The notes: generated by a model not told the origin, from the sequence alone. A stretch of 64,000 nt of DNA from an uncultured Acidobacteriota bacterium (GCA_963713825.1 CAVQNG010000001.1:64001-128000), one strand, 5' to 3'. Counted from the stretch's first letter, positions 1 through 64,000 are shown. Program-made: numbers and translations.

Positions 1-2
1 AG

Positions 3-419
3 AGCAATGAGAGCCTCGGGCTCGATCAGCGATACCTTTTGCGTGCGAGCTCCCTCTATCGAACCCTGCGCACCGACATCAGAGAGCTCGCGTTGGGTGC
101 AGGCCTCGCGGCGGTCCGTGAACAGTACAGAGGCGGCGAGCCAGGTGACAACAGTTTGGAAGGCACATTGACGCTGCGCTACTTTGCCTTCCATTTCGAC
201 GATCCCGAGCTCGAGGTGAAGGCATTCCTCACCGCCTACCCCAGCCTGACGTTTTCGGGAAGGTGGCGCACCGAGTTCCAGGCGGAAGTCAGTCGAGAGC
301 TGGGTTGGGATCTTTTCTGGTCCCTGAATCTCTACTGGTCCACCGACAACAAACCTGTCAGTCCGGGAGCTCAATCCAGCGACTTGTCGATCACGGCATC
401 TTTGGGTTGGAAGCCGTAG
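3..419 (+). CDS. DUF481/YdiY-like outer-membrane beta-barrel protein, 5'-truncated by window edge
   Basis: Amphipathic beta strands ending ...DLSITASLGWKP; frame appears open from the window start. Confidence 0.7.
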   Translation, partial: SNESLGLDQRYLLRASSLYRTLRTDIRELALGAGLAAVREQYRGGEPGDNSLEGTLTLRYFAFHFDDPELEVKAFLTAYPSLTFSGRWRTEFQAEVSRELGWDLFWSLNLYWSTDNKPVSPGAQSSDLSITASLGWKP

Positions 420-1294
420 GGGGGCGGGCCTGCTGGGACCTGTCCCGAGATGGACGGTAGGTGAGTCGGGGAACGCAAAAGGACGAGACCCTGGTCCCGC
501 GAACTCACACGAGCGACATCGTAGATACCCAGGACGAGACGGAGTGAGAGCAGGAATTTCCGCCGGAAGTCGGAGAGCCGCCCATAGTCGGCGCCGAACT
601 GATTCTGAAGAGCTTTCCAGGGGATCAGGCTCGGTCGGCGAAGGTAGCTCATGCGGTGGGTGAGCCAGATGTAGATGTCGATGGCAAGCGGCGAGTGCTT
701 CAACTGGTGCACTGCACGCAGATCGATCGGCACGGAAGAGCGAGTGATTCCCTGGAAGATGGCGCGGCTGAGGACAACCTTCGGTCTCCAGGTCGCCGGT
801 TTCCGCGGCAGAACTCTTCTGAGGAACTGTAGACCAGTATCACCGGTAATGATCAGACCGTGGCCGCTTTCGTGGGAGCTCGAGTCTTTCGAGAATCGCC
901 AGTTCAGTCGAGTGGTGAAGAGTCGCTCGAGCTGGTCTTGCAGCCGATAGACGGCGCCTCGCTTGCCGCTGATGGGAGTAAGGCCTAGCCTGCGAGCGAA
1001 GTCATTGGGGGATCGGCCGAGTTCGATCTCGCGGCTCTTCGAGCGAACTGCGGCGGTGGTCAAGTAGATGAGGATGAGGCGGGGATAGGAGCCGTAGGGT
1101 AGGCCAATGCGTCGAGGTGAGGACATTCGAAGAGAATGCTGACCGTTGACCCGCTCGAAGCGGTGACTCGTAGGCCGGCGGTGGGGAAGGGTGGTGAGCA
1201 CAAGGAGGCGCGGCATGAAGCCGAGGGCACCAGCCGACAGGGCGTCTACCGACTCGACAGGGAAGAGGTCCTTCGAGTGGCTCATGGCAGCCAT
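371..1294 (-). CDS. repA: Plasmid-type replication protein RepA (RepA_C family)
   Basis: Motifs LPHRRP...FERVNG, GLPYGSYPRL, SVPIDLRA..LKHSPLAIDIYIWLTHRM, WKALQNQFG, SPTH; the C-terminal tail overlaps the convergent DUF481 gene. Confidence 0.85.
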   Translation of the reverse strand: MAAMSHSKDLFPVESVDALSAGALGFMPRLLVLTTLPHRRPTSHRFERVNGQHSLRMSSPRRIGLPYGSYPRLILIYLTTAAVRSKSREIELGRSPNDFARRLGLTPISGKRGAVYRLQDQLERLFTTRLNWRFSKDSSSHESGHGLIITGDTGLQFLRRVLPRKPATWRPKVVLSRAIFQGITRSSVPIDLRAVHQLKHSPLAIDIYIWLTHRMSYLRRPSLIPWKALQNQFGADYGRLSDFRRKFLLSLRLVLGIYDVARVSSRDQGLVLLRSPTHLPSISGQVPAGPPPYGFQPKDAVIDKSLD

Positions 1295-1319
1295 CAACGA
1301 CAGCACCCCACAACACAGA

Positions 1320-1338
1320 GGTAACAATTTTGGTAACA
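1320..1338 (+). repeat. GGTAACAATTTTGGTAACA, arm-type-like repeat copy 1
   Basis: Identical 19-mer also at 1583-1601 and 12825-12843. Confidence 0.85.
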
Positions 1339-1455
1339 ATGAACGGCAACTGAAGGCCACAAATGACAGCAGACGGCATTTACGCCTGTCGGCGTAAGTC
1401 GCTTGTTTTGTTGTGGTTGCGTGCTGTTGTCTGTTGTGGAGTGTGAGTTTTCAAA

Positions 1456-1511
1456 GGACTTAAAATCCCCCGCCTTAGGGCTTCCGGGTTCGAGTCCCGG
1501 CTCCGGCACCA
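1456..1511 (+). mobile_element. 3' half of tRNA-Leu(TAA); att-site core
   Basis: GGA-CTTAAAA-TCCCC anticodon arm, variable arm, CCGGG-TTCGAGT-CCCGG T arm, CTCCGGC-A-CCA end; 5' acceptor strand and D arm absent. Confidence 0.85.
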
Positions 1512-1582
1512 GCTTAACCTCAAGTAAATGTTGGACCTAAAGCGTTTCAGATGAGGTCAACCCGAGCGCCGTCTAGGGCAGT

Positions 1583-1601
1583 GGTAACAATTTTGGTAAC
1601 A
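1583..1601 (+). repeat. GGTAACAATTTTGGTAACA, arm-type-like repeat copy 2
   Basis: Exact copy on the other side of the tRNA fragment. Confidence 0.85.
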
Positions 1602-1657
1602 CTGAGGTCCATAAGAGGACCGCAGTTGACAGCAGACTGCAACGACTCCGCTAGTCT

Positions 1658-1927
1658 CTAGAGAGGTTCGCGATAGACGTCGCTGCGGTGCCCGACCTTG
1701 ACTACATAGACAGTCAGCCGATCGTCTTCGATGGAATAGACGATTCGGTAGGGCCCCTGTCGAATCCGGTAGCGATCGCGCCCGGATAGCTTCTGGCAGC
1801 CGGGTGGCCGTGGATCCTCAGCCAACTGCCGGATCTTCCGTACGATCCGCTGCCGATCCTTCTTGCGAGAGATCGCCTCGATCTCCTTGGCAGCGGATCG
1901 CTTGATCAGGATCTCAAATCTTGCCAC
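1658..1927 (-). CDS. RelE/ParE family toxin
   Basis: DPRPPGCQKLSGRDRYRIRQGPYRIVYSI...VKVGHRSDVY. Confidence 0.9.
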   Translation of the reverse strand: MARFEILIKRSAAKEIEAISRKKDRQRIVRKIRQLAEDPRPPGCQKLSGRDRYRIRQGPYRIVYSIEDDRLTVYVVKVGHRSDVYREPL

Positions 1928-2147
1928 GCCGTTTGAGGTCCTTGACTACCGATTCAAACGGCAGATCGGGCTCGGTTGCCCTCTCTTCGAAGGCTGCTAG
2001 ATCTTCGGCGTCTTCTGCCAACGACAGCTTGACAGCTTCGTTGACTAGCTGGGACAGGCTCCGGTCCGTCTCGACTGCCTTCAGGCGAAGTGCGCGGTGA
2101 AGTCCGGGATCAAAGTAGACGGTGGCGCGCTTTTGGCTGCTGGGCAT
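1914..2147 (-). CDS. CopG/ribbon-helix-helix antitoxin
   Basis: KRATVYFDPGLHRALRLKA...SLSQLVNEAV; overlaps the toxin gene. Confidence 0.85.
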   Translation of the reverse strand: MPSSQKRATVYFDPGLHRALRLKAVETDRSLSQLVNEAVKLSLAEDAEDLAAFEERATEPDLPFESVVKDLKRRGKI

Positions 2148-2156
2148 AATGCAGTC

Positions 2157-2185
2157 ATTATAGCGTTAAAACGTTAAAACGTCTA
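2157..2185 (-). promoter_or_regulatory. sigma70-like promoter with 8-bp tandem operator repeats
   Basis: TAGACG-17bp-TATAAT, 9 nt before the antitoxin ATG; spacer made of ACGTTTTA repeats. Confidence 0.65.
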
Positions 2186-2382
2186 CAGGTTGAGTAGGGG
2201 CCATTGCTGCTCACGCGTCCTGTCCGAGAATAGGATCGTGTTGCATCTATTGCTCAGAGAATGGGTTACGCGCGGGTAGAAGGCGTCAGTGTGAGCCGAT
2301 TCGCACTTCGTAGGGTGCCAATGGTCTGCTCACAGTCCATGCGGCATCGCGATCGCGACGGTCGCGGTAGTATCGAACTGGC

Positions 2383-2727
2383 TCAGTTGGCTTGGGTCAG
2401 GATGGTCTCGACAACTTCCAAAAGACCTGGCAAGTCCTGTCGGATCAAGTGCCACACGATCTCGTGATCAATCGTGTCGTATCCATGTGCCAGAATGTTC
2501 CGAAAGGCCACGATTCGGGGTGTGTCGCCAATTCGGCCTGCTGTCTCTGAATCGGTGCGACGCAGCCTGTTGAGCGCCTCGCCGATGATCTCGAAGTTCC
2601 GCTCGATGGCTTGGCGCAGGAGACGATTCTCGAGGTAATGGGCAAGGTCGCTGTCACGGGTCTCATCGAGAACGAACGCCGCCGCGTCTCGGATGTCCTC
2701 CAGGTACTTGGGTGAATCAGGCTGCAT
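2383..2727 (-). CDS. HEPN/DUF86 ribonuclease toxin (HepT-like)
   Basis: ERNFEIIGEA and RNILAHGY (RX4HXY) motifs. Confidence 0.9.
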   Translation of the reverse strand: MQPDSPKYLEDIRDAAAFVLDETRDSDLAHYLENRLLRQAIERNFEIIGEALNRLRRTDSETAGRIGDTPRIVAFRNILAHGYDTIDHEIVWHLIRQDLPGLLEVVETILTQAN

Positions 2728-3022
2728 ATAGCACTTGCCGGGTCTTCTCGACGGAGTTGACGAAGTAAGGATTTCGAAGACTGCGGCGGGTCAAAAGGTC
2801 CACCCTGCGGCCGAAGAGCCTCTCGAGTGCCTCGAGTAGTCCGAAGTACTGGTCGGCTAGGCTCATCGAATCGACGGTCCGAAACTCCACGAGAAAGTCC
2901 AGATCGCTATCTTCGCGGAGATGTCCGGTCGCTGCAGAGCCGAAGACTTCGAGGCTCTCAACGTGGTATTGAGAGCACAGGTCGTCAAGAGCCTCGCGTT
3001 GCGCTTCAATCGTCTTGATCAT
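2717..3022 (-). CDS. Minimal nucleotidyltransferase antitoxin (MntA-like)
   Basis: FGSAATGHLREDSDLDFLV (GSX10DXD); overlaps the HEPN gene. Confidence 0.9.
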   Translation of the reverse strand: MIKTIEAQREALDDLCSQYHVESLEVFGSAATGHLREDSDLDFLVEFRTVDSMSLADQYFGLLEALERLFGRRVDLLTRRSLRNPYFVNSVEKTRQVLYAA

Positions 3023-3228
3023 TCTCAGAAACCTCAGTCCATGAATTCTAACCCCGGGGCGATGTTACCCGAAGGCCTGGGTCGTCGAGACGGGGCGCTG
3101 ACCTTCGAGAGCTTGCGCCTGGGTGGGTCTTTTCGGGTTCGAATATGTGGCGGAGAGGGGTAGAGGCGTAGGCCGGAATCAGTGCGGCCGACACGACGGA
3201 TCTCATCGTCACGGCGCCCCTGCGCAGT

Positions 3229-4674
3229 TCAGAAGAGGTACTTGACCATCGTCTGGATGCGGGTGGCGTCTCCATCGTCGCCGTCCGCGTTCTCGCGCGT
3301 ACCCCACATCAGCTCGATGCCGGTGCTGAGCTTCTCGCGGGGCGTCCAGATCAGGTTCAGATGGCCCACGCCGCCGCTCTGGATGGCGTCCGGTTCCCGC
3401 TCGCCGATGTTCTCGAGGTCCGTCCACGCGAAGGCGAGGTTCGACGCCAGGGTGTCGGACCACGCGTGACCGAGCCCGAGGGCGGCGCTGTAGCCCTGTC
3501 GGGTGACGAGCCGGCCGTCGGGAGTCAGGTTCGCGTTCGCGTCACTGCCGGTGAGCGCCATGATGGTATCCGGCGTGCCGTCGCCGTAGGCCAGGTTCCA
3601 GGTGAAGAAGTTGGCGCTGCTGCCGAGGTTCTGGCGGCCGCCGAAGATCAGAGCCCACCCCACCGCGGTCGCGTCAGGTCCGACTCCTTCGCCGTCCCAG
3701 TGGAGCTGCTGTGCGAGGGCGGCCAGCGTTCTCACGCTGTTGGGCCGCTCGTGGGTGAGGCGCCCGGCGAGCACTGGCAGCTGTGGGCTCGCGCTCCCTC
3801 CGAGGTTATACGGGTTGTAGATGCCGGAGGTCTGCAGCTGCTCCAGCCCGACGGCCCAGCTCCAGCTCGAGTTCACGTCCTGCTGCCAGCGGACCTGCGG
3901 GGTGCGCGTCCCGAACAGCGCGTCGCCGGCACCGAAGTCGATTGTGAAGGGCAGCGACGCCAGCTCGGCAATCGTGGTCCAGGTCTGACCGACGAGCAGG
4001 TTGCCGTAGACGATGTAGGCGTGCCGCAGCCGTGGGGAGAGCGAGCTCTCGTCGAAGAAGTCCACCTCGAGGAAGAACTGTCCTGGCGGCCCGTCCGGCC
4101 CAGACTTGCGGACGTCGAGGTTCACCCGCGTCTCGCGCACGAACATGTTGAAGTAGCCGGAGCGCTCGGCCTCCGGCGAGCCTTCGACAGGGATCTGGGC
4201 GATCAGGAACTGGTACTTGTCCCCCGTGCCGTCGAAATCGTAGAGCGCGTCCAGCTTGAAATAGCCACCGATCTTCATCCGGGAATCGGTGCCAAACAGC
4301 GGCCACGATCCCGGGAAGGCGTCGTCCTCCAAATCCGACGCGGTCATGACCTCGTGCGAGTCCTTGGTCTGATTCGGGTCCGTCTCGAGCCGTTCCGGCG
4401 CGACGTCGTCCGATCCGGCGGCCGCTGTCTCACTGTCGGCCGTTGGTGCGGCCTCGGGCGCGGCTCCCTCCTCCGCGGCTCCCTCCTCCGCGAGCGCGGT
4501 GTCAAGCCGCCGTTCCAGCTCGTCGAGCCGCTCGATCTGCTCTTCGAGGCGCGCCCTCTCCTCGGCGAGCTCGCGGCGAAGCTGTTCCGGGTCCTCGGCG
4601 TCTTGCGCGCCGGCGATCGACACGCCGAGACAGAGCGCCGCCAGAAGAAGAGTTGAGTAAAGTCGCCAGCGCAT
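3229..4674 (-). CDS. DcaP-family outer-membrane porin with N-terminal coiled coil
   Basis: Signal peptide, coiled coil, IGGYFKLDALYD, PRLRHAY, GQTWT, RTPQVRW, terminal ...TMVKYLF. Confidence 0.8.
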   Translation of the reverse strand: MRWRLYSTLLLAALCLGVSIAGAQDAEDPEQLRRELAEERARLEEQIERLDELERRLDTALAEEGAAEEGAAPEAAPTADSETAAAGSDDVAPERLETDPNQTKDSHEVMTASDLEDDAFPGSWPLFGTDSRMKIGGYFKLDALYDFDGTGDKYQFLIAQIPVEGSPEAERSGYFNMFVRETRVNLDVRKSGPDGPPGQFFLEVDFFDESSLSPRLRHAYIVYGNLLVGQTWTTIAELASLPFTIDFGAGDALFGTRTPQVRWQQDVNSSWSWAVGLEQLQTSGIYNPYNLGGSASPQLPVLAGRLTHERPNSVRTLAALAQQLHWDGEGVGPDATAVGWALIFGGRQNLGSSANFFTWNLAYGDGTPDTIMALTGSDANANLTPDGRLVTRQGYSAALGLGHAWSDTLASNLAFAWTDLENIGEREPDAIQSGGVGHLNLIWTPREKLSTGIELMWGTRENADGDDGDATRIQTMVKYLF

Positions 4675-4730
4675 CTTAGGCCTCCTGACTTCGAACCCTG
4701 GAGCTCCAGCCCCGCCGTTCGATCACAAAC

Positions 4731-4768
4731 GACCCCGCCCCGCGGCCGTGCGGGTGGGGGCGGGGCCC
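4731..4768 (-). terminator. GC-rich stem-loop after the amidohydrolase gene
   Basis: CCCCGCCCC...GGGGCGGGG inverted repeat just after the stop codon. Confidence 0.45.
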
Positions 4769-4772
4769 GCGA

Positions 4773-6173
4773 TTACCGCAGGGTGTTTTTGTAAATCTTT
4801 CCGTCCTTCATTATCATCGCGAAGTTGTTCTCCGCATCGGCGACGAGGTCGAGATTTTCCAGGGGATTACCGTCGACCAGGATGAGGTCCGCGTAGGCAC
4901 CTTCCTCGATCACGCCGAGGGGCCCTTCGGTGTATGGGTTGCGCGGACCGCACAGCGCCAGCAGTGCGGCGTTGGTCGAGGTCGCCATCTTGAGCACTTC
5001 GTGCGGTGTGAACCAGCGTTCGAGCTTGGCCAGCATTTTTCCCTGCTTCTCTGCCGCCACGGGATCAAAGAGCATGTCGGTGCCGAACGCGATCTTGACG
5101 CCGATCTCTTTGGCCGCCCTGTAGATTCGGTCGGTGCCGGCGGTTACGGCCTCAAACTTCTCGGTGCTGTACGGGTTGTCAAACTGCAGCGCATCCTCGT
5201 CATTCAGGAGCGGCTGGATACTCAGCCAGACGTCGTTGTCCTTCATCATCTGCAACGTCTCATCGCTCATGAGGAAGCCGTGCTCGATCGACTTGATCCC
5301 TGCCCTGATCGCGGTCTGCGTCGCCTTGTCGGTGAAGATGTGGGCGGCAACGTAGGTGTTCCACGTCTCGGCGACATCGACGACCGCCTTCATTTCATCA
5401 AAGGTGTACTCCTGAACGTCGAGTGGGTCGAAGGCGGACGAAACGCCGCCTCCGCCGGCGATCTTGAGCTGGGTTGCGCCCATGCGCAGGTTCTCTCGGG
5501 CCCGCTTGATCACCTCCGGCACGCCGTCGGCGACCATGATAAGGCCGTTGCGCTCCCAGTAGCTCAGCGGATCGGTGCTGTTGGCCGGGACGTCGTTCTT
5601 TCCGCGAAAATCGAAGTGGCCCGAAGTCTGGCTGATTGGCGGGCCCGATGGGAACATCCGCGGACCAGGATGCTCGCCGGAATCCGTGAATTTCTTGATT
5701 GCAAACGGGTTGCCGCCGATATCGCGGACGGTCGTGAAGCCTCGCATCAGCGTCCTCTCGGCGCCGAGGAAGCCGATGATCGCGACCTCGGACATGTCGC
5801 CCGTAAACATGATGCTCTGCGGCGCGTAGGCATAGTAGGTGTGCCAGTGGGCGTCGATCAGGCCGGGAATCAGCGTCCGACCGCCGCCGTCGATCACTGT
5901 CACGTTGTCGGTCTGGATGAGAGCGAGAGGTGCGTCCGACACGGTCTCGATGAGGTTGTCCTTTACCAGGACATGCATGTTTTTGTGGAGTTTTTCGGAC
6001 GTGCCGTCAAAGATGTTGACGTTGCTGATGAGCACGAGCGTCGGCGCTGGCTGGCTCGCTTCCTGAGCCAGGCTTGCACCGCAGAGAATGCTCGTCAGCA
6101 ATCCGATCACGGCAACCCGTGAAGTTCTTCTGCTCCGTTGCCTATTCATGGTCCGAATCTTCTGGTCTTTCAT
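4773..6173 (-). CDS. Exported metal-dependent amidohydrolase (prolidase/ochratoxinase-like)
   Basis: PGLIDAHWH, GFTTVRD, IEHG, FGTD, GAYADLILVDGNP; signal peptide. Confidence 0.85.
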   Translation of the reverse strand: MKDQKIRTMNRQRSRRTSRVAVIGLLTSILCGASLAQEASQPAPTLVLISNVNIFDGTSEKLHKNMHVLVKDNLIETVSDAPLALIQTDNVTVIDGGGRTLIPGLIDAHWHTYYAYAPQSIMFTGDMSEVAIIGFLGAERTLMRGFTTVRDIGGNPFAIKKFTDSGEHPGPRMFPSGPPISQTSGHFDFRGKNDVPANSTDPLSYWERNGLIMVADGVPEVIKRARENLRMGATQLKIAGGGGVSSAFDPLDVQEYTFDEMKAVVDVAETWNTYVAAHIFTDKATQTAIRAGIKSIEHGFLMSDETLQMMKDNDVWLSIQPLLNDEDALQFDNPYSTEKFEAVTAGTDRIYRAAKEIGVKIAFGTDMLFDPVAAEKQGKMLAKLERWFTPHEVLKMATSTNAALLALCGPRNPYTEGPLGVIEEGAYADLILVDGNPLENLDLVADAENNFAMIMKDGKIYKNTLR

Positions 6174-6318
6174 CGATTCCCTCTATTCAGTTTTTCTGAT
6201 CGGGATGCGGGTCCCGGCGTTATTCATGATCAACGTGGGATGGACCCAACGAATAACAGTTGCCGCAGGTAGGGCCCGCCCGACAGATCGTCGGAAGCGA
6301 CGGCCTCAGACTTGGAGA

Positions 6319-7965
6319 TCAATCTAGGTGAAAGTCCTCCATGCCCGGCACACCGCCGCCGAAGTCGATCGGCGCGGCATAGAACTCCTGCGTCCATCCC
6401 TCGATCGTGATCGGCTCGAAGTGGCTCCCTTCGGGCGGGTAGCGGACCGGTTGGCCCGGGGTGACACCCTCGAGCACCTGCGAGTCGTTGACGACAATGG
6501 TGCCGTTGACCACCACGTACGGGATGCCGACAGAGGGAAGCGTTCCCTTTTCATAAGTCGCCTTGTCGGTCACGGTTTCCGGGTCGAAGATGGTGATGTC
6601 CGCCACCATCCCCTGCTGGAGACGGCCCCGTTCCTGCATCGCCTTCAGTCCCATCCTGCCGAGGGGCAGGGCCGAGTTGTAGCTGGACATTGCAACGATC
6701 TGCATCAGAGGGATGTTGTTCTCGCGCGCCAGGCGAAAGGCCTTCGCAAAGCTGCCGGCCGCTCGCGGATGTGTATTGGGGAGATCCTCGTACGGGGTGT
6801 CCCAACGCAGGTCGTCGTCGGGGATCATGGGCATGCCGTCGGTGATCAACGTGACGCCCGGCAGCTGGAGCCAATCGGTGATGGCCGACTCGGGCATCTT
6901 GAAGACCAGCACCGCCCGGGTCGGTTCCTTCGCGACCATCTGCTCGCGCGTCTCCTGCGTATACCACTCGCCGGTCGCCACATCCTGGATGGTCTCTTCG
7001 TACTTGTACCCCAGGGTGTCGACCCACATCTCCGGTTCCAGGAAGACCGCGTTCAGGGCCGTGGAGCCGGCGGCATAGGGGTAGATCTCTCCCCAGACGT
7101 TCATGCCGCGGTCCCGCATCCGGACCAGCAGCTCGTGCACCAGGTTATAGCCGGGGTTGTTGAAATGGCAGGCCAGCGCCGGCGAGCCCAGGGCCGCCGC
7201 GTTGGCGAGCAGCTCCTGGATGCCGTTGGCCTCGGTGGTGTCGGTTCCGGGTGTGTAGCGGAAGTGTGCGCCGGTCTGCCGCCCGTAGCGCCCGGCCAGC
7301 ACCTGCAGCTCGAAGAACTCGCGGGCGGACACACCGTCGCGCATATAGCCGAGGGTGGAACCGATGCCGAGTCCGCCCGCCTGCAACCCTTCATCCAGGA
7401 GCTGGAGGATTCTGTTGCCTTCCTCGAGGTTGGGTTGTTTACAGCACCAGCCGTTCCCTACAGCACGGCTGTTGGCGGCCGAACGTGTGTCCTGGCCATC
7501 GGTGAATCCGTCGAGCACCTCTGCACGGGCAAACTCATGAGCCACGGCCTGACCGTAGTTCACCTGGTTTTTCCCTTCCCGTTCCTTGTACCACTGGTCG
7601 AGATAGGGACCATGGGTGCCGATCTCCAGATCCAGGACCGTGGTCCGGCCATCGCGCAGGGCGAGCTTGTTGGACCAGGGCCGGTCGTAGTGCCAGTGGG
7701 TGTCGACGAAGCCCGGGGCAACCACGTGGCCCGTGGCGTCGATGGTCTCCTTGCCTTTGATCTTGTCCTTTGTGATGACGGCGATCCGGCCGCCGTTGAT
7801 GCCGACATTGGCGACCGCGTCGTACATGCTCTCCGGGTCCATGACCCGGCCGTTGAGGATGACGAGGTCGTAGTCCTGGGCCACGGCGACCTGCGCAACG
7901 GCAAGGAGCCCGCAGATGAGCGCTGCCGCGCCGATGATCTTCGAGAACTTCAATGTCCGTTTCAT
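6319..7965 (-). CDS. Exported N-acyl-D-amino-acid deacylase-like amidohydrolase
   Basis: YDLVILNGRVMDPE, APGFVDTHWH, HPR..GSFAK, ADITIFDPE; signal peptide. Confidence 0.85.
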   Translation of the reverse strand: MKRTLKFSKIIGAAALICGLLAVAQVAVAQDYDLVILNGRVMDPESMYDAVANVGINGGRIAVITKDKIKGKETIDATGHVVAPGFVDTHWHYDRPWSNKLALRDGRTTVLDLEIGTHGPYLDQWYKEREGKNQVNYGQAVAHEFARAEVLDGFTDGQDTRSAANSRAVGNGWCCKQPNLEEGNRILQLLDEGLQAGGLGIGSTLGYMRDGVSAREFFELQVLAGRYGRQTGAHFRYTPGTDTTEANGIQELLANAAALGSPALACHFNNPGYNLVHELLVRMRDRGMNVWGEIYPYAAGSTALNAVFLEPEMWVDTLGYKYEETIQDVATGEWYTQETREQMVAKEPTRAVLVFKMPESAITDWLQLPGVTLITDGMPMIPDDDLRWDTPYEDLPNTHPRAAGSFAKAFRLARENNIPLMQIVAMSSYNSALPLGRMGLKAMQERGRLQQGMVADITIFDPETVTDKATYEKGTLPSVGIPYVVVNGTIVVNDSQVLEGVTPGQPVRYPPEGSHFEPITIEGWTQEFYAAPIDFGGGVPGMEDFHLD

Positions 7966-8079
7966 GTTCAATCTCCTTTGGTTCGGGTTTTCAAGCTCTG
8001 ACACACCTCACCACGCTCGAACACGTTGTCGTCATTGCGAGTCGCCGGCTCGCATCGTTGTCTTCTCCCAGCAGCCCGC

Positions 8080-9639
8080 TCAGTCCGTCGTCGTGCGCCG
8101 GATCGGCCGGCCCGGGTCGGCGTCGAGAATCAGCTCTCCCCGTTCGACGACCAGCTCGCCGTTCACCAGCAGTGCCTGCACGCCGATCGCCGGCTGGTTG
8201 GGCTCCTGGTAGGTCCCTACGTCGCTGATGGTTTCGGGGTCGAAGACCACGATGTCGGCATCCATGCCGGCCTGCATGCGGCCTTTCTTTTTCATCTGGG
8301 GAACGAACCCTTCCAGCGTCTGGGCCGGCATCAGAGTCATCTTGCGCAGGGCCTCCTGCATGCTCATCAACCTGCGTTCCCTGACGTAGGACCGCAGGAT
8401 CTTGGCGAAGGTTCCGTTCGACCGCGGGTGTGAGAACGCCTCTTCCGGCAGGGGCCATGCGTCTCCCTCGTAGTTCTCGATCTCGTTGTGATCGTCCACG
8501 AACATCCAGAACATCTCGTCGGACTCGATGAGGATGTCCGGGTGCAGCACAGACGCGTCGAGCAACGCGAGGTCGTCAGGGTTTTCTTCGTCGAGAAAGT
8601 GCCAGACGATGAACGTGCCGGGCTTGTTCTTCTGGTAGTCAGCCAGCTGCTCTTCGGTCATGCGGCTGGTGCCGAGCTGGAAGTTCTCGGCGGTGGACCC
8701 CATGCGCTCACGCCAGCCGTCGCCGCTGAACATCGCGGCGCCGACCACCGTGCTCGCGGCACCCCAGGGATAGGCGCCGACGGAAATGTTGATGCCGCGC
8801 TCCATGGCGTTGTCGATCAGGGGCAGGATGGTGTGGATGCTCTTGAGTGACGTGCTGTTGATGTGGCACAGGTGCATGTGGGCGCCCGTGATCGCGGCGT
8901 TTCCGATCAGTTCCTGCACGGCTTCGAACGAGCTCTCGGGCTCTGCATTGCTGGCATAACGCACGTGGGTGAAGGTGGCGACGCCTCGTTCGGCGGCCAG
9001 TTCGGCCAGCGCGAAGTACTCCTTGTGGCCGTAGCCCGGGGCGTAGCCCGCATTGATGCCGATGCCCAGGGCACCCTGATCGAGACCCTGCTCGACCAGG
9101 TCCAGGATCATCTGCTGCTGCTCCGGCGTCGCGATCTCCATCTTCCAGTCGCTGCGGCTCTGGGCGTCCTGGAAGTAGGCGGCCGTCGCCTCGGGCTGAG
9201 TCTCCGTGAAGGTGGCGATACGAGCGTACGTCCAGGCAGACGCAGCGCCATAGTTGATGGGGAGCTTCTTCTTCGCCTGGCCGTCGTACCAGGCCGAGAT
9301 CGGCAGCACGCCCGACTCCAGTTCGAGCATCGTCGTGACGCCCTGCATGGCCTGCATCCGATAGTCGCCGATGTTCTGGCCGTGGGCATGGATGTCGATG
9401 AACCCGGGCGCGACAACGTGGCCTGTGGCGTCTATTGTTTCCCTGCCACTGATCGAGTCCGTGGTGATCGAGGCGATCGTGGCATCCTTGACGCCGACGT
9501 TTGCGATGGCGTCGTACCCGGTCTCCGGGTCCATGACCCGGCCGTTCAGGATGACCAGGTCGTAGTCGGCCGCAACAACCCCTACGGCCGGCGCCAGGGC
9601 CAACGCAACCCAACTCAGCAGCATCACTGTCCGTTTCAT
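8080..9639 (-). CDS. Exported N-acyl-D-amino-acid deacylase-like amidohydrolase (paralog)
   Basis: APGFIDIHAH, HPRSNGTFAK, DADIVVFDPE; signal peptide. Confidence 0.85.
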   Translation of the reverse strand: MKRTVMLLSWVALALAPAVGVVAADYDLVILNGRVMDPETGYDAIANVGVKDATIASITTDSISGRETIDATGHVVAPGFIDIHAHGQNIGDYRMQAMQGVTTMLELESGVLPISAWYDGQAKKKLPINYGAASAWTYARIATFTETQPEATAAYFQDAQSRSDWKMEIATPEQQQMILDLVEQGLDQGALGIGINAGYAPGYGHKEYFALAELAAERGVATFTHVRYASNAEPESSFEAVQELIGNAAITGAHMHLCHINSTSLKSIHTILPLIDNAMERGINISVGAYPWGAASTVVGAAMFSGDGWRERMGSTAENFQLGTSRMTEEQLADYQKNKPGTFIVWHFLDEENPDDLALLDASVLHPDILIESDEMFWMFVDDHNEIENYEGDAWPLPEEAFSHPRSNGTFAKILRSYVRERRLMSMQEALRKMTLMPAQTLEGFVPQMKKKGRMQAGMDADIVVFDPETISDVGTYQEPNQPAIGVQALLVNGELVVERGELILDADPGRPIRRTTTD

Positions 9640-9670
9640 TCTGTTTTCCCTTTCACGTTCCCTTCGTTCT

Positions 9671-11137
9671 TCATTCGCCTGCCAGATACTTGGCGGCGCG
9701 GCGCAGGAAACCGGGCAGCTTGTCCTCTCCGTAGGGCGGGATATAGCCGTTGGTCGAGTAGTAGACGCCGACGAAGTCGCGAGCCGGATCGATGTAGATC
9801 CCCTGGCCGACGTTGCCGTGCTTCCACAGCGCGCCGTCAGCGAACACCGCGTCGAACTGGATCGAGTTCATCAGCGGCGCCTCGCCGAAGTCTTCCTTCA
9901 GGCCTTCGAACTTGGCCCCGGCCTGGAACGCCTCGACGTTGCCCCCGGTCTGCAGTCTTTTCAACACTGTGCCCGAGACGATCGGCTCCACCGCCGTCTT
10001 ATTCCAACTCGGGGTGAAGATCATGCCGAAGCGGGCGAAGTCTTCGAGGGTGGTCGAGATCAGCCCGTGCGCCACCGCCGTGCCGTCGGGCATCAGGTGC
10101 CAAAGGAAGTCCTGGCGGGCGCCGACCTTGCTCCAGACCCGCTCCTGAAACAGCTTGGCGAAGGTCAGGTTATCGAGCTTCTCGGCGGCGAGGACGAAGA
10201 CCTGGGTGACCGCCGAGGAGTATCGGAACACTTCGCCCGGTCCTTCGCCCTCGAGCTGCTCGGCTTCTCTCAGGATATCGAGCCAGTTCTCCATCTCGCC
10301 GGTGTTGGGGTTCGGCGCGCCGAACTCGGCCGAGAAGAACCGCACGATGATCGATGACGGGTCGATGATCGAGTCGAGCGTCTCTTCGAGGGCAAGACCG
10401 GTCGCCATGTTCGCGGCGTCGATCATCGGGATGCCGTCCCAGTTCGTGCCGGCGAGCTCGGGGACGTAGTCGACGACGGGTTTCGAGAGGTCGATCTTGC
10501 CGTCCTCCTCGAGCATGGCGAGGATCAGGCCGACGGTCGCCTTGCCGGGCGACATCCAGATGTGGCGGTCCATCGGGTCCATCCCCGGGTAGGTCTCGTA
10601 GACGACCTTGCCCTTGTGGATCATCAGCACGCCCTGCACTCGGTGGTTGGGGTGGACGACATAGTCCGCGAGGCTCAGCTCCCCTTCCTTGGTCGTGAAT
10701 CGAACCGCCTCCCCGATGGAGCCGTCGATCTTCCGTTCGAGCGGCATGAATCTCGGGTTGGGTGACGAATAGGCGGTGGGGAGGAACTCGCCGAGGTTGA
10801 CGATGTAGTAGAGCGCGTGGTCGCCGCCGAGCTGGAAGTGGAAGTTGTCGAAGTGCGTCCGCGCCTCGTTGGCGAACTCGAACGAGAACGGCTCCTTCGC
10901 CACGTCGACGGGGAGCGTCGTTCTTGCTCCCGGCACCTCCAGGTACTCGGCCAGGGGATTGTCGCCGGAAGAAGCGGTTTCTCCCTCCACTGCGGCACGG
11001 TTGTCCATCGCGCCGTTCTCGGCCATGGTGGCTGAGGTGCCGTCAACCGTCCGATCGTCTCCGGCATTGCAGCCCCACGCCCCCAGCACCACAAGCATCG
11101 AAACCACAAAGCCTGATCTCAGTTTTCTACCGTTCAT
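9671..11137 (-). CDS. Lipoprotein serine hydrolase, beta-lactamase/NylB-like family
   Basis: Lipobox-like AWGC, SxxK (SPGK), YSS, HGxxGQ motifs. Confidence 0.8.
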   Translation of the reverse strand: MNGRKLRSGFVVSMLVVLGAWGCNAGDDRTVDGTSATMAENGAMDNRAAVEGETASSGDNPLAEYLEVPGARTTLPVDVAKEPFSFEFANEARTHFDNFHFQLGGDHALYYIVNLGEFLPTAYSSPNPRFMPLERKIDGSIGEAVRFTTKEGELSLADYVVHPNHRVQGVLMIHKGKVVYETYPGMDPMDRHIWMSPGKATVGLILAMLEEDGKIDLSKPVVDYVPELAGTNWDGIPMIDAANMATGLALEETLDSIIDPSSIIVRFFSAEFGAPNPNTGEMENWLDILREAEQLEGEGPGEVFRYSSAVTQVFVLAAEKLDNLTFAKLFQERVWSKVGARQDFLWHLMPDGTAVAHGLISTTLEDFARFGMIFTPSWNKTAVEPIVSGTVLKRLQTGGNVEAFQAGAKFEGLKEDFGEAPLMNSIQFDAVFADGALWKHGNVGQGIYIDPARDFVGVYYSTNGYIPPYGEDKLPGFLRRAAKYLAGE

Positions 11138-11293
11138 TTCGTTACTCTCTCTCGAATCACCTTCGCATGCGCCTTCTCAGGCCGCGCCGCGTTTCATGGC
11201 GGGCCGCTTCCAGTGCCACCAAATATGCCACACGGTCGGGTGGAGAGTCTTGATGAAAAGTTGATGAACCGAAAGAGCCGCGTCGCTGCGCCG

Positions 11294-12586
11294 CTATTCG
11301 TACAGGACCAGGACGCGCGGGTCGTCCGCGAGGGCGTCCAGGCGGGGGTCGAAGCGTGCACCGGGAAACCACGGACAGTGTTCTTCACGTGCATCGTGCA
11401 GAAGGTCGACGACCCGCTCCGCGTCTCCCAGCGCGGTGTACGTCATAGCAACGTGCGGTTTGGGTGTCCTGGGCAGCGTTGCAGACGCTGCCGAGTCGGC
11501 GATCGACCTTGCCTCATCGGCCTCGCCGGCCTTGGCCAGGGCGTAGGAGAGCGCCGTCATGAAAGCGGGGTTTTTGGCGGTGATCCGAGCCGTCTGGCCG
11601 CCCGCCGCGATCGCCTCGTCGTAGAGGCCGAGCCACGCTGCCATGATGGCGACGTAGGCGTGCCCCAGATCGACATGCGGCTGGTCCTGGCGAACCGCAC
11701 GCTCGATCTCCAGAGCTTCCTGCCAGCTGCCGGCACAGAACAGGCTCCACGCGAGAGCGTGCTTGTTCAAGATGGAGTGTGGATCCAGCTCTACAGCGGT
11801 CCGTGTCGCCTCCACCGCTTCGTCGAGACGGCCAGCACCACGAAGGACCCAGGCACGATAGCTATGGCCGCGCGCGTAGTCTCTATCGAGCGCGAGCGCC
11901 TCGTCCAAAGCCGCAAGGCCCGCTTCTGTGTCGCGCCGCATGACGCCCTCTAGCCAGCCGAAGGCTGCGCGAGCGGAGACCAGATTCGGATCGATCGCCA
12001 GAGCCCGCTCACAGGCCTGAAGGGCCAGGCGCTCGCCGTCTGCAGGGCGCAGGTAGCCTCGAACGGTCTGATAGATGCGACAATCCGCGATCGCTGCGAG
12101 GGCCACGGCGTAGTCCGGGTCGACGCGCACAGCTTCTTCGAGCAACTCCACCGCGCGCGCGAGTGCCTCCGGTTGCTGGCGATTCGCGTCTCGCATCCCC
12201 TCGAGATAGTGGGAGTAGGCGAGAGGAGATGTCCTGGTTGTCTTTTCTGCCGTGGGGCGGCTCTCTGCGGGATCAATCCGCCTTACCGGTACCGCGAGGC
12301 GGTACCCCTGTTTCGGCACGGTTTGGATGTAGGCCTTCGGATCCGTATCGAGAATCCGCCGCAAGGAATACACACATCGAGCGATGGAAGCATACGAGAC
12401 AGTCTGGCCGGGCCAGACTTGGTCGTCAATCTGACCGGACTTCGCGATCTCGCCGTCGAGTTGGACCAGAGCTCGCAAGAATGCGAGCTCTTTCGGCGGG
12501 CACGGCACGTACTCGCCACCGCGGTACAGACCATCGTCCGGTTTCAGCTGATAGTCCCCGAACTCGTACAGGACTCGTGTTGCCAT
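11294..12586 (-). CDS. Winged-helix (CadC/OmpR-type) plus TPR transcriptional regulator
   Basis: YEFGDY...VWPG...LRRIL...YIQTVPKQGYRL followed by TPR repeats; likely start MATRVLYEF. Confidence 0.8.
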   Translation of the reverse strand: MATRVLYEFGDYQLKPDDGLYRGGEYVPCPPKELAFLRALVQLDGEIAKSGQIDDQVWPGQTVSYASIARCVYSLRRILDTDPKAYIQTVPKQGYRLAVPVRRIDPAESRPTAEKTTRTSPLAYSHYLEGMRDANRQQPEALARAVELLEEAVRVDPDYAVALAAIADCRIYQTVRGYLRPADGERLALQACERALAIDPNLVSARAAFGWLEGVMRRDTEAGLAALDEALALDRDYARGHSYRAWVLRGAGRLDEAVEATRTAVELDPHSILNKHALAWSLFCAGSWQEALEIERAVRQDQPHVDLGHAYVAIMAAWLGLYDEAIAAGGQTARITAKNPAFMTALSYALAKAGEADEARSIADSAASATLPRTPKPHVAMTYTALGDAERVVDLLHDAREEHCPWFPGARFDPRLDALADDPRVLVLYE

Positions 12587-12671
12587 TCGACGTTCCGCTC
12601 GGTTGAGTACCCAAGTCGTCTTGAGTTCTGACATTTTAGCTTTAGGGCGGCTCTGTACAACACCCCGGCAG

Positions 12672-12799
12672 CCTTCAGGTCGGCGATAGGGGAGGGTGGT
12701 GAGAACCAGGATCCGCGGCATGAAGCCGAGGGCACCGGCCGTAAGAGCGTCAGTGGACTCGAGGGAGAAACCGTCTCTCGCTGCCCTTATGGCTGCCAT
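12672..12799 (-). pseudogene. repA 5' remnant (~40 codons)
   Basis: MAAI...ALTAGALGFMPRILVLTTLPYRRP matches the repA N-terminus ALSAGALGFMPRLLVLTTLPHRRP. Confidence 0.8.
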
Positions 12800-12965
12800 C
12801 GACGACAGCACCTGACAACAGAGAGGTAACAATTTTGGTAACAATGAAGTACAACTGAAGGCCGTAATCGACAGCAGGCGGCATTTACGCCTGTCGAGTT
12901 AAGTCGCCTTTTTTGTTGTGTTTGCGTACTGTCATCTGCCGTGGAGTGTGCGTTTTTGAAGGACT
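12676..12965 (+). repeat. Diverged direct repeat of ~1172-1460 (repA 5' end, arm repeat, first bases of att core)
   Basis: Continuous similarity by eye, ending exactly at GGACT. Confidence 0.85.
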
Positions 12966-13121
12966 CCGTTGTCGGCCTCGGCCCAGAAACGCCTGATTGC
13001 AGTCCGGCAAGTTGCGGACCCGGTAGCGAAGAGTGAATTCGAACTTCGGGATGAGGCGATGCTAGCCGCGGCTCATTCCCAGATTTCTGCAACAACGCCA
13101 CGGGAATGGACACGATTGCGG

Positions 13122-13154
13122 TTGACACTAGGCGCCTAGCGCCTAGGCTACTAG
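13122..13154 (+). promoter_or_regulatory. TA promoter with CTAG-based operator palindrome
   Basis: TTGACA-16bp-TAGGCT containing the perfect palindrome CTAGGCGCCTAG. Confidence 0.55.
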
Positions 13155-13174
13155 TAGATTGAAAGGAGCACGCG

Positions 13175-13414
13175 ATGGGGACGGCAACCGTGAGAATTCC
13201 GGCGGAAAAGAGAGACACCCTGAGGATCATCGCGGGGATCGAAAAGACTGAGATGAAGAAGATCCTCTCCGAACTCATCGACGAGTACATCGAGCGGCAC
13301 CAGGAGACGCTGGACCTTCTTTCCCGACCCGAGTGGGTCGACATCATCGCTCGCGGCAAGGAAGAGGTGGACAAGGGCGTCAAGGGCAAGAGGCTCGATG
13401 AGCTGGCGGATTGA
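13175..13414 (+). CDS. Type II antitoxin (RHH-like N-terminus, acidic C-terminus)
   Basis: 79 aa with RBS AGGAG; overlaps the downstream RelE gene. Confidence 0.75.
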   Translation: MGTATVRIPAEKRDTLRIIAGIEKTEMKKILSELIDEYIERHQETLDLLSRPEWVDIIARGKEEVDKGVKGKRLDELAD

Positions 13415-13664
13415 GGTCAAGCCGTCGGCTGAGAAGCAGTACCTCGAGATCGACAGGACGACTCGCCGACGAATCAAGGAAACCCTGCATGATCTCGAGA
13501 GCGCCGAGCAGCCGCTTCTTCACCCGCGCGTGAGGCCCCTGACGGGAAAGCTCAAAGGCGATTACGGGGTAAGAGTTGGAAGCTGGAGGGTTCTCCTGGC
13601 ACCTGATCGAGAGTCGAAGGTGCTCCATTTCTACGCCAATCTCCCCCGTGGCGATGCGTATTGA
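13398..13664 (+). CDS. RelE/ParE family toxin
   Basis: VRPLTGKLKGDYGVRVGSWRVL...LPRGDAY. Confidence 0.85.
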   Translation: MSWRIEVKPSAEKQYLEIDRTTRRRIKETLHDLESAEQPLLHPRVRPLTGKLKGDYGVRVGSWRVLLAPDRESKVLHFYANLPRGDAY

Positions 13665-13673
13665 CCTTCTGAC

Positions 13674-13860
13674 GCCGTCAGAAACCTACATGATCTGGCG
13701 CTTGGTGCCACTGAGGTTGCAGCAGCGTTGGGAGTGACTCGTAAGACGCTGTCAGTTGTCTTGAACGCGCGAGCGGGAATCAGCCCAGCCATGGCCCACC
13801 GTTTATCCAAGGCGCTCGACTCGACACCCGAGTCCCGGCTCCGGCACCACCTTTGGGACC
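13674..13860 (+). pseudogene. HigA-type HTH antitoxin remnant
   Basis: AAALGVTRKTLSVVLNARAGISPAMAHRLSKALDSTPES; lacks the HPGE N-terminus and a normal C-terminus. Confidence 0.7.
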
Positions 13861-14111
13861 CGAGAATGATTTGGCTGGATCCTGGTGATGCTGTGAGCCG
13901 CCTGTTCGAGCGGGTGTTCACTGCTGGAAGGATCCTGCCGTCGGGGATCTCTACCTGATGATCGAGGCTTTGACGTCGATGGGGGTGTCGGAGTGGCCCG
14001 ATATCTGGGGGCTGGTCAGACCGAAAGCCGGGAGTTCCGCGTACTCAGCCATGTAGACGGGGTCAGCTAGAATCACCACTCCGACGTCATAGTCAATTTT
14101 GTCTGGGGTCA

Positions 14112-14172
14112 GGCGAGGACCCGTAGCTTTGTGTCCCTGGCTTTGGCCAGGTCTACCCTTGTCGAGGTACCA
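14112..14172 (-). ncRNA. c-di-GMP-I (GEMM) riboswitch, 3'-truncated or degenerate
   Basis: CGACAAGGGTAGACCTGGCCAAAGCCAGGGACACAAAGCTACGGGTC; the closing 3' strand was not found. Confidence 0.6.
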
Positions 14173-14293
14173 GAAACGCTACTCCTGACGAGGGCCGATG
14201 TTTAGAGGCCAGGTGACGGAAACGACGCCGTGTAAACAGAAACAGGGGAGCCAGCTTCTGTCAGCAGGGTGCTGCAGGCTGCCGAGCGGGGAT

Positions 14294-14313
14294 GGAGACC
14301 TTCGCGGGTCTCC
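14294..14313 (-). terminator. Hairpin after the PilZ gene
   Basis: GGAGACC-N6-GGTCTCC. Confidence 0.5.
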
Positions 14314-14315
14314 TG

Positions 14316-14678
14316 TCAGTGACGAACCGTTCCAGCCGCCGGAGTTCCTGATTCCAGGAATCTCCAGGCTGCCGGCTCGAGGTGATCGATCTCGATGCCC
14401 GCTGTGAAAACGGGTAGTGTCGTGCCAGGTGTAATGCGTTGTGTCTTCGTGAGGGTGCACCATGCGACACGCCCGGTCACCCTCTTGACTCTCACGCCTC
14501 GCCTCACCAGGAGAGAAATGAACTGGCCCACCTTCAGGGGACTCGAGGATCTGATTCCCAATCCCAATCGACTGAAATCCACTACATCTCCCAGGACCGG
14601 CCTGAGGAGGCGCAGGCTGGGGGTCGGCCGGCGCGAGCGGCGGCGAGCTTCCTGTTTCGTGGGTGGAGAGTGACTCAT
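14316..14678 (-). CDS. Stand-alone PilZ-domain protein
   Basis: RxxxR (RRRSRR) and DxSxxG (DFSRLG) motifs, GRVAWC, AGIE. Confidence 0.75.
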   Translation of the reverse strand: MSHSPPTKQEARRRSRRPTPSLRLLRPVLGDVVDFSRLGLGIRSSSPLKVGQFISLLVRRGVRVKRVTGRVAWCTLTKTQRITPGTTLPVFTAGIEIDHLEPAAWRFLESGTPAAGTVRH

Positions 14679-14864
14679 CTCTCGATCCTGATTCTCGTCA
14701 GGCAGATCCTCTTCGGAGTGTTCCGATTCTACGCCCGGAAAGAGACCGGTGCACTACCCGAATGGGTGGATATAGCCGGTTGTCTATTGGCCAAAGAAGA
14801 CTGTAGAGAACTCTTCACCGCGCCGTCGTTTCGGAACGACGGTGGGAAAGACGTGCTATGGGGA

Positions 14865-14888
14865 AGGCTGGCTACTGCACGGTGCTGG
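14865..14888 (+). repeat. 24-bp direct repeat copy 1, AGGCTGGCTACTGCACGGTGCTGG
   Basis: Exact copy at 17225-17248. Confidence 0.8.
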
Positions 14889-14969
14889 ACTAGGCAGTGG
14901 TGTTGCCGGACTCGAACCGGTTTTCCAGATGCTCGTTACAGTTCCCCAAGGCGGCTACGGCAACCGGGT

Positions 14970-17120
14970 TCAGTCCATCGAGTCGAGCAGCGTGAGATAG
15001 CGCGGGTGCTCTCGGAGCGGCTCGAGGTCTCCATCATTGACAATCCAGTCCTTGGATGCGAAGCCCACGGCCACGGCCCGCTCGAGGTAGTCGATCGCTT
15101 CGTCCAGGCGCTCCGCATTCGAATACGTGCAGGCAACATTGTAGAGAACGGCCGCATCGTTTGGGTCGATCTCAACGGCCCTCGCGGCCCATTCGAGGCC
15201 CTGTTCAGTCTCTCCGATGCCGATCAATGCGCCAGAACCGAGGTAGAGAGCTCGAGCATCGTCCGGATTCAGGTCCAGGTGTTTCTCGATGACCTCGAGA
15301 CTGCGATGGTGACAGTCCTTCGCCTTCTCTGATTCTCCCAAGCCGTGGTAAACGGAGCTCAGTAGACAGATCGATTGGAAGTCTTCTGGCCGAACCTCGC
15401 TTGCGTGCTCGAAGTGCTGGGCAGCCTCCAGAAGCTTGCTTTGCTGCCAGCATGAGCGGGCATAGAAGTAGTGCGCCTCGAACAGCTTGGGGTCGAGGCG
15501 AATTGCGGTTTCGAAAGCTTCCTGCGCTTCCTCGAATCTCTCCAGTAGCGACAGGGCCAGGCCACGGGAGGCATGGGCCTCAGGGCTCTCGGCAGCCAGC
15601 TCCAGCGCCTTGCGACTCGCCTCATCAGCACGCTTGAGATTCGACTCACTGTTGTCGAAATAGAGATAGAGATGGGATAACGAGTCCGCGATAGCTGCGT
15701 AGGGCGCAGCGAAGTTCGGATCGATCTCAATGGCTCGGTCGAACATCTGCAAACCGCGCTCGAAGGTCTTTCTGGTCCCACCGTAGAAGAGCCTCCTGCC
15801 ACGCAAGTAGTACTCGTAGGCCCGGACGTCGACCGCAGCCTGGTGCTGGATCGCCTTCTTCTCTTTGGGGCTGAGGGTTACTTGGAGGGCCTCGACGATG
15901 CTCTCCGAGATCTCGTCCTGGACTTCGAAGACGTCCTCCAGCTCGCGGTCATAGCGCTCCGACCAGAGCAGGGCACTGTCCCGGACATTGACCAACTCGG
16001 CGCTGATCCGAACCCGATTGCCGGCCTTGCGAACGCTTCCCGCGAGCACGGTCTCGACGTCGAGGCGCTCGCCGATCTGCCCGGGATCGGTGGTCTTGTC
16101 GCCGATCTGGAAGGCAGCCATGCGCGAGGCTACCCGTAGATCCCGCACCTTCGAAAGAGCGTTGATGATGTCCTCGGCAATTCCCTCGCAGAAGTAGTCC
16201 TGATCCTTCTGCGGGCTCATGTCCTTGAAGGGCAGAACCGCGACGGAGCGCTGCTGATCCGCCTTCACCTGCTTCAACTCAGCCGGCAGATCCTCCAGAT
16301 CGTTGCGCAGATCCTTGGCCGTCTGATAGCGGCGCTCCGGGTCCTTCTGCAGGCAACGCTGGATCACCCTGTCCAACTGGCGCGGCACATCGGATCGGGA
16401 GTTGGTGATGGGGTCTGGCCGATCGCGCAGAATCGCCGAGATCAAAGACGCCGAGCTCTCGCCCTTGAAAGGTCGCTCACCGGTCACCATCTCGTGCAGG
16501 ACGATGCCCGCCGAGAAGATGTCGCAGCGGTGATCGACCGGCCGACCTTCGAGCTGCTCGGGAGCCATATAGGGGATCGTCCCTAGCACCAGGCCTTCCC
16601 GGGTGAGGGCCTCGGTGGGCATCAGGCTCTGATCGGTGGGTTCATCGGCGACCAGGAGTTTGGCCAAGCCGAAATCCAGCACCTTGACCTGGCCCTCGGG
16701 AGTGACCATCACATTGGCAGGCTTGAGATCCCGGTGGGTGACACCCTTGTCGTGGGCGGCAGCCAGTGCCTGGACCAGCGGCACCGCAATCTCGAGGAAT
16801 CGGTCGAGATGCAAGCCGCCGGAAGGGAGCAGTTCAGCCAGGGTCTTGCCCTGAACCAGTTCCATGGTCAGGAAATGGAGACCCTCGGCCTGCTCGACCG
16901 AGTAGATGGTGACGATGCCAGGGTCATTGAGCGCAGCGACGAGCTCGGCCTCTCTCTGGAACCGACGAAGCCAATCTGGATTCTCGGCCATTTCGGCGGG
17001 TAGGACTTTGAGCGCCACCTGTCGTTTGAGCGACGTATCCTCCGCCAGGTAGACCTCTCCCATTCCACCCGCTCCGAGCTTGTCGAGAATCCTGTAGTGC
17101 GAGAGAGTCTCGCCGATCAT
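14970..17120 (-). CDS. Hanks-type Ser/Thr protein kinase with TolB-like and TPR domains
   Basis: LGAGGMGEVY, HRDLKPAN, DFG, APE; SVAVLPF domain; TPR repeats. Confidence 0.95.
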   Translation of the reverse strand: MIGETLSHYRILDKLGAGGMGEVYLAEDTSLKRQVALKVLPAEMAENPDWLRRFQREAELVAALNDPGIVTIYSVEQAEGLHFLTMELVQGKTLAELLPSGGLHLDRFLEIAVPLVQALAAAHDKGVTHRDLKPANVMVTPEGQVKVLDFGLAKLLVADEPTDQSLMPTEALTREGLVLGTIPYMAPEQLEGRPVDHRCDIFSAGIVLHEMVTGERPFKGESSASLISAILRDRPDPITNSRSDVPRQLDRVIQRCLQKDPERRYQTAKDLRNDLEDLPAELKQVKADQQRSVAVLPFKDMSPQKDQDYFCEGIAEDIINALSKVRDLRVASRMAAFQIGDKTTDPGQIGERLDVETVLAGSVRKAGNRVRISAELVNVRDSALLWSERYDRELEDVFEVQDEISESIVEALQVTLSPKEKKAIQHQAAVDVRAYEYYLRGRRLFYGGTRKTFERGLQMFDRAIEIDPNFAAPYAAIADSLSHLYLYFDNSESNLKRADEASRKALELAAESPEAHASRGLALSLLERFEEAQEAFETAIRLDPKLFEAHYFYARSCWQQSKLLEAAQHFEHASEVRPEDFQSICLLSSVYHGLGESEKAKDCHHRSLEVIEKHLDLNPDDARALYLGSGALIGIGETEQGLEWAARAVEIDPNDAAVLYNVACTYSNAERLDEAIDYLERAVAVGFASKDWIVNDGDLEPLREHPRYLTLLDSMD

Positions 17121-17224
17121 AGAAGGCACCCCTATTCTGGATTTTCTCTATCCTATCCCAGACTTTCTGGGCAGCCTCGGCACCTTCCCGAGGGCAGGAC
17201 TGCAGGAATGGCCGGGGAATGAAG

Positions 17225-17248
17225 AGGCTGGCTACTGCACGGTGCTGG
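17225..17248 (+). repeat. 24-bp direct repeat copy 2
   Basis: Exact copy of 14865-14888. Confidence 0.8.
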
Positions 17249-17268
17249 TCCTGATTGAACAGCGGCGA

Positions 17269-17553
17269 TCAGGATTCCAATTCTCGCTTCATGTCCTCGA
17301 TCTCGGCGCGCGACCATTTTCTGAGCAGGATGACCCGGGTGTCGGCGCGGTATTGAGGGGGAACAATCTGTAGAGCTTCCTCGCGACTGTCCAGATCGGC
17401 AATCAGCCAACCGGTGTGAACACCATCCTCGCAGCCCCAGTCAGTGTTGGTAATCAGGTGAGAGCCAAGTTGCATGATGGCTTCCAGAGCTCGAACGCAA
17501 CCCTCGTGTTCATTACTGTGGTGGCACTCGATGAGAAATCGCGGCACTTCCAC
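17269..17553 (-). CDS. Small hypothetical protein (ferredoxin-like/GYD-type fold suspected)
   Basis: RBS GGAGGTG; PRFLIECHH...C...WGCEDGVHTGW. Confidence 0.65.
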   Translation of the reverse strand: MEVPRFLIECHHSNEHEGCVRALEAIMQLGSHLITNTDWGCEDGVHTGWLIADLDSREEALQIVPPQYRADTRVILLRKWSRAEIEDMKRELES

Positions 17554-17871
17554 ACCTCCTACTCGAAGAAATCCTGGCGGAATTGTACCTGGTCATGGCG
17601 ATCCACTCCGAGGACGAGTGGGAACAGACGGAAATGATTCGACTCGAGCCCACCCCTCGGGGTGGTGTGTGCTGGGGTCGCTGCAGCTAGGGTTTGGGAG
17701 ATCAGGCGACTACCACTTTCCTCCTGAGGGAGGTCGCATGGCGCTCTTCAGGAAGATCGATCTGAGTCCGTACTGACAGCTGAAATCAGGCAGGCACTCG
17801 CCCTGCAAGTCCACTGAATACTCTTGTGCAATTGAGCTTTATTGAATCGACCTCGATGAAAGGATTCGCCC

Positions 17872-20337
17872 ATGCCGGCAGCTCAGGTTCCAGATAGCGC
17901 GCGCGTCGTCATCATCGGTGGCGGCATCATCGGTTGTTCCATCGCCTACCACCTTGGCCATCTTGGTTGGAGCGACGTGGTCCTGGTCGAACGTGATCAG
18001 CTCACCTCGGGCACGACCTGGCACGCGGCGGGCCTGATGACCACCTTTGGCTCGACCTCGGAGACCTCGGTCGAGATGCGCATGTACACGCGCGATCTCT
18101 ACGGGCGCCTCGAGGCGGAGACCGAGCAATCCACCGGATTCGAGGCCTTGGGTTTCATCGAGCTGGCCGCGGACAGGGACCGAGTGGAAGAGTATCGCCG
18201 GGTGGCGGCCTTCAATCGGATGTGCGGCAACGACGTCGAGGAGATCGGTCCCGACGAGATCAAGAAGCTCTTCCCCCTGGCCAGGTTGGACGATATCGAG
18301 GCCGGCTTCTACTTGAGGAAAGACGGGCGGGTCAATCCCGTCGACGCCACCATGGCCCTGGCCAAGGGTGCGGAGCAGTTGGGCGTGCAGATCCTCGAGG
18401 GCGTTTCGGTCACGGGCGTCAACACCCAGAACGGCCGGGCCACAGGTGTGACCACCTCTCAGGGCGATATCAAGGCGGAGTTCGTGGTCAATTGTGCAGG
18501 CATGTGGGCCAGGCAACTCGGTGCCCTCAACGGCGTGAGCATCCCGAACCAGTCGACCGAGCACTACTACCTTATGACCGAGCCGATCGAGGGCATGACG
18601 CGAGAGCTTCCCATCATCGAAGACCCCTCCTGTCACGGTTACTACAGGGAAGAAGGCGGTGGCCTGATGATCGGTCTGTTCGAGCCGGTCTGCGCTCCCT
18701 GGAAGGTGAACGGCGTCCCCGATGATTTCTCCTTCGGCAAGATTCCGCCCGACTGGGATCGCATGATGCCCTTCCTCGAAAGAGCCATGACCCGCGTTCC
18801 CGTCTCGCAGGGGGCTGGCATCAAGGAGTTGTTCTGCGGTCCAGAGAGCTTTACGCCCGACATGGGGGTGGCCTTCGGAGAAGCGCCGGAAGTGCAGAAC
18901 TATTTTGTCGCCGCGGGGCTCAACTCCATCGGCATCATCACCGCCGGCGGGCTTGGCAAGATCATGGCCCAGTGGATCACTACCGGCGATCCGGGCGCGG
19001 ACATCACCGGCATGAACGTGGATCGCTTTCATCCCTATCAGTGCAATCCCGAATACCGCAAGACCCGCGTGGTCGAGACGCTGGGATTGGTCTACCGGCG
19101 GCATTACCCGACCCGCATTCCCCAGACCGCACGTGATTGCAAGCGCTCGCCTTTTTACGATCGTATGAAGGATCAGCGCGCCTATTTCACCGACGTGAGC
19201 GGCTGGGAAAGCCCGGCCTGGTATGCGCCGGAAGGTCAGGAGCCCAAGGTCGACAAGCTCTCCTGGGGGCGTCAGAACTGGTTCCCCTACTGGGAAGCGG
19301 AACACAAGGCGTGTCGTGAGGGTGTCATCGTCATGGACATGTCCTTCATGGGGAAGTTCCTGGTGCAGGGACGCGACGCCGGTAAGGTGCTCGACACCAT
19401 TTCGGCCAACAGCGTCAACGGCCCCGCTGAGACCATCACCTACACCCAATTCCTCAACGAGTGGGGCAAGCTGGAAGCCGACGTCACCGTGACCAAGCAG
19501 ACCGAGGAGCGCTTCATCGTGGTGGTTACCGACACCATGCACCGCCATGTCGAGACCTGGATCAGGCGCCACATCCCAGGTGATGCCAACTGCTTTGTCA
19601 CCGACATCACGGGCGGCATCGCCCAGCTCAATGTGCAAGGTCCCAAGTCGCGCCAGCTTCTGCAGTCCATCACCTCGGCCGATCTGTCCAACGAGGCCTT
19701 TCCCTTCCGCACTTCCCGCGAGATCGATATCGGGTTTGCGCGCCTGCAATGCAACCGCATCACCTACGTAGGCGAGCTCGGCTACGAGCTCTGTATTCCC
19801 TCGGAGCAGGCCGTGCAGGTTTACGACCACGTGGTCGAGGCAGGCAAGAGCTTTGGCCTGCGCCATGCCGGACTCAGAGCCCTGGGTAGCCTTCGCATGG
19901 AGAAGGCGTATCGCGACTACGGTCACGACATCGACAACACCGACGACGCCTATGAGACCGGTCTTGGGATGTTTGTGGATCTGGGCAAGCCGGACTTTCT
20001 CGGCAAGGCCTATTGCGTCGAAAAGAAGGCCCAAGGCCCGGCCTACAACCGACGCTTGGTGCAGGTGCTGGTCAAGGACCCCGAGCCGTTGCTCTACCAC
20101 GCGGAGGTCATTCACCGGAACAACAAGGCGGTCGGCTATGTCCGCGCGGCAAGCTACGGCTTCACCCTCGGTGGCGCTGTGGGTCTGGCCATGATCGAAG
20201 CCGACGAGCCCATCGACAAGACCTACCTGGAAGAGGGCGAGTGGGAGATCGATATCGCCGGCAAGCGCTACCCCCTGCAGGTGAGCCTGGCCAGCCGCGC
20301 GATGTATGACCCAAAGATGGAGAAGGTCCGAGCCTAG
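17872..20337 (+). CDS. GcvT-family FAD-dependent oxidoreductase (dimethylglycine/sarcosine dehydrogenase-like)
   Basis: IIGGGIIG, SGTTWHAAG, GPESFTPD, GWE, YVGELGYE, LRMEKAY. Confidence 0.92.
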   Translation: MPAAQVPDSARVVIIGGGIIGCSIAYHLGHLGWSDVVLVERDQLTSGTTWHAAGLMTTFGSTSETSVEMRMYTRDLYGRLEAETEQSTGFEALGFIELAADRDRVEEYRRVAAFNRMCGNDVEEIGPDEIKKLFPLARLDDIEAGFYLRKDGRVNPVDATMALAKGAEQLGVQILEGVSVTGVNTQNGRATGVTTSQGDIKAEFVVNCAGMWARQLGALNGVSIPNQSTEHYYLMTEPIEGMTRELPIIEDPSCHGYYREEGGGLMIGLFEPVCAPWKVNGVPDDFSFGKIPPDWDRMMPFLERAMTRVPVSQGAGIKELFCGPESFTPDMGVAFGEAPEVQNYFVAAGLNSIGIITAGGLGKIMAQWITTGDPGADITGMNVDRFHPYQCNPEYRKTRVVETLGLVYRRHYPTRIPQTARDCKRSPFYDRMKDQRAYFTDVSGWESPAWYAPEGQEPKVDKLSWGRQNWFPYWEAEHKACREGVIVMDMSFMGKFLVQGRDAGKVLDTISANSVNGPAETITYTQFLNEWGKLEADVTVTKQTEERFIVVVTDTMHRHVETWIRRHIPGDANCFVTDITGGIAQLNVQGPKSRQLLQSITSADLSNEAFPFRTSREIDIGFARLQCNRITYVGELGYELCIPSEQAVQVYDHVVEAGKSFGLRHAGLRALGSLRMEKAYRDYGHDIDNTDDAYETGLGMFVDLGKPDFLGKAYCVEKKAQGPAYNRRLVQVLVKDPEPLLYHAEVIHRNNKAVGYVRAASYGFTLGGAVGLAMIEADEPIDKTYLEEGEWEIDIAGKRYPLQVSLASRAMYDPKMEKVRA

Positions 20338-20542
20338 AGCGCATCGACCAGAAGCGCCGCCGTCCACCTCCCAGGAGCTCCCGACCCGACCAAAGGCGCT
20401 ATGCGGGTCGTCCTCTTCCCTTCGTGTGCGATTCGCGGCTCCGGCCCCGAGTCGGAACGCAAGTCAGATCTGGTATGTCCGCACGAGAGGACGTTCTGGC
20501 AGCAGCACGCTGCGTTCAGGTCCCTGCAACGGGGAGACACGA

Positions 20543-20558
20543 AGGCACGGTTCTTGCT
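20543..20558 (+). promoter_or_regulatory. Putative sigma54 promoter
   Basis: AGGCACGGTTCTTGCT matches the -24/-12 consensus (GG-N10-GC) just upstream of the VWD gene. Confidence 0.5.
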
Positions 20559-20571
20559 GCTGCTATGAGTT

Positions 20572-21483
20572 ATGAAAACTCACGGATTCGCATTCGTTGC
20601 ACTAGTGAGTCTTGCGCTCGTCACCACCACCGGTACCGCTGCCACCTTCGAGGGTCGAGCTTGGGGCGACATCCACGTGCAGACCATGGACGGCGCTACC
20701 TACGAATTTCAATCGACCGGCGAGTTCATAGCGAGTCGCTCGACGGCTCGAGATCTCGAGGTGCAGTTGCGTCTCGAGTCGAGGGGGTTTTCGCCGCATG
20801 TGTCGGTTGCCACGGCCGTGGCCGTGCTCGTCGATACGACCCGGGCGTCGGTGATGTTGGGTCGAGAGCCCCTGCTCTATGTTGACGGCCAGCCAGCGGC
20901 TTTGCCCGATGGTTTCGTCGAGCTACCGGATGGCGGTCGGATCGAGCGCTCGAAGCGAGGGTATGAGGTCTTCTGGGCCGATGGATCGACCTTGTCCATC
21001 GATGTGCGCAAACGATTCCTGAATGCCTATTTGAGGCCTGCCGAACCTCGCCGGGGCGCGCTCTCTGGCCTGTTCGGCAACTTCAATGGCAACGCTGTGG
21101 ACGATGTCGATGCCACGATGGCAGCCCTCGGCTCGGGCTCACATTCCCAAGTGAACTCTGCCCTCGCCGAGCTGGCGCGAGCTCTCCTCGCCGACGATGA
21201 CGACCCCGCGCTCCTGGCTCAGGAGGAGTCGATCTTCGAGTACGAGCCGGGACAAAACACGTATTCCTTCCGACGGCCCAAGCCCACACGAGAAGCCACG
21301 CCGGAAGCCCTGACCGCCAGCTGGCGGAAGAGAGCGGAGGAGGTGTGCGTGGAGGCTGGCGTGACGGAGGCTGAACTGTTGAAGGCCTGCATCGTCGACG
21401 TTGGCTACACGCACGACGAGAGCTTTGCCGAGACCGCCGCGGCGGTTCAGGCGCGAGACCTGACCAACTGGGACTCGGACTAG
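20572..21483 (+). CDS. Secreted von Willebrand factor type D domain protein
   Basis: Signal peptide; WGDIHVQTMDG..YEFQ..GEF, GLFGNFNG, C-terminal C...ACIVDV. Confidence 0.75.
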   Translation: MKTHGFAFVALVSLALVTTTGTAATFEGRAWGDIHVQTMDGATYEFQSTGEFIASRSTARDLEVQLRLESRGFSPHVSVATAVAVLVDTTRASVMLGREPLLYVDGQPAALPDGFVELPDGGRIERSKRGYEVFWADGSTLSIDVRKRFLNAYLRPAEPRRGALSGLFGNFNGNAVDDVDATMAALGSGSHSQVNSALAELARALLADDDDPALLAQEESIFEYEPGQNTYSFRRPKPTREATPEALTASWRKRAEEVCVEAGVTEAELLKACIVDVGYTHDESFAETAAAVQARDLTNWDSD

Positions 21484-21613
21484 GCACGCGGAGCCGACGC
21501 GGGTTTCTAGTTCTCGCCACTATCCGTCGGCGACTGTCTGATCTGCGATCAATTCTCTTCCTCTAGTACTATCGAGACGTGCCCCGCGACTTTGCTGGTT
21601 GCGCTCGAGAGCG

Positions 21614-22693
21614 ATGCAAATGGTGCCTGACAAGTTTCCTCTGGCTGTAGTGACTGCCACCTTGCTGTTGCTGGCAACGACGCCGGCTTCTGGTGTCGCA
21701 TCGAACAGTGGTGAACATGCAGCGAAGGCGAGTGCTGCGCTTGCGGACCTGGCGGATCAGGGCTTTGTCGGATCTGTGCTTGTTGCACGGGGCGGCGAGG
21801 TCCTGTTTTCCGGCGATTTCGGATTTGATCCGCAGCCTCGTGCTGTCCCCTCGTACTGGATCGCATCCATTACGAAGCAGTTTGTAGCGGCAGGGATCTT
21901 GATCCTCGAGCAGCGCGGACAGCTGAACCTCGATGATCCAATCTCTGAGCACCTATTGGACGTGCCCGCCGACAAATCGGGGATCACCGTTTTTCATCTC
22001 CTGACTCACACATCTGGGCTGGAACAGGTGTATGCGGCCGACGGTGTGACAGACGAAGTTGCCGCAAGGAACGCGCTGCTTGGAGCCCCGTTTGTATCGG
22101 AACCCGGCGGGCAGTTCTCGTATGCGAACGACAACTACAATCTGCTCGCACTAGTCCTGGAGCGCTACACCGATCAGTCGTACGAGGATTTTCTGCGCCA
22201 TGAGATCCTCGAGCCGACGGGCATGCGACATTCAGCCTTCTGGGGAGAGCCAATCGAACAAGGGACCATCGTGCCGCCAGTTGCAGCGCCGTTTCAGGGC
22301 GGCACACCAGAGCCGAACTGGGGATTCAGAGGTGCCACCGGCATGCGCGCCTCGGTGGGGGACTTGTTTGCCTGGGTCCAATCGCTCGCCGGGGACGGAC
22401 CGCTTGCCAAGAACAGCGTAGACCTGTTGATGGGCAATCATGTGCAGACCGCTGGTGGAACGGAGATCGGCTTCAATTGGTTTGGCGGTCAAACAGAAAG
22501 TGGCGTGCGTATGCTCTTCTCCAGAGGGCAGGAGAGTTTTGGCGGCAATGCCGTCATCTACGTGTATCCCGAACAGAATCTCACGATCATCACGGCTACC
22601 AATGCCGGCCCTGCAGAGACCGGAGAGGGGCCCGTCCAAGGTTGGTCCCGGTTATCGCACAAGGCGCTTGCTGCAATCTACCTCGACCCGTAA
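21614..22693 (+). CDS. Exported serine hydrolase (beta-lactamase class C-like)
   Basis: ASITK (SxxK), LLTHTSG, YAN motifs; signal peptide. Confidence 0.88.
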   Translation: MQMVPDKFPLAVVTATLLLLATTPASGVASNSGEHAAKASAALADLADQGFVGSVLVARGGEVLFSGDFGFDPQPRAVPSYWIASITKQFVAAGILILEQRGQLNLDDPISEHLLDVPADKSGITVFHLLTHTSGLEQVYAADGVTDEVAARNALLGAPFVSEPGGQFSYANDNYNLLALVLERYTDQSYEDFLRHEILEPTGMRHSAFWGEPIEQGTIVPPVAAPFQGGTPEPNWGFRGATGMRASVGDLFAWVQSLAGDGPLAKNSVDLLMGNHVQTAGGTEIGFNWFGGQTESGVRMLFSRGQESFGGNAVIYVYPEQNLTIITATNAGPAETGEGPVQGWSRLSHKALAAIYLDP

Positions 22694-22948
22694 GGGTTGC
22701 CGCCAGCGGAAGATGGGACCGGCTGGCGTCCCCCCGGCCACCGCGATCTGTACGTAGCCTCCTGGCTCGGGATAGGACGTAACAAAGACATCGTCGCGCC
22801 CGGTCTCGTCGGAGACACAGGTGAGCCAGCGACCATCTGGCGACAGGGCTCGGTCGCTCGAATCCCTGGCAGACCGAAGCAGCGGAACTGGACAACGATG
22901 CCAGTCTCCTCCGTGGTGATCTGTAGCGACCTCCGGTACAATTCAGGT

Positions 22949-23185
22949 GTGACGTCAGCTTCAGAAAGACGTGTAGAGCGGGCGAAGGCTCGTTCGAGTT
23001 GGCCCATTCGCCGATATGCTCTCGGTGCTGAACCCGGAGAGAACATTCGGGGCTGGACCACCCCAACCGAGCGCTTGGCAATGATGTGGGAACTCTCTCG
23101 TCAGGCGTGGGTCTTGTCTGGACTCCCGTTGCCTGACTATCCCCGCAATCGCGCCCCTGGCCGAGTCGTTCGCCCTCGCCAATGA
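22949..23185 (+). CDS. Small hypothetical protein coupled to a nucleotidyltransferase
   Basis: TTPTERLAMMWELSRQAW...LPDYPR; ATGA overlap with the next gene; start uncertain. Confidence 0.6.
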   Translation: MTSASERRVERAKARSSWPIRRYALGAEPGENIRGWTTPTERLAMMWELSRQAWVLSGLPLPDYPRNRAPGRVVRPRQ

Positions 23186-23661
23186 ACGTTGAATCTGGTT
23201 TCAACGACGACTTCCTCGACATCTTGCGGGCTCTGGTCGAGTCCGGAGCGGAGTTTCTGGTCGTAGGCGCCTACGCCTTGGCTTTGCATGGCGTACCCAG
23301 GTCGACGGGCGATCTCGATGTCTGGGTGCACCCGACCCCAGAAAACGCTCAGCGAGTGCTCGAAGCTCTCGAGGCCTTCGGTGCCCCGATCCAGGCGCAT
23401 GGGGTGACACTGGCCGATTTCGAGACCCCCGAGAGTGTGTACCAGATAGGCCTCCCGCCCCGCCGAATCGATTTGATGACCGGCCTGTCTGGGGTCGAAT
23501 TCAAAGAGGCCTGGAACTCGCGGATCGAAGTCGAGATCGATGGGCTGCAAGTTCCGTTTCTCGGCCTCGATGCCCTACGTCGGAACAAGCAGGCGACTGG
23601 CAGGGGCAAGGATCTCCTCGACTTGCGGCTTCTGAGCGAATCGCAGACCGAGGATGAGTGA
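23182..23661 (+). CDS. Nucleotidyltransferase family protein (DUF6036-like)
   Basis: VGAYALALHGVPRSTGDLD; NKQATGRGKDLLD. Confidence 0.85.
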   Translation: MNVESGFNDDFLDILRALVESGAEFLVVGAYALALHGVPRSTGDLDVWVHPTPENAQRVLEALEAFGAPIQAHGVTLADFETPESVYQIGLPPRRIDLMTGLSGVEFKEAWNSRIEVEIDGLQVPFLGLDALRRNKQATGRGKDLLDLRLLSESQTEDE

Positions 23662-23719
23662 CGGAGCACGCAGGCGGCCGACTGGATACGGCGTCGGTAA
23701 GTGGAACGAGCCCCGTGAA

Positions 23720-24580
23720 TCAGGGCCGCAAACTGACCAAAGCCAGGAAGCGTCCGTCGGAACTGACCGCGCATCGGCCACTTTTGTCGAGCCCAGGTGC
23801 CTCCAGTAGGGCCAGGTCCCTCCAGTCCTCGTCAACTCCGGGCTGGAATTGGAGCAGCTTTGTGCCGCTGGCGGTGATCATGAATCCGTCCGGATGCCAG
23901 CAATAGTCCTCGTTGTCGGGGGAGATCGACACCAGCGGGGTCACGGTCTTGCTGTCGGGGTCGAGGCGCTTGATCACCCAGTTCCAGTCGCTCTGCTTGT
24001 GCACGAAGCTGAAGTGTTCGCTACCTGGGATGGCGTGAATGCTGCGACCCGCCTGGTCGATCACATACAAAGACTCGCCGGCGCCGGGGCCGACATCGAC
24101 ACCAGTAGGCTCGAAGAACAGCGAATAGGCATACCGCCCCCAGAACAAGACACCTTTGTCATTGCGAGCGTAGTAGCCAACCGGAACATAGCTGGTCAGT
24201 AGACGTTCGGCTTGGCCGCCTTGGTACGCCCGATGCCACACGTGTTGGTAAGGGTTGCCCTCTTGCAGCACGTAGCTGAAACGGTCATCGCCATAGGGCT
24301 GCGGAGAGAACTCGTTCTCGGCGGGTGTATTGGTGAGATTGCTTACCTGACCGTCGGCAATTCGGAATCGGAAGAGGTCGGTCTGCTCGCCGGCGCGATC
24401 GGAGGAGAACATCAGGGCCTGGCTGTCCAGGGTGAACGCCGGCTGATTGTCATAGCCCTCGCGGTCGGTCACCTGTTGGACCAGGGCGAAGTCCCGACTG
24501 ATGTCGAACAGGTAGATGTCGAAGCCCTGGGCGAACAGGGGAGCGGGCACGAGTAGGAAGGAGATCAACAAAAGTCTCAT
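23720..24580 (-). CDS. Secreted TolB-like beta-propeller protein
   Basis: Signal peptide; GYDNQPAFT, FSSDR, TNTPAENEFSP. Confidence 0.75.
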   Translation of the reverse strand: MRLLLISFLLVPAPLFAQGFDIYLFDISRDFALVQQVTDREGYDNQPAFTLDSQALMFSSDRAGEQTDLFRFRIADGQVSNLTNTPAENEFSPQPYGDDRFSYVLQEGNPYQHVWHRAYQGGQAERLLTSYVPVGYYARNDKGVLFWGRYAYSLFFEPTGVDVGPGAGESLYVIDQAGRSIHAIPGSEHFSFVHKQSDWNWVIKRLDPDSKTVTPLVSISPDNEDYCWHPDGFMITASGTKLLQFQPGVDEDWRDLALLEAPGLDKSGRCAVSSDGRFLALVSLRP

Positions 24581-24791
24581 GAGTGCGTCCTTTGAGGATG
24601 AATGGAACGAGGATAGCAAAGAGCATCGTGCGCAGCAGTTGGAATCCACTGGGCGGGATCTTCCAACCTCTCGTGATTTCTGCGTGGTACGATCGCGCCA
24701 ACATTTCCAGCAACTGGCTGTATGAGCTGTGCGGTGGTGGGACTTGCCACACGCGCTACGAAGAAGAAACGACGCTAGGGGAGGGACCGCG

Positions 24792-25307
24792 ATGAAGCCC
24801 GAAGGAACAACACAGCAGATTCGTCACCTGACAGGCCTCACTATCGCTCTGGTTCTGTTCCTCCTCGCAAACGCGAGTACGGGTCAAGAGATCGGCGTTA
24901 TGCAGTTCCCCGAGGGCGAGGTTCAGCACGTAGTGCGTGCCGAAAGCACACCCTGGAAACCGTGTCCACCGACGCTGCCGGCCGGTTGTGAGATGGCCGT
25001 GCTCGAGGGCGATCCGCAGGGCGAGGACCTCTTTACGGTGCGGTTTCGCGCCAGCGGCACTTTCGTGATGCCGCCGCACTGGCACCCCAGGGATGAACGT
25101 GTGACGATTATCAGTGGTACTGCGGCGGTTGCTTTTGGAGCCGACAGCGAGCGCAAAGACGCAACGGAGTTCGGTCCGGGGGACTACTACGTAAACGCAC
25201 GCCACGCGGTGCACATCGTCTGGATCGAGGGTCCCACCGTCCTTCAGATCACCGGCATTGGACCCTGGAAAGCAGTACCGGCCACCGAAGCAGCTCCGCC
25301 GGGCTGA
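24792..25307 (+). CDS. Exported cupin-domain protein
   Basis: AVLEGDP, PPHWHPRDERVTIISG, His motif 2, QITGIGPW. Confidence 0.85.
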   Translation: MKPEGTTQQIRHLTGLTIALVLFLLANASTGQEIGVMQFPEGEVQHVVRAESTPWKPCPPTLPAGCEMAVLEGDPQGEDLFTVRFRASGTFVMPPHWHPRDERVTIISGTAAVAFGADSERKDATEFGPGDYYVNARHAVHIVWIEGPTVLQITGIGPWKAVPATEAAPPG

Positions 25308-25337
25308 TCACGCCGCGCGATCGTTGCCGGGAGGCGC

Positions 25338-25442
25338 CTAAGCAGGAGTTTCATCGTCGCGGGCCAGGCGCTCTTCCAGGGCGACGAGTCGGCGCTCGAG
25401 CTCAGCTTGGACCTCTTTCGGGATCTCGGGATTCACGCTCAT
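25338..25442 (-). CDS. Putative 34-aa small protein MSVNPEIPKEVQAELERRLVALEERLARDDETPA
   Basis: ATG preceded by AAGAGG; coiled-coil-like; below the ORF-track length cutoff. Confidence 0.45.
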   Translation of the reverse strand: MSVNPEIPKEVQAELERRLVALEERLARDDETPA

Positions 25443-25611
25443 TGACGGCCTCTTGAAGTTGTGAGGACTGACCCTACTGTGAATCTCCGATCTCTACCAA
25501 TCGGTGCGCCTCCAACCGCAGGCAAAAGCGGACATTGACTCCTTCGAAATAGGCACTCCATCACTGCTGTTGGGCTGTGCCACCTGGGTGATTCGCTATA
25601 CTCCCGCCACC

Positions 25612-26286
25612 ATGGTGGAGCCGCGAGGAAATGAGATGCTACCGGTTTTCCCCCTGACAGGGACGCTGCTTCTGCCAGGCACGTACCTGCCTCTCAACAT
25701 CTTTGAGGAGCGGTACCTCAACTTGGTCGAGGACGCGCTGCAAGGTGAGCGCAGAATCGGCATGATCCAGCCCTGGATCCCTGGGCTCGACAACTGGGGG
25801 GTTCCGCCTCTCGACCTGCGCGATCCAGAGCTTTATCCAGTCGGCTGCTGCGGCCTTATCAATCAGCACGAGCTGCAGCCTGACGGCCGATATCTCATCG
25901 TTCTGGAGGGGGAGGTGCGATTCCGAATTCGCCGCGAGCTGGAGCAGACACGGGGCTATCGCAGGGTCAGCGCAGACTTCGCTGAATTCGAGATCGACCG
26001 ACTCTCCGAGGAGCCGAACATCGACAAGCAGGAGATCCTGTCGATCTTCGATCGCTTCGCTCGACAGAGAGATCTGGACTTCGACTCGGACCTGCTCGCT
26101 GCCCTGTCCGGGCGCAGGCTGGTCAATGCGCTGAGCACCGCCCTTCCCTTGACTGCCGTCGAGAAGCAGGCCCTGCTCGAGGCCCGGTCTCTCGAAGATC
26201 GGGCCTCGTTGCTGATGACCCTGATGGGGATGGATCTCGAGCCAGGGAGTCAACCCCCGTCGTTTTCACCGCCGGCAATTCACTAG
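25612..26286 (+). CDS. LON peptidase substrate-binding domain protein
   Basis: LPVFPL..LLLPG..LPLNIFEERY, DGRYLIVLEG..RFRI, EKQALLEA. Confidence 0.88.
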   Translation: MVEPRGNEMLPVFPLTGTLLLPGTYLPLNIFEERYLNLVEDALQGERRIGMIQPWIPGLDNWGVPPLDLRDPELYPVGCCGLINQHELQPDGRYLIVLEGEVRFRIRRELEQTRGYRRVSADFAEFEIDRLSEEPNIDKQEILSIFDRFARQRDLDFDSDLLAALSGRRLVNALSTALPLTAVEKQALLEARSLEDRASLLMTLMGMDLEPGSQPPSFSPPAIH

Positions 26287-26545
26287 CCTGAACATCCTGC
26301 CAAGGCGGGCCAATTTCGAGCGCAGAGCTCGATAGGATGAGCGGCTCCTCGAGTTCGAGACGAGAAAGGACCGTGAGCCGAAGGAGTGTCAAGTCTGTAA
26401 GCCGAGGTATCCTGTCACCTTCGGTCGACCTCGTGACCCAGGAGATCGCTCATGTCAACTCCGGCACCCGTTGTGTTTTGTATCTTTGGTGGTACCGGTG
26501 ATTTGTCCCGGAGAAAGCTCCTGCCGGCGCTCTGCCACCGCCAGC

Positions 26546-28045
26546 CTACGGCGCCGTGCTGGACCAGGCCGAGGTGTCGCCGGACTCGAAGCCGTCGGCG
26601 AGAATCGGGATACGAAGGCTGAACGCATCGATGTGCTCGGGGTCGTTGGTGACTTCGATTCCTGCCGCCAGAATGGCGTTGGCCGAGTTGTCGAGGTATT
26701 CCCGAAAGTCGCTATTGGGATCCTCTGGATCAGCCTTGGGCCAAGAGGTGTATCCGTTGTCCCGGAAGGCCGGAATCAGGGTGTTTTCCGTCGCCCAAAG
26801 GTCGGCCGCAACGGGATCGATGCTGACGATCAGCTCGTCCCTACGGCTGGCTTCGCTGTAGTTCGTCGAAGGACCTCCGTTCGGATGGGCGTTGATCCAG
26901 ATGGCGTCGAGAATATTGAGGTCCGCGAGCTCGACTTCGCCGAGGTGAGCCCCGAGGAGGCCATATCTGATCGCGGCGTGGGAGTTCGTCCCGAGCTCGC
27001 GGGTCACTACACCCATGTAGTCCTTGACGTTGGCCGTCACGCCGTAGATGGAGTGGGACTTGAGCACCGGCAAATTGAGGAACTTGAGATGCTCGCGATC
27101 GTAGCCTTGAGTGACCGGGTCCCAGATCCCGTCTCGCAAGCTGATATAGGTGCCGAACGAGGTCTGGAACTTCGGATAGGAGACGGCCCCGTTGAGCTGA
27201 GCGTCCCAGGGATAGAGCACATATCCGTCTTCGAGATCGCTCGCCGAGAACTCATTGACCTGCGTATTACGGATCGAGGTCCAATCGAATAGAGAGACGT
27301 TATGGCCCAGATCCTGAAAATGGGACACAACGACACTCGGAGAAAGGGCCTGATCCTGAGCGTTGTTGTCGGCCCGATCGAAGTCCTCCACCGATGCGAA
27401 CTGAGCGTTCTCGCAAACGACGATCTCGCCTGTAAAGCCGGACGGGTGATCGACAATGCTTCGAATCACTCCTTGCAGCAGGTCGGTATTGGTTCCACCG
27501 CGTTCGGCCCATTGATAGTTGATCTTGATCACGATCACATCGTTGTCGGCGAGGACTCCGTCTGGGCCGGAGATCCGGGTGGTGGTCGGCGCTTTGTAGA
27601 ACTTGAGTCCCTGTCTACCCATGAGGTCGAGCATCGACTCGAAACAGGGAAATCGATCCCCGATCGGATCCTGCGGACAGCCGCTGACATGAAAGATCTC
27701 GGCTCGGTAGTCGGCCGGAGCCTGCAAAGAGGGTAGCCGTGGGCCTCTGGAGGCCTCCACTCGCGACAGATAGCCCCACGCACCGAATGTGGCGATGAGG
27801 CCGAACGCTGCAGCGGCAATCCCGACGATCGACTGCAGGCTTGCCAGCTTTCTTCGCAGCGCCAGGATCGCCGCGACCAACGGAGCTCCGAAAGCAAGCG
27901 TTGCTGTGGACACCGCAGCCTGTTGACAAGGGTAGGCCAGGCGGCTGGGACGCGACCCACTGCGCAGCAGGAGCCAACACAACGCGAAGACCCCCGCCAC
28001 GTACGCGTTCGCAACAAACCACCGATGGAGGAAGGATCGTCTCAT
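26546..28045 (-). CDS. DUF362-domain protein with C-terminal GFESGD tail
   Basis: RPSRLAYPCQQAA, IKINYQW, NLPVLKSH, GVTANVKDYMG, DPVAAD. Confidence 0.8.
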   Translation of the reverse strand: MRRSFLHRWFVANAYVAGVFALCWLLLRSGSRPSRLAYPCQQAAVSTATLAFGAPLVAAILALRRKLASLQSIVGIAAAAFGLIATFGAWGYLSRVEASRGPRLPSLQAPADYRAEIFHVSGCPQDPIGDRFPCFESMLDLMGRQGLKFYKAPTTTRISGPDGVLADNDVIVIKINYQWAERGGTNTDLLQGVIRSIVDHPSGFTGEIVVCENAQFASVEDFDRADNNAQDQALSPSVVVSHFQDLGHNVSLFDWTSIRNTQVNEFSASDLEDGYVLYPWDAQLNGAVSYPKFQTSFGTYISLRDGIWDPVTQGYDREHLKFLNLPVLKSHSIYGVTANVKDYMGVVTRELGTNSHAAIRYGLLGAHLGEVELADLNILDAIWINAHPNGGPSTNYSEASRRDELIVSIDPVAADLWATENTLIPAFRDNGYTSWPKADPEDPNSDFREYLDNSANAILAAGIEVTNDPEHIDAFSLRIPILADGFESGDTSAWSSTAP

Positions 28046-28202
28046 CGGCTCCTCCAGAAGCCAGCCGGCACCGGAGGGACTTGCCCACTCGGTGTTGATC
28101 AACCCAAGGGTAGGCTAGGTGCAACTCGAACACACCACCCGACGGGGTGGCCACGGTGCGGTGTGTCGAGGGCGAGCCTCGGCTCCTATTGGAGGGTGAG
28201 GA

Positions 28203-29150
28203 CTAGAATCTGCCACTCAGGCTGATTGCCAGGAGAGGCGCGCTGTCGTGGTCGACGGTTCGCCGCTGTTGGGCGTCCTCATTCTCGATTCTGAGCTCGC
28301 CATCGAGGATCAGACCGGTGTAGACGACGAGACTGAGCTTCGGGCTGAAGGTGTGCATGAGCCTGGCGAAGGTGACAATACCCCGTTGCTCGCCGATGCC
28401 GTTCGGCTCGAGATCTCGCTCGTCGAGTCGAAAACGGATGTTGCGGTAGGCGCCTCCAGCACCGAGCTCCCACTTGGGACCGATCTCGTAGGCCAGTTCG
28501 AGACCTGCGGGGCCCGTCGGTCCGACGGTCAGGGGATTCGTCAGACGCCACCGCTCTGTCAGCCGCCAATCGATGCTGATGAACGGGAACCCTCGCGTTT
28601 GTCCGATGCGATCGAAGACGCCGGCACCGAAGCCGAGCTTGCGATCGGGCTGAAACGCGTAGGTGGCGGCAAGCACCACGCCCCAAGTCACCGTGTCGCT
28701 GAAGGCGGCCCCCGATGCTCCGTACGATCCGATCGAGGGGCTGACGAGCATCGTCCACTTCTCGTTGGCTCTCCGGATGACGGGCAACGAGAGGTTGAGT
28801 CCGTGGACTCTGTCCCATGGGCTGGCCGATTCGAGGACGACATCGTCCGAGAACTCGTAGTCGTGGAGGTCATAGCTGACGCTCAGCCCCAGGATCGTCT
28901 TGCGGCTGATCGGTTGGGCGACGCTGGCTCGAACTAGCAGCGTTGAGACCGAGTAACTGCCTTGGGTGTCCAGGTCGGCATCGAACTGCTCCACAAGGGA
29001 GCCCGATAGGGACCAGAAGGGCCCGGGTGGCTTGCCCTCAGCTCCGGGGGTGGGCTGAGCCCCAACGGGGCTGGTCCAGATGACCAGCAGCAGGGGCAGT
29101 ATCCCGAGATGGATGATCCTCGCGGGCGACGTGATCTGGAGACTCGACAT
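28203..29150 (-). CDS. Outer-membrane beta-barrel protein (DUF6268-like)
   Basis: Signal peptide, beta strands, PFISIDWRL, terminal Phe (SLSGRF). Confidence 0.7.
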   Translation of the reverse strand: MSSLQITSPARIIHLGILPLLLVIWTSPVGAQPTPGAEGKPPGPFWSLSGSLVEQFDADLDTQGSYSVSTLLVRASVAQPISRKTILGLSVSYDLHDYEFSDDVVLESASPWDRVHGLNLSLPVIRRANEKWTMLVSPSIGSYGASGAAFSDTVTWGVVLAATYAFQPDRKLGFGAGVFDRIGQTRGFPFISIDWRLTERWRLTNPLTVGPTGPAGLELAYEIGPKWELGAGGAYRNIRFRLDERDLEPNGIGEQRGIVTFARLMHTFSPKLSLVVYTGLILDGELRIENEDAQQRRTVDHDSAPLLAISLSGRF

Positions 29151-29392
29151 GCGCGGTATTAGAAGGCAAAGCGACGGCGATAGCAAATAGCTCGCCGATT
29201 TCTCATTCTCATCGATGGCTCAGGTTCAGGGGTCATAGGGGCATGCAGACGAACTGGCTGACAGCAGGGGCAGCGGGATCGGTTCACATGCAACGTGGTT
29301 TACGCTTCCTAACCTGGAGGCCTTCCGATCGGCAGGGTCGCTAGGGGGCCAAGAGTACCGGGTCGAACTGTTGGCTGGGGGAAAAATGAACC

Positions 29393-29418
29393 GCTCGGGG
29401 CACCGAAGTGCCCCGAGC
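29393..29418 (-). terminator. Rho-independent terminator of the fasciclin gene
   Basis: 11-bp stem GCTCGGGGCAC-TTCG-GTGCCCCGAGC followed by a T-run on the minus strand. Confidence 0.8.
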
Positions 29419-29432
29419 AGGGGGAGGGAGGT

Positions 29433-29927
29433 CTACTCGGGGAGTAGAACAGTGTCGATCACGTGGATGACGCCATTGCTCGCCGTGATGTCCGCGGCGG
29501 TGACATTGGAACCATTGACTTTGACAGAGCCGTCCGCAACCACGAAGGCGACGTTCGAGCCTTGCACGGTCGCTGCGGAAGTGCCGTCGGTTACATCGAT
29601 CGCCATCACCTTACCGGGAACCACATGGTAGGTGAGAATTGCCTGGAGCTTGGCTAGGTTCTCGGGCTTCAGAAGGGACTCGACCGTCCCTGCGGGGAGT
29701 GCGGCAAAAGCCTCGTCCGTCGGAGCGAAAACCGTGAAGGGTCCTTCGCCTTTGAGAGTGTCAACGAGTCCGGCGGCCTGGACAGCTGCGACCAGAGTGT
29801 TGAAGTCACCTGCCGCGATAGCGGTGTCGACGATGTCCTGGTTCTTCTCGTGGTGCATTGCAAAAATCGGCATGACGGCCACGAGGGCGAGGAGCGTGAA
29901 GCAAGATACGAGTTTGGTAGAAGTCAT
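29433..29927 (-). CDS. Fasciclin (FAS1) domain protein
   Basis: [28 protein letters not shown]. Confidence 0.95.
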
Positions 29928-29980
29928 TTCAGCTTCCTTTCAGGTTTAACAGTTGAACTTTTAAAACATTCATAACGTGC

Positions 29981-30008
29981 ATTATAGCCGGGAAGCGAAA
30001 TTTGTCAA
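29981..30008 (-). promoter_or_regulatory. Consensus sigma70 promoter of the fasciclin gene
   Basis: TTGACA-16bp-TATAAT in an AT-rich context. Confidence 0.75.
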
Positions 30009-30155
30009 GTCTTTATATCTGGGAGTTTTTTGATCTAAGAAACATTCAAAGCGTTCGCATTTAGGAGACGCTCGCTGTCGCTGGAACAAACCCTTCGGCT
30101 GGCTTCGCGAATGGTGGTGAGGCCACCTGGGCGAAGGTCCCTTACCAAAATGCAG

Positions 30156-31397
30156 TCAGACCGTCTTGAGGTAGTCGCGGATCATGATGGCCGCCGCCGC
30201 TCCCTCGCCTGCGGCAGAGGCGACTTGCTTGGTGCTTTCCGCTCGCACGTCCCCGGCTGCGAATATGCCCGGCACGCTGGTCTCGAGGATTCGGGGCTCG
30301 GCGCGGTCGAAACCGGGAAGCGGATCGCTCCCATGCACCAGCGTGTGGCCGGTAATGATGAAGCCTTGGGGGTCGCGTCGAACCTCGGTGTCTTCAAGGA
30401 AGCCGGTGTTCGGATCGAGACCGATGAACACGAAGGCGCCAGGCAGCTCGAGCTCTTGGGTCTCGCCGCTCTCGACGTTGCGGATCTTGATCGTGTGCAA
30501 CTTGGATTGCGCGCCTGCAAAGCCTTCGACAACCGTATTGAAACGAACGTCGATCTTGGGATTGCTCAACACGCTCTCCTGAATGATCTGGCTTGCACTC
30601 AGTGCTTCTCCCCTGACGAGAAGAGTCACCCGATCGGCGAAGCGCGTCAGGAAGAGGCTCTCCTCGGCTGCGCTGTTGCCACCGCCGATGACGGCAACGG
30701 GGCGCCCCTTGTAGAAGGGGCCGTCGCAGGTGGCGCAGAAGTGGACTCCGGCACCGATGTACTCGTCCTCTCCTGGGATCTCGAGGCGTCGATAGTGACT
30801 TCCCATGGCGAGCAAAAGGGCTTGGGCACTGTAGATGCTACCGTCGGCTGTCTCGATGCAATGGTAGTTCTCATGGCTGTGAATACTCTCGACCTGCTGG
30901 GCTTGGAGCAGCTCGACTCCGAAGCGCTCAGCCTGGGCCCGCAGGCGCTGAGAGAGCTCGCTGCCGGCCACGCCTTCCGGGAATCCAGGCACGTTGTCGA
31001 GGTGCATCGTGGCCGCTGCCTGTCCGCCGATAGCGGCTCGTTCCACGACGAGGGTGTCGATGCCTTCCCTTGCCGTATAGAGGGCTGCCGTTAGCCCTGC
31101 TGGTCCGCCTCCGACGATGATCAGGTCGTAGTGGTGACGCTCGGCGATGGTCTTGAGGTCCAGCTTGGCGGCCAAATCGGCGTTGGATGGAACGGAGAGC
31201 ACCGAGCCATCGCCGAATGTAATGGTCGGGATGCGACGTTTGCCGGAGTTGGCTTCGATTACGAAATGCTCGCCAGCCTCGTCCTCTTCAATGTCAACCC
31301 AGCGGTAGGGAATCTGATGCTCGCCCAGAAACTGCTTGCTGCGGTGACAATCCGGACACCAAAAGGCGCCATAGACGGTAATCTGAGAATCGCTCAT
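30156..31397 (-). CDS. trxB: Thioredoxin reductase with N-terminal glutaredoxin-like domain
   Basis: WCPDC; GGGPAG; CATCDG; GGGNSA; TSVPGIFAAGD. Confidence 0.9.
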   Translation of the reverse strand: MSDSQITVYGAFWCPDCHRSKQFLGEHQIPYRWVDIEEDEAGEHFVIEANSGKRRIPTITFGDGSVLSVPSNADLAAKLDLKTIAERHHYDLIIVGGGPAGLTAALYTAREGIDTLVVERAAIGGQAAATMHLDNVPGFPEGVAGSELSQRLRAQAERFGVELLQAQQVESIHSHENYHCIETADGSIYSAQALLLAMGSHYRRLEIPGEDEYIGAGVHFCATCDGPFYKGRPVAVIGGGNSAAEESLFLTRFADRVTLLVRGEALSASQIIQESVLSNPKIDVRFNTVVEGFAGAQSKLHTIKIRNVESGETQELELPGAFVFIGLDPNTGFLEDTEVRRDPQGFIITGHTLVHGSDPLPGFDRAEPRILETSVPGIFAAGDVRAESTKQVASAAGEGAAAAIMIRDYLKTV

Positions 31398-31413
31398 CGA
31401 ACCCTCCAACTCG

Positions 31414-31650
31414 TTATCGAACAGCGGCGAGGATCAGTCTCGTTGCGGCCGCGACGGCCGCCGCTGCCGCAAGGGATACGACCCAGGACATTGGACGGCC
31501 AGTCAGAAAGACGAGGACCAACGCGACGAGAGGCGAGGTAAGGAGAGGAACCAGGGACTTCTCGGCTAGCGCCGTCCAACCGATCTGGGTCATCCCGATC
31601 TCTTCGAGTCCGGCCAAGCTGCCGGATTGGCAAGTGAGTGAGGCAGAGAG
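31414..31650 (-). pseudogene. Hydrophobic ORF, possibly a PiT phosphate-transporter fragment
   Basis: AGL..IG...IGWTAL....VPLLTSPLVALVL resembles a PiT segment; weak. Confidence 0.3.
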
Positions 31651-31739
31651 CTGATCCCTTACACCGATTTCGGCGTTAGCCAGTCTCAGGGGTCGAAGCT
31701 ACGCCGGGGGCCGGCGAAAAACTCAGAAGAGTCTGGTAG

Positions 31740-32009
31740 TCAGGCACTCGTCGCGAACCAGACAGCGGGTTCGCCTGCCACACCTGCCTGTTCCATGACT
31801 TCGCGCAGGCGGGCGGAACCCATGAACGCCTGTGCGGCCTCGAGCGTTTCGAAGTCGTGCCAGGCCGTAACATTGTTGGGGTCGTCGACCGATTGGAAGA
31901 CTGCATGGCCCTTGACGCCCATCCCAGCGCGTTCAGCGTCGAAATCGTCATAGGCCTGCTTCCACGTTGCGAAGTCGGTGACGGAGTGGCGAACAAACAT
32001 GCGAATCAT
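31740..32009 (-). CDS. Small ABM/dimeric alpha-beta barrel protein
   Basis: VRHSVTDFATWKQAYD...DDPNNV...AGVAGEP; RBS GGAGG. Confidence 0.8.
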   Translation of the reverse strand: MIRMFVRHSVTDFATWKQAYDDFDAERAGMGVKGHAVFQSVDDPNNVTAWHDFETLEAAQAFMGSARLREVMEQAGVAGEPAVWFATSA

Positions 32010-32223
32010 TGAAGCCTCCTTGGCGTTTTCGCGGAATCGCGACCGGATTCGAGCCGGCCGCATGACTCGGCACTGGTTTTCCGATCCCTCCAAGCTGTTG
32101 AGCTTTCGGCTCGGCGCATCCTAGCATCAGTCGTCGGGATTCCCCGCTTCGATACGCGCAGCACCTGTGGGAGAGTAGTCTGACTGTGGTGAGCTACATC
32201 AACCGGCCTGTGCGAGGTGCACC

Positions 32224-32412
32224 ATGAACAAGATTCCGTTCAACGTCGTCGAACGCAATGATCTGTCGCCTCTTTGCCCTCACTGTGGCAAGGAGTTGAC
32301 GGAGATCTATCGCAAGTCGAGAGGAGCAGGGTTGATTGTCGGGCGTAACAGCATCTTCTTCTGCCCGCACTGCAGAAAGGTCCTGGGATTCGGCCAGAGC
32401 CGGATGGCTTGA
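32224..32412 (+). CDS. Small zinc-ribbon protein
   Basis: Two CPHC motifs; RBS GAGG. Confidence 0.75.
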   Translation: MNKIPFNVVERNDLSPLCPHCGKELTEIYRKSRGAGLIVGRNSIFFCPHCRKVLGFGQSRMA

Positions 32413-32440
32413 GACAGTGGCCCGGCTCCCGGTTCCTGAA

Positions 32441-32878
32441 CTACCTTCTTTTCGAATCGCTATTCCACATCCAGTGAGTTGCCAGCCACTGGCCATCGGG
32501 CTGCTTGCGCAGCACTCCCAGGAATTTCCCGGCGTCGTTGATTGGCTCGGACTGCTCCTGCATGGTGTAGGACCATCGATAGTTGCAGCGCACGAAGGCC
32601 AGGTCACCACAGCCATCGAATTCCTGAGGCGTGAGGCTGAGATCGTGGACTCGGAAGTTCATTTCCTCGATCCACTGGAGCCAGGCTTCGCGACCTTCCT
32701 TGGTGGCGTGTCTGGGAGGCATGGTGACGCAACCCGGGGCCATCAGTTCTTTGACGCTCCGCCAATTATTGGCCTTCTCCAGATGCTCCATGCGTATCAG
32801 GTAGGTGTCGATGGCAGTCCTATCCATTGGCGAGAGAACTGTTGCGTCTTCGGGTGGAGCGGTGGCGATAGGATTCAT
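32441..32878 (-). CDS. NTF2-like (DUF4440/SnoaL) protein
   Basis: MPP...EGRE, GDLAF, GKFLGVLRKQPDGQW...WNSD. Confidence 0.85.
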   Translation of the reverse strand: MNPIATAPPEDATVLSPMDRTAIDTYLIRMEHLEKANNWRSVKELMAPGCVTMPPRHATKEGREAWLQWIEEMNFRVHDLSLTPQEFDGCGDLAFVRCNYRWSYTMQEQSEPINDAGKFLGVLRKQPDGQWLATHWMWNSDSKRR

Positions 32879-32927
32879 GGCTTCCTCCGTTTCCAGGATC
32901 GCTGCGGGAGTCGTAGCTCCGATTCAA

Positions 32928-33032
32928 ACCTTCGGTAGCTCGGCGGTCGTTGGAATCTCCGCGGGCAACGGAGGTGCCGATGATCCGTAGCTTTGTGTCC
33001 CCGGTCCGGCCAGGGTTACCTTTATCGAGGTA
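32928..33032 (-). ncRNA. c-di-GMP-I (GEMM) riboswitch
   Basis: ACCTCGATAAAGGTAACCCTGG...CCGGGGACACAAAGCTACGG...CCGCCGAGCTACCGAAGGT; P1 can close; lies in the 5' UTR of the NTF2-like gene. Confidence 0.72.
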
Positions 33033-33100
33033 CCTACCAGCCTACTCCTGCCAGCAACGCGGTGCAAATGGGTCGCCCCAGGTGAGTGTTAGTAGGCGGC

Positions 33101-33934
33101 TCAGTCCGAGAGAATGGTGTCGGGACCGTGAGTCTCGATGTCTTGGGAGATCTTCTCGACAATTAGATCCCGACGGGCCAGGAGCGCCCGGATTTGAGCC
33201 CTGTCGATGAGGCCTTCGAGCAGGGTGGTCAGGCTGTCACCGTTCAGGTCTTGTAGCTTTGCATTGAGGTCGTGGGATAGGCGCGCCGGTCGCTTGACGA
33301 AGTTCTCGGGCAATTCAGTCTGGGTTCGGAATGCGCGAGAGTGATCGATCAGATACAACCTCAGATCGTCATGGCCGATGAGCCAATTCTCAGTCCTGCG
33401 ATCGGTGTTGTAGATCAGGGCATCGAAGAGGTGCATTGTGCTCTTCTGGCGCGCCAAATCGATGCGCTCCTGCGTTGTCAGCGACCGGCCGAGCTGCGCT
33501 TCCATGGAGGCGTTCTCGAGCCATTGGACAAGGGCGCCGTCTCGACCTTTGATCTTGCGAATCACAGCTACTGGAACTCGATGGATCCCCAATACTCGAT
33601 CGAGAAGGTACGCTGCTCGCTCGTACTTGTAGCTGTCGGTGAAGTTGAGCTCGCTTCTTCCGGAACCAAAGCGGGTCCTGCCGCGCTTCACCTTGTTCAC
33701 GTGTTTGAAGATCGCCTGAATCCTCTCGCCTTCGCATTCGACGACGAGACGCTTCGGCTTGGTTATGCCGATTGGTACCTCGAATTCTTCTACGACTACA
33801 CCTTGGGAGAGGCAGTCCTCGACTGCGAGATCTTCGGGTCCGCGTGTTTCAGCACCGAGAGAAGCTCCTTCGAGACTGAGGACTCTCAGCGCAACGACTG
33901 CGATCCCACCGAGAAATAGAGTTGGGGTCTTCAC
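33101..33934 (-). CDS. Exported atypical kinase-fold protein (PI3/4K/HipA/CotH-like)
   Basis: AIFK, ERAAY, NTDRRTEN, LIDH motifs; N-terminal signal sequence. Confidence 0.65.
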   Translation of the reverse strand: MKTPTLFLGGIAVVALRVLSLEGASLGAETRGPEDLAVEDCLSQGVVVEEFEVPIGITKPKRLVVECEGERIQAIFKHVNKVKRGRTRFGSGRSELNFTDSYKYERAAYLLDRVLGIHRVPVAVIRKIKGRDGALVQWLENASMEAQLGRSLTTQERIDLARQKSTMHLFDALIYNTDRRTENWLIGHDDLRLYLIDHSRAFRTQTELPENFVKRPARLSHDLNAKLQDLNGDSLTTLLEGLIDRAQIRALLARRDLIVEKISQDIETHGPDTILSD

Positions 33935-34098
33935 GTCTTCCGTTGGCTGTCGCCGACTCTCGACTTCGCCAATTCGATCGACAATCGGCTCCTACCACTC
34001 ATCTACTGATCGCGATCCGCTGTGGCAAACAATACCAGGTTCGAACTGCCCGCTTCGGTCCTGAAGTCTGCTAGGTTCTCCAACGGAGGGATGGAACG

Positions 34099-35763
34099 AT
34101 GCGAAGGCAAGGCTTCATTGGCTTGGTAGCTATTCTCGCGTGCGCAGGTGCGGTGGTTGCTGACTCCAACACCGAGTCCCTGACCGAGCTCGTCCAGCAG
34201 CTCGGTGAGGTGAAGATCGAGACTCGATCGGCGGAGGAGTACGAGGTGGCTGCCGCCACTTATCGAGGGTTGTTGGGGCGACTGGAGTCGGTCGATCGAG
34301 ACGCCTTGAACGTTGACGATGCGATCGACGCGGAGCTGCTCGAGGCTCGATTGGAGACCCGACTGTTCGAGATCGAAGAGTTGAGGTTGCACGAAGTGGT
34401 GCCGGTTTTCTACCTGGCTTTGTGGAAGACCAGCAGCTTGTTCATTCGCCCTTGTGCTCATCCCGACAAGGAGGTCGCCGAGTCCCGGGACGAGCTGCTG
34501 CGATTGCCAGAGATCCTGACCAATGCGCGGGCCAACCTGAAGCGACCGGCTCGCACCTGGACTGACAACGCCATCTATACGAGCCGGTACGCAGAGTTGA
34601 TGCTCGGTGAGATGCTGCCCTCCGTGTGCGTCGACGATGCCGATCTGAAAAAGGAGTTTCTGGCTGCGGGAACCGAGGCCCTGGCTGCCGTTCGAGAGTT
34701 CTCGAGTTGGATGGAAACCGACTTGCTGCCCAGGTCGGATCGCTCGCCAACCTGGAGTCCTGAAGAGGTGGAGTTTTACCAGTTCGTCCACGAAGGCCTC
34801 GAGGAGTACAGCGTTGACGAGATGCTGAGGATTGCCGAGGAGGACGAGGCTGCCACATGGGCTGCAATGGAGGCTCTCGCAGCCCGGATTCATCCAACCG
34901 GTGATGTCCTTACCGTCTGGGAGCTGATGAAGGAGGAGTCGCCTCCGTGGTCCGAGGTCCAGCCCATGGCAGAACGGTATGTGGCTCTTGCCGATGGCTG
35001 GCTTCGGGGGTCTGGGTCTCACATCGTGGATATTCCGGAAGAGTTCGACTATGGGGTGCAGACGACCTCTCCCATGGGGCGCAGGATCCTCTCTTTCGGG
35101 GGAGCCTCGTACGGACCCACGATCGCGGGGAGAATCTCGGGATACTACGTACTGACCCCACTGGAGGATGGACTCACCAACGAAGAGAGACGGAGTCGTC
35201 TGAAGTCCTACAACCCCTACTGGACGCACGTCATCTCGTACCACGAGTGGGTCGGGCACAACGTGCAGCGCGCTATCGCCGAGGAGCATCTCGAACGCCC
35301 GATGCGGCGGATGTACCCGTCGATCTACCTGAGTCAGGCCTGGTCGTTCTATCTCGAGAAGCTCTTTGAGGACGAGGGCTACTACGAAGCCGTTCTACCT
35401 CATATGGAGGCGCTCAAGACCCGAATGGCCCGATTGCAAATGAGGATGTGGCGGATCCAGCGGATCCTGACCAAGCTCCGCATGGCCAAGGGCGAGATGA
35501 GCTTCGACGAAGCGGTAACGGCGTACGTCGAGAAGATCGGCATGGAGCCGACGAATGCCTTCATCGAAGTGCAGCGGGATTCTCAGAACCCCTCACCCCC
35601 CGGGCGCGAGATCATCGGCGAGATCCTCATCCTGGAGATGCGAGAAGAGTATGAGCGCCGATTCGGCGAGCACTTTCAGCTGAAGAACTTCCACGAGGCA
35701 CTACTGAGCTATGGAGAGCTCCCCTTGCCGGTGATTCGGCGGTTGATGTTCGGGGACATCTAA
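34099..35763 (+). CDS. DUF885 family exported protein
   Basis: HEWVGHNVQ, AWSFYLE, ...LKNFHEALLSYGELPL. Confidence 0.85.
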   Translation: MRRQGFIGLVAILACAGAVVADSNTESLTELVQQLGEVKIETRSAEEYEVAAATYRGLLGRLESVDRDALNVDDAIDAELLEARLETRLFEIEELRLHEVVPVFYLALWKTSSLFIRPCAHPDKEVAESRDELLRLPEILTNARANLKRPARTWTDNAIYTSRYAELMLGEMLPSVCVDDADLKKEFLAAGTEALAAVREFSSWMETDLLPRSDRSPTWSPEEVEFYQFVHEGLEEYSVDEMLRIAEEDEAATWAAMEALAARIHPTGDVLTVWELMKEESPPWSEVQPMAERYVALADGWLRGSGSHIVDIPEEFDYGVQTTSPMGRRILSFGGASYGPTIAGRISGYYVLTPLEDGLTNEERRSRLKSYNPYWTHVISYHEWVGHNVQRAIAEEHLERPMRRMYPSIYLSQAWSFYLEKLFEDEGYYEAVLPHMEALKTRMARLQMRMWRIQRILTKLRMAKGEMSFDEAVTAYVEKIGMEPTNAFIEVQRDSQNPSPPGREIIGEILILEMREEYERRFGEHFQLKNFHEALLSYGELPLPVIRRLMFGDI

Positions 35764-35898
35764 TCCGGTATTCGGTTCTTAGTCCTACTTATTGCTATAT
35801 CTGCATACCTACAGAGGCTTGCTTCCGTCTGTGGACGGGAGCATGCTTGTGAGCGAAGGCTGAACCGATAAAGCAGTCAAACGTGGGGGTGTCTGCTG

Positions 35899-37431
35899 AT
35901 GAAGACCCGATATCTGGTCCTAGTGTCGATTTTGGTTGCTTCGATTGCTGCTTCCATTCAGATTGGGTGTAGCAGCGAGAACAGCCCGACGGAGCCAACG
36001 AGTCCTTCGATCGAATCCTCGTCTCAGGTCGGCTCGGGGGGAGAAGTGGGTCTGCCCGAGCAGGTGACAGGCCCCGGAGTCGACCTCGAGAAGTTCACCA
36101 ATGGTATCGATGCCGATGATCCACCTGGACCGTCGATCCCGATCGGCGACTCGGTGGAGTGGACCTATCAGGTAACAAACATTGGCGATGTGGCCCTGTC
36201 CAGTGTCGTTGTCGACGACGATCAGTTGAGTTCAATCACCTGCCCCGCAGATGCTCTGCGGCCTGGTCAGTCCATGACCTGCACGGCAACCGGGAACGCG
36301 ATCGAGGGTCTCTATCGCAACGAAGGGCGTGTGCGGGCCAGCGACGGCACAAACCGTGTCTCCGATGTGGATCTGAGTCACTACACAGGGACCGACGATG
36401 CCGCCGCGGCGATCGAGGTCCAGAAGTCGACCAATGGAGAAGATGCGGATAGCGCTCCAGGTCCCATCGTCAATGTCGGAGATGCGGTCGACTGGACCTA
36501 CGTCGTGACGAACATCGGCAACGTCGAAATTGCGCAATTGACGGTGACCGACAGACCGGAAGGGCCTGTTCCGTGTCGGCTGGACAGTCTCGCTCCGGGT
36601 GAGTCGACCACTTGTGCCCTCAGCGGTGGGATCGCCGTGGCTGGGCAGTACTCGAATCAGGCCACGGCCACGGCTCAGTCGCGCCTCGGCGAGGTTTCCG
36701 ACACCGATCCGAGCCACTACTTCGGTTCCGATCCGGATGTCGAGCTCGACAAGTTGACGGACGGCGGAGATGGCCTGGAGCTCCCGGTCGGGTGCTCGTT
36801 GACCTGGACCTATGAAGTCACCAATACAGGCAATATCGACCTGACGGAGATCGTTGTTACCGATGACAAGCAAGGTACTGCCAGGTGCCCGAGCAGCTCT
36901 CTGGAGCCCAACGATTCCATGACCTGTCAGCTCAGTGGCACGGTAGCCGAAGGTCTCTACGAAAATGTCGGCGGCGTCAGGGCCAACGCCCAGGTGGACA
37001 ATGCGGTCGAAGCCACCGACGGCAGCAGCTACACGGGGGTGGTTGTGCCACCGACCTGCGATGATGCCTACCCTAGCGAGGACATCCTGTGGCCTCCGAA
37101 TCACAAGTTCGTCTCGGTGAGCATCATGGGGGTGGAGGATGCGTGCGGACAATCGACGACGATCACGGTCGATAGCATCTATCAGGACGAACCGGTGAAC
37201 GGCTTGGGTGACGGCGATTCCTCGCCGGACGGAACGGGTGTGGGATCGAGCTCGGCTCAGATCAGGGCAGAGCGTTCGGGCACCGCTGACGGTAGGGTCT
37301 ATCACATCGGCTTCACTGCGACAGACGATCGAGGAGTGACTTGCGAAGGCCTGGTCAAGGTGGGTGTCCCGCATGACAAGAAGGACACGCCCATCGACGG
37401 GGGGCCGCTTTTCGACTCGACGGGGAACTGA
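35899..37431 (+). CDS. Surface lipoprotein with three Ig-like (DUF11/DUF7507-type) repeats and an LWPPNHK domain
   Basis: Lipobox-like QIGC; 3x WTYxVTNxGxxxLxxxxVxD; LWPPNHKFV...RAERSG..DGRVY. Confidence 0.75.
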   Translation: MKTRYLVLVSILVASIAASIQIGCSSENSPTEPTSPSIESSSQVGSGGEVGLPEQVTGPGVDLEKFTNGIDADDPPGPSIPIGDSVEWTYQVTNIGDVALSSVVVDDDQLSSITCPADALRPGQSMTCTATGNAIEGLYRNEGRVRASDGTNRVSDVDLSHYTGTDDAAAAIEVQKSTNGEDADSAPGPIVNVGDAVDWTYVVTNIGNVEIAQLTVTDRPEGPVPCRLDSLAPGESTTCALSGGIAVAGQYSNQATATAQSRLGEVSDTDPSHYFGSDPDVELDKLTDGGDGLELPVGCSLTWTYEVTNTGNIDLTEIVVTDDKQGTARCPSSSLEPNDSMTCQLSGTVAEGLYENVGGVRANAQVDNAVEATDGSSYTGVVVPPTCDDAYPSEDILWPPNHKFVSVSIMGVEDACGQSTTITVDSIYQDEPVNGLGDGDSSPDGTGVGSSSAQIRAERSGTADGRVYHIGFTATDDRGVTCEGLVKVGVPHDKKDTPIDGGPLFDSTGN

Positions 37432-37599
37432 GCGCAAGGCAGCTTCGGACGGAGACTGCAGTCGGGTGTGAGACCCGACAGGGTGGGACTGTCGCTGATC
37501 GGGTATCTCCAGAATCCCTGCTCCAGCGCCTCAGCAAGCGCTACAATTCGGCATATCGAGAATAGGTCATCAAGACTCGACATCGAGTGGGAGATCTGA

Positions 37600-38085
37600 A
37601 TGCTGCAATCGAACGAGGCCTGGAATCGAACGCTCCTCCCTGGCATCCTGTTGCTGATGATTGCTGTCAGTGGCGTGGCGTCGGCGCAGGTCTATGGCGA
37701 TGGGGTTGAAGTGGAAGTGCCGACCCCGATTCACGAAATCCTCGCTGACCCGGACGCCTACCTCGGTCAGGTCGTACGGGTCGATGGACAGGTTCTGGAT
37801 GTCTGTCCGAGAAAGGGCTGTTGGATCGAGCTCGGCGACGATTCGGAGAGCATGCAGATCAAAGTCGACGACGATGTCATCGTCTTTCCGTCGAATGCCA
37901 AAGGCCGGGTTGCTGCAGCTCAGGGGAGGGTCGAGGCCGTTGAGATGGGCCGGGAGGAGTACCTCCGCTACCTGGCTCATTTGGCGGCGGAGCGCGGCGA
38001 TGATTTCGACGCCGAGACGGCTGAGATCGGGCCAGGCCCCTTCCGGCTGATCCGGATTCGCGGTACCGGGGCGCGGATCGAGTGA
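37600..38085 (+). CDS. DUF4920-like exported protein
   Basis: V.DVCPRKGCWIEL...YLAHLA..RG. Confidence 0.75.
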   Translation: MLQSNEAWNRTLLPGILLLMIAVSGVASAQVYGDGVEVEVPTPIHEILADPDAYLGQVVRVDGQVLDVCPRKGCWIELGDDSESMQIKVDDDVIVFPSNAKGRVAAAQGRVEAVEMGREEYLRYLAHLAAERGDDFDAETAEIGPGPFRLIRIRGTGARIE

Positions 38086-38639
38086 TCCCCACACCTCGGG
38101 GAGTGGGCGACCTCACGATTCTCGGCTGGGTCGTCTTTCTGGCCTATTTTGCTGTTGCTGCCCTCTGCTACCGAGCCGCTACCCTTTGTTGGCGTGAAGG
38201 TGGGGGGTCGCGGCGAATGGGCCGGGTCTGGGTCGCCTTTGCTGGCGTTTTGGTGCTCTTGGGAGCCAACAAGCAACTCGACCTACACGTCTGGCTCAAC
38301 GCCTATGGCAGGAAGCTCGCCGAGTCGGAAGGGTGGTATCAGAATCGAGGCATCGCCCAGGTGACGTTCTTCTCGGGTTTTGCGGTCGCCGTGCTGGTAG
38401 TTTGTTTCTTTTTGATCTGGATGGGCTGGGGGCAGCTTCGGCCGCTGGCCGGAGCATTCATGGGCCTGGCGGGTTTGGCGGCATTCCTCTTGATCAGGGC
38501 GATCTCTTTCGACGTGGTGGACTTGCGAACCTACATCGGTGGCATCAAGCTACATGCGCTTCTGGAGGTTGCCGGGCTCCTCTTGATCGGAGTCTCGGCC
38601 CTCCACTTCGTCAAATCTTCAGACCAGGTTCTGCCCTAG
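38082..38639 (+). CDS. Hypothetical membrane protein
   Basis: Five hydrophobic segments; LGANKQLDLH...GR..A..EGWY..R. Confidence 0.75.
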   Translation: MIPTPRGVGDLTILGWVVFLAYFAVAALCYRAATLCWREGGGSRRMGRVWVAFAGVLVLLGANKQLDLHVWLNAYGRKLAESEGWYQNRGIAQVTFFSGFAVAVLVVCFFLIWMGWGQLRPLAGAFMGLAGLAAFLLIRAISFDVVDLRTYIGGIKLHALLEVAGLLLIGVSALHFVKSSDQVLP

Positions 38640-38697
38640 CGACCAGCGCCGGAGATATCAGAGCCAGCCTCGCCAGGCCAGTTTGTGAAGGAGGCCC

Positions 38698-39933
38698 ATG
38701 ATGTCGCTCGAAATCACCCCCCAGCTGAGAGAGGAGCTGCGCAGTCACTTTCCTGCGCTGGCAACCGGCAAGGTGTATCTGGAGAACGCCGGGGGCTCGC
38801 AGGTCCCTGTGCAGGTAGCCGATCGAATTCGTGACTATTTATTGGAGAGCTATGTCCAATTGGGCGCAGGCTATGGCCTCTCCAAGCACAGCACAGAACT
38901 GGTCCACCAGGCCCACTCGTCAGTCCGGCTTCTCATGGGAGGGAAGGAAGATGAGGGCGCGGTGATTCTCGGCTCCTCGGCCTCCTCGCTTCTGCAGATG
39001 CTCTCTGATTGCTACTCGCGAGTCCTGCAGGCGGGACAGGAGGTGATCGTGGCCGAGACGGGCCACGAAGCCAATGTCGGTCCCTGGACCCGGCTCGATC
39101 GTCATGGTATCGAAACTCGCTGGTGGAGGATGAATCCCGAGGATTTCTCCTGCTCGCTGGATCAACTCGAGGACCTTCTGTCGAATCGTACGGCCCTGGT
39201 TGCCTTCCCCCATGTCTCGAATCTCCTTGGGGAGATCGTAGACATTCGCCACATCACGAACTTGGTGCATGAAGCTGGAGCGCGAGTGGTGGCGGATGGG
39301 GTCGCTTTCGCTCCGCATCGAGCCATGAGGGTCTCCGAATGGGGCGTGGACTGGTATGTGTATTCGACCTACAAGGTCTATGGTCCCCACATGGCTGCTC
39401 TTTGGGGGCGTAGCGATGCCCTGGGGGAGTTGACCGGCCCGAATCACTACTTCATTCGCGACGTGCCCTATCAATTCGAGCTCGGAGGCCCCTCCCATGA
39501 AGGCTGCGCGGGTCTTCTGGGGTTGTCGGATTACCTGGAGAAGGTCGTCGGGGTGGAGGAGGGCAGTTTAGGCAGGTCGGATATCGACCAGGCCTTCGAG
39601 GTCATGGCTGCCTGCGAACAGCCGGTGCAGGCCAGGCTCCTGGAGTATCTACGATCGAGAGAAGACGTCCGGATCGTCGGCCCCGAGGTGGACGGGCCGG
39701 CAAGAGTCGGCACGATCAGCTTCGTTCATGCCGACAAGAGCTCGCAGGCCATCACCGAAGTAGTGGATCGAACCGAGATCGGAATTCGTCACGGTCATAT
39801 GTATGCCTATCGCCTCTGTGAGGCGCTCGATCTGGCACCCGATGACGGAGTCGTTCGGGTCAGTCTTGTGCACTACAACACACCGGACGAGATCGAAAGG
39901 CTCATCGAGGTCCTCGATCAGGCGCTCGCCTGA
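38698..39933 (+). CDS. Cysteine desulfurase-like class V PLP aminotransferase
   Basis: ENAGGSQ, HEAN, DGVAFAPH, STYKVYGPH, RVSLVHYN. Confidence 0.9.
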   Translation: MMSLEITPQLREELRSHFPALATGKVYLENAGGSQVPVQVADRIRDYLLESYVQLGAGYGLSKHSTELVHQAHSSVRLLMGGKEDEGAVILGSSASSLLQMLSDCYSRVLQAGQEVIVAETGHEANVGPWTRLDRHGIETRWWRMNPEDFSCSLDQLEDLLSNRTALVAFPHVSNLLGEIVDIRHITNLVHEAGARVVADGVAFAPHRAMRVSEWGVDWYVYSTYKVYGPHMAALWGRSDALGELTGPNHYFIRDVPYQFELGGPSHEGCAGLLGLSDYLEKVVGVEEGSLGRSDIDQAFEVMAACEQPVQARLLEYLRSREDVRIVGPEVDGPARVGTISFVHADKSSQAITEVVDRTEIGIRHGHMYAYRLCEALDLAPDDGVVRVSLVHYNTPDEIERLIEVLDQALA

Positions 39934-40082
39934 ACGGCCAGAATCACCTGAGAATTGTTGACAATCCGCCTTCTCCAGTCGAGAAGAGAGGAGAGCCGTG
40001 TCTGTGACACATTTCACAATTCGAATAGGTCTGCCTGCCGGATAATCGCCTTCCCCTTCGAGTAACCAGGAGAGGAGTTGTC

Positions 40083-41834
40083 ATGGCCGAACAGGCGGAT
40101 TCGCGACAGCACGAAGTAGATCGTCGAAACCTCATGAAGTCCTTGGGGCTGGGTGCCGCGGCAGCTGGCACGGGTGCTGTGGCCGTCCCAGAGGTGGCTG
40201 AATCAGCGGCCTTGGTGGGCCCAGCGATGCGGCGGGAGCGGGAGCCGGCTCGGCCGATGCCAGCGCTACCGGCCGCACCGCCGATATCGATCCTCGCCCT
40301 GAACCGGATGGGCTTCGGGCCGAGACCCGGTGACCGCGCCGCATTCAACGCGCTGGGTGGCACACCGGAAGACAGGCTGGCGGCTTACGTAGCTCAGCAG
40401 CTGGACCCTGACTCGATCGACGACAGCGATGTCGAAGCACGAATCGCCGCCGCCAACTACGACTCGGTGGATCTGAGCCCCGACCCCGACACTTACCTCC
40501 AGATCCTCTGGGCTTGGTACATCAACGACGACGGTGCGCCCGGCGGCCGCAACTCGACCGGCATCCCCCGGGATGAGCTGATCCGCGCGACCTTCATGCG
40601 CGCCATGTACTCCAAGCGGCAGCTGCTCGAGGTCATGACCGGCTTCTGGCACGACCATTTCAATGTCTATATCGACAGGTCGTCGTGGGTGCGGTCAACG
40701 ATGCCGCACCTGAATCTGCAACTCCGCACCAACGCCCTTGGCAATTTCAGGGCGATGTTGGAGAAAGTCGCCAAGAGCCCCTCCATGCTGCACTACCTGG
40801 ACAACTACACGAGCTCCAACGGTGGCCCCAACGAGAACTTCAGCCGCGAGCTGTTCGAGCTGCACACGCTCGGCTCCGAGAACTACTTGGGCGTGATGCC
40901 CCAGAACGAGGTGCCGAAAGACGGTGCCGGCCGGCCGGTGGGCTACGTTGACGCCGATGTCTTCGAGGCAACGCGGTGCTTTACGGGATGGTCTTTCTCC
41001 TTTGGAACGGAAGACGACGGCGACACGGGCCTGTTCTACTACCGGGCCGGTTGGCACGATCGGTTTCAGAAGTACGTACTCGGGAACTTCCTGCCGGCCG
41101 ACCAGCCGGACAAGAAGGACGGCCGTGACGTCTTGAACTTCCTCGCTTCGCATCCTGGCACGGGTCGGTACATCGCGCGCAAGCTCTGCCGCAGGTTCAT
41201 CGGCGACGATCCGCCGCAGAACGTTATCGATGCTGCTGCCGCAGTCTTCACCGCTCAATGGCAGGCAGCGGACCAGATCAAGCAGGTGCTGGAGGTCATT
41301 CTTCTGTCGGACGAGTTCAAGAACACCTGGGGCGAGAAGATCAAGCGGCCGTTCGAGATCGCGGTGAGCGCACTTCGGGCCGGCAACGCGAACATCACCC
41401 TGAAGATGGACCATTACGACACCAGCGACTTTCTCTGGCGCTACTACGGGACAGGCCAATGGCCCTACGGCTGGCCGGCTCCCGATGGCTACCCGGACGT
41501 TCGCGGTGCCTGGAAGAGCATGACGCCGCGCGTCATGAGCTGGCGGTTGTGTGGCTGGCTCGTCGACTGGGACAACGACTCCGGCAAGCACTACATCAAT
41601 GTCCTGGGTCAGACACCGACCTCATTGCGCTCGGCCACCGCACTGGCCGACTTCTGGATCGATCGAATCCTCGGCCGAGAGATGGAACCCGACGACCGTC
41701 AGGAAATCGTCGACTTCATGGCACAAGGCGTCAATCCGGACTTCGACCTCGATTTCAGCGACGAGGACACGACCGATCGATTGCGTTCGATGGTGGCGCT
41801 GATCTTCATGTCACCCGAGTTCCTGTGGCGGTAA
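40083..41834 (+). CDS. DUF1800 family protein (Tat signal)
   Basis: DRRNLMK; LNRMGFGPRPG, FWHDHF, YLDN, NENFSRELFELHTLG, KIKRP. Confidence 0.92.
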   Translation: MAEQADSRQHEVDRRNLMKSLGLGAAAAGTGAVAVPEVAESAALVGPAMRREREPARPMPALPAAPPISILALNRMGFGPRPGDRAAFNALGGTPEDRLAAYVAQQLDPDSIDDSDVEARIAAANYDSVDLSPDPDTYLQILWAWYINDDGAPGGRNSTGIPRDELIRATFMRAMYSKRQLLEVMTGFWHDHFNVYIDRSSWVRSTMPHLNLQLRTNALGNFRAMLEKVAKSPSMLHYLDNYTSSNGGPNENFSRELFELHTLGSENYLGVMPQNEVPKDGAGRPVGYVDADVFEATRCFTGWSFSFGTEDDGDTGLFYYRAGWHDRFQKYVLGNFLPADQPDKKDGRDVLNFLASHPGTGRYIARKLCRRFIGDDPPQNVIDAAAAVFTAQWQAADQIKQVLEVILLSDEFKNTWGEKIKRPFEIAVSALRAGNANITLKMDHYDTSDFLWRYYGTGQWPYGWPAPDGYPDVRGAWKSMTPRVMSWRLCGWLVDWDNDSGKHYINVLGQTPTSLRSATALADFWIDRILGREMEPDDRQEIVDFMAQGVNPDFDLDFSDEDTTDRLRSMVALIFMSPEFLWR

Positions 41835-41865
41835 CCAAGGCAGGCGGAGAGGAGCAAAAACCGGT

Positions 41866-43239
41866 ATGAGCACGACACGAAGAGGATTCATCACAGGCTG
41901 CTCCGCGGCTGTCGCGGCATACGCAGGCACTAGTTTCAACACCCTGGCATTCGGTGATCCCGGACACAACGAAGAGATCCTGGTAACGCTCTTTTTGCGC
42001 GGCGGGATCGATGGCCTCAACATGGTGATGCCGATAGCCGGCGCCGACCGCGGACACTATGTCTCGGCGCGGCCCAATATTGCGGTCCCCACCAGCGGTT
42101 CGAACGCGGCGCTGGCGCTCAACTCCCAGCTCGGTGTCCATCCGGCCGCCGGAACCGGACCGAGCGGCGCTCCCTCGACATTCTTCAATCTCTATCAGGA
42201 CGGCAAGGTGGTTTTCATCCCCGCCTGCGGCATGCACGAGGAGAACCGATCGCACTTCGACTCGATGAACTTCATGGAGCTTGGCACTCCGGGGACCTTG
42301 TCTACCGGCACGGGCTGGCTGACGCGACACCTGCAGTCCGCCAAGAACCTCCCTGGCGAGATCATCATGCCGGCCCTGGCCGCCGGTAATCTGCAGCAGA
42401 ACTCGCTGCGCGGCAGCATCGAAACGATCAACATGAGCGATCCGGACAGTTTCTCCCTAGAGGTGGGGCCCTGGGAGTGGAGGAGCGCTCAGAGAGTCGC
42501 ACTTCGACATCTCTACAACGGCACCAGCTGGTTGCATGAGTCGGGCATCGAGACGCTCGACGCCGTCGACATCATCGAGCTCAATGGTGGAAGTGGCGGC
42601 TACACCCCAGGGAACGGAGCTGTTTACCCAGGGGGCAATCTGGCGGAGCACCTCCAGACCGTGGCGCGCATGATCAAGCTCGATCTCGGGCTGCGAGTTG
42701 CGACCGTCGACTTCGGGGGTTGGGACACGCACAATGGACAGGGTGACGACGGCGGCGGTTACTTCTACGGCCATGCGGAGGAGCTGCTGAGCGCGTTGGC
42801 AGCCTTCTATACGGATCTGGACGGATCTGGCAGCTCGAACTACACGCAACGCTTGACCGTGGTTGTCATGAGTGAGTTCGGTCGCCGGCTGAGAGAGAAC
42901 GATGACCGGGGCACCGACCACGGGCATGGGAGCTTCGTTCTGGTGATGTCTGGCAACGCCCTCGGCGGGGTGAAGGGAACCTGGCCGGGTCTGGCCAACC
43001 ATCAGCTTTTCGACGGCGCCGATCTGGCGGTGACGACCGACTATCGACGCGTGTTGAGCGAGATCCTGATACGGCGATTGCAGAACACGAATCTTGGAGT
43101 AGTGTTCCCTGGCTATACCGACTACGAGCCCCTGGGAGTGGTGTCCGGTCCGGATCTCCCGCCGGTCTACGAGCCGCCGATCTTCGAGAGTGGGTTCGAG
43201 TCCGGTGACATGTCGGACTGGTCGACAGCGACCCCCTGA
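41866..43239 (+). CDS. DUF1501 family protein (Tat signal) with C-terminal GFESGD tail
   Basis: TRRGFI; FLRGGIDG, RSHFD, GWDTH, SEFGR, GTDHG. Confidence 0.92.
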   Translation: MSTTRRGFITGCSAAVAAYAGTSFNTLAFGDPGHNEEILVTLFLRGGIDGLNMVMPIAGADRGHYVSARPNIAVPTSGSNAALALNSQLGVHPAAGTGPSGAPSTFFNLYQDGKVVFIPACGMHEENRSHFDSMNFMELGTPGTLSTGTGWLTRHLQSAKNLPGEIIMPALAAGNLQQNSLRGSIETINMSDPDSFSLEVGPWEWRSAQRVALRHLYNGTSWLHESGIETLDAVDIIELNGGSGGYTPGNGAVYPGGNLAEHLQTVARMIKLDLGLRVATVDFGGWDTHNGQGDDGGGYFYGHAEELLSALAAFYTDLDGSGSSNYTQRLTVVVMSEFGRRLRENDDRGTDHGHGSFVLVMSGNALGGVKGTWPGLANHQLFDGADLAVTTDYRRVLSEILIRRLQNTNLGVVFPGYTDYEPLGVVSGPDLPPVYEPPIFESGFESGDMSDWSTATP

Positions 43240-43268
43240 TTTGGCTCGCGCTCGGCTCCTTCCGGAGC

Positions 43269-45413
43269 CTATCCTGAGACCGTGACCGTGAGCATGCTGG
43301 AAGAGACTTCGCCAGACTCTGGGTCGGTTGCAGTGATCCTCAGTTCGTAGTCACCGGCCTCTAGAGGGCCGAGCCCGAGGGTGGCAGCCCATTGAGCCAT
43401 GGTCGGGTCTGCGGAGAGCCTGCGATCTCCGACGTTGAACGAAATTCCCTCGACCGGATCGCCATTGAGCGTCAGGAGCTCGGCGGTCATCTGCACCGAT
43501 TCTCCAAGACTGTACCCGGCGAGAATGAGAGGAGTGCTCTGGCCGGGCTCGAGAACCGGTCTGACCGCCGGAATGAAGGGCTCTCCTTGAATCATGAACG
43601 GGTAGTCGTGGGTCGTCTCCTCGGCGCGCTGTCCACGGACGATCAGCCATTTGCCGGCCGGTTCCGGAAACATGGGTGCCAAGAGAGCCGGTTCCTGCTG
43701 CCTGGCATCCGGGACGCGAAAAGGAAAGACCGAGACTCCAGAAAGACCGGTTGCTGCGTTGCGAACCAGGATCCTGGCCATGTAGCCTCCTGGTGGCAGC
43801 TCGAACTGGTTCCAGAACTTGAAGCCCGTGGTCTGAAGAGTCGGACCCGCCTTGGCGATATCGATACCGACGACCTGATTGAAGAAATCCCGTACCTGGC
43901 CGTCCTCAGCAACGGCGTAGGCGTAGATCTCGGTTGAAACCGTGCTACCTGGATTGCCCTTGAGAAGGTCATCGCCGCGAATCTCGATCAGGGTAGGCAC
44001 GTAGGCCAGCTCCTGAGCGATCTCGAACGGTGCTGCCAATGCCGCTGTCCCGACGAGTCCGCTGGAATCACCGTAGAGGAGGGATGCGGCCGAGAAGATC
44101 CGCTCCCGCTGAGAGACGTCAGAGTAGGGCTTGGGAGCGAAGTATCCAGGCCTGTAGTTCAGTCGGGCACCTTTGGGGTCGCCTTTGAGCTTGACCTTCA
44201 ATTTGTGAAACTCGCCATCGAGCTTCAGGTCATCGGCCTGGAAGGCCAGTACGTACGTGACGCTGGTGCGGTCCAGCATCTTCTCCATTGCTACTGTCAG
44301 ATTGTTGAAGTTCTCGAAGAACTCGCCACCGGTCCCATCGGCCATCATGAACAGACCTTGCTTGTTTTCGCGACGTGGTCGGACATCGGAACCCGCCCGC
44401 AGCCCGCCTATGTCTACGGCCTGAATCACGGTGTCGGCCCGTACGAACTCTTGCAGCATTCGTCCGAGATCGTTCTGAGTCGAGGTGTCGCCGAATCGCA
44501 GGTTACTGTCCACATCCTGATAGTCACCGTAGGCAGCCGCGTCATTCTGTCTTTGGATCGCCTGCTGTTCCTCGCGTGTGGAACCACCGCCCTGGCCGAG
44601 CACGATCGAGCTGTTGAAGCCCTCTGAGAGGTAGACGAGGTACTTTCGGCCGTCGACGCTTTGCAGCAGCTCGGCGACCTCCGTCATGGAACTGGCCAGG
44701 GCGAGGATGTCGTTCCTGTCACTGGCCCGACGAGAGGAGGTCTCCATCCGAGTGACCGCTTCGCGAACTTCCGCCTCGACATCGATGCCACCGCGGCCAG
44801 GACTCGGCGTTGCGGTGGTTCCCCAGGACTCGGGCATGTTGGCAAACGTCAGGCCCAGTGGGTCTCGACGAGATTCGACCAACTGAGGCAGCCCCAAGGT
44901 GTCGATCGCCACCTCGACCTGACGGCGATCCGAGGTGAAACCGAGAATGAGCTTGGAGCCGCTGGAAGCGGAGTAGGTGGCGACTCCCACCAAGTCCGTC
45001 GGATTCAGACCGGTCGACACGAGCTCCTTGGCCGCGTGCCGGGCGCGGACGATGGAGCCGGGGTCGGAAAAGGAAAGATCGAAAAACAACATGAAGTGGC
45101 GCTGGGCCGCAGCGGGGATGGGAGTTGCCATTCGGCTGGGATCGCTCTCGGAGATCGACAGGTCATAGACGTCGAAACCAATCAGATCCCGGCGTTTCCT
45201 ACCGTCAATGACCTCGAAGTTCTCTGCGGTAAGTCCACGTACAGGTCGACCATCCTTCGTTACTTGTACTGGCACCTCGACTACGATCACCTCGGCCACG
45301 TCCGCATATCGGGCTTCTTGTCCGACGATGGGAAGTGAGCTTGCGACCAGCAGGCAGGTCGAGAAGGCAAGGAGACTTCCAAGGCAGGTTGTCGGATTTG
45401 AATGTATTCGCAT
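43269..45413 (-). CDS. VWA-domain protein, Acidobacterial VWFA-related type
   Basis: VEVPVQVTKDGRPVRGLTAENF, FFDLS, GRKYLVYLSEG, MADGTGG, YVLAF. Confidence 0.85.
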   Translation of the reverse strand: MRIHSNPTTCLGSLLAFSTCLLVASSLPIVGQEARYADVAEVIVVEVPVQVTKDGRPVRGLTAENFEVIDGRKRRDLIGFDVYDLSISESDPSRMATPIPAAAQRHFMLFFDLSFSDPGSIVRARHAAKELVSTGLNPTDLVGVATYSASSGSKLILGFTSDRRQVEVAIDTLGLPQLVESRRDPLGLTFANMPESWGTTATPSPGRGGIDVEAEVREAVTRMETSSRRASDRNDILALASSMTEVAELLQSVDGRKYLVYLSEGFNSSIVLGQGGGSTREEQQAIQRQNDAAAYGDYQDVDSNLRFGDTSTQNDLGRMLQEFVRADTVIQAVDIGGLRAGSDVRPRRENKQGLFMMADGTGGEFFENFNNLTVAMEKMLDRTSVTYVLAFQADDLKLDGEFHKLKVKLKGDPKGARLNYRPGYFAPKPYSDVSQRERIFSAASLLYGDSSGLVGTAALAAPFEIAQELAYVPTLIEIRGDDLLKGNPGSTVSTEIYAYAVAEDGQVRDFFNQVVGIDIAKAGPTLQTTGFKFWNQFELPPGGYMARILVRNAATGLSGVSVFPFRVPDARQQEPALLAPMFPEPAGKWLIVRGQRAEETTHDYPFMIQGEPFIPAVRPVLEPGQSTPLILAGYSLGESVQMTAELLTLNGDPVEGISFNVGDRRLSADPTMAQWAATLGLGPLEAGDYELRITATDPESGEVSSSMLTVTVSG

Positions 45414-45614
45414 CGTTCTCTCCTGAAAGAGAGTAGGGATTCGGCGGTGGTGTAGCAGCAGTCGAAATCCGCGCCTCAGTTGGATGAGAGCCAGAAGACT
45501 CTCCAGTCGGAATAACCCTATCAGTAGTGACTCGTTCGGTTCGTGACCGCTGCGGGAACGCGTCAACCGAGGTGTTCGATCGGATTCTCGAAAGGCGCAG
45601 AGGGAAGATCTGTT

Positions 45615-45686
45615 TATCGCTGTATAGCATTATAGTGGTATAGTACTATTGACATATAAAAGTATAGTATTATAGTGTTATCCAAA
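45615..45686 (+). promoter_or_regulatory. AT-rich array of nine in-phase 8-mers (TATAGTNN consensus) overlapping TTGACA-16bp-TATAGT
   Basis: TAT starts every 8 nt from 45615 to 45679. Confidence 0.75.
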
Positions 45687-45725
45687 CAGAGTGAACTGCA
45701 TCAGAACCGAGGAGGGCTGCGCCGG

Positions 45726-46205
45726 ATGACAGATCACCACCAGGAGCTCGAGAATGAGATTCGCAAGCAGAGTCACCTGCTGGCACTAGCGTGGAGAAAG
45801 GGGCATGCGGCCAAGGTTCTCGATGCATTGGCCGAAGTCGAGCCGATGGCCTGCTCGCTAATGGCCATCCTGATCCATGACCAGCTGACGCGATGGTCCC
45901 CGTATGACTGTCGCTGGCCGATGAGCTTCTGGAGAGCTGTGCTGGATCGATCGATGATGGGTATCGCCGGCCGGCAGCTGCAGGCACTGGGATCGGAGTA
46001 TCGAGAGCGGTTCGGCACCGAGCCCCCTCCGATCGAAGGGGAAGGCAGGAGTCAGCACGATCCCGAGGAGTCCACCCGCAGGGTGGCGTGTCAGGCGGAG
46101 ACGATTCGCCGCGCCCTGGAGACCGGTGCGCCGTTGATCCCTCCACGACCACCCGAACGGGCGCCGGATCAGTTCCTCAGGGGCAGTCAGGAGGGAGCAC
46201 GATGA
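45726..46205 (+). CDS. Hypothetical protein
   Basis: RBS GGAGG; ATGA overlap with the next gene. Confidence 0.6.
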   Translation: MTDHHQELENEIRKQSHLLALAWRKGHAAKVLDALAEVEPMACSLMAILIHDQLTRWSPYDCRWPMSFWRAVLDRSMMGIAGRQLQALGSEYRERFGTEPPPIEGEGRSQHDPEESTRRVACQAETIRRALETGAPLIPPRPPERAPDQFLRGSQEGAR

Positions 46206-46501
46206 GCACGATGCAGCCTCAGTTCGACGGCATTGTGGCCGGAATCGAGAAGGACCCTGAGCACGGTGCGGTCCTTCACCGTGTCTTGGAGGACTACCCA
46301 GACGAGTTGGCGATGAAGATCCTCACGACTGCCATGCGTCGGGGTGTCATTACGGCGAGTGAGGCCTTCCATGTGGTTAGAGAAGGCGATCTGGATCTCA
46401 AGCAGACGGTCGAAGCGGTGGCGATGCTCGCAAAGCGTCGGGGATGCCTGACTGAAGAGGTCGTTCTGGAGGCGCTGGGCGCCCACGCGGAAGCGGTCTA
46501 A
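46202..46501 (+). CDS. Hypothetical helical protein
   Basis: RBS GGAG; translationally coupled start. Confidence 0.6.
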   Translation: MSTMQPQFDGIVAGIEKDPEHGAVLHRVLEDYPDELAMKILTTAMRRGVITASEAFHVVREGDLDLKQTVEAVAMLAKRRGCLTEEVVLEALGAHAEAV

Positions 46502-46592
46502 TCAACACCTGCGGCGTCAAGAGGGAGGCCGAGGCGTCGGCCTTGTGCGTCTTCCGCGCCTGCTAGGTGAAGAACGCGAGGAGAAGTGATTC

Positions 46593-46841
46593 TTGAGCCC
46601 TGATGAGCAAGCCGGTAGGCCCGGTAAGGCCAGTAGCTCCAAGGCCGGTAGACCACCCAAGGGCTCGCGATTGGGTCCTCGCGGAGGAGAGACGACCGTA
46701 ACTCCTGGAGGATTGACGAGGATCAGTGCCTATCTCGACGGTGAAGAGCGCGACGCCGTACGCCGCAGGGCATTCGAGGACGATAGGAGCATCAGCGATG
46801 TCATTCGTTCGGCGCTGCGATCCTATCTCCGAATCGACTGA
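46593..46841 (+). CDS. CopG/RHH DNA-binding protein with flexible basic N-terminus
   Basis: RISAYLDGEERDAVRRRAFEDDRSISDVIRSALRSYL. Confidence 0.8.
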   Translation: MSPDEQAGRPGKASSSKAGRPPKGSRLGPRGGETTVTPGGLTRISAYLDGEERDAVRRRAFEDDRSISDVIRSALRSYLRID

Positions 46842-46901
46842 TCCGGCTGTCCAGACGCCGACAGGCGCCTAACAACGATCTGGCTCAAAAGATCGAGAAT
46901 C

Positions 46902-47726
<825 letters not shown>

Positions 47727-47798
47727 CGCTCGAACAGTATCGCACGGAGGATGTGGCGTACGAATTCAGGCTTGGTGCCTCGATCGACTCGAGGCAGT

Positions 47799-48929
47799 CT
47801 ACTGCTGCGAGCTCGACCACGAGCTCGAGTCGCCTGACTCGAATCCGTCACTGAAGATCGCCTCTGCCGCCACATTGAAGAGATTCGGGCGATAGTGCTC
47901 GAGAGAACACCGCGTTCGCCGGGTTTGCTCGACGGAGAACTCTTCCATGCACAGGTCGTCGGTGTAGTCCATGTAGTTGTGGAAGGGATCCGAGGTGCTG
48001 CAACTGCTTGCACTCGCGGGGCAGCCGAAATTGGGGGATGCTTGCGGCAGCGTGTCACAGACGAGATCGCCATCGCTGTAGCAGCCCGGGGCGGTCTGAC
48101 TACCGCAGGAGCCCTGCGGATTGAAGGTGTGTTCCAGGCCGAGGTAGTGTCCGACTTCGTGAGTGGCCGTCCGGCCCTGATCGTAGGGTACAGCGTCCGC
48201 ATCGCGGCCGAACGCCGACCAGAGAATGACCACACGGTCAAACAACTCACCCACCAAGGCTCCTCCAGAGTCAGCCGGCAGGAAAGGAACATAGCCGAGG
48301 GCACCGCTAGCAGTGTTCGTGTAGATGTTCATATACCGATTGGGATCCCATGCGAGGGTATTCCAGTAATTGCCGCCATCGTTGTAGTAGGTGGTGTTGC
48401 AGGTACGTGTAATGCCGTTGGTCGGCTGACCGGTCGGCGTCTCGTCGGCGAGCCTGAATTGAACCTGGGCATCGGTTCCTAAAGACCCATTGCTGCCGGC
48501 GAGGGCGAGGAAGTCTTCATTCAGGATGTCGATCTGACTCTGCACCATGGCATCGGAAATGACGCCGTTGGTGCAGGAGTTGTCCATCAAGATGTGCACG
48601 ACCACTGAGATCTCGAGCAAAGACCCCGGGGCGTAGTCAGTCGTGGGATTTGTCGAGCTCGAAGAACAATCTGAAGGCACCGGGGCACTGGTCGATCCGA
48701 AGAGCATTTCCCGCATTTCTCGGTCAGGGGTCCCACACCGGAGTCCATTGGCTCGGAAGTACTCGGACTGGACATAGGCCGACCAACTATCGAAGGTCAG
48801 GCCCTCGATCGTGATTGGCTGATCGCCTCTTGTGGAGCTTGCTGCGCCAGCAGCACTCGGCATTTGTAGAGCCAGGGCCAGAGCAAACATGGCAGCGGCT
48901 ACGGTCGGCGATGATTTGTGGTCTCTCAT
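47799..48929 (-). CDS. Secreted M43 (pappalysin/ulilysin-like) zinc metalloprotease with GFESGD tail
   Basis: RCGT prodomain, HEVGHYLGLEH, NYMDY. Confidence 0.9.
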   Translation of the reverse strand: MRDHKSSPTVAAAMFALALALQMPSAAGAASSTRGDQPITIEGLTFDSWSAYVQSEYFRANGLRCGTPDREMREMLFGSTSAPVPSDCSSSSTNPTTDYAPGSLLEISVVVHILMDNSCTNGVISDAMVQSQIDILNEDFLALAGSNGSLGTDAQVQFRLADETPTGQPTNGITRTCNTTYYNDGGNYWNTLAWDPNRYMNIYTNTASGALGYVPFLPADSGGALVGELFDRVVILWSAFGRDADAVPYDQGRTATHEVGHYLGLEHTFNPQGSCGSQTAPGCYSDGDLVCDTLPQASPNFGCPASASSCSTSDPFHNYMDYTDDLCMEEFSVEQTRRTRCSLEHYRPNLFNVAAEAIFSDGFESGDSSSWSSSQQ

Positions 48930-49087
48930 TCTCAATGTACAGGCTCCTGTTGCTCTAGTTTGTGTTCTTGCCAGGCGACAGATCCCTCACCTCTCGGCGA
49001 GCGCACAGCACTGCGGGCGCTGCGGGGCTGCACAGCCTACTATCCGAGAAACCGGCATGCAAGGGACTTGCGACAGCCCGTTCGGCG

Positions 49088-50083
49088 TCAGCCGAGAATC
49101 GATCGAAGTGTCTCGAGGCTGATCTTCGCTCCGCTGAGAACGAGAACGACACGCTTGCCCCGGAAGTGATCGATCTGTTTCAGGAATGCCGCCACCGAGA
49201 GGGCGGCCGCTCCCTCGATGAGCAGGTAGTGCTTCTCGAGAATATGGCAGATCGCCTGCCGGATCTCCTCTTCGCTGACGAGGATGAAGCGATCGACCTT
49301 CTCTTGACAGATGGGGAAGGTGATGGCGTCACGCTCGATTCCGCCGGCCGCGCCGTCTGCCAGTGTCGGTTCGGACGCCAGCTCGAGAAGCCGTCCTGCT
49401 TGGATCGAATGATGCATGACAGCGGAGTTGGTCGGCTGGCAGCCAAGAATCTCGACCTCGGGGCTCGCTGACTTGAGGGCGCCTGCGATACCCGCGATCA
49501 GACCGCCACCCCCAACGGGAACGACCACGGCATCGACAGCTCCCAGTTGGCGCTCGATCTCGAGGCCGACCGTGCCCTGACCGGCGACGATCTGTCGGTC
49601 GTTGTACGGGGACATGTAGAAGCGACCGCTCTGCTCAGCCACCTGGCGAGCCCGATTCTCGGCTTCAACGCCGTCCTCTCCATGCAGCTCGAGAGTGGCC
49701 TCGAGCCGTTCGAGCGCGCCGAGCTTTGCCGCTGAGATGGTGTGGGGAACGTATACCGTTCCGGGCCATCCGAGCTCGCGAAGGAGGTAGGCGACCGCGG
49801 ATCCATGATTTCCGGTCGAGGCCGTGACGATACCGGCTCGAGCCTCCTCCGAGCTCAGAGTCAGCAGCCTATTGGCGGCCCCCCGAAGCTTGAAGGAACC
49901 GGTTGTCTGGAGGTTTTCCAGCTTGAGGTACACCTCGGCGCCCGCGAGTTGGCTCAGCCAGGCTGACGGTTCCAGAGGAGTTTCGCGGATGTATCCTTGA
50001 ATTCGAGCCGCGGCTTCTTGGCTGTCCCGTCGGATCTGCTCGACCGTCAACTCTCCTTGTCCTGTCAACTCACCATTCTCCAA
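49088..50083 (-). CDS. Threonine/serine dehydratase family PLP enzyme
   Basis: KLENLQTTGSFKLRGA, STGNHG, PVGGGGL. Confidence 0.92.
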   Translation of the reverse strand: MENGELTGQGELTVEQIRRDSQEAAARIQGYIRETPLEPSAWLSQLAGAEVYLKLENLQTTGSFKLRGAANRLLTLSSEEARAGIVTASTGNHGSAVAYLLRELGWPGTVYVPHTISAAKLGALERLEATLELHGEDGVEAENRARQVAEQSGRFYMSPYNDRQIVAGQGTVGLEIERQLGAVDAVVVPVGGGGLIAGIAGALKSASPEVEILGCQPTNSAVMHHSIQAGRLLELASEPTLADGAAGGIERDAITFPICQEKVDRFILVSEEEIRQAICHILEKHYLLIEGAAALSVAAFLKQIDHFRGKRVVLVLSGAKISLETLRSILG

Positions 50084-50110
50084 ATCTAGATTTCTGATAC
50101 CGAGTGAGAT

Positions 50111-51424
50111 TCAGTCCTGACCGGCAAATTCAGCTCGGGTTGCTTTGGAAGTGAGCTCGATTCGATGCGGCAGATGACTGCCCTGGATCCAGACGGTGTG
50201 TTGGCGATCGAGACTCTTGCGCAGCTCCGTAACTGCTTGTTCAATGCGATTGAAGGAGGAGATGTCGATGGCCTTGCCCCAGGCCGTGTCGACCCGCACC
50301 GGGCGCCTGCCCTCCGACACCGTGACAGCCGAGGGCCGACCGGTCCACCAGATCCACAGAGGTACCCTGAGATCGCGCAAGAACTGACGAACCTCTTCGA
50401 CCTGATAGGCGCTGGTGTCGGTGGCATCGTGGCCGAGGACGAGAATGACCGCTCTTGGACGGCCACCCGTAGCGGCCTCGATCCCGGCGACGGCCAGGGC
50501 ATCGGTGACTCTCCTGTCGCCGGTCTCCTCCGGGACGCTCACCCTGGTGAGCAGCCACGCCAGATCACCCTGATCCGCGGTGAAGGGCTGCGAGAGGGTG
50601 AACAGTTTCGAGCCATTGTCTTCGGCAGGAGACTTCTTCGCATGAGGAAACAAGAATAGGACCTCTTCACCCTTGCGCAGCGGGGTCCTGCCAGCGCTGG
50701 CTCCTCCGGTGACGGTTGCGAGCTCTCGTAAGGAATCCTTGGCAGTTTCATCGATGACCATGACGATGCGGGCGGGGGAGCGCTCGACACCGACCACATC
50801 CATCGCGCTACCGTCCTTCTCGAACCAGCCCTCCAGGTCTTGAATCGACGATTGCGATCCGCGAGACAGTTCGAGTACCAGGCCTGTGAGGTCGATTTCG
50901 GCGCCAAACCCCAGTCGAGTTCCGAAGCTCAACTCTGCTGCGTAGTGCGCTCCGTCTGGAAACTTGAGATCCGCTTCGAGTACATGGAGCTCCTCTGGGT
51001 TGTAGTCGGGCAGGCGAATGGTCCCGATGCCGTCGTAGGGCACGTCACGGCCATCGAACCGAAGTCGGATCGAGTCGGCCTGATCGAACTCGATGTGCCG
51101 CCACAGCAATTGCGCGGTATCGGGGCGCTTCGGATCCTCACCCTCGAGCAGAAAGGCGACTTCTGCTCGGGATCGCGGTAGGTTGATCCATTGAACAGCT
51201 CTATCCTGGACCTCGCCACGGTCATTGACGAACAGGGCCTCCAACTTGTGAGGCTCGAGCTGCGGTCCAAGATTGCACTCGAAAGACCAGGGTGGCGCCG
51301 ATTTGCGAGCGATTTCCACCCCGTCCAGTTGGAGAACGACTGCAGTTGGGTTCCCTTCGACGATGAGATCGACCTGCTTCGGCCCGAGTACCAAGCCGAG
51401 AAACAGCGTCGCGAAAGCGATCAT
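50111..51424 (-). CDS. Hypothetical exported protein (Ig-like plus degenerate VWA-like)
   Basis: Long ORF; FATLFLGL N-terminus, DALAVAG...RPRAVILVL. Confidence 0.7.
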   Translation of the reverse strand: MIAFATLFLGLVLGPKQVDLIVEGNPTAVVLQLDGVEIARKSAPPWSFECNLGPQLEPHKLEALFVNDRGEVQDRAVQWINLPRSRAEVAFLLEGEDPKRPDTAQLLWRHIEFDQADSIRLRFDGRDVPYDGIGTIRLPDYNPEELHVLEADLKFPDGAHYAAELSFGTRLGFGAEIDLTGLVLELSRGSQSSIQDLEGWFEKDGSAMDVVGVERSPARIVMVIDETAKDSLRELATVTGGASAGRTPLRKGEEVLFLFPHAKKSPAEDNGSKLFTLSQPFTADQGDLAWLLTRVSVPEETGDRRVTDALAVAGIEAATGGRPRAVILVLGHDATDTSAYQVEEVRQFLRDLRVPLWIWWTGRPSAVTVSEGRRPVRVDTAWGKAIDISSFNRIEQAVTELRKSLDRQHTVWIQGSHLPHRIELTSKATRAEFAGQD

Positions 51425-51467
51425 GGCGGCCTATCTGTGAGACCAGAAGAGGGACACCGCCACGACT

Positions 51468-51563
51468 TCAGCCTCTCTTGATGCGGCTGCCAATGGCGAT
51501 GATGGCGGCGAAGAAGACACCGATGACCAGAATCAGGATGATCTCTTGGAATCCTACCGGCAA
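51468..51563 (-). CDS. 31-aa single-pass membrane peptide, TatA-N-terminus-like
   Basis: Strong RBS GAGGAGG, TTG start; MPVGFQEIILILVIGVFFAAIIAIGSRIKRG. Confidence 0.6.
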   Translation of the reverse strand: MPVGFQEIILILVIGVFFAAIIAIGSRIKRG

Positions 51564-51596
51564 GTCTGACCTCCTCGTGAGCTCCCGACGGGCGAG

Positions 51597-51866
51597 TCAG
51601 AGGCGGATGAGAATTCGTTTGTACCAGGGGACGCCCATCTCCTTGAGCTCCTGCCGCCGATCGTGGAGCAGTCGCTTGTCCTCCTGCCGAGCCAGCTTCT
51701 GCAGGAAGGCGCTACCTTCAGACTGGTGACAGTCTTTGTACTTCTTGTTGCTACCGCAGGGACAGGGCTCGTTGCGTCCTATCTTGGCGACGTGGCGCGG
51801 GGCCGGCACGTTCGAAAAACCGGGCCACACCACTTTTGAATGGTGCTTGATTCCTCGCCTGGACAT
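51597..51866 (-). CDS. SEC-C metal-binding domain protein
   Basis: [20 protein letters not shown]. Confidence 0.9.
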
Positions 51867-52010
51867 AACGAGCTCCTCTTCTGGCTGGCGGCGAACGTCA
51901 GATTCACCGCGCTGGATCCCGTCAATGCTAACGCATTGCCGGTCCCTGCCGGCTCCGACTGGGGGAAATTCGAGGTAGGACCCCGGATTCCGGACCCGAG
52001 ATGGCTGGGG

Positions 52011-52436
52011 TCAGTCCGACTCGATGCTCAATCTGCGAGCGTAGTCGAGCAGCATCTGTTGCAGAACGGTGGGAGCTTGACTGTCGGGGTCTTCGATCCA
52101 ACGCGACGCAACGCGTACGTTGGCAGCGTAGGGTGCACGATACTCGAACAGGTCGATACGGCCGTGAGGAAGCCCGTTCGGGCTGACGAAGAGAGGCAAG
52201 CCGAAGCGGTCGGGGCTCTCGGAGATCCAGAGGCGTCCAGCAGCCTCTTCGGTCGAGTCCTCGCACACGAGGCCTGATTCGAGCAGAGCTTCCTTCATCG
52301 ATTCGTCCTCCGTCATCGATTCGACCTCACCAACTGCAGGGCAGAGTAGCTGGGAATCACCGGTCGAGTCAGTGATCGTGGGCGCCAGATTGGATGCAGG
52401 ATGCGCCAGGCGAGTAGGAGTCTTGGATTCCGTCAT
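52011..52436 (-). CDS. Hypothetical protein
   Basis: ORF co-oriented with neighbours; start uncertain. Confidence 0.5.
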   Translation of the reverse strand: MTESKTPTRLAHPASNLAPTITDSTGDSQLLCPAVGEVESMTEDESMKEALLESGLVCEDSTEEAAGRLWISESPDRFGLPLFVSPNGLPHGRIDLFEYRAPYAANVRVASRWIEDPDSQAPTVLQQMLLDYARRLSIESD

Positions 52437-52487
52437 CGTTTGGGACCCTCAGGATATCACCTGGCCAGCAAGTCGTCTCTGCGAGGG

Positions 52488-53729
52488 TCACTCGTTGGGC
52501 ATCGCAATGAAACTCCCGTCGTCGACTCGACCATCCCGGACCTCGTAGATGGTGACACCCGACTCGAAGGTAAGACCAGCCGCCTCGACGTCGCTGCGGA
52601 CAGAGGCGGCGTTGTGAAAACGGGTCTGAACGCCCTCGATCTCGTAGGACAGCGTTTCCCGCATGTGATCGTGGCCAGCCAGAGCCAGTGTCAGATCACG
52701 CTGCCTGAGGATCTCCAAGGTCTCTCCAGTGTTCGAGACCGTGTGCCGGAATGACGTGACACCATCCACTTCGATCAATGTCGGAGCCGGCGGCTCGTCG
52801 GTGTATCCATGCAGGATGTCGCCCGCCGTGACGAACGGTATGTGTTGGAAGAGCACGACAGGAGTGTCCTCGGAGATCGCCGCAAGGTCCTGTCGCAGCC
52901 ATTCGAGCTGTGTCGCGTCGACGTGCCCGTAGTACCAGAGATCGTCGAAATCGACGCTGTCCAGGCCGACGAAGTGGATGCCGCCGGCGTTGAAGGAGTA
53001 GTAGGTGGGGCCGAGGAAGTGGCGATACATCGCCTTGCCGTACAGCGGGTGCTCTGGGCTGACGAGCGATCGATGTCGCTCGATCCCGAATATCTCGTGA
53101 TTCCCGGCAACCGTCAGTACGGGAGCGGTGAAGGCAGCGATCTCCTGAAGGAAGAGCTCGTAGTAGCCTGTCGCCTCGGCTTCGTCGACTCGCAGCGCGT
53201 CGTGGATCAGGTCACCGGTGATCAATACGAACTCGGGTCGCTGTTCCTCGACGATAGCGCGCAGCTGTCGGATCCGTGGCAGGGTCTCTTCGCTCAGGTG
53301 GACATCGGAGGCGTGAACGAACCGAAAGGTGGTTCCCCTGTCGGATTTCACGAGTGGAAAGTCTGCTGTAGTGCTCTGGACGTCTCCACCAACGCTGTGC
53401 CAAAACGTTGCAACCGACTCGTACTCGTCGGGAGCAGTCACGAAGACGATGCCATCGCCGGGATCTGGGAGCTCGTACCGCCCTCCAGGTCCCGTTGTCA
53501 CGACAGCCTTCTGGTTGGAGACGGCCACTCCGGCCAGGCCGTTCTCATTCGTGTCAAGGGTGCCATTCTCGTTCGCGTCGAAGTAGACGACTCCGGTGAC
53601 CGTCGAAGGCAGCTCCTCGGCAACCAAGAGGGAGGAGGAGAGGCCTAGCAGAAGGCTCAGGCCGACGAGAAGGTGCGCTTCACTCCACCGTCCGGATAAT
53701 GGCTTCTGTGAAGTCCCGGGTCGATACAT
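52488..53729 (-). CDS. Exported calcineurin-like metallophosphoesterase (start uncertain, possible 5' frameshift)
   Basis: SDVH, TGDL, GNHE, HIP, GHDH; N-terminal [11 protein letters not shown] domain. Confidence 0.85.
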
Positions 53730-53945
53730 GGTTCTCACCCTCACGACAGAGGTCAGCGGTCCTGAGTCCAGCCGAAAGTGTACCTTCTACGGCCTGTTCG
53801 ATGGCAGTCGCCTCAGCCTCGAGGTCGAGACTGTGACGCATGAGCATTGCCGCGCTCAAGATGGCACCGATTGGATTGGCCGTGCCGTTGCCCGCGACAT
53901 CGGGCGCCGAGCCGTGCACCGGCTCGAAGAGGCCATTCTGGTTTC
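53680..53945 (-). pseudogene. leuB: 3-isopropylmalate dehydrogenase C-terminal fragment
   Basis: [15 protein letters not shown]...[18 protein letters not shown]...RTADL; the N-terminal ~three quarters is missing. Confidence 0.85.
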
Positions 53946-53954
53946 CCCCCTGTC

Positions 53955-54630
53955 TCATGCCGAAACGGACTGGAGCTGCGGCACCGGCTTCATCCATCCG
54001 TGACGGTCTTCGATCGCACCGCTGGTGATGCCGAAGAACTCCTCCTGCAGTCGCTGTGTAACGGGCCCTCGCACTGCATCACCGACCGGAATCCGATCGA
54101 CAGATCGCACCGGGGTGATCTCCGCTGCCGTGCCGGTCATGAAGAGCTCGTCACAGAGATAGAGCATGTCGCGGGTTACGATCTCCTCCCGCACGTCGAG
54201 TCCGAGGTCTGCAGCCAAACGGATGGTGGTGTTGCGTGTTATGCCGGCGAGGATCGAAGAGCCGAGGGGGGGAGTGATGATCGCGCCGTCGATGACCAGG
54301 AACAGATTCTCGCCTGCCCCCTCACTGACCACGCCGTTGTGATCCAACATGATTCCTTCCTGGAAACCGTTGCTCTGGGCTTCGACGGAGACCAGTTGGT
54401 TGCTGATGTACTGCCCCCCGATCTTGCCGCGCGGCATCGCTGAGCCTGGCGGTAGCCGTCGCCAGGAGCTGACCCCAGCGTCGATTCCCTTCTCGATAGC
54501 TTCGGCACCCAGGTATCGCCCCCACTCGAAAGACAAGATGGTCACGACGACATCACACTGCAGGGGATTCAGACCCATGGCCCCAACGTTCCTGAAGGCC
54601 AGAGGCCGTATGTAGCAGGAGGCTAAGCAA
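53955..54630 (-). pseudogene. ilvE: Branched-chain aminotransferase, 5'-truncated
   Basis: YIRP, KIGGQY, EGAGENLF, LAGITR, GTAAEITP; the first ~85 residues are absent. Confidence 0.85.
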
Positions 54631-54792
54631 AGCGAGAAGCGTCGCGGGCACACTGACTAGGGACCTCGAGGCGAAGGTTGGCAGGACAGCGGCGTAGGCA
54701 GCCTTTCGGCTGGTCTTCAGCATGTTGGGCGGACTGCACGCAAGGTGAGCGATCGAAGTCAAGCGTCAGTCGGCCAGACGTGACTCGGCCCC

Positions 54793-54820
54793 AAGAGGCG
54801 ACCCGGGAGGATCGCCTCTT
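54793..54820. other. Inverted repeat AAGAGGCGA-N10-TCGCCTCTT
   Basis: 9-bp stem upstream of the ilvE remnant. Confidence 0.4.
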
Positions 54821-55181
54821 CGAGCTGATGCTGAAACTCTAGGCTAGAGGGTCTTCGACCTCACACTCCTATTTGGACCTGGATTTCATCCTGGGGGACT
54901 TCTCTACCGGAGCAGCGCCGAAGAGATTCAAGCACTTCCCTGCAGAGGACCAACCTGAATAAGTGGGAAGTGATCCAGTTTCATGGCAAGGCAACGCTCA
55001 TCCTTCGGGTCGATCCGAGCTCGAGGGATCTCGACCATGAGGCAGCTCTTGGAGAACTGGTGGGTGTCTGGCGGCGACCTTGGGTTCGTGATCCCCTTGG
55101 AGGCCCCGTGAACACAACACAACCCCAGGCGGCAGATAGTTGCTGCTGCCACCTGGGGCCGGAAGAAACGGTGAACTAGCG

Positions 55182-55214
55182 TTGTTGATCGTCACCCACG
55201 ATGACGATCAACAA
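55182..55214 (-). terminator. 13-bp inverted repeat after the secreted hypothetical gene
   Basis: TTGTTGATCGTCA-N7-TGACGATCAACAA; terminator or operator. Confidence 0.5.
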
Positions 55215-55222
55215 GAGACTCA

Positions 55223-55768
55223 CTATTTGACCTTGGTCTTGAACCCGGTCGGTGCATTCGCTGGTCTGGCTACCCAGAAGTCAAAGCAGGTCGTGGTCAT
55301 CTGAATCATCGTCCAGCTGTCGTTCAGTCTGCCAAACTGCGTATACCGGTTGAAGGAGGTCATGCTGCAGGAGGCGTTGCCAAAGGGCTCGCCGATAAAG
55401 GTCCAAGAGGCTGTCCCCTGCGTTTCGCAGGTACCGTGGAAATCAGTTCTCGAGACCGGAAAGCCGCCGGGGAACCAGTTTCGGATGTTGCCTGCGTAGA
55501 TGCTGTCTCCAACGAAGTCTGCGAATCCTGTGGGCGGATCAGGGATCAGTGCATCGACAGGGGCGCCAAACCACTTTCCACTCGTGCCGCTGAGGAGGGC
55601 ATTGGCCTTGCCATTCTTGATGAAGTCAAAACAGTCGATCAGGTTTCCACCGAGGTCATACACCGTGTAAGACCTGGGGCCAGGTTGGACGGCGTTTGCC
55701 GGTGCCGCGGCCATGACGCCGACCAGGACGATCAGCAGGGAAACGACTACACTCGCTCTCATGCTCAT
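55223..55768 (-). CDS. Secreted hypothetical protein (4 Cys)
   Basis: RBS AAGGAG; signal peptide ending ANA. Confidence 0.7.
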   Translation of the reverse strand: MSMRASVVVSLLIVLVGVMAAAPANAVQPGPRSYTVYDLGGNLIDCFDFIKNGKANALLSGTSGKWFGAPVDALIPDPPTGFADFVGDSIYAGNIRNWFPGGFPVSRTDFHGTCETQGTASWTFIGEPFGNASCSMTSFNRYTQFGRLNDSWTMIQMTTTCFDFWVARPANAPTGFKTKVK

Positions 55769-56051
55769 AAGCGTCTCCTTTTTAGAAGTGGCTGTAAATC
55801 TTCAACCCAAAAATACTGCTTCCCTCACTTCCCTGTCAAGGGGTTCGGCAGCGAATTCTTGGTGGCTATGGATTGCCTGGGTTGCATGGAAGATCGCCCC
55901 GAACTGCATCTTGCCGCCGGTCTCGCGACTACCGGCGGCACATCAATGCCAGTGGGCAGCGCCGGAGTTGCCAAAGTGCCAAAGTCGGACTAACCTAGGC
56001 GATCGGCAGATTCCACTGATATCTGCTCCGAGGAGACGAGGACTCGTTGGC

Positions 56052-56936
56052 ATGCTGAGATTCAGAGCTTTGGGATTGCTGTTGAGCGGCGTCCTGTTCG
56101 CGATTGCACCAGTCCCGGGATTTGCCCAGACGCGTGGCTTGGAAAGCGATGCGAAAGCACTTCGCATTCGGCAGGAGATCACCGACTCGAGAATCTCACC
56201 GCCGACCACAGAGGTGATGATCACGACTCTGGGGAGAGGTGCTTTTCGAGTCGATACCGAGCTCGACGCCGAGGGTGGGCCCGCGGTTAGCTCCATCTTC
56301 CGAGTGGATAAAGATAGCTTTCTCATTCTCTTCCACGACACCCAAGAGGCCGCGATTCAAGACAGGGAGCTGCTCAGAGTCGTTGCCGAGCGGCGACAGG
56401 CTCTCGAGGAGCGACTCGAGGAGCGTCTGGCTGAGGATCCCACCGGCGAGGCTGCCGCACACGCCAGGATGCTCGAACTGCGGAAGGAAACAGCGCGGCT
56501 CGAAGCCGAGCAGAACCATGAGGGCAAAAAAGTCGGCAGGCGATTCGAGAAGACCTCGGAAAGCGGTGAGCTCCTGGGATACCCGTGGAACAAGTATCGA
56601 CAAGTCCGGGACGGTTTGCTGGTGCAGGAGCTCTTGGTCACGCCGTGGGCGGACCTCGGCATTGGAGATGAAGTAGTGCTGGTTTTCGAGAGGTTGTCCC
56701 GTTTCGCCGAGGATTCCTTGGAGATTGCCGGCGGAGCCAGTCGAATGGAGAACCCCTACGAGCCGTACTTGGAGCTCGGAGGTTTTCCCCTCGTCATTCG
56801 CTATTTCAACCCTCAAGGCGAGTCGATTGCGGAGACTCGGGCGGTCTCTATCGAAACTGTTATGGGGAACGGCATCTTCGAGAACCCCGGATATCCCGAG
56901 AAGGGAATGGCCGAAGACCTGACCGAGCTCGAGTGA
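56052..56936 (+). CDS. Exported hypothetical protein (DUF4412-like)
   Basis: Signal peptide; ...LGYPWNKY...ELLVTPW...GGFPL...FENPGY. Confidence 0.6.
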   Translation: MLRFRALGLLLSGVLFAIAPVPGFAQTRGLESDAKALRIRQEITDSRISPPTTEVMITTLGRGAFRVDTELDAEGGPAVSSIFRVDKDSFLILFHDTQEAAIQDRELLRVVAERRQALEERLEERLAEDPTGEAAAHARMLELRKETARLEAEQNHEGKKVGRRFEKTSESGELLGYPWNKYRQVRDGLLVQELLVTPWADLGIGDEVVLVFERLSRFAEDSLEIAGGASRMENPYEPYLELGGFPLVIRYFNPQGESIAETRAVSIETVMGNGIFENPGYPEKGMAEDLTELE

Positions 56937-57017
56937 AGTCGGCCGCCGGCAATCGTTCTTTGAAGTCCAACCCTGTCGGATGCGTGTAGAGTCTTAACAG
57001 TCAGGAGTGTCGTCACC

Positions 57018-58247
57018 ATGAAGCTTGAAAGTCTTGTTGCCTTTGCCCTGGCCATCGGGATTTGCCTGCACGGAACGTCAGAGGCTCAAGTAGGACTATG
57101 TGATCATTTCTGGTGTGATGGGGTGGACTATGCAGTGGGCAGCTTTCCCTCCGGTGTCGCGGCAGCGGACTTCGATGGCGACCGTCGCGTCGATCTCGCT
57201 GTGACCAGCGAGTCGCCCGACAAGGTCGGCGTGCTTCGCAATGTCGGCAACGGAAGATTCGCCGCACCTGTGAACGTTTCACTGGCCGGTGGCAGCGGTC
57301 CGCACTCCGTTGCGGCAGCCGATTTCGACGACGACGGCGACGTCGATCTCGTGGTCACTCGTCACAACGAGAACGATGTGCAGTTGCTGATCAACACCGC
57401 CGGGGCCTTTTCCTTGGGTGCGATCACCAGTGTCGGTGGGACCGATCCGAGGCAGGTCGTGACGGGAGACCTCGATGGCAACGGCTTCATGGATGTCGTC
57501 ACGGTGAATCGAGGTTCGGACAGCATCTCGGTGCTGCTCAACTCGGGCGGTGTGCTAGTAGCGGCGGTGACCTATCCTGTCGGCGCCGACCCCAGGAGTC
57601 TGGCGATCGGCTATTTGGACAACGACGCCGACCTCGATCTGGCAGTCGCCAGTCATAGTGACCGAGAGGTCGAGCTGTACCTCAATGCTGGCTCGGGGGC
57701 CTTGGTAGCAGGCTCGAGTCTCTTCGTGGGCGCTAGCCTCCGACCAGAGGGAGTCGCGATCGGCGATCTGGACGCCGATGGCGACAGTGACATCGCCAGC
57801 AGCACCACGGCGTCGGTCGGTGGTTTTGTGAGCGTATTCCTGAATTCGGGCTTTGCAACATTCGGCGCGCCAGTCCACCACGATTCGGATGCAACCGATC
57901 CCTCGGCCATCGTGATTGCGGATTTCGACCTGGCGCTGGGCAACGACATCGCCGTCCTTAACGGAGAATCTCAGAACATATTCACCGGTGATCCCGAGTG
58001 GAAAGTGGCGGTTCTGAGCAATCTCGGTGCGGCAGACTTTGGCAGTCCGCGGCTCCCCGAAGTAGGAGCATCTCCGGCGGCTCTGGTGGCTGCCGACCTC
58101 TTCACAAACGGAGCCCCCGATCTGGTCAGCGCCAACCAAGACGAAGGCACCCTCTCGATCTTGAAGAACAGCAATGTGATCCTGGCGAGTGGTTTCGAGT
58201 GGGGAGACACCTTTCCCTGGTCGGGGACCGTTCCCGAGCTTCCCTAG
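57018..58247 (+). CDS. Secreted FG-GAP/VCBS repeat beta-propeller with GFE(W)GD tail
   Basis: Seven DxDGDxxxDLxV-type repeats; signal peptide. Confidence 0.9.
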   Translation: MKLESLVAFALAIGICLHGTSEAQVGLCDHFWCDGVDYAVGSFPSGVAAADFDGDRRVDLAVTSESPDKVGVLRNVGNGRFAAPVNVSLAGGSGPHSVAAADFDDDGDVDLVVTRHNENDVQLLINTAGAFSLGAITSVGGTDPRQVVTGDLDGNGFMDVVTVNRGSDSISVLLNSGGVLVAAVTYPVGADPRSLAIGYLDNDADLDLAVASHSDREVELYLNAGSGALVAGSSLFVGASLRPEGVAIGDLDADGDSDIASSTTASVGGFVSVFLNSGFATFGAPVHHDSDATDPSAIVIADFDLALGNDIAVLNGESQNIFTGDPEWKVAVLSNLGAADFGSPRLPEVGASPAALVAADLFTNGAPDLVSANQDEGTLSILKNSNVILASGFEWGDTFPWSGTVPELP

Positions 58248-58832
58248 CGGAGGCGGCCGAAAGAGGGTTCGAGCTCCTGCCTGGCCCAATGTTCCTTCGC
58301 TCCCAAAGACGGTAGGACTCCGACTAAGAGGGGCCTTTCACCAGCAGGCCGATGGCCTTCAACTGCTCAGTGTCTTGTTCCAGGGGGCAGGTTGAGCAGC
58401 AAGGCTGCCCCACTATTGGCAGGAGTCGAACGGGCCGACTCAGGTGTGCGATCTCAGTTTCCGATCTGTCCGTGGAGGTCCAGGGCAGAAGAGACCAGGT
58501 CGACATTTTCCACGGCGTTGTCCTTTGCGGCGCGGCCCCCAGGACCCTACTCCCAGATGACATAGGCGAAACTACTTTCGGGCGCTGCGGCCACCCTCAG
58601 AATCCTGGCTATCCCGAGAAATGGCTAGCCGACAAGGTGAGGGTGATCGAGAAGCGGAGCTTGACCTGTTTGCGGTCGGATCTGGAGAAAAAACGAGCGC
58701 CGAACGGCACAGAAAGGAGAAGAAGCCGCCCGGCGCTCATGACCTCTTATCGAGGTACGGACGTAGAGTAGCCGGGTTGCAAGAGCCCGAGAATTGCCTC
58801 TGGCGCCAGGATTCTGGCCCTCCGCGCCAGGA

Positions 58833-60323
58833 TCAGGGCACGGTGGCGGTCCAGGCAGACGTGCCGCCCGACTCGAACCCGTCGCTGAACATGCTCGTGC
58901 CGACCAGGATGCCGACCTGGAATCCTGTCGCCGTCTGGCTTTCGACCTCGATGGCGATCTCGGCGGCTGGATCTACGAACAGCTCTCCCACCCTCCACAT
59001 GACGCCTTCAGTGCTGGCATAGTCCGCTGGAGGATCATCTTCATCTACCACCCAGGCCGGCTCCGACCGCCCGGTGTTGACCTCGTGGATGATGACCATC
59101 CGGTCGCCAGCGCCCGAGCCCGGAATCTCGGCCTCGTAGTTGCCGACAGCTTCCCGCACCTCCACTGTGTAGTAGTGGCTGTTGCTGCCGTTGATGGGAA
59201 TCTTGGCCGTTCGATAGGTGGCTGTCGTGGCGCTACCCAGCGGATCGATGGTCACCCTGAAGAAGCCCTCGCCGGGCACCACGTACTTCTCGCTTTCCTC
59301 CAGCCAGCCGAGCCGGTCCTTGTGGTAAGAGGTCACGTGCTTGCCGAGGTTGCCGTAGACGGGGTCGTCCACGGCATAGCCGGTGGCCGAGCTCATGACG
59401 TCCCAGGGACTGTCGTAAGGGTTCGAGTCGCCATCCGAGTTGTTGGCGTGCGGCAAGCCGAAGCCGTGTCCCATCTCATGGGCGATGACGCCTTCCTGTG
59501 CGAACGCCCAGGGCGGATCCCAGGTCGTCCGCCAGCTCTTGCTGACGCCGTCCAGGGTGGCATAGCGGCCACCGCCCCAGGCACAGCAGTCGAGTCGGTC
59601 GTTGAACATGAGATTGATGCCCTCGAAGCCCCCACTGCCGCCCAGCGAGAAGTCGATGAACGGGTCTGCCGCGGCAGTGCAGTCGTTGAAGAGCTGGCTC
59701 AGGTTGGCGCCGGTGCCGCTTCCCGGGGTCGGAACATAGAAAGTGTGCGTGTTGGGTAGGTTCTTCCAGTTCACCGCCGTACTGCCGACGATATCGATGG
59801 CGTCGTAGGAGACTTCCCTCCAGTAGTGGTCGAGGCGTCCCGGCGCATTGGCATACATGCCCTGGAAGTAGCTCAGGTTTTCGGGCTCCGCCCCCTTGTC
59901 CGAGAACTTGCAGGCCAGAGTCACCCATGGCTTGGATCCCAGAACCGCTTCTGTGGAGCTCGACTCGAGGCCTCTTGGTGAAGGCAGAATGCGCAAATTC
60001 GTGGCGCGACGTCGGCCAGATCGAGGATTGCCGTCCTCGACAGTGACCTCTACAAACCGACGGTTGATGGCCATGACTCCTCCGGCCTCGGTCAGAGTGG
60101 TGCCGTCGATCACGACTTCGGAGACTTGGCCGCTCGCATCCGCAAGGAAGAACTTGAGGTGCGCAGGACCATGAATATCTGGCCCAGGATCGCCCCAGAC
60201 AACGTCGAGCCTGCCGGTCAGTGTCGCGGCCGAGAGTGGCACGGACACAACAGTAGCCAGCACGACGAAGCAGACCAGAAACGCCGCGTCGAAGGCTGTC
60301 GAAGAACGAGAGACTCTGGACAT
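58833..60323 (-). CDS. Secreted metzincin peptidase (M6/M11-like) with GFESG tail
   Basis: YWREVSY, HEMGHGFGLPH, WDVMS Met-turn, YHKDRLGW. Confidence 0.85.
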   Translation of the reverse strand: MSRVSRSSTAFDAAFLVCFVVLATVVSVPLSAATLTGRLDVVWGDPGPDIHGPAHLKFFLADASGQVSEVVIDGTTLTEAGGVMAINRRFVEVTVEDGNPRSGRRRATNLRILPSPRGLESSSTEAVLGSKPWVTLACKFSDKGAEPENLSYFQGMYANAPGRLDHYWREVSYDAIDIVGSTAVNWKNLPNTHTFYVPTPGSGTGANLSQLFNDCTAAADPFIDFSLGGSGGFEGINLMFNDRLDCCAWGGGRYATLDGVSKSWRTTWDPPWAFAQEGVIAHEMGHGFGLPHANNSDGDSNPYDSPWDVMSSATGYAVDDPVYGNLGKHVTSYHKDRLGWLEESEKYVVPGEGFFRVTIDPLGSATTATYRTAKIPINGSNSHYYTVEVREAVGNYEAEIPGSGAGDRMVIIHEVNTGRSEPAWVVDEDDPPADYASTEGVMWRVGELFVDPAAEIAIEVESQTATGFQVGILVGTSMFSDGFESGGTSAWTATVP

Positions 60324-60532
60324 AGGTACCTCCCTGTGGCTTCCTGCTGGAGATTGAGTTGGCCTCTCCAGTCGGAGATCACTGGACCTCGATCCAGAAT
60401 AGCGAGGCAAGTGAAACGCCACTGTGACAGGCTTCACTCTCGTCGTGGTCGGTATTCAAGCGTTTCGGGTGGTTGGTTTTCTCGAGGGGCGGCAATTGGT
60501 ATTGTGTCCCTCTCAATCTGGGGGACACAAAC

Positions 60533-61765
60533 ATGAAATACGGGAACTACTTCTTCGCTTTGCTCTTGATTTCGGCCCTGGGCCTACTGTCTTGCTCGGG
60601 TTCGACCGATGACGCGTCTTCGGAGGGTGGCGGGTCTGTGGCAGCATCGGGCCACCATCCCGTCGTCGTGCTGCTGTTCGATGGTGTCCGAGTCGATCAC
60701 CTCGGGAGCTACGGCGCGGCAAGTAGCTCGACGCCGAGTCTGGACTCCTTCGCAGGCGACGCGATCCGATTCGACTGGGCCTTCGCGCAAGCCTCGGACG
60801 CGACAGCCTCGATGGCGTCATTGCTGACGGGCCTCTATCCCACCACCCATGGGCTGGTCGAATCCGGCGATCGACTGGTCGATGAGGCCGGTACCCTGTC
60901 GGAAGCCCTGGCTGCGACGGGACTGACGACGGCTGCCTTCTTGAGCAGCGGAGAGCTCTTTGAGGGTCTCGGATTGGACCAGGGATTCGAGGTCTTCGAG
61001 ACGGGTCCCCAGGCTCTCGATGGGGCGCTGGCCTGGGTCGGCCAGAATGCCGGCTCGGACTTCTTCCTGGTCGTCGAGGTGGGCTCAGTGTCTGCCGCTG
61101 CGGTGAATGCTGACGATGCCGCCGCGACCTACTCGGCGCAGGTCGAAGCCCTCGACGGGGCGGTAGGTCGGGTCCTCGAGGCCCTCGATGCTGCTGGACT
61201 GGGTGACAAGGCGACCGTCGCGGCGGTCTCTCTGTCCGGTTTCGAGCTGGGCGAGCACGGGGCTGTCGGGCAGCCATCCATGTACTCTCCTGAGACGCAT
61301 GTTCCGATGTTCCTGAAAAGCGCCCAACTCCCCAAAGGTCGGTCGATCGACAAGATCGTGGAGGTGATCGATCTCGGACCGACGCTGATTGCGTTGCAGG
61401 GTGAGGAGCCGCCGGTGGACTTCCAAGGTCGAAGCCTCGTTTCCTTGATCGAGGGAGCCGGAACGCCGCCCTACGTGGCCTTCGGAGAGTCGGCCGATGA
61501 GGCAGAGTACTTTGCTGCCCTTGGAGGGTACCGGTTGGTCCAGCCCGGGGCAGAGGCCCCCAGCGAGCTCTACGACTTGACGAGCGACCCTGCAGAGCAA
61601 ACGGACATCGCCGCCAATGAAGAAAACCGGGTCACCGTTCTGGAGGATCACCTCGGTGCGTGGAAGAAGATGGTCTCAGCCGCTTCTCTCGACCCCGATC
61701 GGCGAACCGAAGAGCTCGACGACGAGGCGCTCGAGCAGCTCAAGAGCCTCGGCTATATCCAGTAG
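60533..61765 (+). CDS. Sulfatase-fold lipoprotein with degenerate active site
   Basis: Lipobox LLSC; DGVRVDHLG, SLLTGLYP, ELYDL..DPAE, LKSLGYI. Confidence 0.8.
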   Translation: MKYGNYFFALLLISALGLLSCSGSTDDASSEGGGSVAASGHHPVVVLLFDGVRVDHLGSYGAASSSTPSLDSFAGDAIRFDWAFAQASDATASMASLLTGLYPTTHGLVESGDRLVDEAGTLSEALAATGLTTAAFLSSGELFEGLGLDQGFEVFETGPQALDGALAWVGQNAGSDFFLVVEVGSVSAAAVNADDAAATYSAQVEALDGAVGRVLEALDAAGLGDKATVAAVSLSGFELGEHGAVGQPSMYSPETHVPMFLKSAQLPKGRSIDKIVEVIDLGPTLIALQGEEPPVDFQGRSLVSLIEGAGTPPYVAFGESADEAEYFAALGGYRLVQPGAEAPSELYDLTSDPAEQTDIAANEENRVTVLEDHLGAWKKMVSAASLDPDRRTEELDDEALEQLKSLGYIQ

Positions 61766-61824
61766 CCCAGCACCGCTTCTGGGCTGAGCTCTGGATGGTT
61801 TGGGCTGTCCCCGGGGCCTGAGGA

Positions 61825-63843
61825 TCAGCTCCGATAGATCGAGCTTCCAACCATTTGCTCGGGCTTCTCGATACCAAAGAACTCGAGAATGCTCACCGGT
61901 AGGTCGAGGATCGAAGGAGTGGCTTTGCTGACCCTGTGGCTCGAGAACAGGCTGCCAGGAACCAGATCGCGGGCCATCGAATGGTCACCACTCCAGGCCC
62001 AGGGGTTGAGGTCGATCGTCGTGGGACCCGTAGCGCCCAGCACCGAGGGTGACGAGTTGCGGTAACCGGGCGTGTATCCAACCAGCAGCTCCGGCATCAT
62101 CGGAGTGGCCTCTCCAACGTACATACCGTCTCGTGGGTAGACCTTGGCGACAGGCCGCTCTCCCGTCTCGGGGTCGGTTATGGACTGCAGCTCGCGGCTG
62201 ATACGGGCCGTGATCTCTCCCGCCTTGGCAGCCTCGACAATGCCCTGTCCCTCACGGTTCTTCAAGTTGAGGTAGAGACCGTTGAAGCCGACGCCGTAGG
62301 CCACGGTCTGCGCCCAGTCGATGTCGGTGATGGCCGTCTCCACCTTCTTGGCAGCTTCGGACTTGAGGGTCAGATAGCCGTTATCGCGCAGCCAGGTGTT
62401 GAGATGGAACTGGCGACCGAATTGGGCGAACCCGTGGTCGGAGCAGATGAGTACGAGGGTCTGGTCGTCGATGGCGGGGAGGACCTCGCCGACGATCTCG
62501 TCCATCCGTTCATAGAGATAGGGAATCCAGGAGCCGAATCGGGCGTCGGATTCGGCGTGCTTGGGATGGGAGGCGTCCATGTTGCGCCACAGCATGTGGG
62601 CGTCCTGGTCGGTAGACGAGACGTAGAAGTAGAAGAGTCCGTCCGAGAACCGGGACCACTGGTGATGAAACAGGGCGAGGCGCTCCTCCAGGATGAGCTC
62701 GGCCTGCTTGACGTATTCCTCGTCATTCAGGATCCGGTAGTCGAAGGCCTTGGTGTCGCAGGGCAGACCCTTGGTCCAGAACGAACCGATGTCCCGGGCG
62801 ATCTCGGCGCCAAATTCCTGGGGATAGGTCACCGGCGCAGCCTGATTTGCGGGGTCGATGTTGATCGGCGTGGCGTAGAGCTGGAAGTGGGGCCGCAGCT
62901 GCTTGACGAGGAAGCGGACGATCCCGCTCGCCGACCCGAGCACGGGAAGGAGATCGAACTGCACCGGGACCCAGGGTGAGTATTCGCCCACATTGAGAAC
63001 CAGCGTCTCGCCCTGGAGGTCGATCCGAACGGCATCCTCTTTGGGGTCCAGGTAGACCTCGAACGGGGCCTTGACGTTGTCTGCGAAGGGTTCGTTCGAG
63101 CCGGATGGAGAGACGAGAGAGTTGACGGGGCCCAGCAGGTTGGCCCGGACGACGTTCTGGTTGACATCGACGTACTGCACCGTGCCACCGGAGATATCCG
63201 GGTAGTGTTCGAACGGATCGGAGGTCCAATAGCTGAAAGAGCCATAGGAATCGATCAGATCGGGCGTGCCCATCCCCGCGATTCCCTTGGTCGCCGTCTC
63301 GTCGATCGGGAAGTTGGTCGGGATCTTCGAGATCCAGGCTGGGATGCCCTGTTCCGTGAGGTACGCCCAGAAGGGCTTGCCATTGCGCAGATTGACCGGA
63401 CCACCCCCTTTGATCGGCAGATGAACATCGCCGAAGCTGATGGTCAGGTCTGGGGCGGTGTTCTCGTAGATGGAGAAGATGGGCATATAGGTCTTGGGAT
63501 CACGGGCAATGAAATCGGCGATACCGTGACCTCCAGGAGTCATGCCGGTGATGAAGCTCGACCAGGCCACCGGGCTCAGAGCCGGCATGGTCGTGGCCAA
63601 AGGCAGAAATGAGCCCATCTCGGCCAGTTTCTTGAAGTTCGGAGCCCGGCCGGTGTCCATCAACCCCTTGATGATGGTCGGATCCAGTCCGTCGAAACCG
63701 AGAACGATCGCCTTGCGACCGTTGGCGCTGCTGCGGCCGCAAGAGGTGAGGAGAGGGAAACTGGCGCCGGCAGCTCCACCAGCCATGAGCTGTAGGAACC
63801 GGCGGCGGTCGATAGCTGAAAGAAGGCGTGGGTCGTCGGACAT
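61825..63843 (-). CDS. Alkaline-phosphatase superfamily (nucleotide pyrophosphatase/phosphodiesterase-like) Tat lipoprotein
   Basis: DRRRFL; GFDGLDP, SPVAWSSFITG, SDHGF, WSGDH. Confidence 0.88.
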   Translation of the reverse strand: MSDDPRLLSAIDRRRFLQLMAGGAAGASFPLLTSCGRSSANGRKAIVLGFDGLDPTIIKGLMDTGRAPNFKKLAEMGSFLPLATTMPALSPVAWSSFITGMTPGGHGIADFIARDPKTYMPIFSIYENTAPDLTISFGDVHLPIKGGGPVNLRNGKPFWAYLTEQGIPAWISKIPTNFPIDETATKGIAGMGTPDLIDSYGSFSYWTSDPFEHYPDISGGTVQYVDVNQNVVRANLLGPVNSLVSPSGSNEPFADNVKAPFEVYLDPKEDAVRIDLQGETLVLNVGEYSPWVPVQFDLLPVLGSASGIVRFLVKQLRPHFQLYATPINIDPANQAAPVTYPQEFGAEIARDIGSFWTKGLPCDTKAFDYRILNDEEYVKQAELILEERLALFHHQWSRFSDGLFYFYVSSTDQDAHMLWRNMDASHPKHAESDARFGSWIPYLYERMDEIVGEVLPAIDDQTLVLICSDHGFAQFGRQFHLNTWLRDNGYLTLKSEAAKKVETAITDIDWAQTVAYGVGFNGLYLNLKNREGQGIVEAAKAGEITARISRELQSITDPETGERPVAKVYPRDGMYVGEATPMMPELLVGYTPGYRNSSPSVLGATGPTTIDLNPWAWSGDHSMARDLVPGSLFSSHRVSKATPSILDLPVSILEFFGIEKPEQMVGSSIYRS

Positions 63844-64000
63844 GCTGGCTCCTCTGACTCTGAAACAGCGTCGAGTCTCTTCTTCTGGAAGTCTAGCTCT
63901 GCTCGAGATGATTGAACAGACCACCGTTGACCTGATCTGCGGCCTGGCAGGCTGGTGGTTGTGACAGCCTCGGGAGACAGGCCAACGGCAATTCCGTGAC

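Follow-up and report, generated by a model that had tools for sequence, protein, structure and literature searches.

Unrelated exported proteins of a sediment Acidobacteriota bacterium share a short terminal tag: a strand-less jelly-roll protein as its predicted docking partner

Results

Five genes in the window end in the same peptide

The window is the whole 64,000-nt stretch of DNA that was analyzed, from an uncultured Acidobacteriota bacterium of sediment. Five of its genes encode proteins that end in a similar short peptide, hereafter called the tail. Gene A (26546..28102, minus strand) specifies a DUF362-family protein (PF04015, E 2.4e-10) with a hydrophobic N-terminus; its tag, ILADGFESGDTSAWSSTAP, is encoded at 26549-26605 (minus strand), scores 42.9 bits against the tail profile described below, and ends at the stop. 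Gene B (41866..43239, plus strand) codes for a DUF1501 protein (PF07394, E 2.3e-22) with a Tat signal (TIGR01409, 17.5 bits vs. a cut-off of 16.7), and it is paired with a DUF1800 gene upstream (40083-41831; E 3.9e-103). Its tag, IFESGFESGDMSDWSTATP (43180-43236, plus strand; 35.7 bits), is also located at the stop. The product of gene C (47799..48935, minus strand) is an M43-like zinc metalloprotease (PF05572, Peptidase_M43, E 2.3e-12) that has a signal peptide and the tag IFSDGFESGDSSSWSSSQQ (47802-47858, minus strand; 37.8 bits, at the stop). A signal peptide is likewise found on the FG-GAP propeller protein of gene D (57018..58247, plus strand; PF13517, FG-GAP_3, E 6e-37). This protein carries a variant tag, ILASGFEWGDTFPWSGTVP followed by ELP (22 aa; 58179-58244, plus strand), which scores 26.8 bits, the match ending three residues before the stop. 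Finally, gene E (58833..60437, minus strand; probable start, the ATG at 60323) encodes an M6-like metalloprotease (TIGR03296, E 3.8e-19, below the curated cut-off) whose tag, MFSDGFESGGTSAWTATVP (58836-58892, minus strand; 38.9 bits), abuts the stop. The tail coordinates given here are without stop codons; those of an earlier, sequence-only reading of this DNA included them. All five tails are present at the protein ends as that reading had quoted them, and its domain assignments (DUF362, DUF1501 with Tat, M43, FG-GAP, and M6) are upheld by the Pfam and NCBIfam matches.

The tails conform to the pattern [hydrophobic]-F-x-D-G-F-E-S-G-D-x-x-x-W-S-x-x-V-[P/Q/E]. After the motif there are only five polar residues, the final one being P, Q, or E, and no hydrophobic stretch. 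No Pfam or NCBIfam model matches the tail, and likewise no paper was found for it. When the terminal 30 residues were compared with the curated families (E <= 10), four of the five tails retrieved none, and the fifth gave one Pfam match (E 0.2) to an unrelated cytochrome-reductase subunit family. None of the models for sorting signals matched the five whole window proteins (E <= 1). The expectation that the tail would differ from sortase and exosortase signals and from the C-terminal domain (CTD) of type IX secretion (T9SS) is thus borne out: it has no transmembrane helix or basic end, is 19-22 aa long, and matches no model.

The tail is found on about 80 proteins of the genome

A profile (HMM) was built from 49 exact-register tails and searched against the 62,380 six-frame open reading frames (ORFs) of at least 50 aa in this genome (i-E <= 0.01). 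The motif occurs in 77 ORFs, a number far above chance. Restricting the count to ORFs of 100 aa or longer leaves 71 matches, of which 56 run right up to the stop, 12 fall one to six residues short of it, and three lie elsewhere; hence, 68 of 71 fall within six residues of the stop. The proteins that bear the tail, about 80 in all, include proteases, lipases, multihaem cytochromes, propellers, and adhesin-like proteins. Signal-peptide-like N-termini are enriched among them by a lenient rule devised for this analysis (54 of 61 tail ORFs vs. 1343 of 3001 control ORFs) and by a strict one (37 of 61 vs. 495 of 3001). These results agree with the earlier proposal that the tail is a recognition tag common to diverse exported proteins. 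Its placement at the extreme C-terminus, also proposed, holds for most copies but not strictly: in four proteins the motif directly follows the signal peptide and is succeeded by a Pro-rich linker, and in one RHS protein it is internal. All tails in this genome are single copies.

Between copies, the tail DNA is 64% identical and the peptide 62%, whereas identity drops to 27% over the 40 bases that follow the stop. Because identity is high in the tail and the downstream bases are divergent, we consider the peptide rather than a DNA repeat to be under selection. Two other origins were considered for the tails. A DNA repeat or mobile cassette is ruled out by the unrelated downstream sequences and the varying codons; read-through of the stop codon into a downstream domain is ruled out by the use of all three stops and the lack of conservation in the DNA beyond them.

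The tail corresponds to the opening strand of a jelly-roll domain

A search of a library of 1.84 billion proteins with the tail profile yielded 8464 clusters at E <= 0.001, many of which are full domains. In proteins with multiple copies, the motif starts each repeat of ~190-290 aa. Three curated families share the fold of the remainder of the domain (the "body"), and the first ~20-40 positions of their profiles align on the motif: CBM_4_9 (PF02018, positions 2-41), NTTRR-F1 (NF033675, positions 4-24), and Polysacc_lyase (PF14099). The matches are weak: the first two are below their cut-offs, and the only one above is that of Polysacc_lyase to protein P0024 (31.9 bits vs. 29.9). Neither a free-standing tag nor a strand-less, stand-alone form is described for these families.

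An AlphaFold2 model of P0024 (22-row alignment, mean pLDDT 91.5) places the motif as strands (residues 6-10 and 230-234), each with a loop and a short strand. The body fold resembles those of PL7, PL20, and PL36 lyases (alginate, glucuronan) and lectin-like jelly rolls in a Foldseek search of the PDB (E about 2-4e-7, TMq 0.5-0.71); a sequence search of the PDB with P0024 returned nothing significant (best E 0.7). These profile alignments and models indicate homology of the tail with the strand that opens a concanavalin A (ConA)-like jelly-roll domain; the tail comprises the first β-strand of that domain, a loop, and a short second strand. In a second AlphaFold2 model, of a domain from genome G131 in which motif and body are fused, the alignment was shallow (11 rows, four with the motif) and the motif was left unplaced (residues 1-18, pLDDT < 50), with the body folded; therefore, the body may be stable without the strand.

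The sequence-only reading would have counted it against a sorting signal if the tail proved to be merely the initial strand of some known, truncated domain. In terms of homology, the tail is such a strand. We do not count this against a signal, because the tail is conserved, its register is fixed, and its presence goes along, from genome to genome, with that of the domain's strand-less remainder; the relationship is likely the mechanism itself.

A secreted body protein lacks that strand

Exactly one ORF of the genome matches the full-domain HMM over the domain body (positions 24-203 of 214, E 1e-11). This body protein (BP; contig C25, 782692-783345, outside the window) has 218 aa, consisting of a signal peptide and a jelly-roll body. 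The mature protein begins where the motif would end, and the chain stops just after the last strand. This arrangement typifies the family: in all 28 aligned members a signal peptide precedes a conserved mature N-terminus, and the motif is present in none of them. When seven mature BPs were aligned with four fused domains, the start was the residue after the 22-23-aa motif. By alignment to the full-domain profile, the BP fold lacks one strand found in intact homologs.

The BP of this bacterium has no Pfam match (E <= 0.001) and no recognizable anchor. The BP of genome G276, on the other hand, carries SLH domains (PF00395, E 2.3e-11), and that of genome G436 is 41% identical to it, SLH part included. 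A protein-database search for longer homologs found no fused or anchored BP forms, which is weak evidence. In a search for related loci with 14 closer BP rows, three were found, all in Thermoanaerobaculia or Acidobacteriota metagenome-assembled genomes. Some BP-like clusters in the ESM Atlas are labeled Pseudomonadota. A promoter scan around the BP gene gave no promoter-like sites, and a terminator scan gave two terminator-like sites (1.1 expected), neither of them behind the gene. Short metatranscriptome contigs from four libraries of four studies fall inside the BP ORF (three identical, one about 94%); they are a hint rather than proof of transcription.

Tail and BP occur together, and in some proteins are fused

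How do the two features sort among genomes? Profile searches of 101 genomes of the class found tail and BP together in 14, the tail only in one, BP only in none, and neither in 86 (15 tail-positive and 14 BP-positive genomes), although such 2x2 tables overstate the support, since related genomes are not independent. The tail-only genome, G256, has a single weak match (E 5e-5). Within families the distribution is patchy, with the two features concordant (2 of 3 genomes in family f1, 2 of 14 in f4, and 5 of 9 in f11). Ten genomes have at least 19 tails, and each has one BP locus except G440, which has three matching stretches; counts of 35 to at least 81 tails per genome are seen in ten genomes. 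A query with a single BP missed the tail-rich genomes G119, G005, and G276, which a five-row profile found. In a sample of 401 genomes of the phylum, nine of the ten body-positive genomes were tail-positive; 15 others had one to four motif matches without a body match, only seven candidates being scored per genome. Among the partners found, BP is the only one that co-occurs strictly with the tail; it is not the outer-membrane machinery that the sequence-only reading had anticipated.

Gene structure and order connect the features as well. Large secreted enzymes of G131 contain motif and body as one C-terminal domain. In their ortholog in the sediment bacterium (39-46% identity), the short tail ends the protein exactly at the point where the domain starts. 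Similarly, the best matches in this genome to a fused FG-GAP protein of a relative, which has the full jelly roll at that position, bear the tail; gene D is one of them. In genome G282, the sole motif gene is directly upstream of the gene for a strand-less BP, and its stop overlaps the BP start. A tail gene of G131 is located 32 nt upstream of a gene for a signal peptide plus body. Many tails of G005 and G276 extend no further than the Trp or a little past it and consequently lack the second strand of the modeled hairpin; among 20 tails from these two genomes, no clear pattern of co-variation between the tail endings and the BP ends was seen.

The tail is predicted to fit the open groove of BP

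The co-folding of the tail with a candidate partner, another suggestion of the sequence-only reading, was done with BP. The model of the complex scored 0.61 (runs: 0.35, 0.76, and 0.61), compared to 0.00 for the best of three controls. Of 157 solved complexes, 116 attain this mark, as do 2 of 215 mismatched pairs, but the halves of a split domain tend to pass, as the model knows intact jelly rolls; a pass signifies that the tail fits, not that the two bind in the cell. Contacts agree between runs by at least 98%, and the pLDDT of the partner is at least 64. In the model, tail residues 12-15 pair with BP residues 214-217, and tail residues 25-28 with BP residues 61-65. The pLDDT of BP is 87-93 with the tail vs. 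73-77 with unrelated peptides. Conservation of BP is higher among the 35 residues of the predicted interface (0.71) than among the remaining 160 (0.54; Mann-Whitney p 7e-6), and seven of the eight invariant BP columns are within it.

Discussion

A proposed donor-strand docking tag

The reading that we favor takes the tail to be a docking tag that donates a strand to BP and completes its fold in trans. It builds on directly supported features: the tag and its distribution, the homology to a first strand, the strand-less BP family, and the co-occurrence, fusion, and neighborhood of the two. Physical binding is predicted by the structural model, and we judge this reading to be the probable one, with considerable room for doubt. 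The clients would be exported by Sec or Tat, and BP would be exported too. The free hairpin of a client, usually C-terminal and sometimes at the mature N-terminus, would then enter the open groove of BP, pairing with its last strand (Y214-T217) and with the strand V61-H65. In this way, about 80 enzymes, propellers, cytochromes, and adhesin-like proteins could be tied to one adaptor. In some lineages, the adaptor would be fixed in the envelope by its fused SLH domains; in the sediment bacterium, the completed domain would presumably bind an envelope glycan by its lectin-like face. The place of docking would be the envelope, and its purpose retention or display.

Several points count against docking. 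A single BP gene, whose product has no recognizable anchor, would need to supply about 80 clients. The BP of G119, a member of the same genus, is only about 23% identical to that of the sediment bacterium, a divergence that is unexpectedly large for a shared receptor. The unplaced motif in the shallow-alignment model, the tails of G005 and G276 without a second strand, and the 15 genomes of the phylum sample with motif matches but no body match (seven candidates scored per genome) also speak against it.

The sequence-only reading had offered outer-membrane translocation and surface attachment as the two possible roles of the tail. No outer-membrane translocation machinery turned up as its reader, and the SLH cell-wall-binding fusions of BP in two lineages favor attachment to the surface or envelope. 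We nevertheless weighed the possibility that the tail directs secretion or sorting and is recognized by an outer-membrane translocation machine, with BP as a periplasmic targeting factor or chaperone, or as an unrelated protein. The tagged proteins are indeed exported and diverse in fold, most have the tag at their very C-terminus, and one is a Tat substrate, so the tag must be read after export; a soluble BP with a signal peptide and no anchor suits a periplasmic carrier, and the co-occurrence fits a carrier as well as an anchor. We regard this role as unlikely: no translocon candidate adjoins the BP or tail genes; a motif that is also a domain's first strand, and that appears at mature N-termini and in tandem, would be unusual for such a signal; and the SLH-fused BPs resemble fixed anchors, not shuttles.

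Might the free hairpin instead be an autonomous unit that binds an envelope polymer or Ca2+-bridged glycans, like choline-binding or GW-type repeats, BP being a lectin of the same lineage that never touches it? Its conserved acidic and aromatic residues (D15, E18, D21, and W25) would suit such a role, as would the tandem, free-standing copies spaced 17-27 residues apart in other organisms (21 spacings; 94 multi-copy proteins listed). However, a lone hairpin of 19 residues would be unlikely to fold or bind, and this proposal leaves unexplained why BP starts at the motif's end in 28 of 28 members, as well as the concordant patchy distribution, the G282 operon, and the conserved groove; we hold it to be quite improbable. 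Least credible is that the tail is a stub left by repeated loss of a C-terminal lectin body, its first strand neutral or merely stabilizing: some orthologs do have the complete domain in that position, and tail lengths after the Trp are ragged in some genomes, yet some 56 independent genes keep the register to the stop with residues conserved despite synonymous divergence, tails are numerous in the ten genomes noted above, N-terminal copies exist, and a stub would not co-vary with a separate gene for a strand-less body.

In its fullest form, the docking reading describes a natural tag-and-catcher: a secreted, strand-deficient, lectin-like protein would capture ~80 tagged exoproteins via a 19-residue donor strand and so organize an envelope coat of enzymes in sediment Acidobacteriota, with SLH-anchored catchers acting as scaffolds and related pairs perhaps existing in other phyla. 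We give this larger picture an even chance. If docking is true, it would constitute a new principle of bacterial protein sorting, in which the sorting label itself belongs to the fold of its receptor, is carried by much of the secretome, and is recognized by a single small protein. Docking would also account for the unannotated ending of thousands of metagenomic proteins, help to predict which enzymes of uncultured Acidobacteriota remain on the cell surface and which are released, and provide a natural, genetically compact peptide/receptor pair for protein display.

Comparison with known systems

A docking tag of this kind is not known to have been described, but several systems share parts of it. 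Like PEP-CTERM/exosortase, LPXTG/sortase, GlyGly-CTERM/rhombosortase, MYXO-CTERM, and the T9SS CTD, it has a single terminal signature on many unrelated exported proteins and a dedicated, single-copy partner gene. The tail differs from the PEP-CTERM, LPXTG, and GlyGly-CTERM signals in having no transmembrane helix or basic end, and its candidate reader is neither a protease nor a transpeptidase. The T9SS CTD is a folded β-sandwich of roughly 70-100 aa; the tail is far shorter, and the CTD models (TIGR04183 and PF18962) match neither the five window proteins nor the 68 other tail ORFs. In further contrast to C-terminal sorting signals, the tag also occurs N-terminally and is a domain's own first strand.

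In chaperone-usher and type V pili, the open groove of an incomplete β-sandwich is completed by a strand from another polypeptide. BP likewise lacks its first strand, and the tail is modeled in that place. Here, however, a ConA-like jelly roll takes the place of the Ig-like pilin fold, and the strand would come not from pilin subunits but from about 80 unrelated enzymes and binding proteins; no chaperone, usher, or polymer is evident (none of the annotated neighbors of the BP and tail genes is a chaperone or usher gene), the apparent purpose being docking instead of fiber assembly.

In the cohesin-dockerin system, many secreted cellulosomal enzymes have one small terminal module that is bound by one receptor, and the scaffoldins are SLH-anchored. 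A common terminal module and receptor-SLH fusions, in the BPs of G276 and G436, are seen here as well. The dockerin, though, is a folded, Ca-binding module of ~70 aa (a duplicated ~22-aa loop-helix) that attaches to the exterior of an intact cohesin, while the present tag has 19 aa and would join the receptor's own fold. Moreover, the host phylum is different, and the dockerin model (PF00404) matches none of the window proteins or other tail ORFs.

A further parallel in design is SpyTag/SpyCatcher, an engineered split CnaB2 domain that is locked by an isopeptide bond: there, a one-strand peptide and a strand-less remainder rebuild a fold in trans, as is proposed here. Nothing suggests a covalent bond between tail and BP, and the split that they represent is natural and conserved across genomes.

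The tail is mostly a C-terminal feature of exported proteins

The endings of the five window proteins agree with those quoted in the sequence-only reading, and Pfam and NCBIfam searches bore out the domains it had assigned: DUF362, DUF1501 with a Tat signal, M43, FG-GAP, and an M6-like protease. From 49 ORFs with GFE.G....W.....-stop endings we built a hidden Markov model (HMM) of the tail, which matched 77 six-frame ORFs (i-E ≤ 0.01) in the genome (5.42 Mb in 38 contigs, ~61% GC). Two ORF pairs, each joining a small contig to a large one, are identical in C-terminal sequence: C24:463-1590 with the FG-GAP gene of the window (57018-58247), and C38:10914-12200 with C14:89819-91105. These probably reflect assembly redundancy or recent duplication; the small-contig duplicates make the tail count too high by about two.

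The extreme C-terminal position claimed for the tail holds for most copies: among 71 matches in ORFs of at least 100 residues, 56 lie exactly at the stop and 12 lie 1–6 residues before it (68/71), with three elsewhere. It is not universal, as N-terminal and internal copies also exist. The three non-terminal and two weaker matches consist of four proteins in which the motif directly follows a signal peptide and precedes a Pro-rich linker, and of one RHS-repeat protein. The latter (C35:14156-18979, plus strand; L040:12993-17816) carries one internal motif between RHS repeats, 272 residues before its end.

The proposed association with export was upheld under two home-made signal-peptide rules: 54/61 tail ORFs vs. 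1343/3001 controls by the lenient rule, and 37/61 vs. 495/3001 by the strict one. Outside the window, 34 of the 68 tail ORFs had a Pfam match (E ≤ 1e-5). The families include FG-GAP, CarboxypepD_reg arrays, MtrC-like multihaem cytochromes, beta-helix, M36, M23, trypsin-like, GDSL lipases, reprolysin-like, LamG, Calx-beta, C-type lectin, RCC1, and RHS. Tail copies share 64% nucleotide and 62% residue identity, against 27% identity in the 40 bases beyond the stop; the tail is conserved as a peptide, not as DNA. TAG stops were far commoner in tail genes (37/59; e.g., window 26546-26548 and 47799-47801) than in other long ORFs (1084/2996).

In some other proteins, the motif opens a jelly-roll domain

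A profile of 51 tails matched 8464 clusters in a library of 1.84 billion proteins (E ≤ 0.001). Among 149 of the 150 matches listed, 55 proteins hold a single copy, which ends no more than three residues from the C-terminus in 50 of the 55, many of these 55 being short metagenomic fragments. The other 94 hold several copies, whose spacings cluster at 17–27, about 190–225, and about 280–300 residues. The shortest spacings are those of tandem free-standing tags: P0010, P0030, P0021, and other library proteins have two or three of them about 20–25 residues apart, and an S8 peptidase bears two at its N-terminal side (residues 142–196), its peptidase domain starting near residue 558.

In the long-spacing proteins, the motif stands at the start of every beta-rich repeat domain. 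It aligns with the start of the CBM_4_9 (positions 2–41) and NTTRR-F1 (positions 4–24) profiles, both weak family matches; the library protein P0024 scored above the Polysacc_lyase cut-off. AlphaFold2 modeled the two full domains of P0024 with a mean pLDDT of 91.5 (22-row alignment); each is predicted to begin with the motif, folded into a strand, then a loop, then a short strand.

A body protein carries the remainder of the domain

Searched with an HMM of the complete “type 2” domain, this genome yielded exactly one ORF that matched over the domain body (C25:782647-783345, E 1e-11), and the match covers only profile positions 24–203 of 214. The signal peptide of this body protein ends in AMASA; the mature chain begins where the motif would end and stops directly past the last strand. 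Its fold is a ConA-like jelly roll, a superfamily to which the tag and the body protein belong by homology. The same architecture was present in every relative examined, namely seven genomic orthologues and 27 database proteins (201–238 residues, all unnamed, none of the 27 with a Pfam domain). The motif is absent from all 28 aligned family members, and, in an alignment with four fused domains (motif and body as one), the mature N-termini of seven body proteins coincide with the residue after the 22–23-residue motif. The protein itself had no Pfam match at E ≤ 0.001. Short metatranscriptome contigs from four libraries map inside the ORF, which is only a hint of expression.

Tail and body protein occur together

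Both profiles were run on the same 101 genomes of the class. Tail and body protein were found together in 14, the tail alone in one (G256, a single match at E 5e-5), the body protein alone in none, and neither in 86. The distribution is patchy, yet the two are concordant within families (f1, 2/3; f4, 2/14; f11, 5/9). Tail counts per genome ranged from 1 to at least 81, and a body-protein locus was present in each of the ten genomes that had at least 19 tails. Among 401 genomes of the phylum, nine of the ten body-positive ones were tail-positive; another 15 had 1–4 motif matches and no body match, the best seven candidates per genome being scored. We give no p-value for these tables because related genomes are not independent.

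Gene arrangements also join the two parts. In another genome, G131, GSDH-like and FG-GAP proteins end in a single domain made up of motif and body. The orthologue of its GSDH-like enzymes in the present genome (39–46% identity) has the short tail exactly where the fused domain would begin, and the best matches here to its fused FG-GAP protein are tail-bearing proteins, the window FG-GAP protein among them. G131 also has a tail gene followed, after 32 nt, by a signal-peptide-plus-body gene. In G282, the sole motif gene lies immediately upstream of a strand-less body-protein gene, its stop overlapping the start codon of the latter; in G130, the fused domain is interrupted by a frameshift.

A predicted complex

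The mature body protein (27 alignment rows used) and a 30-residue tail (51-row alignment) were modeled together. The score was 0.61 (runs of 0.35, 0.76, and 0.61), and the best of three controls reached 0.00; the mark of 0.61 was reached by 116/157 solved complexes and 2/215 mismatched pairs. Contact agreement between runs was at least 98%, with a partner pLDDT of at least 64. In the model, the first strand of the tail would run antiparallel to the last strand of the body protein, and its Trp-Ser-Ser-Thr segment would pair with residues 61–65. As tail and body amount to the two halves of one split domain, this pass may stem from the model’s knowledge of intact jelly rolls; the prediction shows that the tail fits the body protein, not that it binds.

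No part of the body protein is as conserved as the modeled groove (mean conservation 0.71 vs. 0.54), which holds seven of the eight invariant columns and 12 of the 20 positions ranked highest for conservation (3.6 expected). Two observations are neutral toward docking or count against it: a shallow-alignment model of the fused domain left the motif unplaced, and many tails of genomes G005 and G276 (L056-L075) end at or 1–2 residues past the conserved Trp, those of the present genome extending five past it.

Gene surroundings and possible place of action

The G276 body protein runs on into SLH domains (PF00395, E 2.3e-11), and that of G436 is 41% identical to it, SLH part included. SLH domains bind cell-wall polymers. 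No anchor was found in the body protein of the present genome. Its gene (locus L041) neighbors sulfatase-like genes, a GT2/GT4 glycosyltransferase cluster with an ABC-2 exporter, and, upstream (L041:3862-9428, plus strand), three tandem paralogues of 520–611 residues, each ending in a Peptidase_S74 intramolecular-chaperone domain, which is typical of proteins that form trimeric fibres or spikes. A sulfatase-family gene adjoins the body-protein gene in four genomes (L041; L043 of G165; L044 of G433; L046 of G401), an adjacency that may be due to chance.

Other features of the window

A c-di-GMP-I riboswitch aptamer (RF01051) lies at 32931-33030 on the minus strand (41.6 bits vs. a gathering score of 35); the small ORFs downstream matched no Pfam family. 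Near the left end of the window, at 374-3022 (minus strand), a RepA_C plasmid replication protein, a ParE toxin, and a HepT/nucleotidyltransferase toxin-antitoxin pair are clustered, possibly as an integrated plasmid or mobile remnant. The tagged, Tat-exported DUF1501 protein belongs to a DUF1800-DUF1501 gene pair (40083-43239, plus strand).

Interpretation and comparison with known systems

We consider it rather probable that the tail is a donor-strand docking tag, which would complete the body protein in trans after export and tie many exoproteins to one adaptor. That the two bind, where, and to what purpose, we infer. It seems unlikely that the tail is a translocation signal, with the body protein as its carrier or as an unrelated protein, and still less likely that it is an autonomous sticky hairpin; that it is an evolutionary stub strikes us as highly improbable. 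The remaining probability falls to explanations outside these four readings.

We found no description of a docking tag with such a body protein in the protein-family libraries or literature searched. The tail had no Pfam or NCBIfam model, whether whole proteins (NCBIfam E ≤ 1, Pfam E ≤ 0.1) or 30-residue tails (E ≤ 10) were used. The full-text papers listed for “GFESGD” were unrelated, judging by title and the start of the abstract, and four longer motif strings were absent from the full-text literature searched.

The tail does not show what defines PEP-CTERM-type signals, T9SS CTDs, or dockerins. As a docking pair, tag and body protein would work much as do donor-strand complementation in pili and cohesin-dockerin docking, and would resemble the engineered SpyTag/SpyCatcher pair.
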